Source of the DNA: Gemmatimonadaceae bacterium
Lineage (GTDB): Bacteria; Gemmatimonadota; Gemmatimonadetes; Gemmatimonadales; Gemmatimonadaceae
Assembly: GCA_035277485.1 (NCBI GenBank)
Contig: DATEKK010000226.1
Span: 28,740 to 92,739, forward strand
Length of the DNA: 64,000 nucleotides
Direction: 5' to 3'
The translations under genes were made by a program, and so were the position numbers. Every line of letters begins with the position of its first letter. Positions within the stretch are counted from its first letter, which is position 1. The notes under the pieces are model-generated. The model made no database searches. It worked only from the letters and a program-made list of their open reading frames with translations, and was not told the origin of the DNA. This document shows, piece by piece, positions 1 to 64,000 of the stretch.

Positions 1-757
1 AGAAATACACCACCATCCCTTTCGTTACGTTAGGCACGATCGCATCCAGGTCTTCCGCCCGCGCGCGCACGCTGCCCGGCATGGTGTACGACGAGTCGTC
101 GAGCGGCCCGTTCGTCGGCAGCGAATAGATCACGGTGCCGCCGTCCAGGACGATTGCCACGGGACCCAGCGCCTTGGTGAGCTTGCGCCGCGCTTCCGGG
201 GGCGGCGCGAGCCCGCGGTCCGTGTACACCCACTCGGGCACCTCCCACGAATCGCTGTCGCTCAGTACCGCCTGCACCGTGCGCGTCCCGCGCGGGACTG
301 CGAGATGCACCGTATCCGGCGGCGTGCCGATGCGGCGCTCCGGTCCCATACGAATGGGAATCGCGCGCAGGAGCGCGCCCTCGCGCTCGAGGTACATGCG
401 ACTGCTGTCCACCGAGATCGCGAGATGAATGTCCTTGCCCCACCGCGCCTGCCGACGGATCAGCTCCATCACCATCTGCATTCGCTTCGTGCGCGAGCTC
501 AGGATCGCATCCGCGCGCTGCCGCTCGGCGTCGTCCATTCCCGCGCGCAGGCGCACCGTTTCTGCCTCGTATCGTCCCCGCTTGTACACGAGCCATCCGT
601 CCAGTGCACAGCAGGCGATGATGATGAGCACGATCGCCGAGAGCAGGCTGGGATGCTTGCGACGAAATTCGGAGAACGTTGGCTTGGGCGGGACAGGCGG
701 CTCGCGCGGGACGAGCCGCCGGATGGACGGATCGTTCGGGATCTGTGGCGATGTCAC
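1..757 (-). CDS. membrane-anchored YkuD/L,D-transpeptidase-fold-like protein (3' end runs off the window start)
   Basis: Absent from the ORF track because it is open at the window edge. My translation from GTG 757..755 gives VTSPQIPNDPSIRRLVPREPPVPPKPTFSEFRRKHPSLLSAIVLIIIACCALDGWLVYKRG (one TM helix) ... GPVAIVLDGGTVIYSLPTNGP...GSVRARAEDLDAIVPNVTKGMVVYF. It has a GTGA overlap with the upstream gene. The fold call is by resemblance only, and the catalytic His/Cys are not evident. Confidence 0.45.
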   Translation of the reverse strand, partial: MTSPQIPNDPSIRRLVPREPPVPPKPTFSEFRRKHPSLLSAIVLIIIACCALDGWLVYKRGRYEAETVRLRAGMDDAERQRADAILSSRTKRMQMVMELIRRQARWGKDIHLAISVDSSRMYLEREGALLRAIPIRMGPERRIGTPPDTVHLAVPRGTRTVQAVLSDSDSWEVPEWVYTDRGLAPPPEARRKLTKALGPVAIVLDGGTVIYSLPTNGPLDDSSYTMPGSVRARAEDLDAIVPNVTKGMVVYF

Positions 758-1857
758 CGGGCTACGATGCTGAGCACGTCGAGTAACGGTACTCCTGAAG
801 GTTCACTGCGTCCTGCGCGCACACGAGCCGTCACCGTGATCGCCGTGAGCGGATCGATGCGTTTGGCTTGATCGACGAGCGATGAGGGCAGAGCCAGATA
901 CAGCAAGGAATTCTCCTGGCCCGGGCCGCGCGCCAAAATGTACGGCTCGTCGGGCGCCATCCCCTTCCGAAGCGGGTCGGCCGTTTCCACGGCGATCTTC
1001 TGCACCACCCAGCGAACCACCTGTCCGCGATAACGATCGGGCTGCGAACGGAGATCGGCCGCGCTGATCGTGGTGAGCACCGTGCTGTCCGATGGACCCA
1101 GATCCTGCGCTCGCACCCACCCTTCGACCTGCACCCGTACCCATCCGCGGTCGCGCGCGACGGCGGTGACCCGCGCGCTCGAATCGATGGTGCCGAGGCT
1201 TCCGGCATCGGGCGCCATGTAGAGCGTGGTGCGCCGAGCGAGCGCCAGCGCGGTCACAGCCTGCGTCGCGCTATCCGGCGTCACATCACCCTCGGCCACG
1301 GCGGTCGTGTCGCCAGATGACTTTGTCGCAGGCGGCGCGTGACGCGCCACTGTCGTCGGGGCCGCGGGAGCCAGTCGCGCGGCCGGCTTCTTTGCGGCCT
1401 CGCGCCGTTTCGAGGCAACGGTAGGTTCGCTCGCGCGCAACGCGCTCGCCATCAACCACCCGGTGCGACGCACCCGGATCCATTCGCCGCGCGTGCTCAC
1501 CTTGGTGAGGCCGCTGCCGTCGGCCATGAGTGCTATCACCCGTCCCGATCGCGAGGGTGTGCTTCTCAGAAATGCGCCGCCGTCGGCATTGACCGAGATC
1601 GAGTAGCTCCCTTGACGCCCGCCGACCACGCTGCGGTGTACATACCCCTCCAGCGTCACCTTCGACCATCCGCGTTGAGTTGTACTCGTCGACACGGATG
1701 CGCCGGACCGCACTTGGGCGACGGCACTGGCGTTGGGCGCGGAGCGCAATGCGGTTTGCGATGTCACCGTGGACTGCGCAACGAGACACACCGGCGCGAG
1801 CATCAGCCCGGCGATCCAACTGGCGTGAATCGCTGGATGGGGCGTGTGAGGGCGCAT
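754..1857 (-). CDS. secreted protein with three bacterial SH3-like repeats
   Basis: ORF 754..1914. The ATG at 1857 precedes a signal-like segment IAGLMLAPVCLVAQS. There are three repeats ending GWSKVTLEGYV, GEWIRVRRTGWL and GWVRVQVEGWV. The start is uncertain. Confidence 0.55.
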   Translation of the reverse strand: MRPHTPHPAIHASWIAGLMLAPVCLVAQSTVTSQTALRSAPNASAVAQVRSGASVSTSTTQRGWSKVTLEGYVHRSVVGGRQGSYSISVNADGGAFLRSTPSRSGRVIALMADGSGLTKVSTRGEWIRVRRTGWLMASALRASEPTVASKRREAAKKPAARLAPAAPTTVARHAPPATKSSGDTTAVAEGDVTPDSATQAVTALALARRTTLYMAPDAGSLGTIDSSARVTAVARDRGWVRVQVEGWVRAQDLGPSDSTVLTTISAADLRSQPDRYRGQVVRWVVQKIAVETADPLRKGMAPDEPYILARGPGQENSLLYLALPSSLVDQAKRIDPLTAITVTARVRAGRSEPSGVPLLDVLSIVAR

Positions 1858-1916
1858 ACATTTTGGTCGGCGCACGGCGCGCCGCAGTATACTCTTAAGT
1901 CTCAACACGGGCAAAG

Positions 1917-3491
1917 ATGGCGACAGAGGGGAAGAAGCGGCCGGTGGTGCTGATAGTCCTCGACGGTTGGGGCTATCGCGCCGAACGCGAAGGGAACGCC
2001 ATCGCGATGGCCCGAACTCCCACCTGGGACGCCCTCTGGAGAGGGCATCCGCGGACCTTGCTCGAGGCCTCGGGTTTGGCCGTGGGACTGCCGCGCGGTC
2101 AGATGGGCAACAGCGAAGTCGGGCATCTCAACTTGGGTGCGGGACGTGTTGTCCCGCAAGACATTGTCCGCATCGACGCCGCTATCCAAAGCGGCGACTT
2201 TTTTCGCAACGAGGTCTTCGTCGATCTCTGTCGCGAAACAAAGAAACGATCCGCTACCCTGCATCTCGTTGGGCTGATCGGCTCGGGCGGCGTGCACGCG
2301 GTCGACCGGCACCTGTTCGCGATCATCGACCTCGCGTCCAAGCTCGAGGTACCTCGCGTGGCCATCCACGCCCTACTCGATGGCCGCGACACCATGCCCC
2401 GCTCCGCACTGCGCTACATGGAGGAGACGCTCACGCACGCGTCGCGTAAAGCGGTGGTCGCATCGTTGGGCGGACGGTACTACGGCATGGATCGCGACAA
2501 GAGGTGGGATCGCACCAAGCTCTGGTACGACGCCATGGCGTTGGGTGTCGGACCGCAGGCCGAAGACCCCGTGGCCGCCATTCGCGCCGCGTACGACCGT
2601 GGCGAAAGCGACGAGTTCGTCAAGCCGGTGGTGATTGCCAAGCACGGCAACCCGGTCGCGCCCATGCGCGATGGCGATGGTGTGATCTTCTTCAACTATC
2701 GGGCAGACCGCATGCGGCAGCTCGTGCGCGCGGTCACGAACCCGGACTTCGACGCCTTCGAGATCGACAAGCGGCCTGCCGTAAACGCCGCGTCGATGAC
2801 GATGTACGATGAGACGTTCACGATTCCGGTCGCATTCCCGCCGCTCGTGCTCTCGCAGATCGTCGCCGAGGTGCTCGCCGAGCACGGACGCACGCAGTTC
2901 CGGACGGCCGAAACCGAGAAGTACGCGCACGTGACCTACTTCTTCAATGGCGGCTTCGAGTCGCCGTATCGCGGTGAAATACGCGAGCTCGTCCCCAGTC
3001 AAAAGGTGGCAACGTACGACCTCGCGCCGGAGATGAGTGCCAAACCCGTGACCGATGTGCTCTGCCGCGCCATTCGGTCGCGCGAACACGATTTCATTCT
3101 GTGCAATTACGCCAACGGCGACATGGTCGGGCACACCGGCGTAATTCCGGCCGCCATCACCGCGGTCGAAACCGTGGACACGTGCTTAGGCCGCGTGCTC
3201 ACGGCAGCCGATGAGGTGGGCGCTCGTCTGATCGTGACCGCCGATCACGGCAACTGTGAAATGATGATCGACCCCGAAACCGGCGGCCCGCACACGGCGC
3301 ACACAACGAACCCGGTTCCGCTCATCGTGATCGACCCCGACGGCGAGCGGCCCTTGCGCGGCGGCGGTGCGTTAGGCGACGTCGGTCCAACGCTGCTCAC
3401 CATGCTCGGCCTCGAGCCGCCGCCCGAAATGACCGGGCGTGACTTGCGGCAGGCGCACTCCCAGACACTTCCTGCAGGAGCTCATCCGTGA
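1917..3491 (+). CDS. gpmI: 2,3-bisphosphoglycerate-independent phosphoglycerate mutase
   Basis: 524 aa. Contains VVLIVLDGWGYR, GQMGNSEVGHLNLGAGR and ADHGNCE motifs typical of iPGM along the full length. Confidence 0.95.
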   Translation: MATEGKKRPVVLIVLDGWGYRAEREGNAIAMARTPTWDALWRGHPRTLLEASGLAVGLPRGQMGNSEVGHLNLGAGRVVPQDIVRIDAAIQSGDFFRNEVFVDLCRETKKRSATLHLVGLIGSGGVHAVDRHLFAIIDLASKLEVPRVAIHALLDGRDTMPRSALRYMEETLTHASRKAVVASLGGRYYGMDRDKRWDRTKLWYDAMALGVGPQAEDPVAAIRAAYDRGESDEFVKPVVIAKHGNPVAPMRDGDGVIFFNYRADRMRQLVRAVTNPDFDAFEIDKRPAVNAASMTMYDETFTIPVAFPPLVLSQIVAEVLAEHGRTQFRTAETEKYAHVTYFFNGGFESPYRGEIRELVPSQKVATYDLAPEMSAKPVTDVLCRAIRSREHDFILCNYANGDMVGHTGVIPAAITAVETVDTCLGRVLTAADEVGARLIVTADHGNCEMMIDPETGGPHTAHTTNPVPLIVIDPDGERPLRGGGALGDVGPTLLTMLGLEPPPEMTGRDLRQAHSQTLPAGAHP

Positions 3492-4186
3492 CGCGTACCT
3501 GCGCGTTCGTTTCGTTAGCCGCACTCGCTGCATTGGCGACGGCGGCGCCGGCGCAGGTCGGATATCCTCCCTCCGCCAGCCCGTATCAGGATTTTTCCAA
3601 CAAGCAGGAGTTCACGCTCTACAGCGGCTATTTCACGGGCGCCACCGGACGCGCCGGCGTCGGACCGCAAGGCGGCGCGATGCTCGGCGTGCGGTACGGG
3701 CTCAAGTTAGGCGGACCGGTGGAGCTCGTCGCGCACGTCGCGCGCGTGTTTACGCAGCGCGACGTCATCTCGCCCGGGTTGCTCGGCCCGGCGCGCGACC
3801 TCGGGAATTTCTCGCTGCCCCTCTACCTGGGCGACGTCGGACTCGCCTTCAACATGACGGGCGCCAAGAGCTGGCATCACCTGATCCCGACGTTCGGATT
3901 TGGCGGCGGTGTCGTGTCCGACGCCGGGACCAACAGGGACGTTGGCGGATTCCGCATCGGAACGCCCTTCGCCATCACGTTCGGGGCGGGCATTCGCTAC
4001 GTGCCCGGCGGCAACTGGTCCGTGCGCGCCGAGCTCGCCGATTACATGTATCAGGCGCAGTATCCCAATTCGTATTTCACCGCGCCGCCCGGCGGCAAAT
4101 CGGTGCTGCCGCCGTCGTCGGCGCAGAACCAGTGGCTCCATAACGGCGCGCTGACGTTAGGCATCTCGTATCTCATCGGCCGCTGA
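3488..4186 (+). CDS. secreted hypothetical protein, possibly an outer-membrane beta-barrel
   Basis: GTG start overlaps the gpmI stop (GTGA). Signal peptide CAFVSLAALAALATAAPAQ. The body is Gly/aromatic-rich with an alternating pattern. No family recognised. Confidence 0.4.
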   Translation: MTRTCAFVSLAALAALATAAPAQVGYPPSASPYQDFSNKQEFTLYSGYFTGATGRAGVGPQGGAMLGVRYGLKLGGPVELVAHVARVFTQRDVISPGLLGPARDLGNFSLPLYLGDVGLAFNMTGAKSWHHLIPTFGFGGGVVSDAGTNRDVGGFRIGTPFAITFGAGIRYVPGGNWSVRAELADYMYQAQYPNSYFTAPPGGKSVLPPSSAQNQWLHNGALTLGISYLIGR

Positions 4187-4202
4187 GGCCGGCTCGTCGC
4201 GC

Positions 4203-4631
4203 ATGCCTGGTTCCAAAGCCCAGCTCAGTCGCCGCGTGGAGTTTGCCGCGGCGCACCGGTACCGGCGCCCCGACTGGAGCGATGAACGCAACCGCGCGGT
4301 GTTCGGCCCGTGCGCGAATCCGAATTTCCACGGGCACGATTATACCTGCACCGTCACCGTCCGCGGCGTAATCGACGAGACCACGGGCATGATCGTGGAT
4401 CTCGGCGCGCTCGATCGCATTCTGGACGACGAAATCACGTCGCGCTTCGACCACCACAACATCAACCTCGACGTGCCCGAGTTCGCCGACGGGCGCCTCG
4501 TCCCGACGGGCGAGAACATCGCGCGATTCATCTTCGAGCGCGTGGAGCCGCGGCTGCCCGCGGGCGTCGAGCTCGTGCGCGTGGACCTCGCCGAGGACGA
4601 CACGCTGTCGGCGACGGTCGACGCGCGTTAG
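4203..4631 (+). CDS. queD: 6-carboxy-5,6,7,8-tetrahydropterin synthase / 6-pyruvoyl-tetrahydropterin synthase family
   Basis: 142 aa. Contains FAAAHRY, CANPNFHGHDY (Cys-x3-His-Gly-His) and TGMIVDLGALD. Confidence 0.85.
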   Translation: MPGSKAQLSRRVEFAAAHRYRRPDWSDERNRAVFGPCANPNFHGHDYTCTVTVRGVIDETTGMIVDLGALDRILDDEITSRFDHHNINLDVPEFADGRLVPTGENIARFIFERVEPRLPAGVELVRVDLAEDDTLSATVDAR

Positions 4632-4638
4632 GCGCATC

Positions 4639-5292
4639 GTGCGCGCCGGCGGCTGCACCGGCGTGATCCTGGCCGGCGGACAGGCGCGCCGCTACGGGGG
4701 CGCGCCGAAAGGACTCGAGCGCATCGGCGGACACCGCATCATCGATCGTGTCGCGCGGGTACTCGCCGCCGCAGCCGATGGGCTGCTGCTCGTCGCCAAC
4801 GATCCAGACGCGGACTCGTGGCTGCCCGGGGTACCCGTCGCCGCCGACGTGCGGCCGGGAAACGGCAGCTTGGGCGGCATACACGCCGCGCTCACCTACG
4901 CCGCGAAACCCGTCCTCGTCGTCGCATGGGACATGCCCTTTGTTCCGGCCGCGCTCCTCGCCGAGCTGCGGACCCTCGGCCGCGGAGCGGACGTCGCCGT
5001 ACCGGAAAGTGCGTCGACGCGTGGTGTCGAGCCGCTGTGCGCGTATTATGATCCAACGTGCATTGGACCCATCGAGCGTCACCTCGACGCGGGCGACCGT
5101 CGTGTCGTCGGATTCTACGATGATGTGCGCGTGGCGAGGATGCCGGATCTCCAAGTCCGGCGCTTCGGCGATCCCGCGCTGATGTTCCTGAACGTGAATT
5201 CCCCGGACGAGCTCGTGCTCGCGGAGCGACATGCCGCACGCATCGACGACGCCGCCGATGGTGGCGATCATCGGACGCAAGCACCACGGTAA
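4639..5292 (+). CDS. mobA: molybdenum cofactor guanylyltransferase
   Basis: GTG start. Contains GVILAGGQARRYGGAPKGLERIGG. Size and position next to mobB fit MobA. Confidence 0.8.
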   Translation: MRAGGCTGVILAGGQARRYGGAPKGLERIGGHRIIDRVARVLAAAADGLLLVANDPDADSWLPGVPVAADVRPGNGSLGGIHAALTYAAKPVLVVAWDMPFVPAALLAELRTLGRGADVAVPESASTRGVEPLCAYYDPTCIGPIERHLDAGDRRVVGFYDDVRVARMPDLQVRRFGDPALMFLNVNSPDELVLAERHAARIDDAADGGDHRTQAPR

Positions 5293-5794
5293 GACGACCC
5301 TCACGGTTCGTCTCGCCGCCGAGCTGCACCGCCGCGGGTATCGCGTGATGACCATCAAGCACGGCTCGCACACCTTCGACATCGACCCCGAAACGACCGA
5401 CACCTACCGCCACTACCACGAGGGACACGCCGAGAAAGTCGCGATGGCGGCGCCGGATAAATTCGCGCTCATCGAACGATGGGTCGCCGAGTTGGATCCG
5501 GAAGAAATCGCGCGCCGCTATATGGCCGACGCGGACATCGTGTTGTGCGAAGGGTTCAAGCAATCAGCGGTACCGAAAATCGAGGTGTTCCGCGCGGCCG
5601 CGGCCAAAGATGAACGCGTGCCGCTGTACGATCCTGCATCGCCGCAGGCTTCCAAGTACCTCGCCATCGTCACCGACACACCAGTCGACGCGCAAAGCGT
5701 GCAGCAAATCTCTTTGGCTGCGCCCGAATGGTTGGAGGCGGTGGTCGATCTCATTGAGCGCCGTGTGATGCGGCGCGGGAGTGATTCTCGATGA
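5258..5794 (+). CDS. mobB: molybdopterin-guanine dinucleotide biosynthesis adapter protein
   Basis: P-loop VAIIGRKHHGKTTL followed by a MobB-like body. An alternative ATG lies at 5231. Either start overlaps the mobA 3' end. Confidence 0.8.
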   Translation: MVAIIGRKHHGKTTLTVRLAAELHRRGYRVMTIKHGSHTFDIDPETTDTYRHYHEGHAEKVAMAAPDKFALIERWVAELDPEEIARRYMADADIVLCEGFKQSAVPKIEVFRAAAAKDERVPLYDPASPQASKYLAIVTDTPVDAQSVQQISLAAPEWLEAVVDLIERRVMRRGSDSR

Positions 5795-7398
5795 AGGTGT
5801 GTCGCATGCCCGCGATGGTCGCGGGACTCGTCGCTCTGGGATGCGCCTCGGGCGGATCCCATCCCAAGCCGGCGCCGCAGCCGGCCGCGCTGCCCGCATC
5901 GCAGATGGCCACGAGCCAGGCGCCGCCGTCGCCCGTCGCCGTGCTGCGCACGAGCATCGATTCGCTCATCGCCGATTCGGTGTTCCGCAACGCGAACTGG
6001 GGCATCCTCATCGTCGACCCGGATCGCGGCGACACACTCTATTCGCACAACGCGGGCAAGTTGTTCATGCCCGCGTCGAACATGAAGGTGATCACCGGGT
6101 CTGTCGCGTTGGCTCAGTTAGGCCCGAACTTTCAGTTCCACACCACGTTCGTGGCCGACGGCCCCGTCTGCGACGGCACCCTGCACGGCGATCTCGTCGT
6201 GAACGGCCGCGGTGATCCGAGCGAAAGCGACGCGATGCGCGGCGACGCGCTGTCCGCGATGCGCGACATCGCCGACTCGCTCCGCGCGCACGGCATCACG
6301 CGCGTCGTCGGACAGGTGCTCAACGGATTCGACGCGTTCCCCGGCCCGACGCTCGGCTACGGCTGGTCATGGGACGACCTCGACGCGTCGTATAGCGCGG
6401 GCGTCGACGAATTGTTCTTCAACGAAGGCGCGGCGCGCGTCTTGATCCGCGGCGCCCGCAACCCCGGCGGCAAAGTGAGCGTCACGGTGTTGCCCACCTC
6501 GCGATATCCCGCCGTGCACGTTGCGGCGATTACCGAGTTTCCGCCCGAGTCGCTCGCGTCGGGCAGCGGCGGTCGTCGTCGGTTCACGCGCATGCAGGGC
6601 GAGCTGCACACGTCGCTCGACACGCTCACGGGATCGGTCACGCTGGCCGGCTGGATCGCACCCGATGCCGTCGACACCATGGACGTGGTGTATCCCGACC
6701 AGAACACGGCGTATCTCGAGGCGCTCCGCGGCGCACTGATCGAGCGAGGCGTGGCGCTCAAGGACGTGAAAGAGCGCAAACGGTTAGGCGGCTGCGGCCA
6801 CGGTGCGCGCGCGACGGAGCCGGTGTCCGACACGCTGTTCACGTATCTCTCGCCGCCTCTCCGCGACGTGCTCCGCGCGATGGCCAAGCCCTCGCAGAAC
6901 CAGATCGCCGAGATCCTGCTGCGCACGATCGGCCTCGAGAAAGCCGGATCAGGCACGGCCGACAGCGGCATCGCCGTCGTGCGCCGTCAACTCCTCGCCT
7001 GGAACGTGCAGCCGGATGGTTTCGTGCAACGCGATGGCAGCGGACTCTCACGCTACGACTATCTCACGCCCGAAACGCTCGTGCGCGTGCTGGCGAGCAT
7101 CCGCAAGGACACCGCGTTCAACGCGTTCTACGACGCGTTGCCCATTGCCGGCGTCGACGGAACGATCGGCAACCGGATGCGCGACACACCGGCACAGGGC
7201 AACGTGCACGCCAAGACCGGATTCGTCGCCAATGCGCGATCGCTCAGCGGCTACGTGACCACCGCCGATGGACACATGCTCATCTTCAGCGCGCTGTGCA
7301 ACAACTGGACGACGTCGGTGCGCGAGATCGAGCGGGTGCAGGATGCGATCGCGGTCGACTTGGCGTCGATGCATCTGGCCGGCGCGACGACGCCCTAG
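5791..7398 (+). CDS. dacB: D-alanyl-D-alanine carboxypeptidase/endopeptidase (PBP4 family, S13)
   Basis: ATGA overlap with mobB. Lipoprotein-like N-terminus. SxxK motif ASNMKVITG, a C-terminal KTGF motif, and PBP4-like length of 535 aa. Confidence 0.85.
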   Translation: MKVCRMPAMVAGLVALGCASGGSHPKPAPQPAALPASQMATSQAPPSPVAVLRTSIDSLIADSVFRNANWGILIVDPDRGDTLYSHNAGKLFMPASNMKVITGSVALAQLGPNFQFHTTFVADGPVCDGTLHGDLVVNGRGDPSESDAMRGDALSAMRDIADSLRAHGITRVVGQVLNGFDAFPGPTLGYGWSWDDLDASYSAGVDELFFNEGAARVLIRGARNPGGKVSVTVLPTSRYPAVHVAAITEFPPESLASGSGGRRRFTRMQGELHTSLDTLTGSVTLAGWIAPDAVDTMDVVYPDQNTAYLEALRGALIERGVALKDVKERKRLGGCGHGARATEPVSDTLFTYLSPPLRDVLRAMAKPSQNQIAEILLRTIGLEKAGSGTADSGIAVVRRQLLAWNVQPDGFVQRDGSGLSRYDYLTPETLVRVLASIRKDTAFNAFYDALPIAGVDGTIGNRMRDTPAQGNVHAKTGFVANARSLSGYVTTADGHMLIFSALCNNWTTSVREIERVQDAIAVDLASMHLAGATTP

Positions 7399-7399
7399 C

Positions 7400-8650
7400 A
7401 TGCTGTCCGTCGCCGAGGCCGCCGCACGCATCATCGCCGACATCGCTCCGTTAGGCGCCGAGCGCGTCGCGCTGCTCGATTCGTTAGGCAGGGTGCTGGC
7501 GGCCCCGGTCCGGTCGCCGCTCACCCTGCCGGCGTGGGACAACTCGGCCATGGATGGCTACGCGGTCCGTGCGGATGACGTGCGCGACGCGCGCCCCGAC
7601 GCGCCGGTTTCGCTGCGCGTGCTCGAGACCGTGGCCGCAGGCGCCTTCCCGTCGCATCGCGTCGACACCGGTACGGCCACGCGCATCATGACCGGCGCGC
7701 CGATACCGGATGGCGCTGATGGCGTGATCCGCATCGAGGACACCGACGGCGGCACGGCGCACGTCGCCATCCGCGACGCGCGCGACGCGGGCCGCAACGT
7801 CAGGCACCGCGGCGAGGACATTGCCGCGGGCAGCACGGTGTTCGAGCGCGGGCAGCCGGTCGGCCCCGCGCAGGTGGGCGTCCTCGCGTCGATCGGCGCC
7901 GCCACCGTGGATGTGTACCGCCGCCCGCGGGTCGCGTTCTTCGGCTCGGGCGACGAGATCGTGGATCTCGATGGCCTGCCCGACGCCGTGGCCGGCCGCA
8001 AGGTCCTCACGTCCAACAGCTACACGCTCCACGCGATGATCCGCGCCGCCGGCGCCGAGCCGTTGAACCTGGGGCTCGCGCGCGATGACCCGGGCGAGCT
8101 GCGCGACCGCATCGCGCGCAGCACCGGCTGCGATCTGCTCATCACGTCGGCCGGCATCTCCGCGGGCGCGTTCGACTACGTGCGCGATGTGCTTACTGAG
8201 TTAGGCGTCGAGATGACCGTGTGGAGGGTGCGGATGCGGCCCGGCGCCCCGCTCGGCTTCGGGTGGCTGGGCAACCGGCCCTGGATCGGCCTGCCCGGCA
8301 ACCCGGTGTCGACCATGGTCACCTTCGAGTTGTTCGTGCGGCCCATGTTGCTCCGGATGCTCGGCCATACGCGCATCTACCGGCGTCCGGTGACGGTCAC
8401 GCTCGAGGAACCGATGACGATTACCGGTGCGCTCACGCACTTCCTGCGCGGCATCGTCACCGTCGCCGGAGACGGGACCATGACCGCGCGCCTGTCGGGA
8501 CCGCAAGGCTCGGGCGTGCTCACGTCGATGGCCCGGGCCAACGCGCTGCTCGTCATCCCCGAAGACCGCCCGCGCGTCGAGGCCGGCGAATCGGTGCACG
8601 CGCTGCTGCTCGGCGAAGACGCACAGTCGAGCGCCGTCTTCGCCCTGTGA
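7400..8650 (+). CDS. moeA: molybdopterin molybdenumtransferase
   Basis: Start taken at MLSVAEAAARI, 2 nt after the dacB stop; the ORF-track start at 7268 is an over-extension. Typical MoeA domains are present (PAWDNSAMDGYAV, SGDEI, GNPVS). Confidence 0.9.
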   Translation: MLSVAEAAARIIADIAPLGAERVALLDSLGRVLAAPVRSPLTLPAWDNSAMDGYAVRADDVRDARPDAPVSLRVLETVAAGAFPSHRVDTGTATRIMTGAPIPDGADGVIRIEDTDGGTAHVAIRDARDAGRNVRHRGEDIAAGSTVFERGQPVGPAQVGVLASIGAATVDVYRRPRVAFFGSGDEIVDLDGLPDAVAGRKVLTSNSYTLHAMIRAAGAEPLNLGLARDDPGELRDRIARSTGCDLLITSAGISAGAFDYVRDVLTELGVEMTVWRVRMRPGAPLGFGWLGNRPWIGLPGNPVSTMVTFELFVRPMLLRMLGHTRIYRRPVTVTLEEPMTITGALTHFLRGIVTVAGDGTMTARLSGPQGSGVLTSMARANALLVIPEDRPRVEAGESVHALLLGEDAQSSAVFAL

Positions 8651-9321
8651 TTGCACGCGTCGACGAGGATATCGAGCGGCGTCACGTCTGCGTCAGCCTG
8701 GAGGTCGACGTCGCCGGCAGGCGTGTGACGATCCGCAAGCCGTACTCGATCGACGCGCTCATCGATGCAGAAGATTTCTCGCGCGACGAGCGCCTGCCGT
8801 ACTGGGCCGAGCTGTGGCCCGCCGCGCGCGTCCTGTCCGATGTGCTGGCGCTGGAGTCGGGTGATGGCCGGACCTGTCTCGAGCTCGGCTGCGGCCTGGG
8901 CCTCACGTCCATCGCGGCACTCATGGCCGGGTACGATGTGACCGCCTCCGACTATTACGAGGACGCACTCGCCTTCGCGCGGACCAACGCGCTCCACGCC
9001 GTTGGGCGCGCGCCGGCGACACGTCTCGTCGATTGGCGCGACCTGCCCGGCGATCTCGGCACGTTCGATCGCGTGGTCGCGGCTGACGTGCTCTACGAGC
9101 GAACGTACGGTCCGTTAGTCGCGGGCGCGCTCGACCGGACCTTGCGCGCCGGCGGCATCGCGACGGTTGCCGACCCCGGCCGCGTCGCCGCCGAAGTGTT
9201 CGTGCGCGCATGCGAGGAGCTCGGTCTCGAGCTCACGGCGATGCCGGTTCGCGAATTGAAGGACGGCGCCGCGACGCACCGCGTCCGCCTGCTCGAGCTC
9301 CGGCGCGCCGCCGATCGTTAA
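8647..9321 (+). CDS. class I SAM-dependent methyltransferase (lysine-methyltransferase-like)
   Basis: GTG 8647 overlaps the moeA stop (GTGA). Contains LWPAARVLSD, CLELGCGLGLTSIAA and VVAADVLYE. The ORF-track start at 8221 lies inside moeA. Confidence 0.7.
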   Translation: MIARVDEDIERRHVCVSLEVDVAGRRVTIRKPYSIDALIDAEDFSRDERLPYWAELWPAARVLSDVLALESGDGRTCLELGCGLGLTSIAALMAGYDVTASDYYEDALAFARTNALHAVGRAPATRLVDWRDLPGDLGTFDRVVAADVLYERTYGPLVAGALDRTLRAGGIATVADPGRVAAEVFVRACEELGLELTAMPVRELKDGAATHRVRLLELRRAADR

Positions 9322-9400
9322 GTCGGACAGAGCGCGACAGAGCCTGACTAAGCCGGAGACGGAGTCCGGTTCTGTCCGGCACCGTCTTGCTGTGTCCGCC
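9322..9400. terminator. putative bidirectional terminator between convergent genes
   Basis: GGACAGAG / CGACAGAG direct copies and TTCTGTCC / CTGTGTCC inverted copies flank a CCGGA-N7-TCCGG hairpin. No U-tract. Confidence 0.35.
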
Positions 9401-11113
9401 TTACATGCTGCGATACTTGGCGCCGCTGCCGCCCTCGCGCGGCGTCCACCGCGGACCCACGTCGTCAGTCGCCTTGCAGTCCACGCAGTTCGCCGGACTC
9501 ACCACCAGGCGGTCTCCATCGCGTTCGTACACGCCGGCCGGACACAAGTGGGCGTAGAAGTCGGCCATCGCCGGCGGAATGTCCTGCCCAACGATCAGAT
9601 GCGATGGAATGTCGTCGCGCGTGGCGTTGCCGGAGCGGAACACCGCATCCAGCTTCGAGAACGTCAGCTTGCCATCCGGCTGCACGTGCGTCACGCTCTC
9701 GGCCGTGCGCGCGACGTCGGCATCCGCTTCCGACGTGAGGTGTCCGCCGGGGAACGCGCCGCGCGTGAGCGTCATGAGGCCCGCTTTGATCCCGCCGCCG
9801 TAAATGCCGCCGTGCTGGAATGCGAGCCGCATGTTGCGGCGTTCGTACAGGTCGCGCGTGATGTAGCTCTCTCGTACCATCTGGTCGTAGGGCGCGAGAG
9901 CCGCCGCCGATGTGTCCTGCTTCTTGAGCGCGTCGAAGATGGCGCGCGCCGCGAAGATCCCCGATTGCATCGCGTAGTGAATTCCTTTGAGCGACGCGAC
10001 CTCCACGAATCCCGCGGCGTCGCCGGTCATGATCAGGCCGTCCCCATACCGCCGCTCCGGAAGCGCCCAGTACCCGCCCTCGGGGATGGTTTTCGCCCCC
10101 CACTCGATCATCTCGCCGCCCTCGAGGTACGAGCGAAACAGCGGGTGCAGCTTGAGCCGCTGCAACAGCTCGTGCGCATCCAGCGACGCCTGCGGATAGT
10201 CGAGCCCCACCACGATGCCCACCGCGACCTGCTTGCCGCCTAACGGATACATGAAGCTGCCGCCGAACACGTCGTTGGGCAGCGGCCAGCCGAGCGTGTG
10301 GACCACGGCATCCAACGGACGCGTTGCCTCCCACAGCTCCTTCACGCCTAACGCAAACAGCGGCGGGTTGGGCGATGTGATGCCCCGCCACGCGCGATAC
10401 GCCTGCGTCAGCACGCCGCGCGTCCCTTCGGCCAGCACCGTCACCCGCGCGGTGAGATCCGTGGGCGGCGTGTACCCCGGACCGGGCGTCCCGTCGCGGG
10501 CCAGTCCCGACGGCGTCGTCCGCACGCCGATCACCCGCTCGCCCTCCACCAGGAGCGAGGCGACCGGGAACCCCGTGAACAGATTGACGCCCGCCGCCTC
10601 GGCCTTCTCGCCTAACCAGCGCACCATCTCGCAAATCGAGCCCACGTAGTTGCCGTGGTTGCGCATCGTGGGCGGTGTGGGCAGACGCAGCGCGCGCGAG
10701 CCGGTCATGAAATACACGCGCTCGCCCGTCACTGCGGCGCGGAACGGGAATTCGCGGTCCGGCATTCCCGGAAAGAGCGCGCGGAATGCCACCGGGTTCA
10801 CCACCGCGCCCGAGAGACAGTGCTCGCCTAACGCGCCGGCTTTCTCGAGCACGCCGATCTGGAGCTCGCCTAACGAACCGCCCGCCTCGGCGTCGGCGCG
10901 CGCGAGACGCGCCAGCTCGATCGCGCCCGCGAGCCCCGCCGGCCCGCCGCCCACGAACACCACGTCCATCGGCACCGCCTCGGCGTCGGGCGGCTCCGCC
11001 ACGATGAAACGATCCGTCGGAAGCGGCGGCTGGTACTGACCGGGGACGAGGGGAAGCGGTCGACCGGATGGCGTCATGAGCGGAGTGGAGTGTGAGGGCC
11101 GGCCGCTCACCAC
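9401..11113 (-). CDS. electron transfer flavoprotein-ubiquinone oxidoreductase
   Basis: FAD fold DVVFVGGGPAGLAGA. The C-terminal 4Fe-4S region has CPAGVY...CVDCKATD. An alternative ATG start lies at 11077. Confidence 0.9.
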   Translation of the reverse strand: MVSGRPSHSTPLMTPSGRPLPLVPGQYQPPLPTDRFIVAEPPDAEAVPMDVVFVGGGPAGLAGAIELARLARADAEAGGSLGELQIGVLEKAGALGEHCLSGAVVNPVAFRALFPGMPDREFPFRAAVTGERVYFMTGSRALRLPTPPTMRNHGNYVGSICEMVRWLGEKAEAAGVNLFTGFPVASLLVEGERVIGVRTTPSGLARDGTPGPGYTPPTDLTARVTVLAEGTRGVLTQAYRAWRGITSPNPPLFALGVKELWEATRPLDAVVHTLGWPLPNDVFGGSFMYPLGGKQVAVGIVVGLDYPQASLDAHELLQRLKLHPLFRSYLEGGEMIEWGAKTIPEGGYWALPERRYGDGLIMTGDAAGFVEVASLKGIHYAMQSGIFAARAIFDALKKQDTSAAALAPYDQMVRESYITRDLYERRNMRLAFQHGGIYGGGIKAGLMTLTRGAFPGGHLTSEADADVARTAESVTHVQPDGKLTFSKLDAVFRSGNATRDDIPSHLIVGQDIPPAMADFYAHLCPAGVYERDGDRLVVSPANCVDCKATDDVGPRWTPREGGSGAKYRSM

Positions 11114-11128
11114 GCGGCCGGCACGCGA

Positions 11129-12118
11129 TCAATGCGACTGTTTCGCCTTGCGCACCGCTTCGGTGAGCACCGGCAACACTTCGAGCACGTCGCCCACCAC
11201 GCCGTAGTCCGCGATCTTGAAGATGGGCGCCTCGCGATCCTTGTTGATCGCGACGATGGTCTTGGAGGTGCGCATGCCGGCCAGATGCTGGATCGCTCCC
11301 GAGATGCCGCACGCCACGTACAGATCCGGGCTCACCAACCGACCGGTCTGTCCGATCTGATCCGTGTGCGGACGCCACCCGTCGTCGGTTACCGCCCGCG
11401 TGGCGCCGACCGCCGCATTCCCGAACGCGCTCGCGAGCTCTTCGACCAGCTTGAAGTTTTCCGGTGCGCGGAGCCCGCGCCCGCCGCTCACGATCACCGG
11501 TGCCTCGCCCAGGTCGAGCTTGGCCGTGTTGCCGGCGAGCAATTCCTTGGGCACGACGCGCGCCGAGGCCGGGTCGATCGCGGGAGCGATCGTCTGCACA
11601 CGCGCCGTGCGCGGCGCGCGCGTCGCGGTCACCGCGCCCGGGCGCAGCGACAGCAGCACCGGCGTGCCGGTGATGGACAGCGTCGCAATCACCTTCCCCG
11701 TGTTCACCGGATGCCTGACGACGATCGCGTCGCCCGACGCCTCGAACGCTATCACGTCGGCGCCGAGCGCGACGCCTAACTTTGCCGCCACGCGGGGCGC
11801 GAGATCGCGGCCTTGCGCCGATGCGCTGAAGAACGCCGCGCGATACGAGCCGGCGCCTACGCGCGCCGCGGCCGTGGCGGCCGCCACCTCAGGCGAATAC
11901 AACGCCAGTCCCGGGTGCTCCACCACTTCCACCGCGTCGGCCCCGTGCGCAGCGACCAACTCGGCTTTCGCCGCCATGCCCGGCGCACCGATGATCAGCG
12001 CGTGCACCTCGCCGCCGCCCGTGGCGTCCGCCAACTGACGAGCCGCGGTCACCGCCTCGAGTCCGACACGCCGCAGCTCCCCGCTCCGCGATTCGACGAA
12101 TGCAAAGGTGTTCGCCAT
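11129..12118 (-). CDS. etfA: electron transfer flavoprotein subunit alpha
   Basis: 329 aa. Contains [19 protein letters not shown], typical of EtfA. Start overlaps the etfB stop by 1 nt. Confidence 0.9.
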
Positions 12119-12870
12119 CAGAGCACCTTCGCTTCCGTTTGCAGCAGCCGCACCAACTCCGGCACCGCTGCCGGACCTTCACCGATGATCCGCCCGCCCG
12201 TCCGCTCGGGCGGCAATTCCATTCTGATCACCTTCACGCGCCATTCTCCCACCTGCGCCGGTTTCACCTCGAGCGGTTTCTTTTTCGCCGCCATGATGCC
12301 CTTGAGCGACGGCAACCGCGGCCGCGCGATGCCTTCATCGATCGTCACCACCGCCGGCAGCGGAAACTCGAGCACCTCCGCTGCGCCCTCGAGCTCGCGG
12401 CGCGCCGTGCCCCGGCCGTTGGTAATCGTGAGCTGCGACGCCGCCGAAACGCATGGGAGTCCCAACAATTCCGCGGTCATCGGCCCGACGCTCTGATTCG
12501 CTGCGTCGATCGCCATCCGGCCGAAGAGCACGAGATCGTAGCCGCCGCCCTTGAGCTCGTCCGCCAGCACGCGCGCCAAGGCCAGCGCATCCGCCGGCAC
12601 CGAATCGGCCTTGAGGTGCACCGCCTTGTCGGCGCCCATGCTCAGCGCCTTGCGCAGCGTTTCCTGGACCGTGTCGGGGCCCAGCGAGATGACCGTCACC
12701 TCGCCCGCGCCCTCCTTTTCCTTGAGCTGCAGCGCGGCTTCCACCGCGAATCCATCGAAATCCGCGATGTCGAACTTCACACCCGTCTCATCGACGGACG
12801 TCCCATTCGCCGCGATCTTGAAGCGCGTCTCCATGTCGGCGGCGCGCTTGATGCACACGGCCATCTTCAC
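12118..12870 (-). CDS. etfB: electron transfer flavoprotein subunit beta
   Basis: 250 aa, beginning MKMAVCIKRAADMETRFKI and containing LVLFGRMAIDAANQSVGPM. Confidence 0.9.
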   Translation of the reverse strand: MKMAVCIKRAADMETRFKIAANGTSVDETGVKFDIADFDGFAVEAALQLKEKEGAGEVTVISLGPDTVQETLRKALSMGADKAVHLKADSVPADALALARVLADELKGGGYDLVLFGRMAIDAANQSVGPMTAELLGLPCVSAASQLTITNGRGTARRELEGAAEVLEFPLPAVVTIDEGIARPRLPSLKGIMAAKKKPLEVKPAQVGEWRVKVIRMELPPERTGGRIIGEGPAAVPELVRLLQTEAKVL

Positions 12871-12955
12871 CGCGCGTACTCCTTGCGTTTGAGTTCGACA
12901 ACAACAGAGCGGCGGCCCGACCCCGCACTCCCATCACGGCGCGCCGCTCGGGCGG

Positions 12956-14128
12956 TCACTGGAACGCGTTCAGGCCCGTGATCGCTTGGCCTAACACAAG
13001 CGTGTGCACGTCGTGCGTCCCCTCGTACGTGTACACGCTCTCCAGATTCGCCATGTGGCGCATCGATGCGTACTCGGCCAGAATCCCGTTCGCGCCCAAC
13101 AACCGGCGCGCCTCCCGCGCGATGTCCGTCGCCATGCTCACGTTGTTCCGCTTCGCCAACGAGACCTGTTGCGGCGTCATCGTTCCCGCATCCTTGAGCC
13201 GCCCCAGGTGCAGCGTGAGCAGCTGCCCTTTCACGATTTCCGTCAACATCTCGGCGAGCCGCGCCTGCTGCAGCTGAAACGCGCCGATCGGCTTGCCGAA
13301 CATCACCCGGTTGCACGCGTACGACGCCGCTTCCTCGTAGCACGCCATCGCCGCGCCCACGCTGCCCCACGCAATGCCGTACCGCGCCTGCGTCAGACAC
13401 ATGAGCGGACTCTTGAGTCCACCGCTCTTCGGCAGAATCGCATCCGCCGGCACGTGCACGTCCTGCATCACCAGCTCGCTCGTATCCGAGGCGCGGAGCG
13501 ACAATTTGCCCTTCTGGTCGCGCGCCGTGAACCCGGGCGCGTTAGTCGGCACCACGAATCCGCGAATGGAGCGCTCGTCCTTGTCGCCGTTCGTTTTCGC
13601 CCACACCACCGCCACCTGCGCCGTCGAGCCGTTGGTGATCCACATCTTGGCGCCGTTCAACACCCAGCTGCCATCCGACTGCTGGCGCGCCATCGTGATC
13701 ATGCCCGCCGGATTCGACCCGTAGTCGGGTTCCGTTAGGCCAAAACATCCGATGATCTCGCCGTTGGCCATCTTCGGCAGATAGCTGCGTTTCTGCTCGT
13801 CGCTCCCGAACGCGAAGATCGGATACATCACGAGCGCGCCCTGCACCGACGCAAACGATCGCACCCCCGAGTCGCCGCGCTCGAGCTCCTGCATGATCAA
13901 TCCATACGACACGTTGTTGAGTCCCGCGCACCCGTACTCCTCCGGCAGATTCGCGCCGAACACGCCGAGCGACGCGAGCTCGGGTACCAGCTCGCGGGGG
14001 AAACGACCTTCCACATAACAATCGCCGATGATCGGCAGTACACGCTCGTCCACGAAGCGGTGCACACTGTCCCGCACCGCGCGCTCTTCTTCGGACAGCG
14101 CGCTGTCGATGGCATAGAAGTCTGTCAT
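12956..14128 (-). CDS. gcdH: acyl-CoA dehydrogenase, glutaryl-CoA dehydrogenase-like
   Basis: 390 aa. Contains GCFGLTEPDYGSNPAGM and YTYEGTHDVHTLVLG. It lies directly upstream of etfBA. Confidence 0.8.
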   Translation of the reverse strand: MTDFYAIDSALSEEERAVRDSVHRFVDERVLPIIGDCYVEGRFPRELVPELASLGVFGANLPEEYGCAGLNNVSYGLIMQELERGDSGVRSFASVQGALVMYPIFAFGSDEQKRSYLPKMANGEIIGCFGLTEPDYGSNPAGMITMARQQSDGSWVLNGAKMWITNGSTAQVAVVWAKTNGDKDERSIRGFVVPTNAPGFTARDQKGKLSLRASDTSELVMQDVHVPADAILPKSGGLKSPLMCLTQARYGIAWGSVGAAMACYEEAASYACNRVMFGKPIGAFQLQQARLAEMLTEIVKGQLLTLHLGRLKDAGTMTPQQVSLAKRNNVSMATDIAREARRLLGANGILAEYASMRHMANLESVYTYEGTHDVHTLVLGQAITGLNAFQ

Positions 14129-14164
14129 GGCGCGAAAACTACTCGGTACGCCAAGACTTCGGTA

Positions 14165-14890
14165 TCAGATCGCCGCGCGCACGTCGCCGTGCCAGGCACT
14201 CTCCATCGAGCGCCGCGCCCGCGGCTCAATACCCAGCTCGCGCGCCTTCGCGCGAAAGGCGCGCCCGTGATCGAGCGGCAATCCTCGCTCGGCCTGCCAC
14301 TGATGCACCATCTCGTGCAGCAGCGTGTGTAGCACTTCCGTCCACGGCTCGCGCCGGATGTGCGACCGGCTGATCGCGATCTCGGGCGCCAGGCCGTCGG
14401 CCGCCACCGTGTATTGCCCCAGCCGGCTTCGCATCCGCCGAGACACCGCGATGTCGACGGGTCGCAACGATCCATCGAAATAACGCCGGTTGTACTCCTC
14501 GTGCGCCTTCGCGAGCTCGGCGAGCAGCACGGCATCTTCCCGGCGCGGGCGCGCCCGCCGCCGAGGACGTCGAGCTCCCTCGTCGCGCGGCGCGTGCTCG
14601 AGGATCACGCGTTCGGCCTCGCGCCGCGCGCGACGCGTCCGGCTCCCCACGAACCCGACGATCGCCCGCCAGACCTCTGGCGGCGCGGCCAGATACGCCT
14701 CGTGCACCCGCAGCACACCACCGCGATAGCTCACCATCACCGTTCGATTCTTCGTGAGCTCGCACCGCTCGATCCGATGGTCCAGGCCGATCGCGTGCAG
14801 GCGTCGCAATAGCGTCGCGCCGTCGCGCGGGGCTGCATCGAACGCCAGCTCCAGTTGGGTGGCAGCCCCGCGCAGCAGTCGCCCGATCAC
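14165..14890 (-). CDS. SprT-like zinc metallopeptidase domain protein
   Basis: GTG 14890 overlaps the stop of the upstream phosphoesterase (GTGA). Contains HTLLHEMVHQW (HExxH) with an SprT-like context YFDGSL...RLGQY. The Arg-rich 5' extension in the ORF track overlaps the neighbouring gene. Confidence 0.6.
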   Translation of the reverse strand: MIGRLLRGAATQLELAFDAAPRDGATLLRRLHAIGLDHRIERCELTKNRTVMVSYRGGVLRVHEAYLAAPPEVWRAIVGFVGSRTRRARREAERVILEHAPRDEGARRPRRRARPRREDAVLLAELAKAHEEYNRRYFDGSLRPVDIAVSRRMRSRLGQYTVAADGLAPEIAISRSHIRREPWTEVLHTLLHEMVHQWQAERGLPLDHGRAFRAKARELGIEPRARRSMESAWHGDVRAAI

Positions 14891-15708
14891 CGCTCGAACG
14901 TTTGCGTGGGCCCGTCGACGAATGCGACGTCGCGCGACGACCATACGAGCGTGTGCACGTCGATCCGCCCCGGATCCAGCGCGATCACGTTCACCGACGA
15001 CGGCCGGCCGCCGCGCGACCGGTCCGACACCGTCCCCGCGGTCGACACCACGGTCCCGCCGCGCGAGTGCTCGACGAACTGAATGGCTTCCTGATGGTCG
15101 TGCCCGCACATCACGAGGTCCACGCCTAACGCCTCGAATGCGCCTAACGCTCGGCGCGGGTGCGCGAGGCCGTAGCGCCGCGACAGCTGTCCTTTGAGCG
15201 GATTGTGGTGCATCACGATCGCGCGCCGGTCGCCGGCCGGCGACGCCTCGAAGACGCGGCGCGCGTGATCGACCTGCCGCGCCTCGAGATTTCCCACCAC
15301 GCCGATGTCGCGCGGATTCCACGTGAGCGTGTGGAGCTGCACGCCGTGCGCCGTGTTGAGCCCCACGAACGTCACGCCCGGAACGTGCAGCACCGGCTCC
15401 AATTCCTTCGAGATGTAGCGCCGATAATCCGCGAACAACCCGCTGCCGAGACCCAAGCCTAACGGCGCGCGCCACCACTTCACATCGTGATTGCCCGGCA
15501 CGACGATGGTCGCGCTCACGCGGGCGGCGTCGCGCAGAAATTTGCGTGCGCGCTGGAACTCGCCTGCCCTCGCACGCTGCGACATGTCGCCGGAGATAGC
15601 CACCACGTCGAAGTGTCGCGTCTCTATCAGTTGTTCAATGGCATCGACCTGCTCGGGGACAGCCGGCTTTCCGAAATGCACATCGGAGACGTGAAGAACC
15701 GTCGTCAC
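14887..15708 (-). CDS. metallophosphoesterase (calcineurin-like)
   Basis: Contains VLHVSDVHFG, ISGDMS, VPGNHD and MHHNP...GHDH motifs. Confidence 0.8.
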   Translation of the reverse strand: MTTVLHVSDVHFGKPAVPEQVDAIEQLIETRHFDVVAISGDMSQRARAGEFQRARKFLRDAARVSATIVVPGNHDVKWWRAPLGLGLGSGLFADYRRYISKELEPVLHVPGVTFVGLNTAHGVQLHTLTWNPRDIGVVGNLEARQVDHARRVFEASPAGDRRAIVMHHNPLKGQLSRRYGLAHPRRALGAFEALGVDLVMCGHDHQEAIQFVEHSRGGTVVSTAGTVSDRSRGGRPSSVNVIALDPGRIDVHTLVWSSRDVAFVDGPTQTFER

Positions 15709-15783
15709 GACGCCCTCGCGGCGGCCCGGGCCGCAAGGCGCATCGCGTCGATGCGCGCTATCGGAATCGCCATGCGCTCCTGC

Positions 15784-16437
15784 TCACGGGGCGGACACCA
15801 GGTCGGCCAGACGCTCCGCGAAGCTCGCGGCAAGTCCACGCGAAAATTTCGAGGCCGGGTCGCTCGAGACATCGGCCATCCACATGATGCGCGCTTGGCG
15901 TGCATCGAACACGACCAGGCGAACCACGGCGCGCTCTTCGCCGGGACCCGCGCCGACAAATCGCACTTCGATGGGAAACAACACGTACCGGCAATCATCC
16001 TCGAGCGCCACCAGAGTGCGGAGTTGAGAGGCCAGCGGCTCCGGCACCATGTCCGGAACATTCTTCATTGGTGGACGGAGCCATTCCGCCGCCAGGTCGT
16101 ACACGTCCGGCGCATACGGCGCGTTTCGCCGAGCGTTCTCCGCCAACTGGTGCGGGAACACCCACATCCGCCCAATCCGGTCTCGATCGCGCAGCGCGAA
16201 CGCGATCTCGCCGTCTACATCATCCAGAAACGCCTTCCGGTCGCTGATCTGCGCCGCCCAACCCAACGAGTCGTCCGTTCGCAGATAATGTGTCGGAATG
16301 ACCAGCACGCGGCGCGTCGCATACGGCGCGAGCGGACGTCCGGCCGTCGGTGAGGTCTCATGTAATGACTGTGACGACACCCGCACGGCGCCAACGCACA
16401 TGGCCACCATGCCGACGACCATCAGAAGCGGTTTCAC
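15784..16437 (-). CDS. hypothetical exported protein
   Basis: GTG start before the hydrophobic segment KPLLMVVGMVAMCVGAV. The ORF-track start at 16689 would overlap the cstA promoter and start. No family recognised. Confidence 0.4.
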   Translation of the reverse strand: MKPLLMVVGMVAMCVGAVRVSSQSLHETSPTAGRPLAPYATRRVLVIPTHYLRTDDSLGWAAQISDRKAFLDDVDGEIAFALRDRDRIGRMWVFPHQLAENARRNAPYAPDVYDLAAEWLRPPMKNVPDMVPEPLASQLRTLVALEDDCRYVLFPIEVRFVGAGPGEERAVVRLVVFDARQARIMWMADVSSDPASKFSRGLAASFAERLADLVSAP

Positions 16438-16558
16438 GAAAGTCCTGGGCTGAGATGGGAGAAACTTACCTTGATGGAGACGATCCGTGCAGCACCGCGT
16501 CTCCGGCGCGCGCTCCCAACTCTTGTCGGCGGCTGGTGCGACGCGCAGAATCTCGGGC

Positions 16559-18592
16559 ATGAAGAAGGTCCTGTCCGCGACAGTCTGGATCGCAGTCGCC
16601 TGCTTGGGAGCCGGCTCGCTCGCCTGGCTCGCGCTGTCGCGCGGTGAAACCGTCAACGCCGCGTGGCTCATCACCGCGGCCGTGTGCACGTTCGCCGTCG
16701 GGTACCGGTTCTACTCCAAATTCATCGCCGCGCGCGTGTTCGCGCTCGACGCGCGCAGGCCGACCCCGGCAGTGCGCCTCGAGGACGGCCGCGACTTCGT
16801 CCCCACCAATCGGTGGATCGTGTTCGGTCACCACTTCGCGGCGATCGCCGGCCCGGGGCCGCTCGTTGGGCCGACACTCGCCGCCCAATTCGGTTTTCTC
16901 CCCGGCGCGCTCTGGATCATCATCGGCGTCGTGCTCGGCGGCGCCGTTCAGGACTTCGTGATCCTGGCCGCTTCCGTGCGACGCGACGGCCGCACGCTGG
17001 GCCAGATGGCCAAGGATGAGATCGGTCCGACCGCCGGCTTCACCGCGCTCGTGGCCGTCCTCGGCATCATGATCATCCTGATCTCGGTGCTGGGGCTCGT
17101 GGTGGTCAACGCGCTCAAGGCCAGCCCGTGGGGCACGGTGACGATCGGCCTCACCATCCCGATCGCGCTTCTGTTAGGCATCTACCTGCGATGGATCCGC
17201 CCGGGACGCGTGCTCGAGGCGACCCTGTTGGGACTCGTGCTCCTCGCCGTTGCCCTGTACGCGGGCCAGTGGGTAGCCGCCAACCCGTCGCTCGCGCCGC
17301 TCTTCACGCTCGACGCGAAGACGCTCGCCATCCTCGTCATGGCCTACAGCTTCGCCGCGTCGGTCGTACCGGTGTGGCTGCTGCTCGCGCCGCGCGACTA
17401 CCTGTCGGCCTTCGTGAAGATCGGCGTCGTGGTGGCGCTTGCGTTAGGCATCGTGATCGTGCTGCCGCCGCTCCAGATGCCGTCGCTCACGCGGTTCGTC
17501 GACGGCACCGGCCCCATCTTCGCCGGCAAAGTATTTCCATTCGCGTTCATCACCATCGCCTGCGGCGCCATCTCGGGCTTCCACGCGCTCATCGCATCGG
17601 GCACCACACCCAAACTGCTCGAGCGCGAACCCGACGCGCGTCCGATCGGCTATGGCGGCATGCTGATGGAAGCGCTCGTCGGCGTCATGGCCCTCATCGC
17701 CGCCTGCGTGCTGACGCCCGGCGTCTACTTCGCGATCAATGCGCCGTCGGGCCTACTCGGACCAACCGCCGCGAGCGCCGCGCACGCAATCTCGGCGTGG
17801 GGCTTCACGCTCGACCCGGCCGCGATGCAACACCTCGCCTCCCAGGTCGGCGAAACCTCACTCCTGTCTCGTACCGGCGGCGCGCCGAGTCTCGCCGTCG
17901 GCATGGCGCAATTGTTCACGGGATTATTGGGCGGCTCCGAGGCGATGGCGCTCTGGTATCATTTCGCCATCATGTTCGAGGCGCTCTTCATCCTCACCAC
18001 GCTCGATGCGGGCACCCGGGTCGGCCGCTTCATGCTCCAGGACCTGGGCCGTCACGTCTGGGAACCGTTCGGCCGCGTGTCGTGGTATCCTGCCGTCGTC
18101 CTGTCCAGCGCAACCTTCGTGGCGATGTGGGGCCACTTTCTGTGGCAGGGCGTCATCGACCCGTTAGGCGGCATCAATTCTCTCTGGCCGCTGTTCGGCA
18201 TCTCCAACCAGTTGCTGGCCGCGGTCGCGCTGTGCGTCGGGACCACGGTGATCATCAAAAACGGGAAGGCGCGCTACGCCTGGGTCACACTCGCGCCGCT
18301 CGCCTGGCTCGTGGTGGTCACGCTCACCGCGGGCTGGCAGAAGATCTTCTCGCCAAGTCCGCGCCTCGGCTTTCTTTCGCACGCGCGCACGCTCGCGCAG
18401 GGAGCGCAGGCCGCCGACACCGGCCGCCTCATCTTCAACGACCGGCTCGATGCCGCGGTCGCCGCGTTCTTCATGATCGCCGTCGTCGTGATTCTGTTCG
18501 AGTCGGCGCGCGAATGGTTTCTCGTGTTGCGCGGTGACAGACCGGCCGCCAGCACCGAAGTGCCGTTCGAGCCGACCGCCCTCGCATCGTGA
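16559..18592 (+). CDS. cstA: carbon starvation protein A (peptide/pyruvate transporter family)
   Basis: Starts [17 protein letters not shown]. Polytopic, with [17 protein letters not shown] and [15 protein letters not shown]. Confidence 0.9.
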
Positions 18593-18611
18593 CTCAACCT
18601 TCGCTTTGACC

Positions 18612-20993
18612 ATGCGCCCCCGCCCTCGCATCCGTCCGCACCCGCTTGTGACGCTCGTCCTCGTGGCCGCCGCCGCGTTCTCGCCGGCTCCGTTAGGCGC
18701 ACAGGATTCGTCCACCTTCGCGCTCACCATCCCGAGCATCATGCGCGGCGACGAAGTCGTCGGCCGGATGCCCGAGCGCATCCGATGGTCGCCCGACAGC
18801 CGCTGGATCTACTTCTACTGGCTGCCGCCCGGCAGCGATTGGCGCGACCCGCTCGCGCCGTACCGCGTCCGCGCCCAGGCCGGGGCCAAGCCCGAGCGCC
18901 TAACGGACGCGCAGATGGACAGCTTGGGCCCCATCGTCGAGCCCGGCAGCCTGTCGCACGATGGCCGCCTGCGCGCCGTCGCCTACCAGGGCGACATCTA
19001 CGTCATCGATCTCAAGACGCAGACGGCTCGGCGCCTCACCAACACGCAGGCGCGCGAAGCCGACCCGCAATTCGGCGTCGGCGATGATCTCGTCTACTTC
19101 ACGCGCGACGACAACGTGTTCGCGGCCGATCTGCGTTCCGGGCTCGTCCAACAGCTCACCGACGTGCGCCCCGGCTCCGCGCCCAAGGAAGACTCGGCCA
19201 ACACGCCCATGCAGAAGGCGCTCGAGGGCGACCAGAAGCGCCTCTTTCAGGTCATCCGCGACGAATATCGCGCCGACAGCATCGCGAAAGCGGAGAAAGC
19301 CCGCGCCGAGGGCATTCGCGGCAAGCCGCTCTATCTGCTCAAGGACGAGCGCGTGAGCCAGCTCGCCGTTTCGCCTAACGGAAAAGCGGTACTGCTCATC
19401 ACCCGCATCAACTCCGAGCGCTCGCGCTCCACCGAAGTGCCCAAGTGGGTCACCAAGAGCGGCTACGTCGAAGACATCAAAGGCCGCGACAAAGTGGGCG
19501 ACAGCCAGGACTCGGGCCGCGTCGCGCTCGTGAGCCTGCCATCCGGCAACGCGCGCTGGCTGCACGCGATACCCGGCGACTCAGTAGCCAACCCCGGCCT
19601 CATTCGGATGCTCGGCTGGAACGACGATGGGTCGCGCGCGCTCCTCTTCACCGTCCGGTCCGACTACAAGGAGCGCTACCTCGAGACTGTCGCCGCCGAC
19701 GGCCGCATGGACACCGTGGACGTCCTGCGCGACACGGCCTGGATCGAAGGTCCATGCTTCGGTTGTGGCGGCTGGTACGATAACGACAAGCGCCTGTGGT
19801 TCGTCTCCGAGGCCGACGGTTGGGCGCACATCTACACGGTGAACGCCGACGGCTCGGACCGTACGCAGCTCACCAAGGGCAAATGGGAAGTGCTCGACGC
19901 GGACCTCTCGCCCGACAAGAAGTGGTTCTGGATGCATACGAGCGAGCCGTCGCCGTACGAGCGCCAGTTCTATCGCATGGCCGTCACCGGCGGCGCACGC
20001 GAGCGCATCACGGAAACCAAAGGCGGGCACGACGTCACCGTTTCGCCTAACGGTCAGGTGCTGGCCGACGTGTACTCGACGTCCAACCGGCCGCCCGAGC
20101 TGTTCGTCGCGCCGTTCCGCTCCGGTTCGAGCATGGCACAACTCACCGTGTCGCCCACCAAGGCGTGGCTCGCGTACCACTGGGTCGACCCCCAGATCAT
20201 CCAGATCCCGGCCTCCGACGGCGTGATGGTTCCCGCGCGCATCTACCGCCCGCAGGACGTGGGCGCTCAGCCTAACGGAGCCGCCGTGATCTTCGTCCAC
20301 GGCGCCGGCTACCTGCACAACGTCGTCGACTATTGGTCCAGCTACTATCACGAGTACATGTTCAACCAGTTCCTCGCGACCAAGGGCTACGTCGTCTTGG
20401 ACGAGGACTATCGCGGCTCCGCCGGCTACGGGCGCGATTGGCGCGTCGCCGTCTACCGGCACATGGGCGGACGCGATCTCCAGGATGAAGTCGATGCCTC
20501 CCGCTACCTCGGCAGCAAGTTCGGCATCCCGCCCGAGCGCGTCGGCATCTACGGCGGGAGCTACGGCGGCTTCATGACCCTCATGGCCATGTTCACCGAA
20601 CCGAAGCACTTCGGCGCCGGCGCGGCACTCCGCGCGGTCACCGACTGGGCGCACTACAACCACTGGTACACGTCGCGGATTCTCAACCTGCCCGACAAGG
20701 ACACGGTCGCGTACCACCAGTCGTCGCCGATTTACTTCGCCCAGGGCCTCGAGGGACCGCTGCTCATGTGCCACGGCATGGTCGACACGAACGTCGAGTT
20801 CGAGGACATCGTTCGCCTAACGGAACGCCTCATCGAGCTCGGCAAGACCAACTGGCAGCTCGCGCCGTATCCGGTGGAGAATCACGGGTTCGTGCGGCCC
20901 TCGTCGTGGACCGACGAGTACTCGCGCATCTTCGCGCTGTTCGAGCGGACGATCGGCCACAGCAGTGCGGCCGTTACATCGGGGGCGAAATGA
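18612..20993 (+). CDS. S9 family serine peptidase with N-terminal beta-propeller (secreted)
   Basis: Signal peptide LVLVAAAAFSPAPLGAQ. C-terminal hydrolase with GGSYGGFM (GxSxGG) and HGMVDTNV. Confidence 0.85.
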   Translation: MRPRPRIRPHPLVTLVLVAAAAFSPAPLGAQDSSTFALTIPSIMRGDEVVGRMPERIRWSPDSRWIYFYWLPPGSDWRDPLAPYRVRAQAGAKPERLTDAQMDSLGPIVEPGSLSHDGRLRAVAYQGDIYVIDLKTQTARRLTNTQAREADPQFGVGDDLVYFTRDDNVFAADLRSGLVQQLTDVRPGSAPKEDSANTPMQKALEGDQKRLFQVIRDEYRADSIAKAEKARAEGIRGKPLYLLKDERVSQLAVSPNGKAVLLITRINSERSRSTEVPKWVTKSGYVEDIKGRDKVGDSQDSGRVALVSLPSGNARWLHAIPGDSVANPGLIRMLGWNDDGSRALLFTVRSDYKERYLETVAADGRMDTVDVLRDTAWIEGPCFGCGGWYDNDKRLWFVSEADGWAHIYTVNADGSDRTQLTKGKWEVLDADLSPDKKWFWMHTSEPSPYERQFYRMAVTGGARERITETKGGHDVTVSPNGQVLADVYSTSNRPPELFVAPFRSGSSMAQLTVSPTKAWLAYHWVDPQIIQIPASDGVMVPARIYRPQDVGAQPNGAAVIFVHGAGYLHNVVDYWSSYYHEYMFNQFLATKGYVVLDEDYRGSAGYGRDWRVAVYRHMGGRDLQDEVDASRYLGSKFGIPPERVGIYGGSYGGFMTLMAMFTEPKHFGAGAALRAVTDWAHYNHWYTSRILNLPDKDTVAYHQSSPIYFAQGLEGPLLMCHGMVDTNVEFEDIVRLTERLIELGKTNWQLAPYPVENHGFVRPSSWTDEYSRIFALFERTIGHSSAAVTSGAK

Positions 20994-21187
20994 TGAGCCT
21001 AACCCTCCGCGACCGTCTCGCCGCGGCCGCGCGCGTCGCGCGCACCATTGTGGGCGCGCCGGACTACGAGCGCTACCTCGCCCACATGCGGCAGCGGCAT
21101 CCCGCCCAACGGCCGCTCACGCGCGACGAATTCGCGCGCGCCCGCATGGACGATCGATACAACCGGCCCGGCGCGCGCTGCTGCTGA
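20990..21187 (+). CDS. ybdD: YbdD/YjiX family small protein (DUF466)
   Basis: 65 aa. Contains GAPDYERYLAHMRQRHP...LTRDEFARARMDDRYN and ends RCC. ATGA overlap with the peptidase stop. Confidence 0.8.
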   Translation: MMSLTLRDRLAAAARVARTIVGAPDYERYLAHMRQRHPAQRPLTRDEFARARMDDRYNRPGARCC

Positions 21188-21199
21188 TACGCAAGGAAA

Positions 21200-21451
21200 G
21201 GGAAGCGGGAAGCGCTCGCTGACGCTCGCTGGGGGAAGCGCTGCGCTGGGGGAAGCGGCGGCGACGCCGCCTGGGGGATCGGAACAACATCAGTGTCTCT
21301 GGCTGGAGAGTGCCGGTTTGCGCGGCGTCGCTCCCGGGACTCCAGTCGTGCAGACCATCGATGTTGTTCCACTCCCTCAGGCGGCGTCGCCGCCGCTTCC
21401 CCCAGCGCAGCGCTTCCCCCAGCGAGCGTCAGCGAGCGCTTCCCGCTTCCC
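21200..21451. repeat. 252-bp foldback element: 92-nt inverted arms (74+11 nt identical) around a 68-nt centre
   Basis: The left arm 21200..21291 is the reverse complement of the right arm 21360..21451, apart from 3 mismatches in a 7-nt patch. Each arm contains four GGAAGCG units and the palindrome GGCGGCGaCGCCGCC. The element sits between the convergent stops of ybdD and the beta-propeller gene. Confidence 0.9.
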
Positions 21452-21460
21452 TCGTTGTCC

Positions 21461-22555
21461 CTAGTGCGAGATGACCACGCCCCACGGCGAATCCCCCGCC
21501 GGAATCGTCTTCACGACTTTGTTCGTCGCCGCATCGATGATCGCGATGTCGTTGGACGGTCCGTTCGCCGTGTAGATCTTCGACCCGTCCGCCGTTACCG
21601 CGACGCCCCACGGACGCTTGGGGTCCGGGATCGTCGCCACCACGGAATCGTTCGCCGTCGCGATCACCTCCAACGTCGCGCCGCGCCCCGTCGTGATGTA
21701 CACGAACTTCCCGTCCGGCGAGATCGCTGACCCCATTGGCTTCGCGCCCGGCGTCGTCTTCGTGAGATCGAGCGTCTTGAGCACCTTGTGGGTCTTCACG
21801 TCGACGACCGACACGTTGCCGCCCACCTCCGCCGGCACGTAGCCCTTCGACCCGTCGGGCGCGAAGATCACCGAGCGGGGACGCTTCCCGACCTTGATCG
21901 TCGCAACCGCTTTGTTCGATGCGACGTCGATCACCGTGACGGTTCCCTTCCCCTCGCTCGTCACCCACGCCTCTTTGCCGTCCGGCGTGATCTTCACACC
22001 CTCAGGCTCTGAACCCACTTTCACCGTCGCGACCGATTTCCCGTCGGACATGTCGAGCACCGTCGCGGTGCCGGCGTCTTCGTTAGACACGTAGATGAAC
22101 TTCCCGTCCGGTGTGATGTCGAAGTTCTCGGGGTCGTGACCGCCCTGGAGACGCCGCACGCTGTCGGTCGACAGGTCCACCAAAGCAATGCCATCCTTGG
22201 ACCGGTCCGGCGGCGGCAGCTTCGACTCATCCACGCCCGGCCCGCCGATCGGCGACCCGCTCACCGCCACCACCAGCGTGTTGCCGTCCGGCGTTAGGCG
22301 CACGCCGCGCGGCCGCTGGCCGGCGTCGATCGTTTTCACGACGGAGTCTTTCGCGGCGTCGATCACCGTGATCTTGTTGCCGCGCTCGTCGGAGACGTAC
22401 ACGAGCATCGACGGCGCACTCGCCGCCGCGGGCGCCGCCGCCGTCGATTCGGCCCCCGCCGCTGGCTTCTTCTCGCCGCCCGAGCACGCCGCCACCATCA
22501 ACCCGCCCGCCACGATGCCACTGCCTAACGAAAGGCCGCGCCACGTTCCACGCAT
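21461..22555 (-). CDS. YVTN-type beta-propeller repeat lipoprotein
   Basis: ATG at 22555 precedes GLMVAACSGG (lipobox-like). About 40-residue repeats follow, such as YVSNEDAGTATVLD, VTSEGKGTVTVIDV and YTANGPSNDIAIID. Confidence 0.7.
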   Translation of the reverse strand: MRGTWRGLSLGSGIVAGGLMVAACSGGEKKPAAGAESTAAAPAAASAPSMLVYVSDERGNKITVIDAAKDSVVKTIDAGQRPRGVRLTPDGNTLVVAVSGSPIGGPGVDESKLPPPDRSKDGIALVDLSTDSVRRLQGGHDPENFDITPDGKFIYVSNEDAGTATVLDMSDGKSVATVKVGSEPEGVKITPDGKEAWVTSEGKGTVTVIDVASNKAVATIKVGKRPRSVIFAPDGSKGYVPAEVGGNVSVVDVKTHKVLKTLDLTKTTPGAKPMGSAISPDGKFVYITTGRGATLEVIATANDSVVATIPDPKRPWGVAVTADGSKIYTANGPSNDIAIIDAATNKVVKTIPAGDSPWGVVISH

Positions 22556-22613
22556 CTCGAGTCTCCTTGCTGAAGTACGGGTGCTCCCCTGGCACCCGCT
22601 CGCGCCGGTCCAG

Positions 22614-24203
22614 CTACGCGAGCCCCATTCCCCACCGGGCCAACGCCGTCGGATATCCGCCGTATCGTAGCAGCTCGCTATGGAATCGCAGCAGCGAAAA
22701 CCCGCCATCGCCGCCCCACGCGCTGCGCGCATCATCACGAAGCCGCTCGATCTCGCGCCGCCCAACGACGAAACATGACATGAGCGTCGGATGCGCCGCC
22801 ACGCGCATCACCTCCGCACGCGCCGCGGCCTCGTCCATGCCGAGCTCATCGCGCAAACGACGCTCGGCCGCCCACAGGTGCAGGGTCTTGGTGTGAACCG
22901 CCACATCGATGATCGCGCGAAGCGTTCGCCATAGGACATCGCGCGCGTGAAGCAGCCGGGCGGCCGGCGTCGCGAAGAACCCCGCGTCCGCCATCATCCC
23001 CTCGCAGTAATACGCCCACCCCTCGCGCGCCGCGTCGCTCCACAACACGCGTCGCACCACGCGATCCAATTCATTCGCGCTCACGGTGTGCTGATGATGC
23101 CCGGGAACGGCTTCGTGCACCACCACGCTCGCGATGTCCGACCTCCGATGCGCGCACGTCGCCGCCGAGTGCGGCATCGTGATGTACAGCGTGCCCGCGT
23201 GCGATGGCGCGAATGCGCCCGGTCCGTCGTACGCCGTGAACGGCACCAGCGGCTGCAAGTACGCCGGCGTAGCCCGGACGCGAACCGGCGGCGTCACCAC
23301 GTGCACCAAGCCGTGCTCGGCTGCGAACCGCCGCGCCTCGTCCATTGCGTCCGCGTAGGCGCCGAACAGCGATGCCGAAGGCGGCGCGTCGCCACTCACG
23401 CGCTCGACCACCTCGCGCCATGGCGTGCCCGGCGCAACGGCCGCGGCCGCGGCCTCGACGCCCTGCTGTGCCTCCGCATACGCGCGCTCTGCCCAACGGA
23501 GCAGTTGATCCGCGCCGTCCTGGATCATGTGTGCCGTGTGCAGCCGCCGCTCGAACACGTCGCGTCCCACGCCCACGGTGTCGCGCGCGCGCTCCTCCAT
23601 CATCGCCAGCGCATCGCCGAACCGCTCGAGCGACTCGATCGCCGCGTCGTGCGCCGATGCCACCTCCGCATCGGTGCCTAACGGACCGAGCGCCTCACGC
23701 ACCTCCTCGCGGAGCAGGGCCAGCCCGCCCGGCAGCATTGCCGCCGCCGTGCCTAACAATGGGCGTTCGGGTTGCACCAGTGCGTCGGCCGCGGCGCTCA
23801 GAAACTCCGGCAGCGCGCGCAGCCGCGACACCAGAGCCACCGCGCGCTCGCGCGCATCCACGTCATCGGCGGCCAGCCGATACAAACCGTCCAGCGCATG
23901 GCGCACGTGAAAGGTGGGATCATGGGCGAACGGGCGCTCGCGCTCGAGCCACGATTGGAGCTGCCGCGCGTCGTGCAGCACCGCCGTCTGATCGATTTCG
24001 TCGTCCAGCGTATCCGCGGACGCTTCCTCGAGCGCGCCGGTGTAGCTGCGTAAGGCGGCAATGTGCGCGCGCACCGACACGGCGTCGAACGCGCCATACA
24101 TCCCGTCGAGCTCGCGCCGGCCCGCGCGCGTCCCCTCGACGGGATCGATCCGGTATCGAAGGTCGAGATATCCCTCGAAGACCTGGGCGAGCGGTGCCGT
24201 CAC
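22614..24203 (-). CDS. DUF885 family protein (gluzincin-like, HEAVPGHH)
   Basis: GTG 24203 overlaps the upstream stop (GTGA). Contains HEAVPGHHQH and EGWAYYCE. The ORF-track start at 24881 is a shadow extension across the neighbouring gene. Confidence 0.7.
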   Translation of the reverse strand: MTAPLAQVFEGYLDLRYRIDPVEGTRAGRRELDGMYGAFDAVSVRAHIAALRSYTGALEEASADTLDDEIDQTAVLHDARQLQSWLERERPFAHDPTFHVRHALDGLYRLAADDVDARERAVALVSRLRALPEFLSAAADALVQPERPLLGTAAAMLPGGLALLREEVREALGPLGTDAEVASAHDAAIESLERFGDALAMMEERARDTVGVGRDVFERRLHTAHMIQDGADQLLRWAERAYAEAQQGVEAAAAAVAPGTPWREVVERVSGDAPPSASLFGAYADAMDEARRFAAEHGLVHVVTPPVRVRATPAYLQPLVPFTAYDGPGAFAPSHAGTLYITMPHSAATCAHRRSDIASVVVHEAVPGHHQHTVSANELDRVVRRVLWSDAAREGWAYYCEGMMADAGFFATPAARLLHARDVLWRTLRAIIDVAVHTKTLHLWAAERRLRDELGMDEAAARAEVMRVAAHPTLMSCFVVGRREIERLRDDARSAWGGDGGFSLLRFHSELLRYGGYPTALARWGMGLA

Positions 24204-25450
24204 GCCCGCGCCGGCTGGCTCCGATACCCGGCGACCAGTGCCTCGATCTCGTCGTCGCTCAACACGCGGCTCACGCGCTTGGCCGCGTCGAACACGTGCT
24301 GGCACAACCCCTGATCCGTCGCATCGTGGCCGTGCTCTTCGAGCCAGTACTTCACGTTCGACAACCCGGACACGTGCGAGATCTCGATGCGTTGGGCGAG
24401 CCCGAAGTCGCCCGCCGGCACGCCGGAATAGATGCGGTCCGCCAGCCACGCGTGTCCCTTGCGGCGCGCCTTGATGATGGCCGCCGCGTGCACGCCCGTC
24501 CCGGTGCGGAACGCGTCGTCGCCTAACACAGGATAGCTCGGGGGGATCGGCACGCCGCACGCACGCGACGCGAGGCGCGAATACTCCGGCAGGCGGCTCA
24601 GATCGTGCGGATGCGCACCCAGGAGACGGAGATTGATCAGCAACAGGTCCATCTCGGTGTTGCCCACGCGCTCGCCGATGCCTAACGCAGTGCCGTGCAC
24701 ACGGTCGGCTCCGGATTCGATCGCCGCCAGACAGTTCGCCAGGCCGAGCCCGCGGTCGCGGTGCCCGTGCCAGTCGAGCAGCACGTCCTCGCCGCTCGGC
24801 GCGATGATCTCGTCGCGCACGAAGCGCACCAACGCCCGAACGCCGTCGGGCGTCGCATGCCCAACGGTGTCCGCCAGACACACCCGCCGGGCGCCCCAGC
24901 GGATCGCGTTGCCGTACAGCGCGCGGAGCGTGTCAGGCGCCGCGCGCGTCGTGTCTTCGGTTACGAACATCACCGGCAGCCCTTCGCGCACCGCAAACGT
25001 CACCGCATCCTCGCTCGCGCGCAGCATACGGTCCAACGTCCAGTCCTCCGCGTACTGCCGAATCGGCGACGATCCGATGAACGTCGCCGCTTCGATCGGG
25101 AGTCCCGTCGCCTGCGCGATCTCGACCACGGGCTCGACATCGCTTAGCACCGTGCGCGCCGCGCAATTGGGCGACAGCGGAAGCCGCGCGCTCACCACCT
25201 CGCGCGCCAATGCCAGCGTGTCCGCGCGCGCGCGCGGTCCTGCACCGGGCAGTCCGAGATCCACAGCGTGGATGCCGAGATCCACCATCAAATGCAGCAG
25301 CGTGCGTTTGTCTTCGATCGATGGGTCGGTGACCGACGGACACTGAAGTCCATCGCGCAGCGTTTCGTCGTCCAGCTCGACGCGGCACGCACGCCAATCG
25401 AATGCAGTGTCGACCGAGTTCCAGTCGTGGATCAGCTCGCGTTCGTCCAT
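24200..25450 (-). CDS. HMGL-like (DRE-TIM) 2-isopropylmalate/homocitrate synthase family protein
   Basis: Starts MDERELIHDW. Contains LDDETLRDGLQ, WHGHRDRGLGLAN and GTALGIGERVGN. It has 416 aa and lacks the LeuA regulatory domain. Confidence 0.7.
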   Translation of the reverse strand: MDERELIHDWNSVDTAFDWRACRVELDDETLRDGLQCPSVTDPSIEDKRTLLHLMVDLGIHAVDLGLPGAGPRARADTLALAREVVSARLPLSPNCAARTVLSDVEPVVEIAQATGLPIEAATFIGSSPIRQYAEDWTLDRMLRASEDAVTFAVREGLPVMFVTEDTTRAAPDTLRALYGNAIRWGARRVCLADTVGHATPDGVRALVRFVRDEIIAPSGEDVLLDWHGHRDRGLGLANCLAAIESGADRVHGTALGIGERVGNTEMDLLLINLRLLGAHPHDLSRLPEYSRLASRACGVPIPPSYPVLGDDAFRTGTGVHAAAIIKARRKGHAWLADRIYSGVPAGDFGLAQRIEISHVSGLSNVKYWLEEHGHDATDQGLCQHVFDAAKRVSRVLSDDEIEALVAGYRSQPARA

Positions 25451-25539
25451 GGTCACCGGTGAAGGGCTCCGTCCAAGAGATCGTCGGCTGCCATGCAATA
25501 TACCCTTGCGTATCCCCGATCCCGAGATCAATTGAAGAC

Positions 25540-26769
25540 ATGCCGCGCCAGTCGCCGGTCCTCGATCTGTGGTCATCAGCGCCCGTGTCGCACGCGCGCG
25601 CCATGCTCCGCGCGCGCGATGCCGACATCGTCGCATCGCAAATCGCTGTCTCGGAGATCGAGGCGCCCACGGGCAATGAACGACGCCGCGGCGCATGGGT
25701 GGCCGAGCGATTCCGCGCGTTAGGGCTGAACGATGTGCGCATCGATGGCGCCGACAACGTGATCGGTCGGCGTGATGGTGTAGCCGACGTCGCACCGGTC
25801 GTCATCTGCGCGCACCTCGACACGGTCTTTCCGATCGGGACGCCGGTGAACGTGCGCCGCTCCGGGCCGCGCCTCGTCGGCCCCGGTATCGGCGACAACG
25901 GCCGCGGACTCGCCGCGATGCTCGCCTTGGCCGATGTGATCGACGGAACGCGCGTCCGCACACACGCGCCGGTCGATTTCGTCGCCACGGTCGGGGAAGA
26001 AGGCACCGGCGACCTGCGTGGCGCCAAGCACCTGTTCGATCACTCGTCAGGCGACGCCCGCGCTGCCATCGCCCTCGATGGCGCCGGCGATGAACGCATC
26101 GTCCACCGCGCACTCGGCTCCCGGCGTTTCCGGATCACGTTCCGCGGTCCGGGCGGCCACAGTTGGACGGCGTTCGGCGTGCCTAACGCAGTGCACGCGG
26201 CCGCGCTCGCCGCGGCCAAGCTCGCGCGGCTCCCGCGCCCCGCCTCGCCGCGCACTACGCTTTCCGTTGGACGCATCGGCGGCGGTATCGCCGTCAACGC
26301 GATTCCCGAGGAGGGCTGGCTCGAGGTCGACCTGCGCTCCACCTCGGTGCCCGTGCTCGATCGCTACGAGCGCGAGATCCACGCGGCCGCGCGCGCTGCA
26401 TCGGACGAGGAGAACGGACGCCGGGCGCGCGGCACGCCGCCGCTCACCGAATCGATCACGCGCATCGGCATGCGCCCCGGCGGCGACACCGACGCCGCCC
26501 ACCCGCTCGTCGCGTTCGCGATCGACACCACGCGCCTCATTGGCCGCGAGCCGGAGCTCGCGACCGCATCCACCGATGCGAACGTGCCGATCAGCCGCGG
26601 GATTCCCGCCATCGCGATCGGTGCCGGCGGCCGCGGGGGCGACGCGCACACGCCGGCCGAGTGGTTCGACAACACCGATGGCCACACCGGGCTCGCGCGC
26701 GCGCTCGCGATTGTGATCGGCGCCGCGGGTCTCGCCACGGGATCGCTCGCCGCGCTGCCCGTTGCCTGA
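25540..26769 (+). CDS. M20 family metallopeptidase
   Basis: Starts MPRQSPVLD. Contains VICAHLDTVF, GIGDNGRG and TVGEEGTGDLRG. Confidence 0.75.
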   Translation: MPRQSPVLDLWSSAPVSHARAMLRARDADIVASQIAVSEIEAPTGNERRRGAWVAERFRALGLNDVRIDGADNVIGRRDGVADVAPVVICAHLDTVFPIGTPVNVRRSGPRLVGPGIGDNGRGLAAMLALADVIDGTRVRTHAPVDFVATVGEEGTGDLRGAKHLFDHSSGDARAAIALDGAGDERIVHRALGSRRFRITFRGPGGHSWTAFGVPNAVHAAALAAAKLARLPRPASPRTTLSVGRIGGGIAVNAIPEEGWLEVDLRSTSVPVLDRYEREIHAAARAASDEENGRRARGTPPLTESITRIGMRPGGDTDAAHPLVAFAIDTTRLIGREPELATASTDANVPISRGIPAIAIGAGGRGGDAHTPAEWFDNTDGHTGLARALAIVIGAAGLATGSLAALPVA

Positions 26770-26790
26770 CGTCCGCCCGACGACGCGCCG

Positions 26791-27780
26791 TCAGTCGCGG
26801 TCGAGCCGGACCTCGCTGTGGTTGCCTAACGTAAGGACGCCGCGCACACCCTCCACCACCACCTCGTCGCCGAGCATCGAGTCGTGCAGGAGCGATCGCT
26901 CGACGCAGCTCTTGGACCCGATCACCGCGTCCCGGATCGTCGAGTTGGTCACGCGCGTTCCCGATCCGATCGAAACGTTAGGCCCGATGGTCGAATGCTC
27001 GAGCACCACGCCATCCTCGATGTACACGGGGTCGAAGATGCGCACGCCCGGCGCCGCTGCCGGACGCCGCGCCCGCCCGCGCTCGAGCATCGCCTTGTTC
27101 GTCTCGAGCAGCGTGTCCAGTTTCCCCGCGTCGTACCACCCCTCGACGTCGATCACCGTGATGCGCGCGCCGTGGTCGATCATGTACTGGAATGCATCCG
27201 TGAGATAGTACTCGCCATTCACCGGCGGCTGGCGCATCACGTAGTCGATGCCCTCGTACAGCAGCTTCCAGTCGCGCATGTAATAGAGCCCGATGTTCGC
27301 GCGTCGCGAAATCGGCTCGCGCGGCTTCTCCACGATGCGCGTCATGTGACCCTCGGCGTCCGTCACCACGACGCCGAAACGCTGATAGTCCTCGACTTCC
27401 TTCACCCAGATGATGCCGTCCGCGTCCGTCGTCTTGATCACCGACAGATCGGCATCGAAGATCGTGTCCACGAAAATGATGAGAATCGGCTGGTCCACGT
27501 ACGGACGCGCCAGCTCGATCGCGCTCGCCGTGCCGTTCTGCACCTCTTGCTCGATGAACACCGAGGGAAAGTCGTATTCGTTCTTCGCGAACGCCTCGAC
27601 TTTTTCCTTGAGGTGACCCGTGATGTAGATGATCTGCTCCACTCCGCCTAACCGTTCCAGATCATCCAGGATGTAGGCCATCACCGGCTTCCCCGCCACG
27701 CGCAGCATCGGCTTGGGCGTGACGTGCGTGTGAGGCCTGAGTCGCGTCCCCTTGCCCGCGAGCGGAATGATGACCTTCAT
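26791..27780 (-). CDS. sugar-phosphate nucleotidyltransferase with C-terminal left-handed beta-helix
   Basis: Starts MKVIIPLAGKGTRLRPHTHVTPKPML. The C-terminal part has hexapeptide-like repeats. Confidence 0.75.
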   Translation of the reverse strand: MKVIIPLAGKGTRLRPHTHVTPKPMLRVAGKPVMAYILDDLERLGGVEQIIYITGHLKEKVEAFAKNEYDFPSVFIEQEVQNGTASAIELARPYVDQPILIIFVDTIFDADLSVIKTTDADGIIWVKEVEDYQRFGVVVTDAEGHMTRIVEKPREPISRRANIGLYYMRDWKLLYEGIDYVMRQPPVNGEYYLTDAFQYMIDHGARITVIDVEGWYDAGKLDTLLETNKAMLERGRARRPAAAPGVRIFDPVYIEDGVVLEHSTIGPNVSIGSGTRVTNSTIRDAVIGSKSCVERSLLHDSMLGDEVVVEGVRGVLTLGNHSEVRLDRD

Positions 27781-28151
27781 GGCGCGCTCGTCCCCTCCCG
27801 TCCATAACGATCCTTGAGTCGCACGACGTCATCGAGATGCGGTGTCGATGCCTCCAACACATCGCAGTCCGTGACGGCTTCCATGTAGTGAATGGTGCCC
27901 GGTGTGATGCGGAACGCTTGCCCGGGCTCCAGGTGCATGTCCTCGAGCTCGCCGTCGCCAAGCTTCACCCAGTAGATGAGCTTGCCCGACAGCAGATACA
28001 CCGTCTCGTCCTTCACGTTGTGATACTGGACCGAGAGCGCGTGGCCGGCTTTGATGTGTAGAATCTTTCCGACGTACTCGTCGGTTCGCGCCCAGATGAT
28101 TTCGTGTCCCCACGGTTTGGGGACCATGGTCACCGCTGCCGGTCCGGACAT
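27777..28151 (-). CDS. cupin domain protein (mannose-6-phosphate isomerase type II-like)
   Basis: 124 aa. Contains KPWGHEIIWA, LSVQYHNVKDE and PGTIHYMEA. ATGA overlap with the downstream nucleotidyltransferase gene. Confidence 0.6.
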   Translation of the reverse strand: MSGPAAVTMVPKPWGHEIIWARTDEYVGKILHIKAGHALSVQYHNVKDETVYLLSGKLIYWVKLGDGELEDMHLEPGQAFRITPGTIHYMEAVTDCDVLEASTPHLDDVVRLKDRYGREGTSAP

Positions 28152-28227
28152 GCGCTGGCTCGCCTGTAGTGGAGTCTCAGGATTCTAGAGCACTGCATGT
28201 GCCGCGCAAGCGCGGTTGGTCCTTAGG

Positions 28228-28250
28228 ATGCGCGGCGCAGTTCGCCGCGC
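28228..28250 (-). terminator. GC-rich hairpin just downstream of atpH
   Basis: GCGCGGCG-cagtt-CGCCGCGC (8-bp stem), followed by a second small hairpin CCGCGC-aa-GCGCGG at about 28202..28215. No U-tract. Confidence 0.4.
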
Positions 28251-28261
28251 CGTCTCGCATC

Positions 28262-28807
28262 TCAGCGAATGGTGCCGAGCATCCGTGAGCGCAGCATGCC
28301 GAGTCGGCGGCGCACCGATCCATCCATGATCGTATCGCCCACCCGCACGATCGTGCCGCCGAGAATCTCGGGACGCACCACGAAATGCGGTACCACCGTC
28401 TTGCCCAGCACGCGCGACAACCGCGCGGTCACGTCGCGGCCGAGCGTCTGGTCAGGCTCGCGCGCCACGGTCACCGACGCGTGCACGCGATTCTGAATCT
28501 CGTCGACGATGGCGTGGTACTCGACGGCGATGTCGGGAATGAGATGCTGGCGACGATGCGTGATCACCGCTTGCAGGAACCGCACGAACGGACGCGGCAG
28601 GCGATCCGCGAACGCCGCGGCGACGATCTCGTTCTTGCGTTCGGCGCTCACGCGCGGCGACTCGAGGAATCGCGCCAGGCGGATGTCCGCCTGAATGGCG
28701 CCGGCCACTTCGTCGATCAGGCCGCCCCACCCATCGAGATCGGACGCGCGCCGCGCGAGCTCGACGAGCGTCTCGGCGTAGTTGCGCGCGATCGTCGGTT
28801 CTTGCAT
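28262..28807 (-). CDS. atpH: F-type ATP synthase subunit delta (OSCP)
   Basis: 181 aa, IARNYAETLVELA ... OSCP-like. TAATG junction with atpF. Confidence 0.85.
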   Translation of the reverse strand: MQEPTIARNYAETLVELARRASDLDGWGGLIDEVAGAIQADIRLARFLESPRVSAERKNEIVAAAFADRLPRPFVRFLQAVITHRRQHLIPDIAVEYHAIVDEIQNRVHASVTVAREPDQTLGRDVTARLSRVLGKTVVPHFVVRPEILGGTIVRVGDTIMDGSVRRRLGMLRSRMLGTIR

Positions 28808-29388
28808 TAGCGGCTGCCCGCCAGTTCCAGCGAGGCCAGGAAGGACTCGACGACCTTGCGATTCGTTTCGTCGTCGAGGTTCTTCTCGATCACCTTGCTC
28901 GCGCCGCGCACCGCGAGGTTCACCGCGTCGCGACGCAGCTCGACCATCGCCTGCTGGCGCTCGGCTTCGATCTCCTGCCGCGCACGTTCGAGCACTTGCT
29001 GCTGCTCGCGGTGAGCCTGTTCGACAATCTCAGCGCGCACTTTCTCGCCGGCCGCGCGGCCTTCCACCACGAAGCGTTGGGCATCGGCGTGCGCCTGCGC
29101 CACGAGCTTCTTGTGCTCCTCGAGCAGCTTCGCCGCCTCGTCACGATCGTGCTTGGCGTTCTCGATTGCATCTTCGAGGGCCTTCTCGCGCGCCTCGACG
29201 GCCTTCGTAATCGGCTTGAACGCGAACTTCGTCAGCACGAACAGCGTGACGAGGAAAATGACCAGCGTCCAGAACATCAGGCCGCCGTTCGCATTGAGCA
29301 GCTTCGGCGGCTCGGCATGCTGCGCTTGGGCAGCGAGCGGGAGCGCGTTGCCTAACACGAGGACGCAGGTTGCCAGCGACGTGCGCAT
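28807..29388 (-). CDS. atpF: F-type ATP synthase subunit b
   Basis: One N-terminal TM helix followed by a long charged coiled-coil (EAREKALEDAIENAKHDRDEAAKLLEEHK). Confidence 0.8.
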   Translation of the reverse strand: MRTSLATCVLVLGNALPLAAQAQHAEPPKLLNANGGLMFWTLVIFLVTLFVLTKFAFKPITKAVEAREKALEDAIENAKHDRDEAAKLLEEHKKLVAQAHADAQRFVVEGRAAGEKVRAEIVEQAHREQQQVLERARQEIEAERQQAMVELRRDAVNLAVRGASKVIEKNLDDETNRKVVESFLASLELAGSR

Positions 29389-29451
29389 GAGAACGATCCC
29401 CAGAGAGTGACACCCGCGTCGGAAGCCCGGGCCTCCGACGCCGGTGAAATA

Positions 29452-29733
29452 CTAGAACGTGAACTTGTTCTGAATGACGAACGCGACGACGACCGCGAAC
29501 AGCGCGACGCCCTCGATGAGCGCGGCGAGAATCAAACCCGCCGTCTGAATCGAACCAGACGCCTCGGGCTGCCGCGCGATGCCATCGGCCACCTGACCGC
29601 CGATGCGCCCGATGCCGATACCGGCACCGATCGTCGCCAACCCCGCGCCGACGCCGGCGCCTAACATGGCCCACGCGCCCGCGTACTCGCGCGTGAACGA
29701 GCCGGCTGCCTGCAAGAGTGCGAACATGTGCAT
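29452..29733 (-). CDS. atpE: F-type ATP synthase subunit c
   Basis: 93 aa from MHMFALL. Contains GAGIGIGRIGGQVADGIARQPE and LIEGVALFAVVVAF. The ORF-track start at 29871 is an extension. Confidence 0.9.
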   Translation of the reverse strand: MHMFALLQAAGSFTREYAGAWAMLGAGVGAGLATIGAGIGIGRIGGQVADGIARQPEASGSIQTAGLILAALIEGVALFAVVVAFVIQNKFTF

Positions 29734-29926
29734 TGTCGTTGAACTCCGTTCCGTTGACTGATCGTCGCTCCGCGACCGCCTAACTGCGCCGCCGCCGCTC
29801 GTCACCGAGGCCCGGGCCCCAACGAGCTTCCCCGAGTCGTTCGACCGGGTACCCACCTGCAGTCGGAGCACCTTCTGCAGGAGTACAATACGCTTCGACT
29901 TGGTCCGCCTTGTATGTCTCTCGTCC

Positions 29927-30895
29927 CTAGTGCGCTTCCGCCCTGATCAGCCCGATGAACACGCACGAGAGAATCGTGAAGATGTACGCCTGCAAGAATG
30001 CCACGAAAATCTCGAGCAGACTGCTGCCCACGCCCATGATCACCGCCGGGATACCGACCAAATAGCTGGCGAACGTGAAGATGAGGCTGATCAATGCCAA
30101 CAGCACCACGTGACCCGCCGTCATGTTCGCGAACAATCGGATGGCGAGCGCGAACGGTTTCGTGAACTTGCCGATGATTTCCACCACCGTCATGATCGGC
30201 ACCATGAAGACCTTGACCCACAGCGGAATTTCCTTGGGCGGCACATAGAAAATCGTGCGCAGATAGCGCCAGCCCTGCGTCTTCATGCCCGTCACCTCCA
30301 CCACGACGAAGGTGACGATAGCCAGCATCCCCGTCACGGAGATGTTGCCCGTTGCCGTCGATCCGTAAGGCACCAAGCCCAGGAGATTCGCGAACAGGAT
30401 GAAGAAGAACAGCGTGAGCCCGAACGGCACGAAGGCGTTGCCGTGCGGCCCGACATTCGCGAGCACCACGTCGTTGCGGATGTAGAGCACGACGGCTTCG
30501 ATCCCGGTCGCGAATCCTCTGGGCGACCCGCGCGCCGTGTGGTGACGTTCGTGTGCGATCGCCGCGGGAATGAGCACGAGCATACAGAGCACCGCGGCCA
30601 CGCCGAGCATCACCACATGCTTGGTCGGAGACAAATCGACCTCGAGCGACCCGATGTGCACCGGCTTCCAGCGTGGAAGCTCGATCTCGCCCACGAACGG
30701 CAGCTCGAGCGAGTGCGAGTCCGTGATGTGGGGCATGATGATGTCCACCGGCCCGGCCTGCTGTCCCGTTAGGCGATCTCCCCGCGGACCCACGTGCACC
30801 TGCTCGGCCGACGTCGCTTGGGGCGCGGCCTGCGCCCGCACGCAGATCGGCGCCGCCGCACACGCGAGGGCAAGAACGAGCGAACGAAAAGTCAT
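29927..30895 (-). CDS. atpB: F-type ATP synthase subunit a
   Basis: ATG 30895 overlaps the upstream stop (ATGA). Contains LAIRLFANMTAGH, the conserved Arg helix. The ORF-track start at 31357 is an extension. Confidence 0.9.
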   Translation of the reverse strand: MTFRSLVLALACAAAPICVRAQAAPQATSAEQVHVGPRGDRLTGQQAGPVDIIMPHITDSHSLELPFVGEIELPRWKPVHIGSLEVDLSPTKHVVMLGVAAVLCMLVLIPAAIAHERHHTARGSPRGFATGIEAVVLYIRNDVVLANVGPHGNAFVPFGLTLFFFILFANLLGLVPYGSTATGNISVTGMLAIVTFVVVEVTGMKTQGWRYLRTIFYVPPKEIPLWVKVFMVPIMTVVEIIGKFTKPFALAIRLFANMTAGHVVLLALISLIFTFASYLVGIPAVIMGVGSSLLEIFVAFLQAYIFTILSCVFIGLIRAEAH

Positions 30896-31245
30896 CGTTT
30901 GAGCAGCAGTGGTTCGACCAGTGTCGTCACGAAGAAAAACGTCGCCAAACTGATCAGCGCCGGCTCCGCGCGCAGCCCCAGCATCTTCACGAGCCAGAAT
31001 CCCATCACCGCCAACGCCGCAAGCCTGAGCAGCATCCCCAATCCCCACGCCGGAAACACGTTCGTGCCGGCTCCCGCAACCACCAGCACCACGGCGAACG
31101 CAAAAATCTGGACCGCAAAGGCAATCGCCGCGCTCACGTGAATCGCATGCGCATCGCCCGGAAGTCGGAACAAGAGACCGAGCAAGAACGCAGCAAGCAC
31201 GATCAAGACCGCACAAGCGGCGACGAAACACATCACCCGCTTCAC
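30892..31245 (-). CDS. atpI: ATP synthase protein I-like hydrophobic protein
   Basis: 117 aa with four hydrophobic segments, positioned between atpZ and atpB. GTGA overlap upstream and ATGA overlap downstream. Confidence 0.5.
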   Translation of the reverse strand: MKRVMCFVAACAVLIVLAAFLLGLLFRLPGDAHAIHVSAAIAFAVQIFAFAVVLVVAGAGTNVFPAWGLGMLLRLAALAVMGFWLVKMLGLRAEPALISLATFFFVTTLVEPLLLKR

Positions 31246-31556
31246 TGCTCGCCCCCGCCTCGACGTCCCTCGTCAGTCGAGCCCTGTCCGTCCTTCGGTT
31301 TCGTCGATGCCATGAGCGCGCGATACATCGAATAGAATCCGGCGAACGCCCCGACAAACGCTCCTAACACCAACAACCACGGCGAGGTACCCAGCTTGCC
31401 ATCGAGCCAGCGCCCGAGGTACACGAACAGGAGAATCGACAAGACCAGCTGGATGCCCGACCCCGCAAACACCATCGGAGACGGCCCGCCGGTCGATGAC
31501 CCTCTCGGCCCGCGCCCAGTAGCAGGCGCACCCGGTCGCCGCTCTGGATCTCTCAT
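31242..31556 (-). CDS. atpZ: AtpZ/ATPase_gene1 family small membrane protein
   Basis: Contains FAGSGIQLVLSILLFVYLGRWLDGKLGTSPWLLVLGAFVGAFAGF. First gene of the atp cluster. Confidence 0.6.
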   Translation of the reverse strand: MRDPERRPGAPATGRGPRGSSTGGPSPMVFAGSGIQLVLSILLFVYLGRWLDGKLGTSPWLLVLGAFVGAFAGFYSMYRALMASTKPKDGQGSTDEGRRGGGEQ

Positions 31557-31781
31557 GCGCGCGGAAATGTAGGAGCTTGTGAAATTTTTCGCAAGCTAAA
31601 GAAGACCCCGCTCCAACCCACCGGACATAATAACCGTCTAATCGCCAAGTTTCGGTATCAACATAACTTACGCGTTACCCCGCCCTTGACGGCTCGTCCC
31701 GATGTTGATAACTTCGCCCTCAGTTACCCTGTCGCCCTTTGCCCCCTGCGACCGCCCCGCTTTCCGGCCGGTCCCCATCTC

Positions 31782-32264
31782 ATGAGCTCCCGCTTCGTCA
31801 TCTGGTTACTCTGCGCCGGCGCCGTGTTCGTGGCCTGGAGTCCCCACGCCAAACACAACGAGTCCGCCGCCAGCACGACGAACGAACATCGATCGGACAC
31901 CATCCCCAAAAAGGTCGCGCCCACCGCTGCCCTCACCGCCGCCGCGCGAGTCACGGTCAACCACTCCGTCAAAGTCAGCCTGCGCGTCACGAACGTCGCC
32001 GATCACGCCGTCGAAATCAATTTCCCCTCCGGAAAAACCCACGACGTCGTCATCCTCGATTCTTTAGGCCACGAAGTCTGGCGCTGGAGCGAAGGCCGCA
32101 TGTTCACCCAAGCGGTCCGCAACACACTACTCGGCGCTAACGAGACCGTGACCTACGAAGAGACCTGGAATCCCGGCACTCGCACCGGTGACTTTACCGC
32201 GGTCGCGCGCCTCGAGAGCAACAATCATCCCATGCAGCAGCGCACCGACTTCACGCTGCCTTAA
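31782..32264 (+). CDS. BsuPI-like intracellular proteinase inhibitor domain protein (exported)
   Basis: Starts MSSRFVIWLLCAGAVFVAWS. Contains VSLRVTNVADHAVEINFPSGKTHDVVILDSLGHEVWRWSEGRMFTQA. Confidence 0.55.
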   Translation: MSSRFVIWLLCAGAVFVAWSPHAKHNESAASTTNEHRSDTIPKKVAPTAALTAAARVTVNHSVKVSLRVTNVADHAVEINFPSGKTHDVVILDSLGHEVWRWSEGRMFTQAVRNTLLGANETVTYEETWNPGTRTGDFTAVARLESNNHPMQQRTDFTLP

Positions 32265-32343
32265 TCGAACACCCCACCACCCTTAACGCCTTCCGCTCCC
32301 GCCGCTACCTTTCGCACAAACCCGCGGCGAACTCGGAGGGCGT

Positions 32344-33348
<1,005 letters not shown>

Positions 33349-33370
33349 GCGGCGGATCGGCCTAACTGGG

Positions 33371-35224
33371 TTAGTCCGTATCGCCGTCGGCGTCGGCCTC
33401 GCCGCCCCACCACCGGCGCCACCACGGCGCCCGCGACTCCGGCGCCAACGTCCGGTCCACCGCCGCCCGCCACGCGTCGCGCATCTCGGCGGCATCCCCG
33501 AACCGCTGCTCCGCCACCGGCGCCAACCCGCGCTCCAACCACTCGGCCACCGCCTCGGGATATCCGCTCAGATCCACGTCGCCCGACAGCTCGCGCCCCA
33601 GAATCGCACGCCCGTCGCCGGTCCCGAACGGCGGCTCGCCCGACAACAGGTACGTCACGATCGCCGCCAGCCCGAAACAGTCGACCGCCGCCCCCTGCGC
33701 TTCGCCTAACAATTGCTCCGGCGCCGCGAACTCCGGCGTCCCCGTCGTGCCGCTCAGCAGCTCCTCGCCCGAAATCTTCGCGACGCCGAAGTCGGCGATC
33801 CGCCAGCGCCGATGCCGGTCGATCAGAATGTTCTCCGGCTTGAGATCGCGGTGCACGATGCCGATCGCATGCGCCGCCGCGAGCCCGTCCAACACCTGGT
33901 CGACGTGTGACGCGATCTGCTCCACCGACCGCGCCCCCGATCGCTTCACCAGATCCGTGAGCGACCCATTCTCGGCCAGCTCCATCGTGTACCACGACAC
34001 GCCGCCGTTGCTGTCCCAATCGTAGATCGGCACGATCGCCGGATGCGCGAGCTGCGCCGCCAGTTGCGCCTCCCGGCGGAACCGACGCACCGCGATCTCG
34101 TCGTTCGCCACCTGCGGGTGCAGCATCTTGAGCGCCACCTCGCGCTCCAGCGTGAGATCCCGCACCCGCCACACCGAGCCGAACGTGCCGGAGCCTAACC
34201 GCGCGATCACCTCGTAGTCCTCGCCCGTCGCCCACCGCAGCCGCTCCTCTTCCGCATCGCCTAACGAGCGAATCGCGGGCATCGACCCGCTGATGTACAC
34301 GGACGACCGCCCGCCGCCGCCCACGGCGCGATCCAGCTCGCGCAGCATCGCCGCCACCGAGTGATACCGGTGCTCCGGATCGCGCTCCAACGCGCGATTG
34401 AGCACGCGCGCCACGGCCTGCGGACAATCCGGTCGCACGAGCGGGAGAGGCGGTACCTCGGGCGGCGGATACTCGCCGGTGAGCGACGCGAATGCAGTCG
34501 CGGCCAGCTGCCATTGATCGCTCTCGGGCGTCGGCAGCCACTCGCCGTCCGGCCACTCGGGTGCACGCGGCAGCCGCCCGGGGAACGGCGCCAACCCCCC
34601 TGGTATTAGGTGACGCGGCAGCACCCACTCCCACGCCAGCAACCAGAGTTGACCCGTCGGCGTCAGCCAAATCGATTCGCCACACACAGCACCGTGCGCC
34701 GTACCCGTCGTATGCAGATACGCGAGCGCCTGCCCGGTAGACCGCAGCAGTTGCAACGATGTGCTGAGATCATCCGGTCCCACTCGCCGGATTCGCCCCG
34801 CCACGCTCTCGCCCGATATCCACCGTCGCACATACGCCGGCCCGCGCCGGCTCTGCGCCCCACCCGGCCACCAGTCGTACGCTGTCGGGATCGACGCGTG
34901 CGCTCGATGCGCCAGCGCACGCGCCTCTGCGCCCAACCACACGGCATGCGTGGGATCCGGCACCGTCACCAACGACAGCGAGCGGCCGAGCGCGTCCACC
35001 ACTTCCTGATAGTGACGGTACTCGCCCAGGACGCCCTCGGCGCCCCACGACCAGCCCGCGGGTAGTTGCCAGCCCTCGATGTGTGACGGAAGTTTCGCCG
35101 TCACGCTGTGCGGCGACGATGCGCCCGGGGCCAAAGGCGAGACACCCGATTCGGGCGCGGCGGCCGGTGACGCCGGCGCCCCTCCGGGACGCGAGCCGGC
35201 GCCGGTGGGCGGCGTGACGGTCAC
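33371..35224 (-). CDS. Ser/Thr protein kinase with an N-terminal degenerate (pseudo)kinase domain
   Basis: The C-terminal half has LGSGTFGSVW, VALK, HRDLKPENIL, DFG and APE. The N-terminal half has kinase C-lobe-like LAYLHTTGTAHGAVCGESIWL, DQWQLAATAFASLTG and ALERDPEHRY, but lacks HRD Asp and DFG. Confidence 0.8.
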   Translation of the reverse strand: MTVTPPTGAGSRPGGAPASPAAAPESGVSPLAPGASSPHSVTAKLPSHIEGWQLPAGWSWGAEGVLGEYRHYQEVVDALGRSLSLVTVPDPTHAVWLGAEARALAHRAHASIPTAYDWWPGGAQSRRGPAYVRRWISGESVAGRIRRVGPDDLSTSLQLLRSTGQALAYLHTTGTAHGAVCGESIWLTPTGQLWLLAWEWVLPRHLIPGGLAPFPGRLPRAPEWPDGEWLPTPESDQWQLAATAFASLTGEYPPPEVPPLPLVRPDCPQAVARVLNRALERDPEHRYHSVAAMLRELDRAVGGGGRSSVYISGSMPAIRSLGDAEEERLRWATGEDYEVIARLGSGTFGSVWRVRDLTLEREVALKMLHPQVANDEIAVRRFRREAQLAAQLAHPAIVPIYDWDSNGGVSWYTMELAENGSLTDLVKRSGARSVEQIASHVDQVLDGLAAAHAIGIVHRDLKPENILIDRHRRWRIADFGVAKISGEELLSGTTGTPEFAAPEQLLGEAQGAAVDCFGLAAIVTYLLSGEPPFGTGDGRAILGRELSGDVDLSGYPEAVAEWLERGLAPVAEQRFGDAAEMRDAWRAAVDRTLAPESRAPWWRRWWGGEADADGDTD

Positions 35225-35279
35225 GAGCCAAACCTACAGTCAGTGCCGGCCACGGCCAAGCACGCAATCAACGAGCGTC

Positions 35280-35789
35280 ATGGACACCACTCTCTCTGCA
35301 CCCAGCATCGTCTTCGAGCCGCTCTTCGATGGCGTGATCGCTCCCTCGCGCGCCACCGCTGGCGCTGCCGGCTACGACGTCCGCGCACACCTTGAAGGTC
35401 GCACGGTCCGCGCATGGCGCGATGGCGCCGAGGTGATGCTCGCGGCGAGCGCACACGGCACGTGCGACGTCGAGCCCGGCGATGTCGCGCTCATCCCACT
35501 CGGCTTTCGCGCACGGCTCCCCGCGGGTTACGAGGCACAGGTGCGCCTCCGCAGCTCGATCGCGTTTCGCCGCGGCCTCATCCTGCCCAACGCACCCGGC
35601 ACTATCGATGCCGACTATCCCGACGAATGGCTCGTGATGGTGCGCAACGTGTCTGCCCAACGCATCACCATCGAGCACGGCGAGCGCATCGCCCAGATCA
35701 TTCTCCATCGCTACGCGACACTCGAGTGGTCCGCCGGCGTCGTCACGCGATCCACCGATCGCAGCGGCGGCATCGGCAGCACGGGCTAA
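35280..35789 (+). CDS. dut: dUTP diphosphatase
   Basis: Contains AGAAGYDVRA, RSSIAFRRGLILPNAPGTIDADY and a C-terminal RSGGIGSTG. Confidence 0.85.
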   Translation: MDTTLSAPSIVFEPLFDGVIAPSRATAGAAGYDVRAHLEGRTVRAWRDGAEVMLAASAHGTCDVEPGDVALIPLGFRARLPAGYEAQVRLRSSIAFRRGLILPNAPGTIDADYPDEWLVMVRNVSAQRITIEHGERIAQIILHRYATLEWSAGVVTRSTDRSGGIGSTG

Positions 35790-35895
35790 CTGGACGTGCG
35801 CTGCCTAACGATCCGTATGACAGTGTAATACGAATGACGCTCGCGTGACGAGCTCGGCGTTAGTACCTTGGTCGGGCGCGAAACACGGCACGAGG

Positions 35896-38800
35896 ATGCG
35901 TCACATGATTCACCTGGTTGGACTCGGACACGCCGTCATCACCATCGGCGTCACCCGCCTTACGCAAGCCAGCGAAACCTTGTTCGCCTCGGCGCTGCTG
36001 TTCGTGTCCGAAGCCGGCCGGCCCATCGAGCGACACCGGATCATCGATTTGCTCTGGCCGCGCATTTCCGCCCAACGCGCGAGCCATCGCCTCCGGCAAA
36101 CCCTCTATCGCCTCAACACACTCGGCGCCGCGCTCCGATCGGATCGCGGCCACATCACGTTGCCCGCGAGATCCGCGCAGTCGGATTTCGGAGAAGTGCT
36201 CGCCGCCGGCCGCAGTGCCGATCCCAATCGTGTCGCGGAGCTGGTACAGGGTCCATTTCTCCCTGGCTACTCGCCGCGCTTCTCACCCACGTTCAGCGAA
36301 TGGCTCGAGCGCGAACGCGATGTCGTCACATCGGGATTGCGACGCGTTCTCGTCGCCGCGATTGCCGCACAGCGCGAGCGAAATGATTGGGCTGCCGTCG
36401 AGCGGCTCGCCACACGATGCCTGTTGCTCGATCCGCTCAACGAAGAAGCCACGCTCGCACTCGCCGAAGCGGCCGCATTCCACGGCAGCAAAGTTCGCGC
36501 ACTCGAGATCCTCGATTCCTACCTGCGCGAGCTCGGCCCGGGCGCCGGCGACATCCGCGTGCCCGCCACGCTGCTCCGACGACGAATCGCCGAAGCGTAC
36601 CGCGCCGCTCCCGAGCCGCAGCGCGCATCGCAAGTCGGACGCGACCAGGAAATGCTCGACATGAAACGCGTCCTCCACGGTCTCTTTTCGGCCCGCGGCG
36701 AGACCTGCCTCGTCTGCGGCGAAGAAGGCATCGGCAAAACGCGATTCGCCACCGAGGTCGCGTGCGCCGCCCAACTCGATGGCATCAAAGTCGTCCGCGT
36801 CGAATGCCAGGCACACGACGTCGAACGCCCGCTCGCCGGTATCGTCGAAGTCATGCGACGCGTTCGCGCGATGCGCGGCGCGATAGCTGTGGGCGAAGGT
36901 TCCAAGCGCACCCTCGATGCGGTCCTCGTCGCAAGCGAACCCGCTGCCGGACCAGAAGTGGGCGACATGGATCAATTCTGCGCGCGCATCCGCGTCGCAC
37001 TCATCGACCTCCTCGACGCCGTGTCGCACGAGCAACCCGTTGTCCTCATCATGGAGGACGTCCAGTGGCTCGACCGCGCATCGTGGACGTGCGTCCGGGC
37101 GTTGTCCCGGTGGGCACTCAAGCACCGCGCCCTCCTGGTCCTCACCGCGCGGCAGAACGACCTCGGCCAACGCTTCGATTGTGCGGACGACGTGCGCCCC
37201 CGTCTCGTGCGCCTCAAGCCGCTCGATGATCCCGCCAGTCGCTCACTCATCCGCCGCATCGTGAGCGGATCGGTTCGCGACGGAAACGAGCCCTTCGCCG
37301 AATGGTGCGTTGCTCGCGGCGGCGGCAATCCCTACGTGCTCACCGAGCTCGCGGTGCACGCCGAAGGCGAAACCGAACCGTTTCGCGCGCCCGCGGCGCT
37401 CGAGCGTATCGCCGCCGAACGGCTCGCTGGATTGAGCGATGTCCCGCTCCGGATTCTGCAGGCCATCGCCGTCCTCGGCCCGGCTTCATCTACCCGGCGC
37501 GTGGAAGAATTGCTGGGCGCCACTCGGTTAGGCCTGCTCGACGGGCTCGACACGCTGAGCACCGCCGGCATGATCGGCCTCGAGGGCGATCGCATTGTCC
37601 TTCGCCACCGGCTCACCGCCGAAGCCGCACTCGAGCGGCTGTCCAGGCCCGCGCGGCAACTGCTCCACCGGCGCGCCGCGGAACTGCTCGAGCGCGAGCG
37701 CACCACCGACGCCTCCGACTTGCTGGCCGGCGAATGCGCGGAACATTGGCGGTACGCGGGCGAACACACGCGCGCCATCGAGCTCTTGACCGGCGCCGCG
37801 TCCCGCCTGACGGGGCTCGGCATGCCGATCGAGGCCGCACGACTGTATGAGCGTGCTGCGCAAATCACCACATCCGCGCCGGACAAGCTGCACCACCTCG
37901 CCGCCCGTGCCCACGCGCTCTTTTTGGGCGCCGACTGGGAGCCGTTCGTGCACGTCGCAACCGAGTTGGAATCGCTGCAACGCCACACCCCTGCCTCGCC
38001 GGACAACCACGACGACACCGAGCTCGAGTTGTCGCTCGCCAAGTGGAGGCTCGGCGCCGACCGCCGCGAGCTGCTCGCCGACGCCACGCGCTGCGCGGCG
38101 GCCGCCACTGCCTCCGAGTCGCACCGCGTCCTCGCGGCCGCGTGGGCGCTCATGCTCGCCGACAACCTGTGCGACGAGCGCGCCGCGAGCGCGGTGATGC
38201 GCGCCGTCACGCCCGCCCTCGGCAAAGCCGGCATCGACGAGGGCGCCGCGGCGTGTCTGCACATGGTGTACCACACCGCCTTCGGCAATCCGCAGACGGG
38301 CCTCGACGCCGCACGCCGCCTAACGGACACGCAGCTCGCCGCGCCGGATGGCGGCAACAAGGCCAAGTACCTGTCGCACGCGGCGGCAGCGCTCCGGCTC
38401 TGCGGCGCCCCGATCCCCGAGGCTCGTCAGGCTGCCGCGGCCGCGCTCGAGATCGCGCAACGACTCGGACTCGCCGCCTACGCGGCGCCGGCCGCCAACC
38501 AGATCACCCTGACATTTCTGGCCGAGGGCGATACGGCCAAGGCCCGCGCATGGTTCGAGAAAGCGCTCTGGCTCATGGAACACAGCGTGGACACCGTCGG
38601 CCGCTCCACCATCCTGAGCAACGGCGCCGAGATCGCGCTGCGCGAACGCCGGTTAGGCGACGCCGAGCGACTGATCATGGAGAGCGAAAAGGCCGTCGGC
38701 CGCGCGCGCTCGCCGCGCGCCGACATTCGACACGTCTCGTTCCGCTGGCGCCTCGGCCTCCTCCGCGGCGATGCGAACCCCACGGAGCACGACCTCACAC

Positions 38801-39003
38801 ACTTCGCGCACCTGCACCGGCGCACGCGCAAGGCGAACGGCCAGGACTTCGCCACGGCCGTTCTCGTGGACTTGCTGCTCCTTCGCGGCCGGCGTCGCGA
38901 CGCGTCGCGATTGCTCACCGCCTACGTGAGACAGTTCCGACGGCCCGCCGCGGCGCTCGAGCCCGACCTCGAGCGGCTGCGTGGTGAGTTAGGCGTGGAG
39001 TGA
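35896..39003 (+). CDS. SARP/BTAD-type transcriptional regulator fused to an AAA/STAND ATPase and TPR-like repeats
   Basis: N-terminal winged-helix/BTAD-like region (LLWPRISAQRASHRLRQTLYRLN ... LDPLNEEATLALAEAAAFHG). Walker A at CGEEGIGKTRFA, then VVLIMEDVQWLD, then a long helical-repeat C-terminus. Start could be 35896 or 35905. Confidence 0.7.
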   Translation: MRHMIHLVGLGHAVITIGVTRLTQASETLFASALLFVSEAGRPIERHRIIDLLWPRISAQRASHRLRQTLYRLNTLGAALRSDRGHITLPARSAQSDFGEVLAAGRSADPNRVAELVQGPFLPGYSPRFSPTFSEWLERERDVVTSGLRRVLVAAIAAQRERNDWAAVERLATRCLLLDPLNEEATLALAEAAAFHGSKVRALEILDSYLRELGPGAGDIRVPATLLRRRIAEAYRAAPEPQRASQVGRDQEMLDMKRVLHGLFSARGETCLVCGEEGIGKTRFATEVACAAQLDGIKVVRVECQAHDVERPLAGIVEVMRRVRAMRGAIAVGEGSKRTLDAVLVASEPAAGPEVGDMDQFCARIRVALIDLLDAVSHEQPVVLIMEDVQWLDRASWTCVRALSRWALKHRALLVLTARQNDLGQRFDCADDVRPRLVRLKPLDDPASRSLIRRIVSGSVRDGNEPFAEWCVARGGGNPYVLTELAVHAEGETEPFRAPAALERIAAERLAGLSDVPLRILQAIAVLGPASSTRRVEELLGATRLGLLDGLDTLSTAGMIGLEGDRIVLRHRLTAEAALERLSRPARQLLHRRAAELLERERTTDASDLLAGECAEHWRYAGEHTRAIELLTGAASRLTGLGMPIEAARLYERAAQITTSAPDKLHHLAARAHALFLGADWEPFVHVATELESLQRHTPASPDNHDDTELELSLAKWRLGADRRELLADATRCAAAATASESHRVLAAAWALMLADNLCDERAASAVMRAVTPALGKAGIDEGAAACLHMVYHTAFGNPQTGLDAARRLTDTQLAAPDGGNKAKYLSHAAAALRLCGAPIPEARQAAAAALEIAQRLGLAAYAAPAANQITLTFLAEGDTAKARAWFEKALWLMEHSVDTVGRSTILSNGAEIALRERRLGDAERLIMESEKAVGRARSPRADIRHVSFRWRLGLLRGDANPTEHDLTHFAHLHRRTRKANGQDFATAVLVDLLLLRGRRRDASRLLTAYVRQFRRPAAALEPDLERLRGELGVE

Positions 39004-39023
39004 CGCCGCGGCGGACGCCGCAG

Positions 39024-40355
39024 TCAGGCGAGCTGCGCGACCGACAGGTCTTTGGGTCGCGAGGCCGGCGCCGCGTCCCGGCCGGCCGGCGAGGCGAACA
39101 ACAGCCCGAACATCGGGCTCGCGAGAAGCTGGTCGCAGATGCCCGGATCGAACTGGCGCCCGCGATACTTGGCGAGCTCGGCCCGCACCTGCACCTCGCC
39201 TAACGCCTTGCGGTACGGACGATCGGTGGTCATCGCGTCGATCGTGTCCGCGATCAGCACCACGCGCGAGCCTAACGGAATTTGGTCGCCGGCCAGACCG
39301 TCGGGATATCCGCTGCCGTCCCAGTTCTCGTGGTGATGCCGCACCGCCTGCACCAGATCGCGCAGTTGCGACACCGTCGATACCAGCTCCGCGCTCTTGA
39401 TCGGGTGCGTCTGCATCACCGCCCACTCGTCCGCCGTGAGCTTGTCCGGCTTGCGGAGGATCGGGGCGTAGATCTCGTGGATCTTGCCCACGTCGTGCAG
39501 CAGCGCAGCCGTCGCGATGCGCTCGATTTCGCGCGACGACAAGCCTAACGCACGCGCGATGAGCTTCGCGTAGTGCGACACGCGCCGCGAATGGCCGGAC
39601 GTGTATGGATCGCGCGCCTCGATGGCCTTGACCATCAGCTCCAGCAATTCCTGATTCACCCGCTCGAGTTGGCGGTTGGTCTTGTACAGTTGGCGAACAC
39701 CGAGCAGCGGTAGCGCCAGCACCAGGGCGCCGAACGCGCCGAACCGCGCGTAGCACCACGCCAGCAGAAACGCCACTGGACTCGCCAGCACGTCGTACGC
39801 CAGGCTGCCCAGATGATTCTGCCGCCACACCTTCAACAGGTTCTTGCTGTCGTTGGTCGCGATCGCGCCGCTCACCGCCAGCGTGTTCACGGCGACGAAC
39901 ACGATCACCATCACCGAGAACGGCACGCCCACCGTCGCCAACGCCTCGGGCGCGCTCATCGCGCTGTACTGCAGCAGCGGTTTTCCGCCCAACAACACGT
40001 ACGACAGCACCGCCAGCGAGGTCGCCAGCGACATCTGAACCACGTTGAAGACCTTCTTGACCAGGTCACGCGTGCTGATGATCTCGGTGATGATGTTCGT
40101 CACCGCAACCGCGAGCACCGAGATCCAGTTAGGCGCGAGGAGCGCCGTGGCCGTGAACGGGATGAACCCGATCGACCCGCCGGCGCCGGCCGGCAGCTGG
40201 TACACCAACAGCAGCGCGAACACCGACAACCCGGACATCCACAGCGCCGCACGAACAGAACCCGCGTCGACCACCGGCACGACCCAATAGACGCAGATGG
40301 CAGCCGCCACTGCGCCCAACGCCACACCCGACACGTACAGTCGCACCCGGTTCAT
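39024..40355 (-). CDS. membrane-anchored HD-GYP domain phosphodiesterase
   Basis: About seven hydrophobic segments followed by HSRRVSHYA, LLHDVGK and HHENWDGSGYPDGL. I prefer ATG 40355 (MNRVRLYVSG) over the track's GTG 40403. Confidence 0.8.
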   Translation of the reverse strand: MNRVRLYVSGVALGAVAAAICVYWVVPVVDAGSVRAALWMSGLSVFALLLVYQLPAGAGGSIGFIPFTATALLAPNWISVLAVAVTNIITEIISTRDLVKKVFNVVQMSLATSLAVLSYVLLGGKPLLQYSAMSAPEALATVGVPFSVMVIVFVAVNTLAVSGAIATNDSKNLLKVWRQNHLGSLAYDVLASPVAFLLAWCYARFGAFGALVLALPLLGVRQLYKTNRQLERVNQELLELMVKAIEARDPYTSGHSRRVSHYAKLIARALGLSSREIERIATAALLHDVGKIHEIYAPILRKPDKLTADEWAVMQTHPIKSAELVSTVSQLRDLVQAVRHHHENWDGSGYPDGLAGDQIPLGSRVVLIADTIDAMTTDRPYRKALGEVQVRAELAKYRGRQFDPGICDQLLASPMFGLLFASPAGRDAAPASRPKDLSVAQLA

Positions 40356-40396
40356 TCGCACCGCTTGCGAGAAAGAGGAACCCCCGTCCCCGGGCC

Positions 40397-40468
40397 TTAC
40401 CACCAGTGTGCGGTGTCAGACGCAACGACCGCGTACATCGACGTAACGAGCTGGGTCAAGAACGACAT
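40397..40468 (-). CDS. candidate 23-codon upstream ORF (MSFLTQLVTSMYAVVASDTAHWW)
   Basis: The ATG is preceded by AAGGGAGGTGA, with GGAGG 9 nt upstream. The ORF ends Trp-Trp-TAA 41 nt before the HD-GYP ATG. Too short to be supported by composition. Confidence 0.25.
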   Translation of the reverse strand: MSFLTQLVTSMYAVVASDTAHWW

Positions 40469-40731
40469 TTCGCGTCACCTCCCTTTCGTGAAGTCACACC
40501 TGGCACCTGCCAGTTGTGCTAAAGGTCGGCTCCGCTCAACTACATGGCCCTGCCCGCTCAGCTTCGCTCAGCCGAGGATCGGGGGTTGTTAGTCCTTGTG
40601 ATCGATCGTGATGTGAGAACGGTTGAGAGTCTTGAGCAGGAATGAAGCACCACCGACAGCCGTCCTACTACCGACGATGCTACGTCGCAGGAACCCGGCA
40701 CTGCCCAGGCACTGCGATTACAGCGTCACCG

Positions 40732-41604
40732 CTACCGTCCGATCCACCGGTTGGTCGCATCGAGCACGGCCAGCACGCTCGCCGTCTCCGGGCTTTCCTT
40801 GATTTCGCAGCTGCCCGTTAGCAGCATGTTCTCGCGCCCAACACGAACCGTGATGCCGACGAAGACAAACTCGCGCTCGAACGCGTCGATCAACCGGCAT
40901 CCGTCCAGCGTCAACGCGTGCGTGTCGCCTTCCGCCTGGCTGATTGCGACGACAGCAGCTCGCGCGGCCAGCTCGGCCCGCGAGCGTTCGGATTCTGACC
41001 CTTCCGATTCTCCGATGTAGGACTGCTCCGCCTTGCGGAGCGTCACTCGGCACGTCACCCCGCGACTCCGCGACCGACGGACCTCGACATCCTCGAAATA
41101 GAACCGGCGGCGCACCGCAGCTGCTGCTGCTTCCGCCGCCGCACTCTCGGAGAGGCCTTTCGCCTCCACCGTCTTCTGCGGATCGACTGTCGTCGCGACG
41201 GAAATCTTCCGATGATCCACCCGCATGCCGAGGTGCGCCAGCAACGCACTCTCCACATTGCGCACCGTCTGCTTCGGATTCACCTCGGCGCTCGTCAGGA
41301 GGTGCACTTCGCTCACCGCACCGCTCTCGCTCGCAACGATGCGCGCCGCGAGCACGCCTGGCAACGTGACCAGCAGTTCTTCCGCGCGCCGCAGCGGCAA
41401 GACGCTTCCTGCAATCGGTGACACGGGTTGCGACGACGGAGTCGGCGCGTTGAGCGGCACAGACACGAGTACCTGACTTGGCGAGCGCTGAAAAACAGTG
41501 CGGTGGGTACGAACGGGGACTAACACAGACGCCGTCACTCCGACCGGGCGGGGAGGATACGGCGTGTTGCACGACGATATTGTGGTCAGACAATATTCCA
41601 ACAA
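40732..41604 (-). CDS. hypothetical two-domain protein downstream of the sigma54 activator
   Basis: The coding-like part runs from about SVLPLRRAEELLVTLPGVLAARIV...DHRKISVATT, followed by a second alpha/beta-like half. The first 30-40 codons of the track ORF (TTG start) look non-coding, so the start is uncertain. No family recognised. Confidence 0.4.
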   Translation of the reverse strand: MLEYCLTTISSCNTPYPPRPVGVTASVLVPVRTHRTVFQRSPSQVLVSVPLNAPTPSSQPVSPIAGSVLPLRRAEELLVTLPGVLAARIVASESGAVSEVHLLTSAEVNPKQTVRNVESALLAHLGMRVDHRKISVATTVDPQKTVEAKGLSESAAAEAAAAAVRRRFYFEDVEVRRSRSRGVTCRVTLRKAEQSYIGESEGSESERSRAELAARAAVVAISQAEGDTHALTLDGCRLIDAFEREFVFVGITVRVGRENMLLTGSCEIKESPETASVLAVLDATNRWIGR

Positions 41605-41632
41605 CGGTGCCTAAACGCAAGCGACAGTTACG

Positions 41633-43194
<1,562 letters not shown>

Positions 43195-43198
<4 letters not shown>

Positions 43199-43704
43199 GG
43201 CGCCGACCCGCCGCTCCGAGCGTCGCGATGCTCAGTCACGATCCCGCGCAGAATGTCTACGGCGTGATCGATGATCGCGTCGAGCGCGGCCAATCCATCG
43301 CGTACACCGCCGGGCGATCCGGGCAGATTCACGATCAGAGTTCGCCCGCGCGTTCCGGCGACCCCGCGCGAGAGCGCTGCCCGCGGAAACCGCTCGATCG
43401 ACAACGATCGGATGCGCTCGGCGATACCCGGCGCCTCGCGCTCGATGACGGCCGTGGTCGCCTCGGGCGTCACGTCGCGTGCGGCGAGCCCGGTACCGCC
43501 GGTCGTCAGCACCACATCGGCATCGTCTCCATCGCACCATGCCACCAGGGTCGCCGCGATGCGCGACGTGTCATCCGGCACGATCGTACGCGCCGCGATC
43601 GTCGCGCCGTGCTGCCTCGCCCAACCCGCGATCGTATCGCCCGACACGTCGGCGCGCTCGCCCTTCGAGCCGGCATCCGATACCGTCAGGATCGCGATCC
43701 GCAT
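43195..43704 (-). CDS. mogA: molybdenum cofactor biosynthesis protein MogA/MoaB family
   Basis: Starts MRIAILTVSD. Contains VVLTTGGTGLAARDVTPEAT and NLPGSPGG. The stop overlaps the activator start (ATGA). Confidence 0.8.
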
Positions 43705-43781
43705 GCGCGCGCCTCGATCGTTAGGCGGAAGATGGCACGGCGGATGGGCGACGCTTGGCCGCCCGTCGCCCCACCAGGCGG

Positions 43782-44891
43782 CTAGTGATGCGTCCCGCGC
43801 GTGTAGAACGGCGTACGCACCACCTCCGCCGCCACGCGTTGACCGCGAATCTCGATCTCGATTGGCGTTCCCGGTTTCGCCGACGCCGTCGGGACATAAC
43901 AGGTGCCAATCGGAATGCCGAGCGACGGACTCATGGTGCCGCTGCACACGGTGCCGGACGCCTGGCCGTTCACGAACACCGGGTAACCGTGCCTCGGGAA
44001 ACTGCGCTCGGCCGTCGTAAACCCGACCAGCCGGCGCGGCACGCCGCGTTCCTTCTGCGCCGCCAATGCATCGCGCCCCACGAAGTCGCCCTTGCCTAAC
44101 TTCACCACCCAGCCGAGCCCCGCCTCGAGCGGCGTGGTGCTGTCGTCGATGTCATTGCCGTAGAGCGCCATGCCCATCTCGAGGCGCAGCGTGTCCCGGC
44201 AGCCCAGCCCAGCCGGCGTCACGCCATCCGGCGTCAACGCGCTCCACACGCGTTGCGCATACTTCGGCGAGAAATACAACTCGAAGCCATCCTCGCCCGT
44301 GTATCCCGTCCGAGAGATGACGGCCGGCGCGCCCTCGACCTGCCCCACCGCGAAGTGGTAGTACGCGATCGTCGACAGGTCGACCGACACGTGCGGCTGC
44401 AGCACGCGCTCTGCGTTAGGCCCTTGCAGCGCCAGGAGCGCGGTGTCGTCGCTCACGTCGGCCACCGTGCACTGGAGCTGTCCCACGTGGCGACGAATGT
44501 GCGCCAGGTCTTTGTCCTTGTTCGACGCGTTGACCACGAGCATCAACCGGTCCTCGAACCGGTACACGAGACAGTCGTCCTCGATCGTTCCGCGGTCGTT
44601 CAGGATCGTCGAGTACTGCACCTGCCCGACCTTGAGCGCCGCCACATCGTTCGAGGTCACCGTCGTCGCGAACGCCACGGCGTCGGCGCCAGATACCTCG
44701 AACTCCCCCATGTGGCTCACGTCGAAAAGCCCGCACTGCTCGCGCACGGCTCGATGCTCGGCTGTAATCCCGGTCGGGTACTGCACGGGCATCTCATACC
44801 CGGCGAACGGGACCATTTTGGCACCCAGCCCGACGTGGATGTCGTAAAACGGTGTGCGCTTGAGCGTTTGCTGAACTGCGGCCTGAGCCAT
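43782..44891 (-). CDS. gcvT: glycine cleavage system aminomethyltransferase T
   Basis: Starts MAQAAVQQTLKRTPFYDIH. Contains FAGYEMPVQY, GLFDVSHMGEF and SRTGYTGEDGFE. Confidence 0.9.
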   Translation of the reverse strand: MAQAAVQQTLKRTPFYDIHVGLGAKMVPFAGYEMPVQYPTGITAEHRAVREQCGLFDVSHMGEFEVSGADAVAFATTVTSNDVAALKVGQVQYSTILNDRGTIEDDCLVYRFEDRLMLVVNASNKDKDLAHIRRHVGQLQCTVADVSDDTALLALQGPNAERVLQPHVSVDLSTIAYYHFAVGQVEGAPAVISRTGYTGEDGFELYFSPKYAQRVWSALTPDGVTPAGLGCRDTLRLEMGMALYGNDIDDSTTPLEAGLGWVVKLGKGDFVGRDALAAQKERGVPRRLVGFTTAERSFPRHGYPVFVNGQASGTVCSGTMSPSLGIPIGTCYVPTASAKPGTPIEIEIRGQRVAAEVVRTPFYTRGTHH

Positions 44892-44967
44892 TGGAGGAGC
44901 TCCACAGGGAATCTCCTGCAAAAATGGCTGCATGGCCATCCAACTGCCAGCCCGGCGCACGATGCAA

Positions 44968-44999
44968 GCGAGCCCGCATCCAAAAGGACACGGGCTCGC
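44968..44999 (-). terminator. hairpin terminator candidate after the minor-pilin operon
   Basis: GCGAGCCCG-N14-CGGGCTCGC (9-bp GC stem), 24 nt downstream of the stop at 45023. Weak U-tract. Confidence 0.45.
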
Positions 45000-45022
45000 A
45001 CGCGAGCTGTCGAAAATCCGGT

Positions 45023-47059
45023 TCAGTTGCCCGACTGCAGGTTGCTGAACAGCGTCACGACGTCGAACCGGGCCGGATCGATCTCCGAGAAGCGGTTGTT
45101 GATGTAGCGCCCGGTGGTTGGAAAGTACGGTGGCGACTGCGAGTTCAAGCATTGGTCGACGCTGCGATTTTCACCAAAGCCATCGTAGTTGTCGCTGTAC
45201 GTCGCGCTGATGAAGTTCTCGATCACACCACCCGCCTGCTGAATGCACCCGCGGCCCGTGTGCGCGGAATTGCAAGTGCCGAAGGAGCTGGATCCCTCCG
45301 GGTGTGAGCTGAAGTTCTCGACGCCCACGGTTCCGGTGCGGCTCATCGTGACGCCGTGGAACACGAAGTTGTTGGCGGTGAGCATCCCGTTGTCGTTGCC
45401 GTCGGTCCAGCGGTACGTGGCGCCTGTGTTTCCGGAGCGCTGCGGTGAATTGATGGCGTTGTCCGCTATCATGATGCTCGTGTCGGCGATGACTCCGAAC
45501 AGATTCGCGCACAGCACCGCGGCCGGATCCTGCGTGTACACGAGATCATCAGTGAGCAGCACCGTACCCTGCGCCGAGCCGTACGTTTGCGCGTACAGCG
45601 TCACCCAGCCGCGCAGCACGCCGTCGAGCGCCACCGGCCCGTGCGTGTGAATCACACCTTTGGAGTTAGGGTTGAGCGTGCGATCGAGTGGCCAGAGACG
45701 CGCGTCGTTCGCCTGTTGCTGATAGCCGTAGTAAGGCGAAGTTGGCGAAATTCCGGCGAATGCGTTTGCCACGGGCGTATTGTTGCCACCCCACGCCTGC
45801 CAGTAGCCGTAAACGGTGCTGTCGGTGAAGGTCGTGTCTTCCCCACCCTTTTGCCATACGCCACTGCTGGTAGGCGCAGGACGCGCGTTGCGCCGTTCCG
45901 GCGACACCAGGTGCGGATCACCGGCCGGATAGCAGCGGAATCCCGTATGTCCCATGATGCGGTCGCGCTCGTTCTTCGTAACGGAGCCGGCGCTCGCGAC
46001 TACATCGGATGGCGAGCTCGCGATCAGCGTACCCGCGGCAATCTCATTCTTGAACCACGATTCACCGTGGACGAACGCCGGGAAGAACTTCATGGTGCCG
46101 TTCTCCACGTGCCAGTCGCCGCACATGGAATCCGGCGGCGTGTTCTCACCATTGATCACGGTGGGTGCAACGCGGACTCGGCTCGCATACGCAGCGTTAG
46201 CCTGGTACACGCGGAAGAAACCTTCGTTGTTGCCCGTCACGTCGCCATCGTTGTCGAGGTCGATGGCAACGAACTCGATGCGCGTGCGGACGTTGCTCAA
46301 CGACGTGCCCTGCGAGATCACGTCGAGATTCGCCGCCGCCGCGTACGTCTGCAACACCGCCAACTTCGACACCGGCGGAATCGGTATCACCGAGGCGCCG
46401 CTGATCTTGCCCTTCTGGAATGTCGGCGTACCGCCCGAGATGCTCCCCACGGCGGACACAGTGTCGTAATACGTCGGTGTGCCGCACGAATACCAACCCT
46501 GGTTGCTATGCGCGCGGCCGCGAATGAACTCGCCCGTGGAGTAGCACAGTCCCGTCGGGAACGTGTTGGTGAACATCGCGTAGCGCGCGAAATTTTCCGC
46601 CGCCAACTCGAGGCGGCGCACGTAGCGCGCGCCGCTCGAGTCGTACGCTTCGGATACGATGCTCGCGTATTCGCCGAATTCGCCCGTCACGTTACCCGAG
46701 AGACCGGCGTACACATTGACGTGAAGACTCGGGATGATCACTCCATCCGCGCCGGTCACCGTTCCGTTAGCAATGAGCGTCACATACCCGCTGTCGGGTA
46801 AGTGAATGCTCGTGTCCTTGCTGAGACTCGACTTCCCCATCGCCAGCCCCGCTTCGGCTGCGTATCGATAGTCGCGCTCGCGGTCGAACGAGTGGCTCAA
46901 GATCGTCGAGCTGCCCGTCAGCAGAATCGCGGAGAGCGCGATCGCCGCCAGCGTGACGGTCAACAGCAGAACGAGAATCAGCGCCGAACCACGGCGATGC
47001 GTCCGCCGATTCCAGAGCAGCGATGTGCGCGGCATATGCACTCTCCTCGTGATGCTCAT
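45023..47059 (-). CDS. large PilX-N-terminal-domain pilus protein (678 aa)
   Basis: ATG 47059 overlaps the pilW-like stop (ATGA). N-terminus RRGSALILVLLLTVTLAAIALSAILL is PilX_N-like. The long Gly/Asn/Thr-rich body is probably beta-helical. Confidence 0.6.
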   Translation of the reverse strand: MSITRRVHMPRTSLLWNRRTHRRGSALILVLLLTVTLAAIALSAILLTGSSTILSHSFDRERDYRYAAEAGLAMGKSSLSKDTSIHLPDSGYVTLIANGTVTGADGVIIPSLHVNVYAGLSGNVTGEFGEYASIVSEAYDSSGARYVRRLELAAENFARYAMFTNTFPTGLCYSTGEFIRGRAHSNQGWYSCGTPTYYDTVSAVGSISGGTPTFQKGKISGASVIPIPPVSKLAVLQTYAAAANLDVISQGTSLSNVRTRIEFVAIDLDNDGDVTGNNEGFFRVYQANAAYASRVRVAPTVINGENTPPDSMCGDWHVENGTMKFFPAFVHGESWFKNEIAAGTLIASSPSDVVASAGSVTKNERDRIMGHTGFRCYPAGDPHLVSPERRNARPAPTSSGVWQKGGEDTTFTDSTVYGYWQAWGGNNTPVANAFAGISPTSPYYGYQQQANDARLWPLDRTLNPNSKGVIHTHGPVALDGVLRGWVTLYAQTYGSAQGTVLLTDDLVYTQDPAAVLCANLFGVIADTSIMIADNAINSPQRSGNTGATYRWTDGNDNGMLTANNFVFHGVTMSRTGTVGVENFSSHPEGSSSFGTCNSAHTGRGCIQQAGGVIENFISATYSDNYDGFGENRSVDQCLNSQSPPYFPTTGRYINNRFSEIDPARFDVVTLFSNLQSGN

Positions 47060-48210
47060 GGGACGGTGACGGCGCCCGCCGAGAGAATGGGCGAGTTCGA
47101 TGGCGAACAGTCCTGCGCCACTACTCCGTATTCCCAACTGCCTGACGGTGGATCGATGTCGTCGTACGTGTACGTCGCAGACGACGCCGCCACACTCGTC
47201 ACGACATTCTGCCAATTCACATCGCCGACGGCTCGGCGATAAATCAGATAACGCTCGATGTCTTTTTCGCCCGCGTCCTGATCGAGCGATTCGTTCCACG
47301 TCAGAATCACTTTGGCCGGCGTGGTGGTGTCGTACACGGCGGTGAACGACGTCGGCGCGATCGGCGGTGTGCCGCACACCGTGCTGTGCAGCATGCCCGC
47401 GTTCAACAGCTGCGTCGACGTTTGCACGACACGCGACACTGGACCCTTCTGCGGATCAGCGTACGTACCCGCGACGCGAACGCTCACCATACGGATGCTG
47501 TCGACCCAGGCGAATTTGCCTGTGTCCGCGACGGAACCGTGCGCCGCCGCGCTGTGATAGAGCGGCAGGCTCGCCGCTGGGATGGCCACGAGATTCCCTG
47601 TGGAATCGGGCTTGAAGTACGTGAAAATCGGCGGATCGCCGCTGTTCCAGATGATCCCGCTCGCGACCACTTTCGGCGCGCTGTCATTCACCCGGCGAAA
47701 GAGCACGTACTGGTTGCCGGCGCTCACCGTGCTGTCCACCGATGCCCAGTACGAAATCGTTTCGGCCGCTCCGGGTACGCCGCTCTGCAGATAGTTCATT
47801 TGGGGATAGATCACGGCGCTGTGCGGCAGCGTGATGTGCTGCGACGTGATCATGCTCGCCGTGGACATCGAATCGACGTCGGGATCGTAGTAGGCGGCGT
47901 TCAGGTCGTTCTGATCGCGCGTCACGATGTCGGCGTTGAACGTCAGCGCGAACTGGTCGGCCTGCACGATCATCGGCTGGTTCGACAACACGCCGGTGCC
48001 CGCGAGACGAAGGTCGCGGTCGATGGTGTTTTGCGAGAACCGCGCGTTCTGTTGGGCATCCAGACGGCCCGCGCTCGCGCTGAGCGACCGCGCCTGCATC
48101 TTGAAGAACGGGACAGCGAGACCGAACACCGCGACGAACAACGTCAGCGCGATCACCATTTCGATCAGCGTGACGCCGCGACGCTCGCGAGGCCTTGGAG
48201 ATATCGTCAT
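47056..48210 (-). CDS. PilW-like type IV minor pilin with C-terminal FN3-like domain
   Basis: Prepilin motif RRG|VTLIEMVIAL. The C-terminal part VILTWNESLDQDAGEKDIERYLIYRR...YTYDD is FN3-like. Confidence 0.65.
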   Translation of the reverse strand: MTISPRPRERRGVTLIEMVIALTLFVAVFGLAVPFFKMQARSLSASAGRLDAQQNARFSQNTIDRDLRLAGTGVLSNQPMIVQADQFALTFNADIVTRDQNDLNAAYYDPDVDSMSTASMITSQHITLPHSAVIYPQMNYLQSGVPGAAETISYWASVDSTVSAGNQYVLFRRVNDSAPKVVASGIIWNSGDPPIFTYFKPDSTGNLVAIPAASLPLYHSAAAHGSVADTGKFAWVDSIRMVSVRVAGTYADPQKGPVSRVVQTSTQLLNAGMLHSTVCGTPPIAPTSFTAVYDTTTPAKVILTWNESLDQDAGEKDIERYLIYRRAVGDVNWQNVVTSVAASSATYTYDDIDPPSGSWEYGVVAQDCSPSNSPILSAGAVTVP

Positions 48211-48222
48211 GACTCGGCATCC

Positions 48223-48609
48223 TCAGAAGGCGGCGATGACGGAAGTCTTCTTCATCGGGCTTGCGAGCTGCGCCGCCGTCACGACCACGGTCACCGTCTT
48301 GTAGTCTGCGCGCGACGTTGACGTGCGCGCGATGTACGTTCGGCGCGTGAAACCTGGATATCCGGCAATGCCGGTCTCGGTGCCCACGAATGTCGCCTCG
48401 AGCGACGCATACACCGGATACGCCTTGATCTGTTCGACGCGAGCGACGGCCAGGTCTCCGGCCATCGACAACTCGTATCCCGTTCCGGCTCCATGAGACA
48501 GTCGCGAGACGAACGTCCCCATGCCGAGCATCGCGCCGGTGAGAATCGCGAGCGCGATCAATGTTTCGATCAGCGTTAGGCCTTTGCGGGCACGCATCGC
48601 GATGGTCAT
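48223..48609 (-). CDS. PilV-like type IV minor pilin
   Basis: Starts MTIAMRARKG|LTLIETLIALAIL. ATGA overlap with the upstream fimT-like gene. Confidence 0.65.
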   Translation of the reverse strand: MTIAMRARKGLTLIETLIALAILTGAMLGMGTFVSRLSHGAGTGYELSMAGDLAVARVEQIKAYPVYASLEATFVGTETGIAGYPGFTRRTYIARTSTSRADYKTVTVVVTAAQLASPMKKTSVIAAF

Positions 48610-49214
48610 ATACTCGCCTCCTGCCACACGCCGTCCAGGTAGCGCCACCAGAGCGTTCGCCCCGTGGATTGAATCACGCGAATGCACCGGAAGTCATCGT
48701 GGATGGCGCGCTTCGACGTGATGTAGATGTCCGCGTCGCTGCTCGCGGCACCATCGCGGTGGAAGACGAGCGTCGGCATGTTGTCGACGGCCCGGATGCT
48801 GCTCCCGCTGATGGAGCTGTTCGCCGCACCCGACACGCCCGCCGGCGGAACGGCGAAGTGCACGGAATCCTCGAGCTGCACGTAGATCACGTGCTCGCCC
48901 GCATCAACCGTCGCATTGTTGTTGTTGTCTTCGAGGAGGCGGATGCGCCGGTTAGTCGTGTCGAAGCTCACGACGACGTCGTACTGTCGCGTTACGGCGA
49001 GGCGTTCGGCGTTCTGCAGCGCCACGCGGACCGTGCGCGCGCCTGCGTCGACGCGATACTGCGTGAAGTTCACCTTCGGGTAGGCGAACGCCGCGATGAT
49101 TCCGATGACCGCGAGCACGATCATCAACTCGATGACCGTGAACGCCCAACCGTTAGGACAAGGCCGGACCTGGACGGCTCGATCCGACGAACCTCGGCGT
49201 CTTGTGGCGCGCAT
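48606..49214 (-). CDS. FimT/GspH-like type IV minor pilin
   Basis: Starts MRATRRRGSSDRAVQVRPCPNGWAFTVIELMIVLAVIGIIAAFAYP, followed by a GspH-like body. The cleavage context is atypical (G-W-A-F). Confidence 0.65.
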   Translation of the reverse strand: MRATRRRGSSDRAVQVRPCPNGWAFTVIELMIVLAVIGIIAAFAYPKVNFTQYRVDAGARTVRVALQNAERLAVTRQYDVVVSFDTTNRRIRLLEDNNNNATVDAGEHVIYVQLEDSVHFAVPPAGVSGAANSSISGSSIRAVDNMPTLVFHRDGAASSDADIYITSKRAIHDDFRCIRVIQSTGRTLWWRYLDGVWQEASI

Positions 49215-49486
49215 GGGTTCTCGCAGGGGCTGTGGGCTCCTTTGTCGCCGGGCCGATGCCGTCGGCCAGCCGCGGGACGGCGGCGCAGGCACGCCAAGCT
49301 GGGCGCGCCACGCGCAGGCCCCGTCGAATGCGCGACCCATGCCCTGCGCCTATCATCGTGTCAGATAAGGAGTTACACATCTGGCCGGCAGCCTGACGCT
49401 ACGCAAACACTCGCTCTTCCGCTAGAATGTTGCGTGCCTGTTGTGACGCGGACCAGAATCGGACCGGTCTAAGCAGCTCCGATCGG

Positions 49487-50398
49487 TTAGTCTTGCGGCG
49501 CCTCGCCCATCAAGGTGGCCATGATCGCCTTCTGCACGTGAAGCCGGTTTTCGGCTTCGTCCCACACGCGGCTTTGCGGCCCGTCGATTACATCGGCGGC
49601 CACTTCTTCGCCGCGGTGCGCCGGCAGACAATGCAGGAAAATGGCGCTGCGTTTGGCCTTGGCCATGAGGGCTGACGTCACCGTGAATCCGGCGAAAGCG
49701 CGAGCACGCCGCTCTTGCTCTTCTTCCTGTCCCATCGACGCCCATACGTCGGTGTTCACGACATCGGCACCGTCCACGGCCTCAGCGGGATCGCGCACCA
49801 CCTTCACGACGGCCGTCGTTTGCGCGCGCGCGAGAATCGTCGCGTCCGGATCGTAGCCCTCGGGACACGCGAGTGTGAGATCGAAGCCGAGGCGGTATGC
49901 GGCGTTGATCCAGGAGTTCGCCATGTTGTTGCCGTCGCCGATCCACGCAATGTGCTTCCCGTCCCACCCGCCCAGGTGCTGCCTAACCGTGAGCAGATCG
50001 GCCATGACCTGGCAGGGGTGCAGCAGATCCGTCAGGCCGTTGATCACCGGGACGTCGGCGTACGTCGCGAGCTCTTCGACCTCGGCGTGCGAGAACGTGC
50101 GAATCATGATCCCGTCCACGTAGCGAGACAGCACGCGTGCCGTGTCGGCGATCGGCTCGCCGCGCCCGAGCTGGATGTCGCGCGGCGACAGGAAGAGCGC
50201 GTGCGCGCCCAGCTGCCACGCGCCGACTTCGAACGACACCCTCGTCCGCGTCGATGACTTCATGAAGATCATGGCCAGCGATTTCCCGGCCAGCGGATGC
50301 CCAACGAACGCGCCGGTGCGCATCGCGTCGGCCAGCTGGAACAGATCATGGAGCTCGACTGCCGAGAAGTCGGGGATGGCCAGGAAGTCGCGGTGCAT
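49487..50398 (-). CDS. argF: ornithine carbamoyltransferase
   Basis: Contains FMKSSTRTRVSFE, HPCQ and FLHCLPAHRGEEV. Confidence 0.9.
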   Translation of the reverse strand: MHRDFLAIPDFSAVELHDLFQLADAMRTGAFVGHPLAGKSLAMIFMKSSTRTRVSFEVGAWQLGAHALFLSPRDIQLGRGEPIADTARVLSRYVDGIMIRTFSHAEVEELATYADVPVINGLTDLLHPCQVMADLLTVRQHLGGWDGKHIAWIGDGNNMANSWINAAYRLGFDLTLACPEGYDPDATILARAQTTAVVKVVRDPAEAVDGADVVNTDVWASMGQEEEQERRARAFAGFTVTSALMAKAKRSAIFLHCLPAHRGEEVAADVIDGPQSRVWDEAENRLHVQKAIMATLMGEAPQD

Positions 50399-50435
50399 GC
50401 GGATCAGAAGTGGGAAGTCAATTCGTTAGGCCTGA

Positions 50436-51914
50436 TCACAGAATGTAGCGGCGCAAATCTTCGTCCTCGACGATGGCCTTGAGCCGGTCGCGAACCGTTG
50501 CACCGTCGATGGTGATCGGCTTCGTACCGCGGTCCGGCAAATCGTAGAGCACGTCCTCGAGCAACGACGACATCACCGTGTGCAAGCGGCGCGCGCCGAT
50601 GTTCTCCATGCGCTCGTTCACGCCGGTGGCAATGCGCGCCAGCTCCGCGATGGCATCCTCGGTGAACGTGAGCGGTGCGCCTTCCGCCGACACGAGCGCC
50701 GCGTACTGTTTCGTCAGTGCGTTCTCCGGCTCCGTCATGATGCGCACGAAGTCTTGCTCAGTGAGCGGCTTGAGCTCGACGCGAATGGGAAAGCGTCCCT
50801 GGAGCTCCGGAATCAAGTCGCTCGGCTTGGACACATGGAACGCGCCGGCAGCAATGAACAGGACGTGGTCCGTCTTCACCATCCCGTACTTCGTCTGCAC
50901 GTTGGAGCCTTCGACTATCGGAAGCAGATCGCGCTGCACACCCTCGCGGGACACATCAGGGCCGCCCATCTGCGAGCGCTCGCCCGCGATCTTGTCGATC
51001 TCGTCGAGGAAGATGATCCCCATCTTCTCCACGCGCTCGAGCGCATCCGATGTGACGTCGTCCATGTCGACCAGCTTCTCGAGCTCCTGGTCGAGCAAAA
51101 TGCGGCGTGCCTCCGACACTTTTACTGTGCGCTTCTTGCGCCGCTTGGGCATCATGTCCTGCAACATCTCGGAGAAATTCTCGACCCCTTCGGGCGCACC
51201 CTGCGGGACGAGCATGTCGAACATGGGCCCGCCCTGCTGGGTTACTTCGACCTCCACCTCGCGATCCTCGAGTTGTCCGTCGCGAAGCAGTTGTCGCAGT
51301 TTGTCTCGCGTGCGGTTGTAGCGATCCTTGGCGGCTTCCGGGCTCCCGCCCTCGCGCGCGACCTCGCCGCCGGACGACACGACGAAGAGGGACGGTCCGC
51401 CACCGGCGCCACCAGCCGCGGCCGAGGTCGCGCCGCGCTTCTCTTCCGCTGTCGCCTCACTCGGCCGCGGCAACAGAAGATCGAGCAGTCGCTCGTCGAC
51501 GCGCTCGTAGGCCAGATCTTCGACTTCGTTCTCGCGCTCCGTGCGCACCATGTCGATGGCGCTCTCGACGAGATCGCGCACCATGGACTCGACATCGCGG
51601 CCGACATATCCGACTTCGGTGAACTTCGACGCTTCGACCTTGCTGAACGGCGCACCCGCAAGACGCGCGAGACGGCGCGCAATCTCGGTCTTGCCGACCC
51701 CCGTTGGGCCGATGAGGATGATGTTGTTAGGCGAAATCTCGTCGCGGATCCCCTCCGGCGCCTGCTGCCGGCGCCAGCGGTTGCGGAGGGCGATCGCCAC
51801 TGCCTTTTTCGCTTCGTCCTGCCCAACGATGTACCGGTCGAGCTCCGCCACGATCTGCCGTGGCGTGAGGTCGGCGAGCCTCGCTATCGCTTGCTGCGTG
51901 TGCTTGGAAGGCAT
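50436..51914 (-). CDS. hslU: ATP-dependent protease ATPase subunit HslU
   Basis: Contains [34 protein letters not shown] and [11 protein letters not shown], across the full length. Confidence 0.95.
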
Positions 51915-51947
51915 GTGTCGCGCGGAGTCCGATGATCCGAAGCCGGA

Positions 51948-52490
51948 TCAGAGCTCCAGAATGGTGATGTTGCGGTTGGTGTAGATGCAGATGTCGCCCG
52001 CAATCTCGAGACTCTGTCGCACGATTGGCGCCGGATCGAGAGTCGAGTGCGCAACGAGTGCGCGCGCCGCAGCGAGTGCATAGGAGCCGCCAGAGCCGAT
52101 CGCGAGAATGCCATCTTCCGGCTCAATGATGTCGCCGGTCCCGGAGACGATGAACCCATGCTGCCTATCGGCGACCGCGAGCAGCGCCTCGAGACGCCGC
52201 AGCACGCGATCGCTGCGCCAGTCTTTGGCCAGCTCGACAGCTGCACGCGGAAGATTCTCGGGAAAGCGGTCGAGCTTCTCCTCGAACTTCTCGAAGAGTG
52301 TGAACGCGTCCGCTGCCGCTCCCGCGAAACCCGCGAGCACCTTGCCGCCCCGCAACGTGCGAACTTTTTGGGCGTTCGCTTTCATCACGGTCTCGCCGAC
52401 GGTCACCTGACCATCGCCGCCGAGCGCGACTTTGCCGTCGCGGCGCACGCCGAGGATCGTGGTGGCGTAAATAGTTGGCAAACCTGTCAT
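51948..52490 (-). CDS. hslV: ATP-dependent protease subunit HslV
   Basis: Starts [30 protein letters not shown]. 180 aa. The ORF-track start at 53006 is an extension. Confidence 0.95.
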
Positions 52491-52564
52491 GGCCGGAAAG
52501 ATAGCCCGAAGCCATGTCGGGTGCTGGCTGCCCGACGCCGGGAGGAGCCGGCGCTTAGCGGAAG

Positions 52565-52972
52565 CTAGTCGTCGCTGTGCACGGGCCAGCCGTATGCGGG
52601 AGCCGGCGTTCCATCGTCCGATCGGCGCGAGCTGTCTCTCCCCAATCCCAGCTGCGCGCGACTTGTTGGACCGTTGATGAGATCCATCAAGTAGTGCCAG
52701 TTGAGCACGACGCCCGCCGCGAGCAGTGCAATCCCAACGAAGGTGGCTGCGATAGCGAACGGCGACGCGCCGCCGCTCAATAGAACCAGAGCCGTGCAGA
52801 CGAGACTTCCGCCAAGGCATCCCTGCCCAACACGGTTCCGCTGGGGACGCGGCGCTTTGCGGCGCTCGGTGCCATATGGTTCGTCGATCAGAGCCGCATC
52901 GGCGACCAGCGCTCCACCGGCAATCGCGGCGAGCAATCCGCCCAAAAATGGAATGATTTCCATCCAGCTCAT
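52565..52972 (-). CDS. small hypothetical membrane protein
   Basis: [22 protein letters not shown] plus two further hydrophobic segments. The track ORF extends into xerC. No family recognised. Confidence 0.4.
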
Positions 52973-53024
52973 ACTGCCATCCGGGTGCAAGAAAGGAGCC
53001 GTCCACGGGTGCAAAGAAGCGTGG

Positions 53025-53969
53025 CTACGCTCGTGGGTGCGCCTTGTGGTATACAGCTTTGAGTCGCTCGACGCTGGTATGCGTGTAGATCTGAGTCGTC
53101 GAAATGGATGCGTGGCCGAGCAGCTCCTGCACGGCACGCAAGTCGGCGCCGGCATCGAGCAGATGCGTGGCGAACGTATGGCGAAGAGAGTGCACCGAGA
53201 GCCCGGCATCTTCGTCGATCTGACGCAATAAGCCGCCGACAATCGATTGGACCATCCGCACGCCGATGCGGTTGCCTGTCTTCGAGAGAAACAAGGCCGA
53301 TCGGTCGGCGGCGCCCTCGAGGTCACGGCGCAACGCATCGCGTTTGAGCTCGTACTTGCGCAACGCGAGCACCGCGTGATCGCCTAACGGAATGATCCGC
53401 TCCTTGCGGCCCTTCCCGCGCACCTTTACTTGTTGCGAGACGAGATCCAGATCGCGCAGGTCGATGCCGGCGAGCTCCGAGAGCCGCATCCCCGTGGAAT
53501 AGAACACCTCGAGGATCGCAAGGTTGCGAACGTCGATGAATCTTCCGCTCCAGGCACGCGTCTCGGCCAGCTGAAACAACAAATCGATCTGCGCGCGATC
53601 GAGATAGCCCGGGAGACGCTTGTCGAGCTTGGGCGAGCCGACACCACGCGCCGGGTTCGCGGTCACCTGCTCGTTGCGATGCATGAACCGATAGAAGCTC
53701 CGCACCGCCGACAAGGCCCTTGCCACGGAGCGTTTCGAGAGACCACGGCGCGTGAGGTGACCCATGAAACCACGAATCGCGAGGCGATCCACGCCCTCCC
53801 ACGTCCATTCGCGCGTACCGTAATAGCTCGCGAGGAACGCGACGAACTCGTGAAGATCGCGGCCGTAGGCCCGTACGGTGTGAGGTGAATCGTTGCGTTC
53901 TTTCTCCAGATGCTCGAGAAAGTCCGCCACCTCGTTAGGCAACGGCGGTTCCGGAGTCTCCTCGCTCAC
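53025..53969 (-). CDS. xerC: tyrosine recombinase XerC/XerD
   Basis: Contains ARGLSKRSVARALSAVRSFYRF, GMRLSEL, HSLRHTFATHLL and LLGHASISTTQIYTH. Confidence 0.85.
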   Translation of the reverse strand: MSEETPEPPLPNEVADFLEHLEKERNDSPHTVRAYGRDLHEFVAFLASYYGTREWTWEGVDRLAIRGFMGHLTRRGLSKRSVARALSAVRSFYRFMHRNEQVTANPARGVGSPKLDKRLPGYLDRAQIDLLFQLAETRAWSGRFIDVRNLAILEVFYSTGMRLSELAGIDLRDLDLVSQQVKVRGKGRKERIIPLGDHAVLALRKYELKRDALRRDLEGAADRSALFLSKTGNRIGVRMVQSIVGGLLRQIDEDAGLSVHSLRHTFATHLLDAGADLRAVQELLGHASISTTQIYTHTSVERLKAVYHKAHPRA

Positions 53970-55300
53970 GGCAGCACCGCGCTCGGACTAGAGTCCGCGC
54001 GCCACGCCTCGATCGCAGCCACTGCGCGCTCGGCCAACAGCTCACGCTTCCGGCGCTTGTCCCGTACCGGCTCGTCCAGCTCGTCCAACAACGCGAAGTT
54101 CGCGTTCATCGGCTGGAAATGCGCCGGTTTTGCCTCGCGCAAATATCGGTACAGCGCCCCGATCATCGTCGTAGGCGGCGGCACGACGGGCTCGAGCCCG
54201 TCCGTTAGGCGCGCCAGGTTCAGTCCCGCGATGAGCCCGGTCGCGGTGCTCTCGGTGTAGCCTTCGACACCGGTAATCTGGCCGGCAAACAACACGCGTG
54301 CGTCGTCGCGCAACGAGAGATGACTCGAGAGCGCGGCGGGCGTATTCAGGTAGGAATTCCGATGAATCGATCCGAACCGGAGAAACTCGGCGTTCTCGAG
54401 ACCGGGGATCATTCTGAGTACCCGCTGTTGATCGCCGGTCCGAAGACGAGTCTGAAAGCCAACAACGTTCCACATGCGCGCGCCGCGATCTTCCTGTCGC
54501 AACTGAACGACCGCGAACGGCTCGCGCGACGTACGCGGGTCGCGCAATCCGACCGGCTTGAGCGGGCCGAATCGAAGCGTGTCGCGGCCGCGACGGGCCA
54601 TCTCTTCGATCGGCATGCAGCCCTCGAAGTACGGCACGGCATCGAAGTCGTGTGCGATGTACTGGTCGGCGGCGACGAGCGCGTCGATGAAATCCGAGTA
54701 CTGCTGTCGGTCCAGCGGGCAATTGAGATACGCGCCATCCGGAGCGGCATCCCGCATGGTTTCCTTGCCGTATCGCGACGCGCGGAATACGACGTCATGA
54801 TTGATCGAATCCCGATCGACCACCGGCGCGATTGCATCGTAGAACGCGAGTGCTTCGACGCCGAGGCGGGCACGAATGGCCTGCGCGAGAGCGTCCGAGG
54901 TGAGCGGACCGGTGGCGACGATGGCCGGCGTCGGAAGCTCTGTCACCTCGCGGCGTTCGATCGATATGCGCGGATGGGACACAATCCGATGGGTGACGGC
55001 AGCCGAGAAAACGTCCCGATCGACGGCCAGCGCGGAGCCGCCGGGCACACGGGCCTGGTCTGCGGCCCATAAGATGAGTGAGCCGAGGCTCCGCATCTCG
55101 CGTTTGAGGAGCCCGTGTGCGTTGGTCTCCTCGGTGCTCTTGAACGTGTTGGAGCACACGAGCTCGGCGAGCCGGTCGGTTTTGTGTGCGGGCGTGCCGG
55201 TCACCGGCCGCATTTCGACGAGCGCGACATCGTGGCCGCGCTCGGCGAGCTGCCAAGCTGCTTCGGATCCGGCAAGGCCGCCGCCGACAACGGTAATCAT
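53966..55300 (-). CDS. trmFO: methylenetetrahydrofolate--tRNA-(uracil-5)-methyltransferase
   Basis: Contains ITVVGGGLAGSEAAWQLA, LVCSNTFKS and FAGQITGVEGYTES. Confidence 0.9.
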   Translation of the reverse strand: MITVVGGGLAGSEAAWQLAERGHDVALVEMRPVTGTPAHKTDRLAELVCSNTFKSTEETNAHGLLKREMRSLGSLILWAADQARVPGGSALAVDRDVFSAAVTHRIVSHPRISIERREVTELPTPAIVATGPLTSDALAQAIRARLGVEALAFYDAIAPVVDRDSINHDVVFRASRYGKETMRDAAPDGAYLNCPLDRQQYSDFIDALVAADQYIAHDFDAVPYFEGCMPIEEMARRGRDTLRFGPLKPVGLRDPRTSREPFAVVQLRQEDRGARMWNVVGFQTRLRTGDQQRVLRMIPGLENAEFLRFGSIHRNSYLNTPAALSSHLSLRDDARVLFAGQITGVEGYTESTATGLIAGLNLARLTDGLEPVVPPPTTMIGALYRYLREAKPAHFQPMNANFALLDELDEPVRDKRRKRELLAERAVAAIEAWRADSSPSAVLP

Positions 55301-55346
55301 GGCCAGAAACTAACGCTGGCCATGAAAGGCGGCGAGGTACTCCAGC

Positions 55347-57830
55347 TCAGCCTGCGACGGCTGCGGGCTCCGCCACGGGTACCACGTCCCACTCGTTGCC
55401 GCACTTGAGGCACTTCCGGTACTCGCCGCGCGCTTTGGTCGACTTCATTTCCGCGCCGACGAAACCGCACTCAGGACACTGCTCGAGCGTCGGCTTGTTC
55501 CACGCGACAAAATCGCAATTCGGGTGATTCACGCATCCGTAGAACGCACGACCGCCGCGCTTGGAGCGCAACTGAATGATGTCGCCACCATCCTTTGGAC
55601 ATTTCACACCCGTGGGCAGCGCGCGCGTGCCCCGGCATTTCGGGAATCTGCTGCAGCCCAAGAATTCGCCGGATCGGCCGTGGCGGATCACCATTCGCGC
55701 ACCGCATTCGTGGCAGATCTGATCCGTTAGCACCGCCGGCTTGCGCTCACGGCCGAGTGGCTTGGTGTAGTCACAGTCGGGGCGGTTCTCGCACGCCAAG
55801 TACGGACCGAAGATGCCACCCTTGGGCACGAGGCGTCCGCCGTCCTTGGGACAGCGCTCCTTCTCGATGGCGGACAGATCGTGCGCCCGTGCAATGAGGT
55901 CCTCGATGTTCGCCTTGTCGAGCGATTGGGAGAATGGACCGTAGAACTCTTCCAGTACGCGGCGCCAACCCATCTCGCCTTCTTCGATCTTATCCAGCTC
56001 CCCTTCCATGTTCGAGGTGAACGCGACATTGAAGATGTCGGGGAACTGATGCACCATGATCTTGGCCACGGTCTCGCCTAACGGAGTAGGCGTGAACCGC
56101 CGCTGCTCGAGGGTGACGTAGTGCCGGTCGGCGAGCACCGAAATGATGGACGCGTACGTCGACGGGCGCCCGATGCCCAGACGCTCGAGCTCCTTGACCA
56201 AGCTCGCCTCACTGAAGCGCGGCGGCGGCTCGGTGAAGTGCTGGTGGGGCGTGATTTCTCGAACGGGTACGTTCTCATTGACTTCGAGTACCGGCAGCGC
56301 CTGCTCGTCCTCGAGCGCACGGCCTTCCCCTTCCTCGTGCGTTTCGCGGTAAAGGGCGAGGAATCCGTCGAACTTGATCACGCTTCCAGTGGAGCGGAAC
56401 AGGCACCGACCGAGATCGAAATCGACGGTCGTGGTGTCGAAGACGGCCGGAGCCATCTGCGATGCCATGAATCGCTTCCACACGAGCTCATAGAGCTTGG
56501 ACTGGTCGCTCGTCAGGAACTTTCGGATCTGATCGGGGCGACGCGATGGATCCGTGGGCCGGACGGCCTCGTGTGCATCCTGTGCGTTGGCTTGTTGCGC
56601 CTTCCCGTAAAGCTGCGGCCCCGCAGCAAGATGATCTGCCCCGAACAGCCCCGTTAGGACCTCCCGCGCCTGGAGCGCCGAGCTCTCGGCGACGCGGGTG
56701 GAGTCGGTGCGCATGTAGGTGATGAGACCCACTGCGCCTTCAGGCCCGAGCTCGATGCCCTCGTACAGATCCTGCGCCACGCGCATGGTCCGTTTGGAGC
56801 CGAAGCCGAGTTTCTTAGCCGCCTCCTGCTGCATGGTGCTGGTCGTGAACGGCGCCGCGGAGTTCTTTCGCCGCTCGCGCCGGCGGACGTTCGTGACGGT
56901 GAACGTCTTACGATTCTCGAGATCGGCAAGGATGGCGCGTGCCGCTTTTTCGCTGGAGATCTCGGGCTTCTTGCCGTCCAGCTGATGAAGCTTGGCGGTG
57001 AAGCGTTGTTCGTTTTTTTCGAGCAGCGCCTCAATGGACCAGTACTCAACCGGCTTGAACGCGCGAATCTCGCGCTCACGCTCGACGATGAGACGCAGCG
57101 CGACCGTTTGCACCCGACCCGCGGACAGACCTTTCTTGACCGTCTTCCACAACAGCGGGCTGGCCTTGTAGCCGACGAGCCGATCGAGAACGCGCCGAGC
57201 TTGTTGTGCTTCGACCTTGCGCTCATCGATTGACGTGGCGTTGCGGATTGCGCTTTGAACCGCGTCGCGCGTGATCTCGTGGAACATCACGCGGCGGACC
57301 GGCACGGCACCCTTGTGCTTGATGGTTTCGGCGACATGCCATGCGATGGCTTCGCCCTCGCGATCCGGGTCCGTCGCCAGGAACACGCGGTCCGCGATCT
57401 TCGCGGCGCTCTTTAGTTCCGCGAGCGTTTTTTCCTTCCCAGGCACGGTGACATATGTCGGCTTGAAGCCGTGCTCGACATCGATGCCCAGCCCTTTCTC
57501 GGGCAAGTCGCGAACGTGGCCAACGGTCGCGCGCACGCGGTACGAGGGGCCGAGGTACTTACCGATGGTCCGCGCTTTGGCGGGCGACTCGACGATGACG
57601 AGCGACTTCCCGGCGATCGTGGCCAGGTCGAGCGGCTCTTCGACGACGCCGCGTCGTGATGTGCGCCGGCCGTTACCACGAGCACGCGAGGCGCGAGGCG
57701 CCGATTCGGCGACCACGGATGCGCCGTTCGACGATCGGTGCGTGCCAAGGGGCATCGCGTCTGCGGATTCCTTTCTATTGTCTTTCTTCGCGCTTTTGCG
57801 CGTTTTCTTCGAAATCTTCTTGGCAGCCAT
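55347..57830 (-). CDS. topA: DNA topoisomerase I
   Basis: Starts MAAKKISKK. Contains a TOPRIM motif LVIVESPAKA, YMRTDS, and C-terminal Zn-ribbon repeats (CPKDGG, CHECG, CPECG). The track start at 58019 is an extension. Confidence 0.95.
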   Translation of the reverse strand: MAAKKISKKTRKSAKKDNRKESADAMPLGTHRSSNGASVVAESAPRASRARGNGRRTSRRGVVEEPLDLATIAGKSLVIVESPAKARTIGKYLGPSYRVRATVGHVRDLPEKGLGIDVEHGFKPTYVTVPGKEKTLAELKSAAKIADRVFLATDPDREGEAIAWHVAETIKHKGAVPVRRVMFHEITRDAVQSAIRNATSIDERKVEAQQARRVLDRLVGYKASPLLWKTVKKGLSAGRVQTVALRLIVEREREIRAFKPVEYWSIEALLEKNEQRFTAKLHQLDGKKPEISSEKAARAILADLENRKTFTVTNVRRRERRKNSAAPFTTSTMQQEAAKKLGFGSKRTMRVAQDLYEGIELGPEGAVGLITYMRTDSTRVAESSALQAREVLTGLFGADHLAAGPQLYGKAQQANAQDAHEAVRPTDPSRRPDQIRKFLTSDQSKLYELVWKRFMASQMAPAVFDTTTVDFDLGRCLFRSTGSVIKFDGFLALYRETHEEGEGRALEDEQALPVLEVNENVPVREITPHQHFTEPPPRFSEASLVKELERLGIGRPSTYASIISVLADRHYVTLEQRRFTPTPLGETVAKIMVHQFPDIFNVAFTSNMEGELDKIEEGEMGWRRVLEEFYGPFSQSLDKANIEDLIARAHDLSAIEKERCPKDGGRLVPKGGIFGPYLACENRPDCDYTKPLGRERKPAVLTDQICHECGARMVIRHGRSGEFLGCSRFPKCRGTRALPTGVKCPKDGGDIIQLRSKRGGRAFYGCVNHPNCDFVAWNKPTLEQCPECGFVGAEMKSTKARGEYRKCLKCGNEWDVVPVAEPAAVAG

Positions 57831-57835
57831 GGAAA

Positions 57836-58282
57836 TCAGTGTATGGTCACGTTTTCGCCGCCCAGGCCGTCGTCCATGTAGCCCGCGCCCTCCATCAGGA
57901 CGCGCAAGTCGTCCAGGGCGATTCGGCCATCGATCTGGCTGAGAGCACGTTCGATGACATGTTCGAGCTCCACAGCGTTGAGCATGCCGGCGCCGCTCAT
58001 CGATATGAGGTGCCCCCACGCATCGGGGGTGAAGCGGCCCCGTTCATGAGGCCCAAGCACGCGAAAAGTCATTGTTCGAGGTACCGGATCGGGAAACCTC
58101 TCCGCCAAATGATTCAGCAAAATCGGGGCGGCGACCGGGTAATGCCGTGTCGAAATCCAACGAGTTGAATCTTCTTGTTGCGAGGCCAGAATCAGCTGTA
58201 GCGCTTCCGCCCTCGGCCTATACACGGGATCCAGCCGTTGGGTCGACGAGGCGAGCAATTTGTACTGCAAGTGATTCAACAT
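57836..58282 (-). CDS. smg: Smg-like protein (DUF494)
   Basis: FRVLGPHERGRFTPDAWGHLISMSGAGMLNAVELEHVIERALSQIDGRIALDDLRVLM matches my recollection of the E. coli Smg core (RIYTPEE..L....GFL..LEQ..VL....E.VIERVL......EL.DLK). It sits immediately upstream of topA. Start could be TTG 58300, ATG 58282 or GTG 58225. Confidence 0.55.
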   Translation of the reverse strand: MLNHLQYKLLASSTQRLDPVYRPRAEALQLILASQQEDSTRWISTRHYPVAAPILLNHLAERFPDPVPRTMTFRVLGPHERGRFTPDAWGHLISMSGAGMLNAVELEHVIERALSQIDGRIALDDLRVLMEGAGYMDDGLGGENVTIH

Positions 58283-58745
58283 CAACGAGATTGGTGTCAA
58301 TGGCGTAGTCAGCCTGACGGTAGGCTGGCTCCCGCTGCTGAGCCAGTCGTCGTAGAACCTCGACCGGCTCCGGATCCTCCAGGAGGGGCCGCTTCGTGCG
58401 ACCCGCCCCCATCCTTAGTATTGCGACTTCGGGGGCGACCCGGAGGTAAATCATACGCGCCGGCGGACGCAATAGTGCCAGCGCCCCTGGAACCATAACC
58501 CAACCGCCTCCCGGTGCCAAAATGGCACTATCTGATCTAGCGAGCTCTTGCGTGAGGCTGAGCTCCAAGCGACGGAAGTAAGTTTCCCCGTGCGCCCGAA
58601 AGATCTCGCCGATTGTCATACCGGCGCGGCGCTCGAGCTCATCATCGAAGTCCAGGAACCGGCGCCCAAGCCGTGAGGCCACCAGCCGTCCGACCGACGA
58701 TTTACCGGCTCCCGGCAAGCCTACGAGAATGACGTGGGCGATCAC
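58218..58745 (-). CDS. aroK: shikimate kinase
   Basis: GTG start. Contains VILVGLPGAGKSSVGR, FLDFDDELERRAG, FRRLE and LAPGGG. Confidence 0.9.
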   Translation of the reverse strand: MIAHVILVGLPGAGKSSVGRLVASRLGRRFLDFDDELERRAGMTIGEIFRAHGETYFRRLELSLTQELARSDSAILAPGGGWVMVPGALALLRPPARMIYLRVAPEVAILRMGAGRTKRPLLEDPEPVEVLRRLAQQREPAYRQADYAIDTNLVDVESLAVQIARLVDPTAGSRV

Positions 58746-58791
58746 TGGCTGACACTCATCACTCGCGTTCGCCGTGTCGACGCTTCACGCC

Positions 58792-59997
58792 TCACGGCCT
58801 CGTGATGCGCGAGCCGATGGCCGCGACATACCCATCGTAGTTGCGTCGCACCTCGCCTAACGAATCGCCGCCGAACTTCTCGAGAAAAGCCTGCGCGAGC
58901 ACAAACGCCGCCATCGCCTCGGCGATCACGCCCATGGCGGGGACCGCAGTCACGTCGGATCGTTCGGCGACGGCCTGCGCGGACTCGCCCGTGGCGACGT
59001 CGATCGTTTGAAGCGGGCGCATGAGCGTGCTGATCGGTTTCATGCCCACCCGGATGACTAACGGCTCGCCCGTCGTGATACCTCCCTCGAGTCCGCCGGC
59101 GCGATTCGTTAGGCGGTGCACGTTGCCCGTTTTCGGACGTCCAGGCGGCGCCGCCATCTCGATCTCGTCGTGCGATTCGGCACCCGTGCGATGCGCCGTC
59201 TCGAAGCCGAGGCCGATCTCGACGGCCTTTACCGCCGGAATCGACATCAGCGCCGCAGCGAGCCGTCCGTCGAGTTTGCGCTCCCACGAGATGTGCGAGC
59301 CAAGGCCAACGGGGATTCCATCGCACACCACCTCGCAGATGCCACCCAGCGTATTCCCTTCGCGCTTCACCGCATCGATGCGCTCGATCATTCGATTTGC
59401 CGCTGCGGGATCGAGCGTGCGGAGTGGTGATTGGTCGGCTACCGCGTTGATGTCATCGGGAAAAGGATCAGGTCGTTGGGCATCGATGCCGCCCAAGTGG
59501 ACGACGTGGCTGGCAATGCGAACGCCGAATTCGCGCAGGAAGATGCGACAGACTGCTCCAGCAGCAACACGGGCGGCGGTCTCACGGGCGGACGCGCGCT
59601 CGAGAATGTCGCGCGCATCGCTGCGGTCGTACTTGAGCATGCCCGAGAGATCCGCGTGGCCTGGACGAGGCCTCGTGACAACTCGCTTCCGTGGCGCGGG
59701 ATCACCATCGTGCACCGCGGGATCCATGATCTCCTGCCAGTTCTTCCAGTCGCGGTTGGCAATGAGCATCGCGATCGGAGAGCCAATCGTCGCGCCAGCT
59801 CGCACGCCCGACAGCAACTCGGCCGCGTCCTTTTCGATTTGCATGCGCCGGCCACGGCCGTAGCCTTGTTGGCGGCGCATGAGATCGACGTTGACATCCG
59901 CGGCGGAAATCGGGAGGCCGGCGGGCATACCCTCGAGAATGCAAACGAGAGCTGGCCCGTGTGATTCGCCGGCGGTTGTAAAGCGAAGGAGTGGCAA
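58792..59997 (-). CDS. aroC: chorismate synthase
   Basis: Contains LRFTTAGESHGPALV, GRRMQIE and SARETAARV. I prefer TTG 59997 (MPLLRFTT); the track uses GTG 60069. Confidence 0.9.
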   Translation of the reverse strand: MPLLRFTTAGESHGPALVCILEGMPAGLPISAADVNVDLMRRQQGYGRGRRMQIEKDAAELLSGVRAGATIGSPIAMLIANRDWKNWQEIMDPAVHDGDPAPRKRVVTRPRPGHADLSGMLKYDRSDARDILERASARETAARVAAGAVCRIFLREFGVRIASHVVHLGGIDAQRPDPFPDDINAVADQSPLRTLDPAAANRMIERIDAVKREGNTLGGICEVVCDGIPVGLGSHISWERKLDGRLAAALMSIPAVKAVEIGLGFETAHRTGAESHDEIEMAAPPGRPKTGNVHRLTNRAGGLEGGITTGEPLVIRVGMKPISTLMRPLQTIDVATGESAQAVAERSDVTAVPAMGVIAEAMAAFVLAQAFLEKFGGDSLGEVRRNYDGYVAAIGSRITRP

Positions 59998-60169
59998 TAG
60001 AGCAGCGCGGCTAACGGAGCGTCGGCGTGCGTACCAACATGCCGACCAAAGAAAAAGGCGTGGCAGCACCGAATGCTACCACGCCTCCATGTTTTCGCGC
60101 AATCAATTGCTACTGAACGCACTCACGCCAATCGCCCGCTCATCCCGGCGCCATCGGCACAGGCACCCT

Positions 60170-62659
60170 CTAGTTCTGCGGGCAATTCGCGAGGAGTTGC
60201 GCCTGTGTGACGGTGGCGATGACGACACCGAATTGTGTCGCACCGACAAGGATGACGTTGCCCGACGCGTCCTTCCCCGCCCTGATCGGTCCAATGACCG
60301 GATCCCTCGTGGGAAGGATCATGCAGCGACTGAACCGGTACGTGTCATAGACTTCGATTTGTGGCGATGACGAGGCCGCGAAGGCGAGTCGTGTTCCCGG
60401 CGGCGACGAGCTACCACCGATACCGGTGTTGTCCGGCTGGAAATCGAACCCAGCGTTACCGGCCGACGTTTGCAACAAGCCTTGGAGCCGAAGTGTGCGA
60501 TCGATGATGTAAGTGGAATCGCCTCGGATCGCCGCCAGAGCGCCGTCGAAGTTGATGGCCGCGCTGCCGACCCGCGCGAACGAGTTCGCGATGAAGTCGG
60601 AGACCTCGACCGCGGGAGAGATGCCGTTGTCGACTGCAGGCACGGGCGCCGTAAAGGTGCCCAGTGCGTTAGTAAACGTGGTTTGGAAACCGGCGCTGTC
60701 ATCGTACATGATGGCGCGGCTGCCCTGCACCGCTCCGCCTTCGCCGATCACGGCTCGACGGAAGTTACCCGAGTTGCGCACGAAGGTCGTGTCGCGGAAC
60801 GCCAGGTTGGCGATCTGCACTACTATGGAATAGCCGATCGAGTCCGAAGCCGAACCGAATTGACGGAACGGCACGAGCGCGGTGTCGGCTCCGACACCCT
60901 GTGCAGCGTGACGGTCGATTTCGAGTGTGTCGCTCCGGCCGTCCGACTGACCCATCGCCTGCTCGAAGAAGAAGTGCGACGTGTGCTGGGTCAAATTCTC
61001 CCAACGAACAGTGCCCTGGTTTTGGAACGGCAACGTCTGTCCGGGTGTCGGCGTCGTCGAGTAGAGCAGCACAACGTCGCCGCATGGCGCGACCCCCGAG
61101 GCCGGGCCCAAGCAGGTCGCAGCAAGGAACTGCGGACGTTCACTGAAATCGTGCTGCGTCTTGTTCTCGATAACCTGTCCCGTTGTCTTCGAAATGGTAG
61201 ACGTGACCGTGAAGACATCGATCTCGGGGAGCGGGTAGCGGAACACTTCTTGGTCCGCGTTACCCTGGACGTTCACGTAGCTGATGTTCGTGCCGCCTGA
61301 ATTCGCGACGAGGATCGTGTCGCCCATCGTGCCGTCGCGATTCGCCGGCCAGGCGGCCAGGCCCCACGGCTGCGATCCGACAGGAATCGGCGCTTGGAAC
61401 GCGGAGTCGGTGAGGTCGAACACCTCGAGCTCGTTCTTCGCGATATTGCTCATGTACAGCCGGTTAGTCGGCTTGTGGAACAATGCGTCGGCAATCACGC
61501 CGCCCAGAGGCAGATTGCGCGTTAGGCCGGCGACGACCGTCACCGTATCGCCCCGTGGCGTGACGTTGTCACTGAGCAGCGCATATGCGCGCGTGCCGCC
61601 GTTGTTGCGCGCGAATCCGAAGACCTGCACCTGCTTCGGGAAGGTCGTGATGTTGAGGTTCAGCCTGAACGTGTGCAGCGCCGAGCTCACGTTGCCCGAT
61701 ACCTGGAACGAATCCGTCGAGAAGAACGTGTTCGGGTCGCTCGGCAGATTGCGCACTTCGTATCCGAGCCAGCGGACGCCACTGCGATCGTGAGCGCTCA
61801 CGTGCATCGTGTCGGTGACTTCGATGCGCGGCGTGATCCCGAAGTCGACGACCGGGATGCTGTTACCGGACACCGAATTGGAAACCACCACGTTGACCGG
61901 GACGCCGAGTACTCGCCGCTTGAGCGAATCCATGAGGAACGGCGTGAGCGTGAGCGTTCCCGTTGTCGCACCTACCAAGCTCAACGCGGTGTCGACACCG
62001 ACGGAGTCTTTGAGCGGCGAGTTGAAGAGCACCGAGTCGGTGACCGGCGTGGCGAACACACCGCTGGCAATGAAGCCAAGGGCCTTCACCAAGCTTGGGC
62101 TCTTGCCACTGAGTGAGACGGCCATGGTGAAGCCGACGACTGCTGTGTCGGTCGACTTCGGATTCGTAATGATCGCGACCGATGGTGACTGATTGCCGGT
62201 GCCGATGAACGCGGTGTCTGGCCTGGACACGTTGTGCGCGCCGTCGATCGCCGACGCTATGACCGTGACGGTCGTGCCAGGCGGTACGGTGGACGGAACC
62301 GGAACGGTGTACGGCAGCGTCACGTTAGTCACGGCGCTGGTGAACGTGGTGTCGAACGTGCCGCTGATGCCGGGGCCGGCGACACTCACGCGCACATTGA
62401 GCAAGCCGAGATTGTCGGTCGCGACGACATTGAACGCGACGACGGAGTCGGCCGTCGCCGCAGCCGCCGTGATCGAGACGACGGGCGGCGTGGAGTCGGC
62501 GATGACACCGCCACCGGCGCCATTGCCTTCGACGCAGGCCGCGGCGAAGACGATCGCGGCCAGAGCAAGCACACCGCCGGCGAGGCGGCCCGCGTGCGCC
62601 GGCGTGCCGGCGCGCGCGAGGAGAGAAGTGCGCGCGAGGCGCGCCAGGGTCCGCGTCAT
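60170..62659 (-). CDS. large lipoprotein with Ig-like N-terminal repeats and beta-propeller-like C-terminal part
   Basis: ATG 62659 lies 13 nt after the pilQ stop. Lipobox-like AAIVFAAC. Contains TPPVVSITAA...FNVVATDNLGLLNVRV (Ig-like), then LYMSNIAKNELEVFDL and ILVANSGGTNISYVNV (propeller-like). No family recognised. Confidence 0.5.
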   Translation of the reverse strand: MTRTLARLARTSLLARAGTPAHAGRLAGGVLALAAIVFAAACVEGNGAGGGVIADSTPPVVSITAAAATADSVVAFNVVATDNLGLLNVRVSVAGPGISGTFDTTFTSAVTNVTLPYTVPVPSTVPPGTTVTVIASAIDGAHNVSRPDTAFIGTGNQSPSVAIITNPKSTDTAVVGFTMAVSLSGKSPSLVKALGFIASGVFATPVTDSVLFNSPLKDSVGVDTALSLVGATTGTLTLTPFLMDSLKRRVLGVPVNVVVSNSVSGNSIPVVDFGITPRIEVTDTMHVSAHDRSGVRWLGYEVRNLPSDPNTFFSTDSFQVSGNVSSALHTFRLNLNITTFPKQVQVFGFARNNGGTRAYALLSDNVTPRGDTVTVVAGLTRNLPLGGVIADALFHKPTNRLYMSNIAKNELEVFDLTDSAFQAPIPVGSQPWGLAAWPANRDGTMGDTILVANSGGTNISYVNVQGNADQEVFRYPLPEIDVFTVTSTISKTTGQVIENKTQHDFSERPQFLAATCLGPASGVAPCGDVVLLYSTTPTPGQTLPFQNQGTVRWENLTQHTSHFFFEQAMGQSDGRSDTLEIDRHAAQGVGADTALVPFRQFGSASDSIGYSIVVQIANLAFRDTTFVRNSGNFRRAVIGEGGAVQGSRAIMYDDSAGFQTTFTNALGTFTAPVPAVDNGISPAVEVSDFIANSFARVGSAAINFDGALAAIRGDSTYIIDRTLRLQGLLQTSAGNAGFDFQPDNTGIGGSSSPPGTRLAFAASSSPQIEVYDTYRFSRCMILPTRDPVIGPIRAGKDASGNVILVGATQFGVVIATVTQAQLLANCPQN

Positions 62660-62672
62660 GGGTCGCTCTCGG

Positions 62673-64000
62673 TCAGCGGTCGCCGCCGGGCGCACCGATG
62701 GCGTCACCGTCGTCGACAATGTGTGGGGTGACCAGGATCAGGAGATCCGTCTTGTCTTCCTGGGTCCGCGTCTCACCGAACAGCTTGCCGATGAAGGGGA
62801 GATCGACCAGGAGCGGAATACCGGACTTCGACTGTTGAACCTGCGTTGTCGTTAGGCCGCCAATGACCGCGGTCTCGCCGTCGCCCACGAGCAGCTCGTT
62901 GTCCGCGCTCTGCTTGAGGAACGTGTAGCCGAGGTCCGACGCAGCGGGTTGGAGCTGCGAGCGCTCCGCGTGCAGCGTCATGAGGATCTTGCGGTTGTTC
63001 GTGATGTGGGGCGTCACCTTGAGGATGATACCGGTCTCCTTGAACTGCACCGTGGCGCGCGGCGCCGTGGCTCCCGTACCGCCCTGGCTGAGCGAGCCGA
63101 GGTCGACGATACGAATCGGCGTCTCTTCACCCGACAGGATCTGCGCTTCGCGGTTGTCGAGCGTGACGATGCTGGGCTCCGCCTCGACGTCCGACAAACG
63201 GACTTCCTGCAGCCCATCGAGGAACGCCGTGAGGTTGAACTTGCCTAACGCGGTCGAGAAGATGAGGGACAACGCGGGGTCGACCACGCGCTGCGTGGCG
63301 TTCGAAATCGCCGCGAGCGAGTTGCCGCCGATGTTGATGACCTGTGTGTTGGACGGGAACGGCGTTCCGACGACGGCGTCGGGCACACCATCGCCGTTCG
63401 AGTCGATCGGCTTGAAGGTGCTCGGGTCGGTACGCTGCACGAGCTTATTGAAGAACGTGCCGTTGTCGCCCAGGTCATAGCTCACGCCGATGTCCTGGAT
63501 GTTCGTGCGATCGACGAGAATGATCTTGGTCTTGATCGAGACCTGCGGCGTGCGAACGTCGAGGTCCTTCACGTAGTTGGCGATTTCCTCGAGACGCGAC
63601 GGCACATCGGTCACGAGCAACCGGTTCGTGCCGGAGTCCGCGGTCACATCACCGCGCGTCTTGCACTCCGTGCTGCCGGTCGCGCCGTTCGGACCGGCTG
63701 CGCCCGGAGGGCAATCCTTGGAGAGCAGGCTCTTCACCGTGGAAACGAGCGAGCTCGCGCGGGCGTAGTTCACCGAGATGATGCGGGTCTGCACTGGTTC
63801 GGTGGCTTGCTGCTTGGCAATGTTCTCGTAGCTGTCGACGGAAATGATGCCGTCGGCGTCTTCTTTGGCGGCGTAGCCCTGCGACGACAGGATTGCGCGT
63901 AAGGCGACGTCCCAGGGTTGATCGCGAACTTCGGCGGAGACGTTTCCCGTCACGCCTTTGCCCGCGACGATCGTCCGGCCGGAGAAGACGGCGAAGCCTG
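62673..64000 (-). CDS. pilQ: type IV pilus secretin PilQ (5' end beyond the window)
   Basis: The frame stays open to nt 64000 (..IVAGKGVTGNVSAEVRDQPWDVALRAIL). N domains are followed by a secretin core (VEAEPSIVTLDNREAQI, ILKVTPHIT, GGLTTT...SGIPLLVDLPFIGKLF, LLILVTPHIV). Confidence 0.85.
   Translation of the reverse strand, partial: GFAVFSGRTIVAGKGVTGNVSAEVRDQPWDVALRAILSSQGYAAKEDADGIISVDSYENIAKQQATEPVQTRIISVNYARASSLVSTVKSLLSKDCPPGAAGPNGATGSTECKTRGDVTADSGTNRLLVTDVPSRLEEIANYVKDLDVRTPQVSIKTKIILVDRTNIQDIGVSYDLGDNGTFFNKLVQRTDPSTFKPIDSNGDGVPDAVVGTPFPSNTQVINIGGNSLAAISNATQRVVDPALSLIFSTALGKFNLTAFLDGLQEVRLSDVEAEPSIVTLDNREAQILSGEETPIRIVDLGSLSQGGTGATAPRATVQFKETGIILKVTPHITNNRKILMTLHAERSQLQPAASDLGYTFLKQSADNELLVGDGETAVIGGLTTTQVQQSKSGIPLLVDLPFIGKLFGETRTQEDKTDLLILVTPHIVDDGDAIGAPGGDR

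Follow-up and report, generated by a model that had tools for sequence, protein, structure and literature searches.

GTTAGGC, a strongly over-represented word in Gemmatimonadaceae DNA, as a candidate DNA-uptake-type tag

To our knowledge, DNA-uptake "self" tags have been described in no bacteria other than relatives of Neisseria and Haemophilus. The word GTTAGGC, which was found throughout a 64,000-nucleotide stretch of DNA (the window) from the MAG lineage of an uncultured soil Gemmatimonadaceae bacterium, resembles these tags. In this MAG, in a few relatives and in their phages, the word occurred about once per kb on both strands. Four separate Gemmatimonadaceae clades were found to be enriched for it, and a host-like density was observed in one temperate phage and in a second phage contig. 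No earlier report was found.

Exact counting gave 36 copies of TTAGGC on the plus strand and 44 on the minus strand of the window (80 in total), and GTTAGGC accounted for 34 and 43 of these, respectively (77 in total). The initial annotation had arrived at the same totals, and the three copies that it had named as lacking the leading G, at about 3186, 32064 and 41609, were the same three. Five of the start positions that it gave for TTAGGC or its complement were wrong by 1-10 nt: 40, 13734, 41815, 53934 and 10825 should read 30, 13735, 41805, 53935 and 10826. GTTAG pentamers numbered 108, which corrects the earlier figure of about 105.

The 77 observed copies were compared with several expectations. 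The zero-order expectation was 7.5, as had been estimated before, and Markov models of orders 1, 2 and 3 predicted 2.4, 2.2 and 9.1 copies. When synonymous codons were shuffled with TTA codons retained, 9.2 +/- 1.8 copies were obtained, the highest of the 200 counts being 14; when the proteins were kept and codons were redrawn from motif-free codon usage, about 0.1 coding copies were predicted, whereas 70 were observed. The 420 words that can be made by permuting the bases of GTTAGGC had a median count of 6, and those ranking just below GTTAGGC were overlapping shifts of GTTAGGC itself. GTTAGGC was the top-ranked 7-mer of the window and CGTTAGGC, with 23 copies on the plus strand and 27 on the minus strand (50 in total), was the top-ranked 8-mer, both with z of about 50. 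The over-representation is real, and it is stronger than the roughly ten-fold excess initially proposed. The initial claim would have been refuted by a count near a codon-aware expectation, by equally frequent permutations or by a lack of enrichment elsewhere; the count exceeded the codon-aware null, the permutations were rarer and the enrichment extended beyond the window.

In genes, GTTAGGC was encoded through rare codons, namely as Leu-Gly (TTA-GGC), Pro-Asn (CCT-AAC) or Leu-Thr (CTA-AC). There were 65 TTA codons in the window. GGC was the next codon after 49 of them, and 47 of these TTA-GGC pairs lay within GTTAGGC. All copies were located by exact match and placed by gene calls; below, the base at -1, which precedes the word, is C unless another base is given in brackets.

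The sense form xxG-TTA-GGC (Leu-Gly) was found on the plus strand in the genes for iPGM (3371..3377), an OMP-like ORF (3706..3712 [A], 4156..4162), an S13 peptidase (6117..6123 [A], 6783..6789 [G]), MoeA (7450..7456, 7483..7489, 8200..8206 [A]), CstA (17173..17179 [T], 17443..17449, 18163..18169), an S9 peptidase (18692..18698), a MoxR ATPase (33183..33189 [T]) and an AAA_16 ATPase (37527..37533 [G], 38652..38658 [G], 38988..38994 [A]). On the minus strand, the same form was found in the genes for ETF-QO (10238..10244, 10346..10352, 10610..10616 [G], 10826..10832, 10868..10874), EtfA (11774..11780 [A]), an acyl-CoA dehydrogenase (12989..12995 [T]), a metallophosphoesterase (15124..15130, 15142..15148, 15457..15463), a beta-propeller protein (22523..22529), a DUF885 protein (23676..23682, 23751..23757 [T]), an HMGL-like protein (24521..24527 [T], 24680..24686), a nucleotidyltransferase (26824..26830, 27646..27652 [G]), AtpF (29350..29356 [T]), AtpE (29659..29665 [T]), a Ser/Thr kinase (33704..33710 [T], 34193..34199 [G], 34259..34265), an HD-GYP-like protein (39198..39204, 39270..39276, 39543..39549), a sigma-54 activator (42566..42572 [G]), GcvT (44094..44100 [A]), XerC (53382..53388), TopA (56076..56082), AroC (58855..58861) and the PilQ secretin (63243..63249). 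A sense copy in ArgF on the minus strand (49981..49987 [G]) was read as GTT-AGG-C (Val-Arg).

The antisense form xxG-CCT-AAC (Pro-Asn) was located on the plus strand in an unknown ORF (29..35) and in the genes for the nucleotidyltransferase (26977..26983), the HD-GYP-like protein (40128..40134 [A]), the sigma-54 activator (41804..41810), GcvT (44415..44421), HslU (51726..51732 [T]) and XerC (53934..53940), and on the minus strand in the S9 peptidase gene (19373..19379, 20045..20051, 20270..20276) and an M20 peptidase gene (26181..26187). The antisense form xGC-CTA-ACx (Leu-Thr) was located on the plus strand in the genes for the acyl-CoA dehydrogenase (13734..13740), the beta-propeller protein (22293..22299), AtpB (30768..30774), a PilV-like protein (48575..48581), TrmFO (54204..54210), AroC (59108..59114), an unknown 849-aa ORF (61521..61527) and PilQ (62851..62857), and on the minus strand in the genes for the S9 peptidase (18898..18904, 20815..20821) and the AAA_16 ATPase (38318..38324).

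By the gene calls of this analysis, 7 copies were intergenic, one more than the six spacer copies claimed initially. Copies between called genes lay on the minus strand at 20997..21003 [G], 29778..29784 [A], 33360..33366 [A] and 35803..35809, and on the plus strand at 43720..43726 and, in the hslU-argF spacer, at 50425..50431. The PTPS gene terminates within a plus-strand copy (4627..4633), whose TAG (4629-4631) serves as the stop codon. Conserved flanks were limited to C at -1 and G or A at +7; T, which had been thought never to follow the word, directly followed 6 of the 77 copies.

GTTAGGC filled 30-65% of the places in genes where the protein permitted it, and saturation was higher in the antisense frames (46-65%) than in the sense frame (30%). 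The density of the word was 1.2 per kb and was equal in coding and non-coding DNA. Moreover, in 73 motif-negative relatives, GTTAGGC was present at none of the orthologous sites with identical amino acids. At the HslU site (51726..51732), for example, Pro-Asn was kept in 73/73 of these relatives and CCT was used by 0/73. Because the antisense frames were more saturated, the intergenic density matched the coding density and the motif-negative relatives never carried the word at such sites, the conclusion that GTTAGGC is a DNA-level signal and not a protein feature, already drawn in the initial annotation, is strongly supported.

In the sister lineages of the enriched clades, the word was found at 0 of 481 orthologous sites. 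Between close relatives, 71% of GTTAGGC sites were conserved vs 30-45% for ordinary 7-mers. The copy in ArgF (49981..49987) was also present at the orthologous position in loci L001, L003, L022 and L040, and that in TopA (56076..56082) was common to L001, L007 and L011.

Four candidate functions had been put forward for the word, and among these an uptake sequence fits best. GTTAGGC may be a DNA-uptake-type self tag, to which a probability of roughly 0.45, slightly short of an even chance, was assigned. A live rival is a HIP1-like repair or methylation word, in which case the copies would be the footprint of a sequence-specific repair or modification system. The other rival is a Chi-like self marker, but the polarity test that defines such a marker failed inside the window, where no replication-strand polarity of GTTAGGC was found; the spacing of the copies in the window was random. 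For a binding word of a nucleoid protein, the data spoke neither in favor nor against.

Type IV pilus genes are present as a minor-pilin operon in the window and as pilMNOPQ, mostly just past the window end. A link of GTTAGGC with the minor-pilin operon and PilQ, as suggested in the initial annotation, would be inferential: no test supported it, and minor-pilin homologues were also found in the motif-negative loci L041, L031, L065 and L068, as were secretin homologues in motif-negative relatives. The GspH/FimT-like pilin showed no sequence match to a solved DNA-receptor pilin. The genes themselves are given as context. The minor-pilin operon (45023..49340, minus strand) encodes GspH/FimT-like, PilV-like, PilW-like and PilX-like products, each of which has a prepilin-type hydrophobic N-terminus in its ORF translation, and weak Pfam/NCBIfam matches to N_methyl, GspH and PilX_N were obtained. 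The window covers the PilQ secretin gene only in its 3' part (62676..63998, minus strand), which matched Pfam Secretin and Secretin_N. According to the gene table of L081, a locus identical to the window where the two overlap, four genes, among them pilM, pilN and pilO, lie directly past the window end.

Exact counting over the window gave 80 copies of TTAGGC/GCCTAA, 77 copies of GTTAGGC (reverse complement GCCTAAC; 34 on the plus strand and 43 on the minus strand) and 50 copies of the 8-mer CGTTAGGC. The first two totals were the same as those of the initial annotation, whose coordinate list was also mostly right, with five positions off by 1-10 nt; its estimate of about 105 GTTAG pentamers corresponded to an exact count of 108. 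At the window G+C content of 65.9%, the expected number of GTTAGGC copies was 7.5 under a zero-order model and 2.4, 2.2 and 9.1 under first-, second- and third-order Markov models, respectively. Synonymous shuffling within each gene, a conservative null in which every TTA codon was kept, gave 9.2 +/- 1.8 copies, with a maximum of 14 in 200 shuffles. When codons were redrawn from motif-free codon usage with the proteins fixed, about 0.1 copies were expected in genes, where 70 were observed. Thus, the excess described initially was confirmed, but the ten-fold figure given for it was too low: the enrichment was 35-fold (77 copies against 2.2 under the second-order model) and more than 100-fold when codon usage was taken into account. 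The maximal-order Markov expectation was set aside in favor of orders 0-3 and the codon-aware nulls because sub-words of GTTAGGC absorb the signal, which makes this expectation uninformative.

GTTAGGC was the top-scoring 7-mer of the window and CGTTAGGC its top-scoring 8-mer, with z of about 50. Other 7-mers of identical base composition were not equally frequent: the median count among 420 such words was 6, and the runners-up were shifted versions of GTTAGGC. The variant GTTGGGC was enriched 2.3-fold in the window. The abundance of the word extended past the right end of the window, where seven further copies were found in 5.9 kb, and it recurred in relatives.

A logo of the 77 copies showed a sharp 7-bp core preceded by C in 65% of cases (position -1) and followed by G or A in 77% (position +7). 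T followed the core in six of the 77 copies, although it had been stated never to do so. A weak preference for T at -3 was not common to related genomes, and nothing more was seen within +/-12 nt. Because there was no further signal around the core, GTTAGGC does not belong to a longer repeat, a MITE or an RNA element. Scans of the window against Rfam and for tRNAs and tandem repeats gave no match related to the word. A dispersed repeat of the REP or MITE type was rejected, since conserved flanks were lacking and 70 of the 77 copies lay inside genes.

To place the copies, 55 genes were called with a self-trained codon model and named from Pfam and NCBIfam. Seventy copies were genic and seven lay between genes, and the density was 1.2 per kb in both the 58.1 kb of coding and the 5.9 kb of non-coding DNA. 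All seven intergenic copies were single. The closest pairs, which were 18, 33 and 42 nt apart, were in direct orientation inside genes, and terminator-like inverted pairs were not seen in the window.

Two of the six reading frames are unusable because they contain a stop codon (TAG or TAA); the TAG inside the copy at 4627-4633 was the stop codon of the 6-pyruvoyl-tetrahydropterin synthase gene. The sense frame xxG-TTA-GGC (Leu-Gly) held 47 copies, which corresponded to 30% of the 154 places where the protein allowed the word. The antisense frames xxG-CCT-AAC (Pro-Asn) and xGC-CTA-ACx ([CGRS]-Leu-Thr) held 11 copies each, at 65% of 17 and 46% of 24 allowed places, respectively, and the sense frame GTT-AGG-C (Val-Arg) held a single copy at 51 allowed places (2%). 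Thus, the occurrence of the word depended on codon opportunity. The ratio of sense to antisense copies, 48:22, reflected the fact that Leu-Gly is far commoner than Pro-Asn or Leu-Thr and was not a strand preference. Considering that the antisense frames were more saturated than the main sense frame and that the intergenic density equaled the genic one, the initial reading of the word as a DNA-level signal rather than a protein feature was borne out.

The word left its mark on codon usage. Among the 65 TTA codons of the window, 49 were followed by GGC and 56 were preceded by G, and TTA-GGC spelled one quarter of all Leu-Gly dipeptides. Three quarters of the TTA codons are owed to the word, and protein sequences are altered as well. 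GTTAGGC is written by a pressure on the DNA that overrides codon preference.

The orientation of the copies depended only on gene strand and frame, even though the GC skew was steadily negative over 8-44 kb. The ratio of same-strand to antisense copies was 16:7 in plus-strand genes and 32:15 in minus-strand genes (Fisher p = 1.0, for one 64-kb window), and the 34:43 strand split was due to the coding frame. No sign of replication polarity of the Chi or KOPS type was seen in this single 64-kb window, which includes neither origin nor terminus. A KOPS or another skewed, architecture-imparting octamer was rejected, since there was no strong strand skew and the split followed the coding frame. Regular spacing was also rejected: the distances were random and Poisson-like (CV 0.97), and the largest gap, 4,160 nt, was not exceptional (P = 0.37). 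The PilX-like and PilW-like genes (45026-48159; 3.1 kb, 62% G+C), which are among the least conserved of the region, contained no copy where about 3.7 were expected. A more rapid turnover or a later acquisition of the stretch would agree with this, the gap not being significant alone (P = 0.37).

The distribution of the word was studied at two loci. A search with HslU returned Gemmatimonadota MAGs only, the best match (94% identical) being Gemmatimonadaceae SMAG_U8809. An exact-protein look-up found ENA and Logan soil-metagenome contigs of up to 145.6 kb that were identical to the window in the overlap; the same look-up with the iPGM gene, made to extend the window leftward, gave no match, probably because its start codon was called differently. 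Near-identical contigs were numerous, the same AroC protein being present in 56 index blocks. Among 80 species-level representatives around hslU, GTTAGGC was abundant in the loci L001 (18 copies in 21 kb), L007 (14 in 21 kb), L011 (11 in 21 kb), L022 (8 in 10 kb), L003 (7 in 21 kb), L012 (3 in 12 kb) and L040 (2 in 5 kb). It was at the chance level, mostly zero, in the other 73. The motif-positive MAGs include SMAG_U8809 (DATEHK01), STL-GEM2 (JAXLXW01, with a 987-kb contig), SMAG_U8534, SMAG_U8786 and SRP302447_co4_277, and SMAG_U1501 (DASUKA01) and SMAG_U2275 (DASTSH01) are motif-negative sisters. The second sample consisted of JGI metagenome contigs around the ETF-QO gene. All eight soil contigs at 89-92% protein identity (L085-L092) carried 1.15-1.5 copies per kb, 117 copies in 86.9 kb, whereas the 72 contigs at 73% identity or less showed no enrichment.

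In a tree built from six proteins (2,789 columns, 100 bootstraps), the motif-positive genomes, which are those enriched in GTTAGGC, formed four clades. Their joint grouping was recovered in 0 of 100 bootstraps and any two of them were paired in at most 2 of 100, and the motif-negative genome L004 fell inside the clade of the window in 100 of 100. Therefore, the word was lineage-specific but did not follow host phylogeny: it was identical in four non-sister clades and lacking in their sisters. Dialects were not found either; once tandem copies were masked, no other sampled locus had a dispersed 7-mer of comparable strength. CGGGACT, GTCAGGG, ACGAGTA, ACCTAGC, AGCGGGA and GGGCTAGT, which were considered as alternative words in motif-negative relatives, proved to be local tandem heptamer arrays and not dispersed words.

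To determine whether individual sites were maintained, the window sites were mapped onto relatives through protein alignments. The word occupied none of the 481 orthologous positions of motif-negative genomes, where the same amino acids were kept at 206, and 16 of the 65 orthologous positions of motif-positive genomes. The Ser-Pro-Asn site of HslU was invariant in 73 motif-negative genomes, in which proline was always encoded by CCC or CCG and never by CCT. At the Val-Arg-Gln site of argF, GTTAGGCAG was present in three of the four motif-positive clades, while 58 motif-negative genomes had GTGCGGCAG and similar sequences. The flanks of the common argF, topA and hslU sites had diverged as much as the remainder of these genes, which makes a recent patch transfer among the motif-positive clades unlikely, and recent transfer was rejected as the source of the common sites.

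In comparison with L001, in which third positions were 57% identical, 10 of 14 motif sites were retained, as against 17-25% of ordinary 7-mers. In comparison with the soil contigs L085-L092, 80 of 113 window sites were retained, as against 30-45% of ordinary 7-mers; the non-motif alleles in this comparison were mostly one transition away, namely GTTGGGC (TTA/TTG) in 20 cases and GTCAGGC (CTA/CTG) in 11. Dipeptides containing the word were conserved in motif-negative relatives in 38% of comparisons, as against 68% for the same dipeptides without it, the comparisons not being independent. The word thus either occupies variable residues or makes residues variable. Taken together, these results show GTTAGGC to be a DNA-level, symmetric, lineage-specific, actively maintained and costly signal.

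The word had also spread to phages. IMG/VR was scanned for two copies of CGTTAGGC 5-35 nt apart, and among the matches listed, at least three high-GC contigs carried many copies. IMGVR_UViG_3300025917_000032 (L292) was a temperate tailed phage with 41 copies in 31.9 kb, where 1.8 were expected; it encoded an integrase, an N6/N4 DNA methyltransferase, a replication protein, small and large terminase subunits, a portal protein, a protease-capsid protein and tail proteins. The integrase gene adjoins and overlaps the methyltransferase gene (889-2693 of this contig). IMGVR_UViG_3300037722_000485 (L285) contained 18 copies in 21.5 kb, where 1.1 were expected, and the word was its top 7-mer. This contig encoded a helicase, two exonucleases, a Gp2.5-like single-stranded DNA-binding protein, a family-A DNA polymerase, a primase, two pentapeptide-repeat proteins and a polyvalent protein, and no integrase was seen in its 21.5 kb.

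In both main phage contigs, the orientation was mixed (28:13 and 10:8, respectively), and the copies were dispersed, not clustered. The third contig, IMGVR_UViG_3300020577_002214 (L187; 10.4 kb), had six copies, all within 3 kb (2527-5430), and none in the remaining 7.5 kb; genes for a terminase and a DNA polymerase were present on this contig as well. The copy-bearing part suggests a mosaic segment from a motif-rich genome. When the phage DNA polymerase and terminase were used as queries against viral contigs, the matches were limited to these contigs and to distant low-GC phages lacking the motif. The two pentapeptide-repeat proteins of the second contig (505-1353 and 2751-3395) may be DNA mimics, and both these and its 1,245-aa polyvalent protein, which has an ADP-ribosyltransferase domain (17747-21481), suggest anti-defense functions. 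Phage enrichment was dropped as an argument against an uptake signal, since temperate Pasteurellaceae phages gather USS up to host-like levels (PMC6776037).

The initial annotation had tentatively proposed a link between the word and the neighboring pilins. Type IV pilus genes (pilM, pilN, pilO, the PilQ secretin gene and minor pilin genes) were found in and beside the window: the minor-pilin operon at 45023-49340 (minus strand), the 3' part of pilQ at 62676-63998 (minus strand) and, in the 5.9 kb to the right, pilM, pilN, pilO, a fourth gene and the 5' part of pilQ. A 291-aa pilin-like protein is encoded upstream of pilM. However, homologous minor pilins and secretin were also present in motif-negative relatives. 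The pilus genes therefore do not explain the distribution of GTTAGGC, and the link to the neighboring pilins found no support. A PDB sequence search with the FimT/GspH-like pilin matched only generic pilin N-termini and no solved receptor pilin, and NCBIfam gave nothing for it. Within the approximately 70 kb of this genome covered, comEA, comEC and dprA were not found. Searches of the window with Pfam and NCBIfam found no DNA methyltransferase, the only methyltransferase being of a generic small-molecule type.

Among known systems, the word most resembled the uptake sequences, of which DUS and USS reach 1,892 and 1,471 copies per genome, respectively (PMC2817400). Uptake sequences show a reading-frame bias (PMC2817400; 10.1101/2025.10.24.684340) and sit at poorly conserved residues (PMC2817400). 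Like the USS of Pasteurellaceae (Hin-type AAGTGCGGT and Apl-type ACAAGCGGT), GTTAGGC occurred about once per kb on both strands, mostly in genes and in a few preferred frames, at poorly conserved residues; it was missing from related taxa without the system and reached a host-like density in a temperate phage. It differed from USS in its unrelated sequence, its phylum and its lack of terminator-like pairs. Moreover, USS has a 9-nt core with AT-rich flanks and two dialects along phylogeny, whereas the core of GTTAGGC was 7-8 bp, with no information in the logo beyond -1 and +7, and the same word was found in four non-sister clades.

The comparison with the DUS of Neisseriaceae (GCCGTCTGAA and its dialects, read by the minor pilin ComP) was similar. 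Both are hyper-abundant, non-palindromic, orientation-independent and maintained between relatives, and in each case the genome carries type IV pilus genes. However, GTTAGGC has no sequence relation to GCCGTCTGAA and is shorter than the 10-12 nt of DUS, and no ComP-like receptor was found by sequence among the window pilins. Approximately half of DUS and USS copies lie in terminators, DUS largely as inverted pairs (10.1101/2025.10.24.684340), whereas the closest GTTAGGC pairs were direct and genic. The known DUS dialects follow phylogeny (PMC3630211), and horizontally acquired regions of Neisseria are DUS-poor (PMC2397512).

Considering its density, strand symmetry, frame bias, poorly conserved placement and accumulation in a temperate phage, the word was best fitted by uptake sequences. 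Our tentative reading, to which a probability of roughly 0.45 was assigned, is that GTTAGGC is a DNA-uptake-type self tag of this Gemmatimonadaceae lineage. The word, usually as CGTTAGGC followed by a purine, would act as a self tag in either orientation and would be kept at about one copy per 0.8 kb by a force on the DNA itself, which would write it into genes via rare synonymous codons and sometimes amino-acid changes. This force would most likely be the one described for the DUS of Neisseriaceae and the USS of Pasteurellaceae: word-bearing fragments would be preferred by a DNA receptor that a type IV pilus uptake apparatus exposes at the cell surface, these fragments would be recombined into the chromosome more often, and the word would accumulate by molecular drive, with transformation thereby biased toward DNA of the same lineage. 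We infer that the reader of the word may be an uptake receptor and that the bacteria may be naturally transformable. Several points do not fit an uptake tag, namely the four non-sister clades, the shortness of the word, the absence of terminator-like pairs and the high load in a possibly lytic phage contig. A self-contained replication module is encoded on the second phage contig, and if this phage is lytic, uptake and recombination can hardly account for the number of copies that it carries.

An enzyme that moves horizontally would account for the patchy pattern better than uptake dialects do, and a comparable word is the cyanobacterial HIP1 (GCGATCGC), which is over-represented 15-300-fold, conserved between genomes and tied to orphan methyltransferases (PMC5861425, PMC4390886), and for which a methylation-dependent mismatch-repair ratchet was proposed (PMC4390886). 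By this account, a horizontally acquired DNA methyltransferase together with a nicking or mismatch-repair activity would recognize GTTAGGC, and biased repair, or selection for dense sites, would ratchet the word up in any DNA replicating in the cell, phages included. The sharp core without flanks resembles an enzyme recognition site, the identical word in unrelated clades but not in their sisters resembles the footprint of a mobile gene, and the host-like density in two phage contigs includes the one that encodes an N6/N4 DNA methyltransferase. The extreme excess (here at least 35-fold), the writing by codon choice, the conservation beyond background and the patchiness among lineages are likewise shared with HIP1 (PMC5861425, PMC4390886). 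However, no methyltransferase or nuclease was tied to the word, which is asymmetric, whereas HIP1 is a palindrome with two known orphan methyltransferases. Furthermore, to turn common codons into the word takes two or three changes toward A/T in a genome of 66% G+C, and a repair bias acting on single mismatches would not readily produce them. The enrichments caused by known repair biases, VSP repair among them, are also far smaller. This explanation was considered doubtful, and it may merge with the uptake explanation, as a role in transformation has recently been put forward for HIP1 (10.1101/2024.09.10.611283; 10.64898/2026.06.24.733823). A different account, judged unlikely, is that GTTAGGC is not an uptake signal but marks self symmetrically on both strands and is recognized by a nuclease, defense or repair module that moves horizontally; lineages acquiring the module would be forced to saturate their chromosome, and their phages would copy the mark to pass as self. 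It would explain the identical word in four unrelated clades, its absence from their sisters and the host-level density in the phage contig with its own replication genes and DNA-mimic-like pentapeptide proteins.

A Chi-like word or another self marker could also be read by a helicase-nuclease or defense system that spares word-bearing DNA or sends it to recombinational repair, and the chromosome, together with phages depending on or evading the enzyme, would then be selected for many copies. Like Chi (GCTGGTGG and its analogues, read by RecBCD or AddAB), GTTAGGC is short, exact and non-palindromic, and by window count it is the most over-represented oligomer; it is also built against the compositional grain, as is the lactococcal Chi. 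Patchiness could follow horizontal nuclease replacement, and the presence of the word in phages has a parallel in lambdoid phages that rely on host RecBCD and are strongly enriched in Chi (PMC3784561, PMC12315714). However, Chi is defined by leading-strand polarity and occurs about once per 5 kb in E. coli (10.1101/2020.08.13.249359), whereas the orientation of GTTAGGC tracked only the coding frame, alike in plus- and minus-strand genes, and was mixed in both phages, and its density and enrichment were far greater. The phage copies were also dispersed, whereas Chi-rich lambdoid phages carry clusters near the packaging end (PMC3784561). A Chi-like role was thus regarded as quite improbable. The assumption of a binding word for an abundant, lineage-specific nucleoid-associated or chromosome-organizing protein agrees with the genome-wide occurrence, orientation independence, uniform density and above-background site conservation, and a nucleoid role was proposed for HIP1 from its long-range periodicity (PMC5861425). 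On the other hand, kb-scale spacing was random, phage enrichment has no obvious rationale here, and no candidate protein was found. To our knowledge, no nucleoid protein imposes an exact 7-mer about once per kb when this demands rare codons and altered residues, and this assumption appeared very improbable. Finally, 48 of the 70 genic copies were on the sense strand, 47 of them in one frame, as would be expected if the feature acted in translation or at the RNA level, as a TTA-GGC codon pair or an RNA motif, and not at the level of DNA. However, the sense excess was accounted for by the commonness of Leu-Gly, no Rfam family matched, and the frame and intergenic counts effectively refuted such a translational or RNA-level feature, which retained hardly any credibility.

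Full-text searches of the literature found no paper linking GTTAGGC, any uptake sequence or natural competence with Gemmatimonadota, and no uptake, binding or transformation data for any member of this phylum. Uptake self tags are established in two proteobacterial families only, and a 2025 survey still lists uptake sequences for Neisseriaceae and Pasteurellaceae alone (10.1101/2025.10.24.684340); HIP1 of cyanobacteria is a debated third case. What is new here is that a hyper-abundant putative self tag, independent of and unrelated to the known ones, occurs in another phylum, among uncultured soil Gemmatimonadota, and is patchily distributed in an unusual way. If the uptake-tag reading is true, biased gene exchange among kin would extend far beyond its presently assumed range and reach a dominant soil phylum without known competence; if the reader is not an uptake receptor, the word would point to a new biology of self-recognition. 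In practice, GTTAGGC would serve as an easy means of assigning contigs and phages to these hosts, as two phage contigs were found from the word alone, and its on/off pattern among sister lineages allows its reading protein to be sought by a clean comparison.

Several further features of the window were observed. At 28265-31475 (minus strand), a cluster of atpI-like, atpB, atpE, atpF and atpH genes was followed by cupin and nucleotidyltransferase genes in place of those for the alpha, gamma, beta and epsilon subunits; thus, the ATP synthase operon is split. No gene was confidently called at 58001-58794 (about 0.8 kb, between aroC and a DUF494 gene) or at 52482-53027 (about 0.5 kb, between hslV and xerC), and neither gap matched Rfam; one assembly annotates a 135-aa ORF in the latter.

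Other words were also noted. The variant GTTAGTC had 12 dispersed copies in the window, 2.9-fold above the codon-aware null, and was the only enriched variant in the motif-negative locus L057 (4 copies, with 0.16 expected); it may have weak activity or be a dialect in the making. CATTGAC occurred ten times at 164-21140 of the locus L056, where 0.5 copies were expected, dispersed and all on one strand, and it may be a different, polar word of another Gemmatimonadaceae lineage. AGGAACT was about 10-fold above the second-order expectation in the loci L007, L042, L052, L055 and L063 (8-11 copies per 14-21 kb). Most instances read GAG-GAA-CTC or similar, and this excess is probably peptide- or codon-driven.

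Many Gemmatimonadaceae loci contained short intergenic arrays of 7-8-nt tandem repeats with a lineage-specific unit (CGGGACT, GGGGTCA, ACGAGTA, ACCTAGC, AGCGGGA or GGGCTAGT), often as two inverted arrays about 100 nt apart. Such arrays were located at L002:981-1130 and 3263-3300, L005:2371-2480 and 4054-4145, L021:5-60 and 207-220, L046:1209-6694, L070:9249-9375 and 15714-15735, and L080:114-140 and 2212-2260. A weaker analogue was present in the window between the S9 peptidase and beta-propeller genes, where two 17-nt repeats at 21223-21257 formed an inverted pair with two at 21394-21428.

Follow-up and report, generated by a model that had tools for sequence, protein, structure and literature searches.

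What would place a single seven-base word, GTTAGGC, throughout the genes of a bacterium and against the codon preferences of those same genes? The question is raised by a 64-kb stretch of Gemmatimonadaceae DNA (hereafter the window), in which the word occurs 77 times (34 copies on the plus strand and 43 on the minus strand), a density of 1.2 per kb. Markov models of order 1 to 2 lead one to expect ~2.3 copies, shuffling of synonymous codons yields 2.3 ± 1.6 copies in the coding sequences (maximum of 11 in 500 shuffles), and word-less relatives (585 kb) contain 0.87 copies per 64 kb, so that the enrichment is ~88-fold. The original prediction, that a nucleotide word is laid over ordinary coding sequence and overrides its codon bias, is thus borne out, with 77 copies against 0.9 to 2.3 expected. 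We found no prior report of the word in the literature.

Reading frames and positions of the copies

Frames were assigned by using 52 gene calls and a small Sel_put open reading frame (ORF; 20993-21186). About 71 to 72 of the 77 copies lie in coding sequence, 47 of them read in the sense frame xxG-TTA-GGC (Leu-Gly), 11 in the antisense frame CCT-AAC (Pro-Asn), and 12 in the antisense frame CTA-ACN (Leu-Thr). The Val-Arg frame GTT-AGG accounts for one copy (49981), or two if that at 29778 is counted; the latter precedes the ATP-synt_C domain and probably belongs to a noncoding leader. One further copy furnishes the TAG stop of queD, and four are intergenic (33360, 35803, 43720, and 50425), giving a noncoding total of 4 to 5. 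This recount matches the 11 CCT-AAC, 12 CTA-ACN, one GTT-AGG, and one queD stop predicted from inspection of the DNA. The predicted figure of 49 for Leu-Gly holds for TTA-GGC codon pairs but not for copies of the word, which number 47, because two of the pairs lack the 5′ G. The examples offered with it were right on checking (ALGAFEALGV at 15124/15142, moeA, the kinase RLGSGTF, AMLGAG of atpE, and the queD stop), as were the TTA-GTC and TTA-GCC sites. That no copy falls in a stop-forming frame is also true, but for words containing TAG or TAA it is true by construction.

Given by position, strand, and the tripeptide read in the frame of the gene (LG being sense and PN or LT antisense), the copies begin at 29-35(+), read with CCT-AAC (VPN) in the gene at 2-757(-), and continue with GCG-TTA-GGC (ALG) at 3371-3377(+) in an iPGM gene (1917-3491), AAG-TTA-GGC (KLG) at 3706-3712(+) and ACG-TTA-GGC (TLG) at 4156-4162(+) in the gene at 3488-4186, and the copy at 4627-4633(+) that supplies the stop (4629-4631) of the PTPS/queD-like gene (4203-4631). 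An S13 peptidase gene (5791-7398) holds QLG at 6117-6123(+) and RLG at 6783-6789(+), and moeA (7400-8650) holds PLG at 7450-7456(+), SLG at 7483-7489(+), and ELG at 8200-8206(+). The ETF-QO gene (9401-11002, minus strand) carries PLG at 10238-10244(-), ALG at 10346-10352(-), WLG at 10610-10616(-), ALG at 10826-10832(-), and SLG at 10868-10874(-); etfA (11129-12118, minus strand) has KLG at 11774-11780(-), and an acyl-CoA dehydrogenase gene (12956-14128, minus strand) has VLG at 12989-12995(-) and an antisense GGC-CTA-ACG (GLT) at 13734-13740(+). A metallophosphoesterase gene (14887-15708, minus strand) contains ALG at 15124-15130(-) and, 18 nt from it, ALG at 15142-15148(-), together with PLG at 15457-15463(-). 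In cstA (16487-18592) are LLG at 17173-17179(+), ALG at 17443-17449(+), and PLG at 18163-18169(+). The S9 peptidase gene (18606-20993) combines sense PLG at 18692-18698(+) with antisense CGC-CTA-ACG (RLT) at 18898-18904(-), TCG-CCT-AAC (SPN) at 19373-19379(-), SPN at 20045-20051(-), QPN at 20270-20276(-), and RLT at 20815-20821(-), and the adjoining plus-strand Sel_put ORF has antisense AGC-CTA-ACC (SLT) at 20997-21003(-). Beyond these come antisense RLT at 22293-22299(+) and SLG at 22523-22529(-) in a beta-propeller gene (21461-22555, minus strand), PLG at 23676-23682(-) and LLG at 23751-23757(-) in a DUF885 gene (22614-24203, minus strand), and VLG at 24521-24527(-) and ALG at 24680-24686(-) in an HMGL-like gene (24200-25456, minus strand).

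Farther along, an M20 peptidase gene (25540-26769, plus strand) has antisense VPN at 26181-26187(-), and a nucleotidyl transferase gene (26791-27780, minus strand) has TLG at 26824-26830(-), antisense GPN at 26977-26983(+), and RLG at 27646-27652(-). Among the ATP synthase genes, the word gives VLG at 29350-29356(-) in subunit b (28807-29388, minus strand), MLG at 29659-29665(-) in subunit c (atpE), the GTT-AGG reading of a long ORF at 29778-29784(-) in the probable atpE leader, and antisense RLT at 30768-30774(+) in subunit a (29927-30895, minus strand). The MoxR ATPase gene (32344-33348) has VLG at 33183-33189(+); the intergenic copy at 33360-33366(-) lies between it and a convergent Ser/Thr kinase gene (33371-35224, minus strand), which has LLG at 33704-33710(-), RLG in the glycine loop at 34193-34199(-), and SLG at 34259-34265(-). 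Past the intergenic copy at 35803-35809(-), an AAA_16 gene (35845-39003) carries RLG at 37527-37533(+), antisense RLT at 38318-38324(-), RLG at 38652-38658(+), and ELG at 38988-38994(+), and an HD-domain gene (39024-40361, minus strand) carries ALG at 39198-39204(-), PLG at 39270-39276(-), ALG at 39543-39549(-), and antisense APN at 40128-40134(+). A sigma-54 activator gene (41633-43198, minus strand) has antisense LPN at 41804-41810(+) and RLG at 42566-42572(-), and, past the intergenic copy at 43720-43726(+), gcvT (43782-44891, minus strand) has KLG at 44094-44100(-) and antisense GPN at 44415-44421(+). The remaining intergenic copy is at 50425-50431(+), and SLG at 58855-58861(-) in aroC and antisense GLT at 61521-61527(+) in the gene at 60170-62719(-) are found toward the end of the window; the other copies in this part are described below with their orthologs.

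Codon usage and occupancy of accessible sites

Codon tabulation in the window genes agrees with the claim that TTA is nearly confined to G-TTA-G contexts, which hold 55 of the 66 TTA codons among 1,776 Leu codons; 49 of the TTA codons precede GGC. TTA writes 34% of the 145 Leu-GGC pairs, as against 0.9% (15/1,593) of Leu codons outside Leu-Gly, and the latter value compares with 0.7% in word-less relatives, so that TTA does not rise above background where the full word is absent. Pro-Asn pairs are comparably affected, CCT-AAC making up 13 of 24 even though only 6.6% of Pro codons are CCT. Rare codons are needed in every frame, because the core of the word is AT rich and the genome has 66% GC. 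There is no excess of Leu-Gly, Pro-Asn, or Leu-Thr dipeptides over word-less relatives (for Leu-Gly, 7.3 per 1,000 aa in clade A, that of the window, versus 8.3 in outgroups).

GTTAGGC is a DNA-level signal and not a codon-pair effect, and it acts on double-stranded DNA whatever the strand, the frame, or the direction of replication. Of the sites at which it is synonymously accessible, the antisense Pro-Asn sites are occupied in 11 of 16 cases (69%), antisense [C/G/R/S]-Leu-Thr sites in 11 of 24 (46%), sense Leu-Gly sites in 47 of 150 (31%), and Val-Arg sites in 2 of 49, and the more changes the preferred codons require, the lower is the occupancy. That sense TTA-GGC copies are in excess is a matter of availability, since Leu-Gly is common. 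Moreover, the flanks share an extended preference, T-N-C-GTTAGGC-(G/A), with C at -1 in 50 and T at -3 in 36 of the 77 copies, and these preferences recur in each frame class despite the different codon positions involved. Around the window copies, no flank information was found beyond -3 to +1.

Placement along the window is Poisson-like, with no clustering, regular spacing, or gene-to-gene heterogeneity of occupancy in the window (chi-square P = 0.99), and noncoding DNA is no richer in the word than coding DNA. A contrast in GC3 skew between plus- and minus-strand genes suggests that the minus strand is the leading one; on that basis, the leading strand carries 43 copies and the other 34, so that there is no replication-strand skew. 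No flanking repeats or inverted pairs were seen among the window copies, and searching the window for tRNAs, Rfam families, and tandem repeats returned nothing related to the word. Several one-off variants exceed expectation (GTTGGGC, 36 versus 7; GTTAGTC, 12 versus 0.9; GTAAGGC, 7 versus 1.1), and by position, changes at 3, 4, and 6 are enriched, while those at 5 are depleted (1 versus 5.9 expected). A balance between drive and decay would be expected to leave such a halo of variants.

Lineage distribution and origin of the copies

The comparison covers the ~64-kb window and seven stretches of 15 to 22 kb from relatives and not whole genomes. Across the window and loci L001 to L005, L016, and L065, the word has a density of 5 to 12 copies per 10 kb, with 5 to 8.5 in the seven related genomes, while a topA tree annotated with densities places it at 0 copies in the sisters L006, L007, and L009; it has 0 copies in most of 80 loci. 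Uncultured soil Gemmatimonadaceae thus include a clade in which GTTAGGC is a lineage-specific, hyperabundant word. The basal member of the clade, L005, has fewer copies, so accumulation was progressive. In a distant clade B (L041 and L057), whose topA is 68% similar to that of clade A, the density is 5.4 to 5.8 copies per 10 kb, at sites other than those of clade A, the build-up there being independent of that in the clade of the window.

Since there are sister lineages without the word, the ancestral states are directly readable. The aligned codons of word-less relatives at the sites of window copies are the preferred CTC-GGC, CCC/CCG-AAC, and CTC-ACG/ACC, with no indels. For example, the antisense SPN copy in hslU (51726-51732[+]), kept by 7/7 clade A relatives, aligns with TCG-CCC-AAC in outgroups; the PLG copy in topA (56076-56082[-]), kept by 7/8 of clade A, aligns with CCG-CTC-GGC; and in the secretin gene (62673-63998, minus strand), antisense GLT at 62851-62857(+) faces GGC-CTC-ACC/G, and ALG at 63243-63249(-) faces GCG-CTC-GGC or ACG-ATC-GGC. 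Elsewhere, the protein itself can differ. The PLG of xerC/D (53382-53388[-]) is P-V/I-G in outgroups, an amino acid replacement, as is the antisense RLT of aroC (59108-59114[+]), where outgroups have RRT; the antisense GLT of a minor pilin gene (48575-48581[+]; gene, 48223-48627, minus strand) is GMT in outgroups, the GTT-AGG-CAG (VRQ) of an OTCase gene (49981-49987[-]; gene, 49487-50398, minus strand) is VKQ or VRQ, the antisense RLT of trmFO (54204-54210[+]) is variable, and the antisense LPN at the N terminus of xerC/D (53934-53940[+]) occurs in the window only. Of 23 sites polarized against outgroups, the majority, 13, were synonymous, with switches to the rarest codons TTA, CTA, and CCT; at ~10 an amino acid was replaced, the replacements falling at poorly conserved residues. 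Substitutions toward the word are thus synonymous only in part. These alignments show that the word was written by point substitution wherever the protein tolerates the change.

Once written, copies outlast neutral synonymous sites by far: although 4-fold site identity to clade A relatives is only 0.45 to 0.65, these relatives retain 46 of 73 copies of the window, and sister pairs at 82 to 89% nucleotide identity share 8/10, 10/11, and 4/5 copies.

Candidate forces behind the word

As to what writes and keeps the copies, we lean, tentatively and with less than firm conviction, toward a molecular drive of the kind attributed to DNA uptake sequences, in which both the uptake and the receptor are untested. 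Cells would favor the uptake or recombination of fragments bearing GTTAGGC, probably via type IV pilus-dependent competence; alleles gaining a copy would be over-transmitted and those losing one replaced, and copies would accrue until the codon and protein costs offset the drive. The independent rise of the same word in two clades implies a shared sequence-specific determinant, which may be a receptor or other DNA-binding protein common to both, probably through horizontal transfer. Like the DUS of Neisseriaceae and the USS of Pasteurellaceae, GTTAGGC is a short asymmetric word present at ~1 per kb in equal orientations; it is lineage specific, missing from relatives, and conserved between related species; and it comes with particular coding frames, tolerant residues at some sites, a one-off halo, and type IV pilus genes (minor pilins and a secretin being encoded in the window). 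In coding DNA, USS and DUS display frame bias and prefer poorly conserved residues, and they about double the frequencies of the peptides that they encode (PMC2817400); roughly half of the known uptake sequences lie in terminators (https://doi.org/10.1101/2025.10.24.684340). In contrast, GTTAGGC does not double its encoded peptides and, with only 4 to 5 noncoding copies, is enriched neither in terminators nor in inverted pairs; it is unrelated in sequence, its core is AT rich although the genome has 66% GC, it belongs to another phylum, and it is found in two nonsister clades, whereas DUS and USS form vertically diverging dialects. To our knowledge, sequence-specific DNA uptake is established only in two proteobacterial families, and we know of no uptake sequences in the phylum of the Gemmatimonadaceae. 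The literature yielded no competence phenotype for Gemmatimonadota and no uptake experiment, and no receptor, methylase, or nuclease candidate tied to the word was found. A link to the minor-pilin operon of the window was rejected, as that operon is a variable insertion also present in the word-less L010, L012, and L013.

Alternatively, GTTAGGC could be the site of an abundant chromosomal protein, each copy being kept by weak selection, either as a Chi-like "self" mark read against a nuclease or defense system or as a nucleoid-organizing or loading site. Conservation well past that of neutral synonymous sites would fit this, as would the even, random distribution along the DNA, an asymmetric extended motif suggestive of one recognizing protein, and the recurrence of the word in two clades, which a transferable DNA-binding protein would accommodate; we infer that weak selection at each site could be effective in soil bacteria with very large populations. 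Chi and KOPS are likewise lineage-specific, over-represented oligomers of 5 to 8 bases, read by a DNA-processing machine. However, they combine strong replication polarity with modest enrichment and frequent codons, whereas GTTAGGC is split 43:34, is ~88-fold enriched, and uses the rarest codons, and this enrichment and the 1.2 copies per kb far exceed those of known Chi, KOPS, matS, Noc, and SlmA-type sites. The replication-strand skew of Escherichia coli Chi is about 75%, and the leading-strand share of GTTAGGC (43/77; 56%) is ~3.9 standard deviations below that value; GCTGGTGG in L078 has an 11:3 strand skew. Thousands of singly selected sites would also be a heavy load, and we regard a protein-bound site as rather unlikely, though not excluded. 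To be judged unlikely too, and likewise not excluded, is a process resembling that proposed for HIP1, with the word as the target of a methyltransferase, restriction-modification, nicking, or repair system and near-cognates made into GTTAGGC by biased correction or conversion. The position dependence of the halo (5 depleted; 3, 4, and 6 enriched) speaks for it; type IIG, type III, and BREX-type methylases typically target asymmetric words of 6 to 7 bp, and these systems spread horizontally, which could bring the same word to clades A and B. HIP1 (GCGATCGC) of cyanobacteria is a precedent for a hyperabundant, coding-embedded word tied to methylases; its function is debated, and roles in uptake or transformation have recently been proposed (https://doi.org/10.64898/2026.06.24.733823). 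It shares with GTTAGGC a length of 7 to 8 bases, a location in genes, the overriding of codons, and conservation across species, but it is palindromic and a target of the methylases DmtA and DmtC, whereas GTTAGGC is asymmetric and without a known methylase. Moreover, genes for a DNA methylase, Vsr, or a nuclease are absent from the window; Vsr-type repair corrects a single base (T:G to C:G), while here several positions change (CTC to TTA, which takes two steps; V, I, or R to L); the commonest neighbor, GTTGGGC, is enriched and not depleted; and restriction sites are as a rule avoided rather than enriched. A 5mC deamination hotspot was rejected on the same ground, GTTGGGC being its supposed source word.

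Two further explanations are far weaker. The copies are very unlikely to be core sites of integron recombination, even though GTTAGGC is an exact fit to the 7-bp attC/attI consensus GTTRRRY, with GCCTAAC as the inverse core (PMC8876359), and even though L272, a metagenome contig bearing the word, is a true array of attC cassettes with GCCTAAC...GTTAGGC hairpins of 59 to 135 nt. Despite the identical 7-mer, the copies in the window stand singly and in frame within conserved housekeeping genes; they have no paired inverse core, hairpin, or cassette boundaries, the window contains neither an integrase nor a cassette structure, and their substitutional origin involved no indels. The window has a single (-,+) pair spaced by no more than 150 nt, where chance would give ~2, and both of its members are in frame in one gene. 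Dispersed repeats of the REP/MITE type were rejected, as flanks are not conserved beyond -3 to +1 and orthologs display substitutions and not insertions. Selection at the level of translation, for a TTA-GGC codon pair or for off-frame "ambush" stops, is scarcely credible. It could draw on the 47 of 72 coding copies that are sense TTA-GGC and on the TAG or TAA that stands off frame on the coding strand at every coding copy, but occupancy is higher in the antisense frames than in the sense one, noncoding copies exist, the flanks show their preferences whatever the frame, isolated TTA is not elevated, and off-frame stops are far cheaper to make than a fixed 7- to 9-mer. Regulation of the bldA type was likewise set aside, as the TTA codon is found in most housekeeping genes.

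Returning to uptake-type drive, it is conceivable, although we consider it somewhat doubtful, that the word constitutes a genomic "self" watermark outside Proteobacteria, present in two clades with a transferable determinant, or else the product of an undescribed, sequence-specific biased conversion that writes a 9-mer genome-wide in defiance of codon bias. Whether uptake words originate by drive or by selection has long been debated, and the GTTAGGC system makes the time of origin, the codon and protein costs, and the gene carrying the specificity testable, with an unusually high saturation of accessible sites (31 to 69%) and a second independent accumulation as a comparison case. As a strong lineage marker, it could serve in binning and in the detection of foreign DNA in soil genomes, and if it is a true uptake signal, it would offer a handle for the genetic manipulation of Gemmatimonadota.

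Occurrence in other lineages and metagenomes

Candidate word dialects in other Gemmatimonadaceae lineages were rejected as 7-bp tandem arrays in inverted pairs or protein domain repeats. A scan of viral contigs for paired copies returned only tandem arrays and chance matches and is uninformative about density in phages. The corresponding metagenome scan, which is biased by its ascertainment, recovered more dense contigs, some with 71 to 74% GC, such as L209, whose 12 copies within 10.5 kb are read in the frames used in the window; none of the contigs is homologous to the window genes, and their taxonomy is hence unassignable.

Abundance and coding frames of the word GTTAGGC

The 7-mer GTTAGGC occurs 77 times in the window (34 copies on the + strand and 43 on the - strand; GC content, 65.9%), and CGTTAGGC ranks among the commonest 8-mers. 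Markov models of order 1 to 2 give ~2.3 copies by chance, 500 synonymous-codon shuffles give 2.3 ± 1.6 (maximum, 11), and word-less relatives (585 kb) have 0.87 copies per 64 kb; the enrichment is ~35- to 90-fold. Frames were assigned using our own calls of 52 genes from a self-trained codon model (89% of the window), to which a 64-aa open reading frame missed by the caller was added afterwards (20993 to 21186, + strand; Pfam Sel_put, PF04328, YbdD/YjiX-like; E = 4e-23). The latter contains the copy at 20997 in the frame AGC-CTA-ACC. Forty-seven copies are read in the sense direction as xxG-TTA-GGC (Leu-Gly), whereas antisense copies are read as CCT-AAC (Pro-Asn; 11 copies) or CTA-ACN (Leu-Thr; 12 copies). 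One copy (49981) is read GTT-AGG, one supplies the TAG stop (4629 to 4631) of a PTPS/queD-like gene, four are intergenic, and that at 29778, upstream of the ATP-synt_C domain, is probably within the atpE leader.

The original prediction had put the Leu-Gly copies at 49, which is right as the total of TTA-GGC codon pairs but not as motif copies, two of the pairs lacking the 5' G; all of its example sites that we checked are correct. Its claim that TTA is rare except in the context of the word agrees with the codon usage: TTA accounts for 66 of 1,776 Leu codons in the window genes, with 49 of these 66 preceding GGC and 55 in a G-TTA-G context. TTA makes up 34% of Leu-GGC pairs (n = 145) and 0.9% of Leu codons outside Leu-Gly (background in word-less relatives, 0.7%). 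Pro-Asn is written CCT-AAC in 13 of 24 pairs, and Leu-Thr is written CTA-ACG in 15 of 107.

A DNA word rather than a codon-pair effect

We counted all accessible sites, i.e., positions where the word can be written without a change in the protein. Occupancy is 69% (11/16) for antisense [G-ending]-Pro-Asn, 46% (11/24) for antisense [C/G/R/S]-Leu-Thr, 31% (47/150) for sense [G-ending]-Leu-Gly, and 4% (2/49) for sense Val-Arg-[C..]; the sense-frame surplus of copies thus arises because Leu-Gly is common. The more substitutions are needed from the preferred codons, the lower the occupancy: a single change turns CCC/CCG into CCT or CTC into CTA, whereas TTA is two changes away from CTC, and GTT-AGG is three away from GTG-CGC. 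The informative flanks are C at -1 (50/77), T at -3 (36/77), and non-T at +1. Preferences for C(-1) and T(-3) recur in every frame class and in the noncoding copies, despite the differing codon positions, and therefore the recognized word is approximately T-N-C-GTTAGGC-(G/A) on double-stranded DNA. A translation-level explanation is contradicted; the effect is that of a DNA word and not of a codon pair.

Origin by substitution and retention of copies

The expectation that word-less outgroups would use preferred codons at the motif sites was borne out: their orthologues have CTC-GGC, CCC-AAC, or CTC-ACG/ACC (in context, CCG-CTC-GGC, TCG-CCC-AAC, and GGC-CTC-ACG/ACC), with no indels. That these are synonymous changes holds for 13 of 23 polarized sites, where the peptide matches that of most outgroups, but not for the other 10, which show replacements at variable residues (e.g., P-V/I-G to P-L-G, R-R-T to R-L-T, and G-M-T to G-L-T). 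This sample is small, comprising all sites with outgroup information in the window's own word-dense clade (clade A). Dipeptide frequencies are not inflated relative to outgroups. Some clade members display intermediates, such as TTG-GGC. Copies are fewest in L005, the basal member, suggesting that they built up progressively.

Fourfold-degenerate identity between the window and its clade A relatives is only 45 to 65%, i.e., near saturation, yet these relatives keep 46 of the 73 window copies that could be aligned; sister pairs (82 to 89% nucleotide identity) have 8/10, 10/11, and 4/5 copies in common. Neutral retention of three or four synonymous positions would be roughly 5 to 25%. Part of the retention could be parallel reoccupation of saturable sites, but by either route a persistent directional force acts. 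One-off variants form a position-specific halo, with GTTGGGC (36 versus 7 expected), GTTAGTC (12 versus 0.9), and GTAAGGC (7 versus 1.1) in excess and position 5 variants depleted (1 versus 5.9).

Phyletic distribution and a second accumulation

TopA homologs place the window in Gemmatimonadaceae, nearest to soil metagenome-assembled genomes (≤97% identity); the phylogeny is a single-gene neighbor-joining tree. We surveyed 80 loci of ~4 to 22 kb for word density, the sampled DNA being only the ~64-kb window and 15 to 22 kb per relative. Clade A (L001 to L005, L016, and L065) has 4.9 to 8.5 copies per 10 kb (7.9 in the same region of the window). No copy occurs in the sister lineages L006, L007, and L009, and nearly all of the remaining loci in this set of 80 likewise lack the word. 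A distant clade, clade B, has 5.4 (L041) and 5.8 (L057) copies per 10 kb, and its relative L033 has 1.8. Clade B uses the same coding frames, but only one of its five aligned sites coincides with any clade A site, and at sites kept in seven of seven or eight clade A genomes it has TCG-CCC-AAC or GAG-CTC-GGC. Given these different positions, the word accumulated twice, independently. Aligned copies in common number 4/5 for L041 and L057 and 1/9 for L033 and L057. Separately, five metagenome contigs (L209, L226, L210, L244, and L309; ascertained by carrying two copies of the word) contain dispersed GTTAGGC, ~9 to 14 copies per 10 kb, and use the coding frames seen in the window. At 71 to 74% GC, far above the window's clade, they may constitute a third word-bearing lineage of undetermined taxonomy.

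Layout and gene content of the window

Intercopy gaps (mean, 832; median, 548) fit random placement, with neither close pairs nor long gaps overrepresented in the window. Occupancy is even across genes (chi-square P = 0.99), including the highly expressed ATP synthase subunits, HslU, and TopA. GC3 skew is unequal between + and - strand genes, suggesting that the - strand is the leading strand; with 43 copies on this inferred leading strand and 34 on the other, there is no replication polarity. Noncoding DNA (~10% of the window) has four or five copies, neither enriched nor depleted, and no inverted pairs or terminator hairpins were found among the window copies. The window is ordinary housekeeping chromosome (iPGM, MoeA/MobB, ETF, ETF-QO, CstA, ATP synthase, a Ser/Thr kinase, GcvT, ArgF, HslUV, XerC/D, TrmFO, TopA, and AroC) with pilus-related genes (a type IV minor-pilin operon and a secretin); it encodes no DNA methylase, Vsr, or nuclease.

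The minor-pilin operon (45023 to 49214, - strand) encodes a GspH/FimT-like protein, an N_methyl pilin, an unannotated 368-aa product, and a PilX_N protein. As an insertion between argF and gcvT, the operon varies in presence: clade A, L010, L012, and L013 have it, and L007, L014, L051, L053, and L073 do not. Leu-Gly is missing altogether from its two large genes (1,047 aa; 5.6 expected). In L041, three tandem PilX-like paralogs (12679 to 16506) lie directly downstream of topA and have a common N terminus (...LPMVLGAITLIGTLIAGVMYLATQDYRVGAN...), with no Pfam family for the one tested.

Candidate mechanisms

In two clades, a strand-symmetric, frame-blind, lineage-specific force has written one 7- to 9-mer at tolerant positions by point substitution, in opposition to codon preference, and retains the copies. 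The most likely writer, by inference from analogy and only as a tentative preference, would be molecular drive of the DNA uptake sequence type. Like the uptake sequences of Pasteurellaceae and Neisseriaceae (USS and DUS), GTTAGGC combines a density of ~1 per kb, strand symmetry, and lineage restriction with frame-dependent occupancy, placement at poorly conserved residues (10 of the 23 polarized sites), cross-species conservation, and a variant halo (PMC2817400; PMC2346458; 10.1101/2025.10.24.684340). The pilus components encoded by this organism also count in favor of such a drive. Against it, GTTAGGC, unlike USS/DUS, is not associated with terminators or inverted pairs, its encoded peptides are not inflated, and it is not enriched in the window's noncoding DNA; moreover, competence has not been reported in Gemmatimonadota, and the word does not track the local pilin operon. 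The word belongs to the known kind of hyperabundant genomic words, but its status as a DNA uptake sequence is unproven because the defining function is inferred by analogy only and one structural feature, terminator pairs, is lacking. Our full-text literature searches found no report of GTTAGGC, uptake sequences, or natural competence in Gemmatimonadota; recent surveys still recognize uptake sequences only in Neisseriaceae and Pasteurellaceae (10.1101/2025.10.24.684340), and HIP1 of cyanobacteria is a debated analog (10.64898/2026.06.24.733823).

Two other readings are not excluded, though we regard each as less likely than the uptake-type drive. GTTAGGC might be under selection as the target of a chromosomal protein, either a binding site or a "self" mark, but the missing polarity contradicts the Chi and KOPS versions of this proposal. 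Alternatively, by analogy with what is suspected for HIP1, methylase- or repair-linked biased conversion might generate the word; its classical form, very-short-patch repair, fits neither the multiposition changes nor the GTTGGGC enrichment. GTTAGGC also exactly matches the integron core site GTTRRRY (PMC8876359), but an integron origin is contradicted for the window copies, which are unpaired, in frame, and arisen by substitution.

Other repeats in the window and its relatives

A metagenome contig (L272, 545 to 6313) contains an attC cassette array of the integron type, with the same 7-mer as the window's word for its core site; GCCTAAC...(59 to 135 nt)...GTTAGGC hairpins recur there every 0.5 to 1 kb (z-scores to -5.5). 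Polarity of another word is exemplified within Gemmatimonadaceae by the 21.7-kb locus L078, which, unlike the case of GTTAGGC, has 14 copies of GCTGGTGG skewed 11:3 between strands (window, five copies, 1:4). GCTGGTGG is the Escherichia coli Chi word and is thus a candidate Chi-like polar word in that lineage. In the window, the intergenic region between the Sel_put frame and a beta-propeller gene contains a 93-nt inverted repeat (21199 to 21452; 97% complementary; 68-nt spacer) with 17-nt tandem units (CGCTGGGGGAAGCG...), which may form a large hairpin or be a MITE-like element.

Many Gemmatimonadaceae loci have intergenic arrays of 7-bp tandem repeats (14 nt in L076), often two and inverted, similar to the cyanobacterial STRR heptamer repeats; none of this type was seen in the window. 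Examples are in L073 (9475 to 9560 and 15947 to 16020), L057 (16918 to 16950 and 20792 to 20830), L063 (10645 to 10730), L076 (7193 to 7460), L059 (8193 to 8260), L018 (16707 to 16830), L038 (4425 to 4460), and L007 (17766 to 17850), with units that vary by lineage (CTAGACC, CCCTCTA, ACGGTAG, AAGCGGG, ACTGACC, etc.). A 2.96-kb metagenome contig (L235) with 16 GTTAGGC copies consists throughout of G/C blocks broken by TA (GCTACC, CCTAGG, GGTAGC, and CGTTAGGC), with only short, odd reading frames; this contig is compositionally odd in its own right, separately from the word's case, and may derive from a phage or other modified-DNA genome. Clustered poly-C runs of 9 to 19 nt at the end of locus L075 (12381 to 12456) are possibly an assembly-end artifact.
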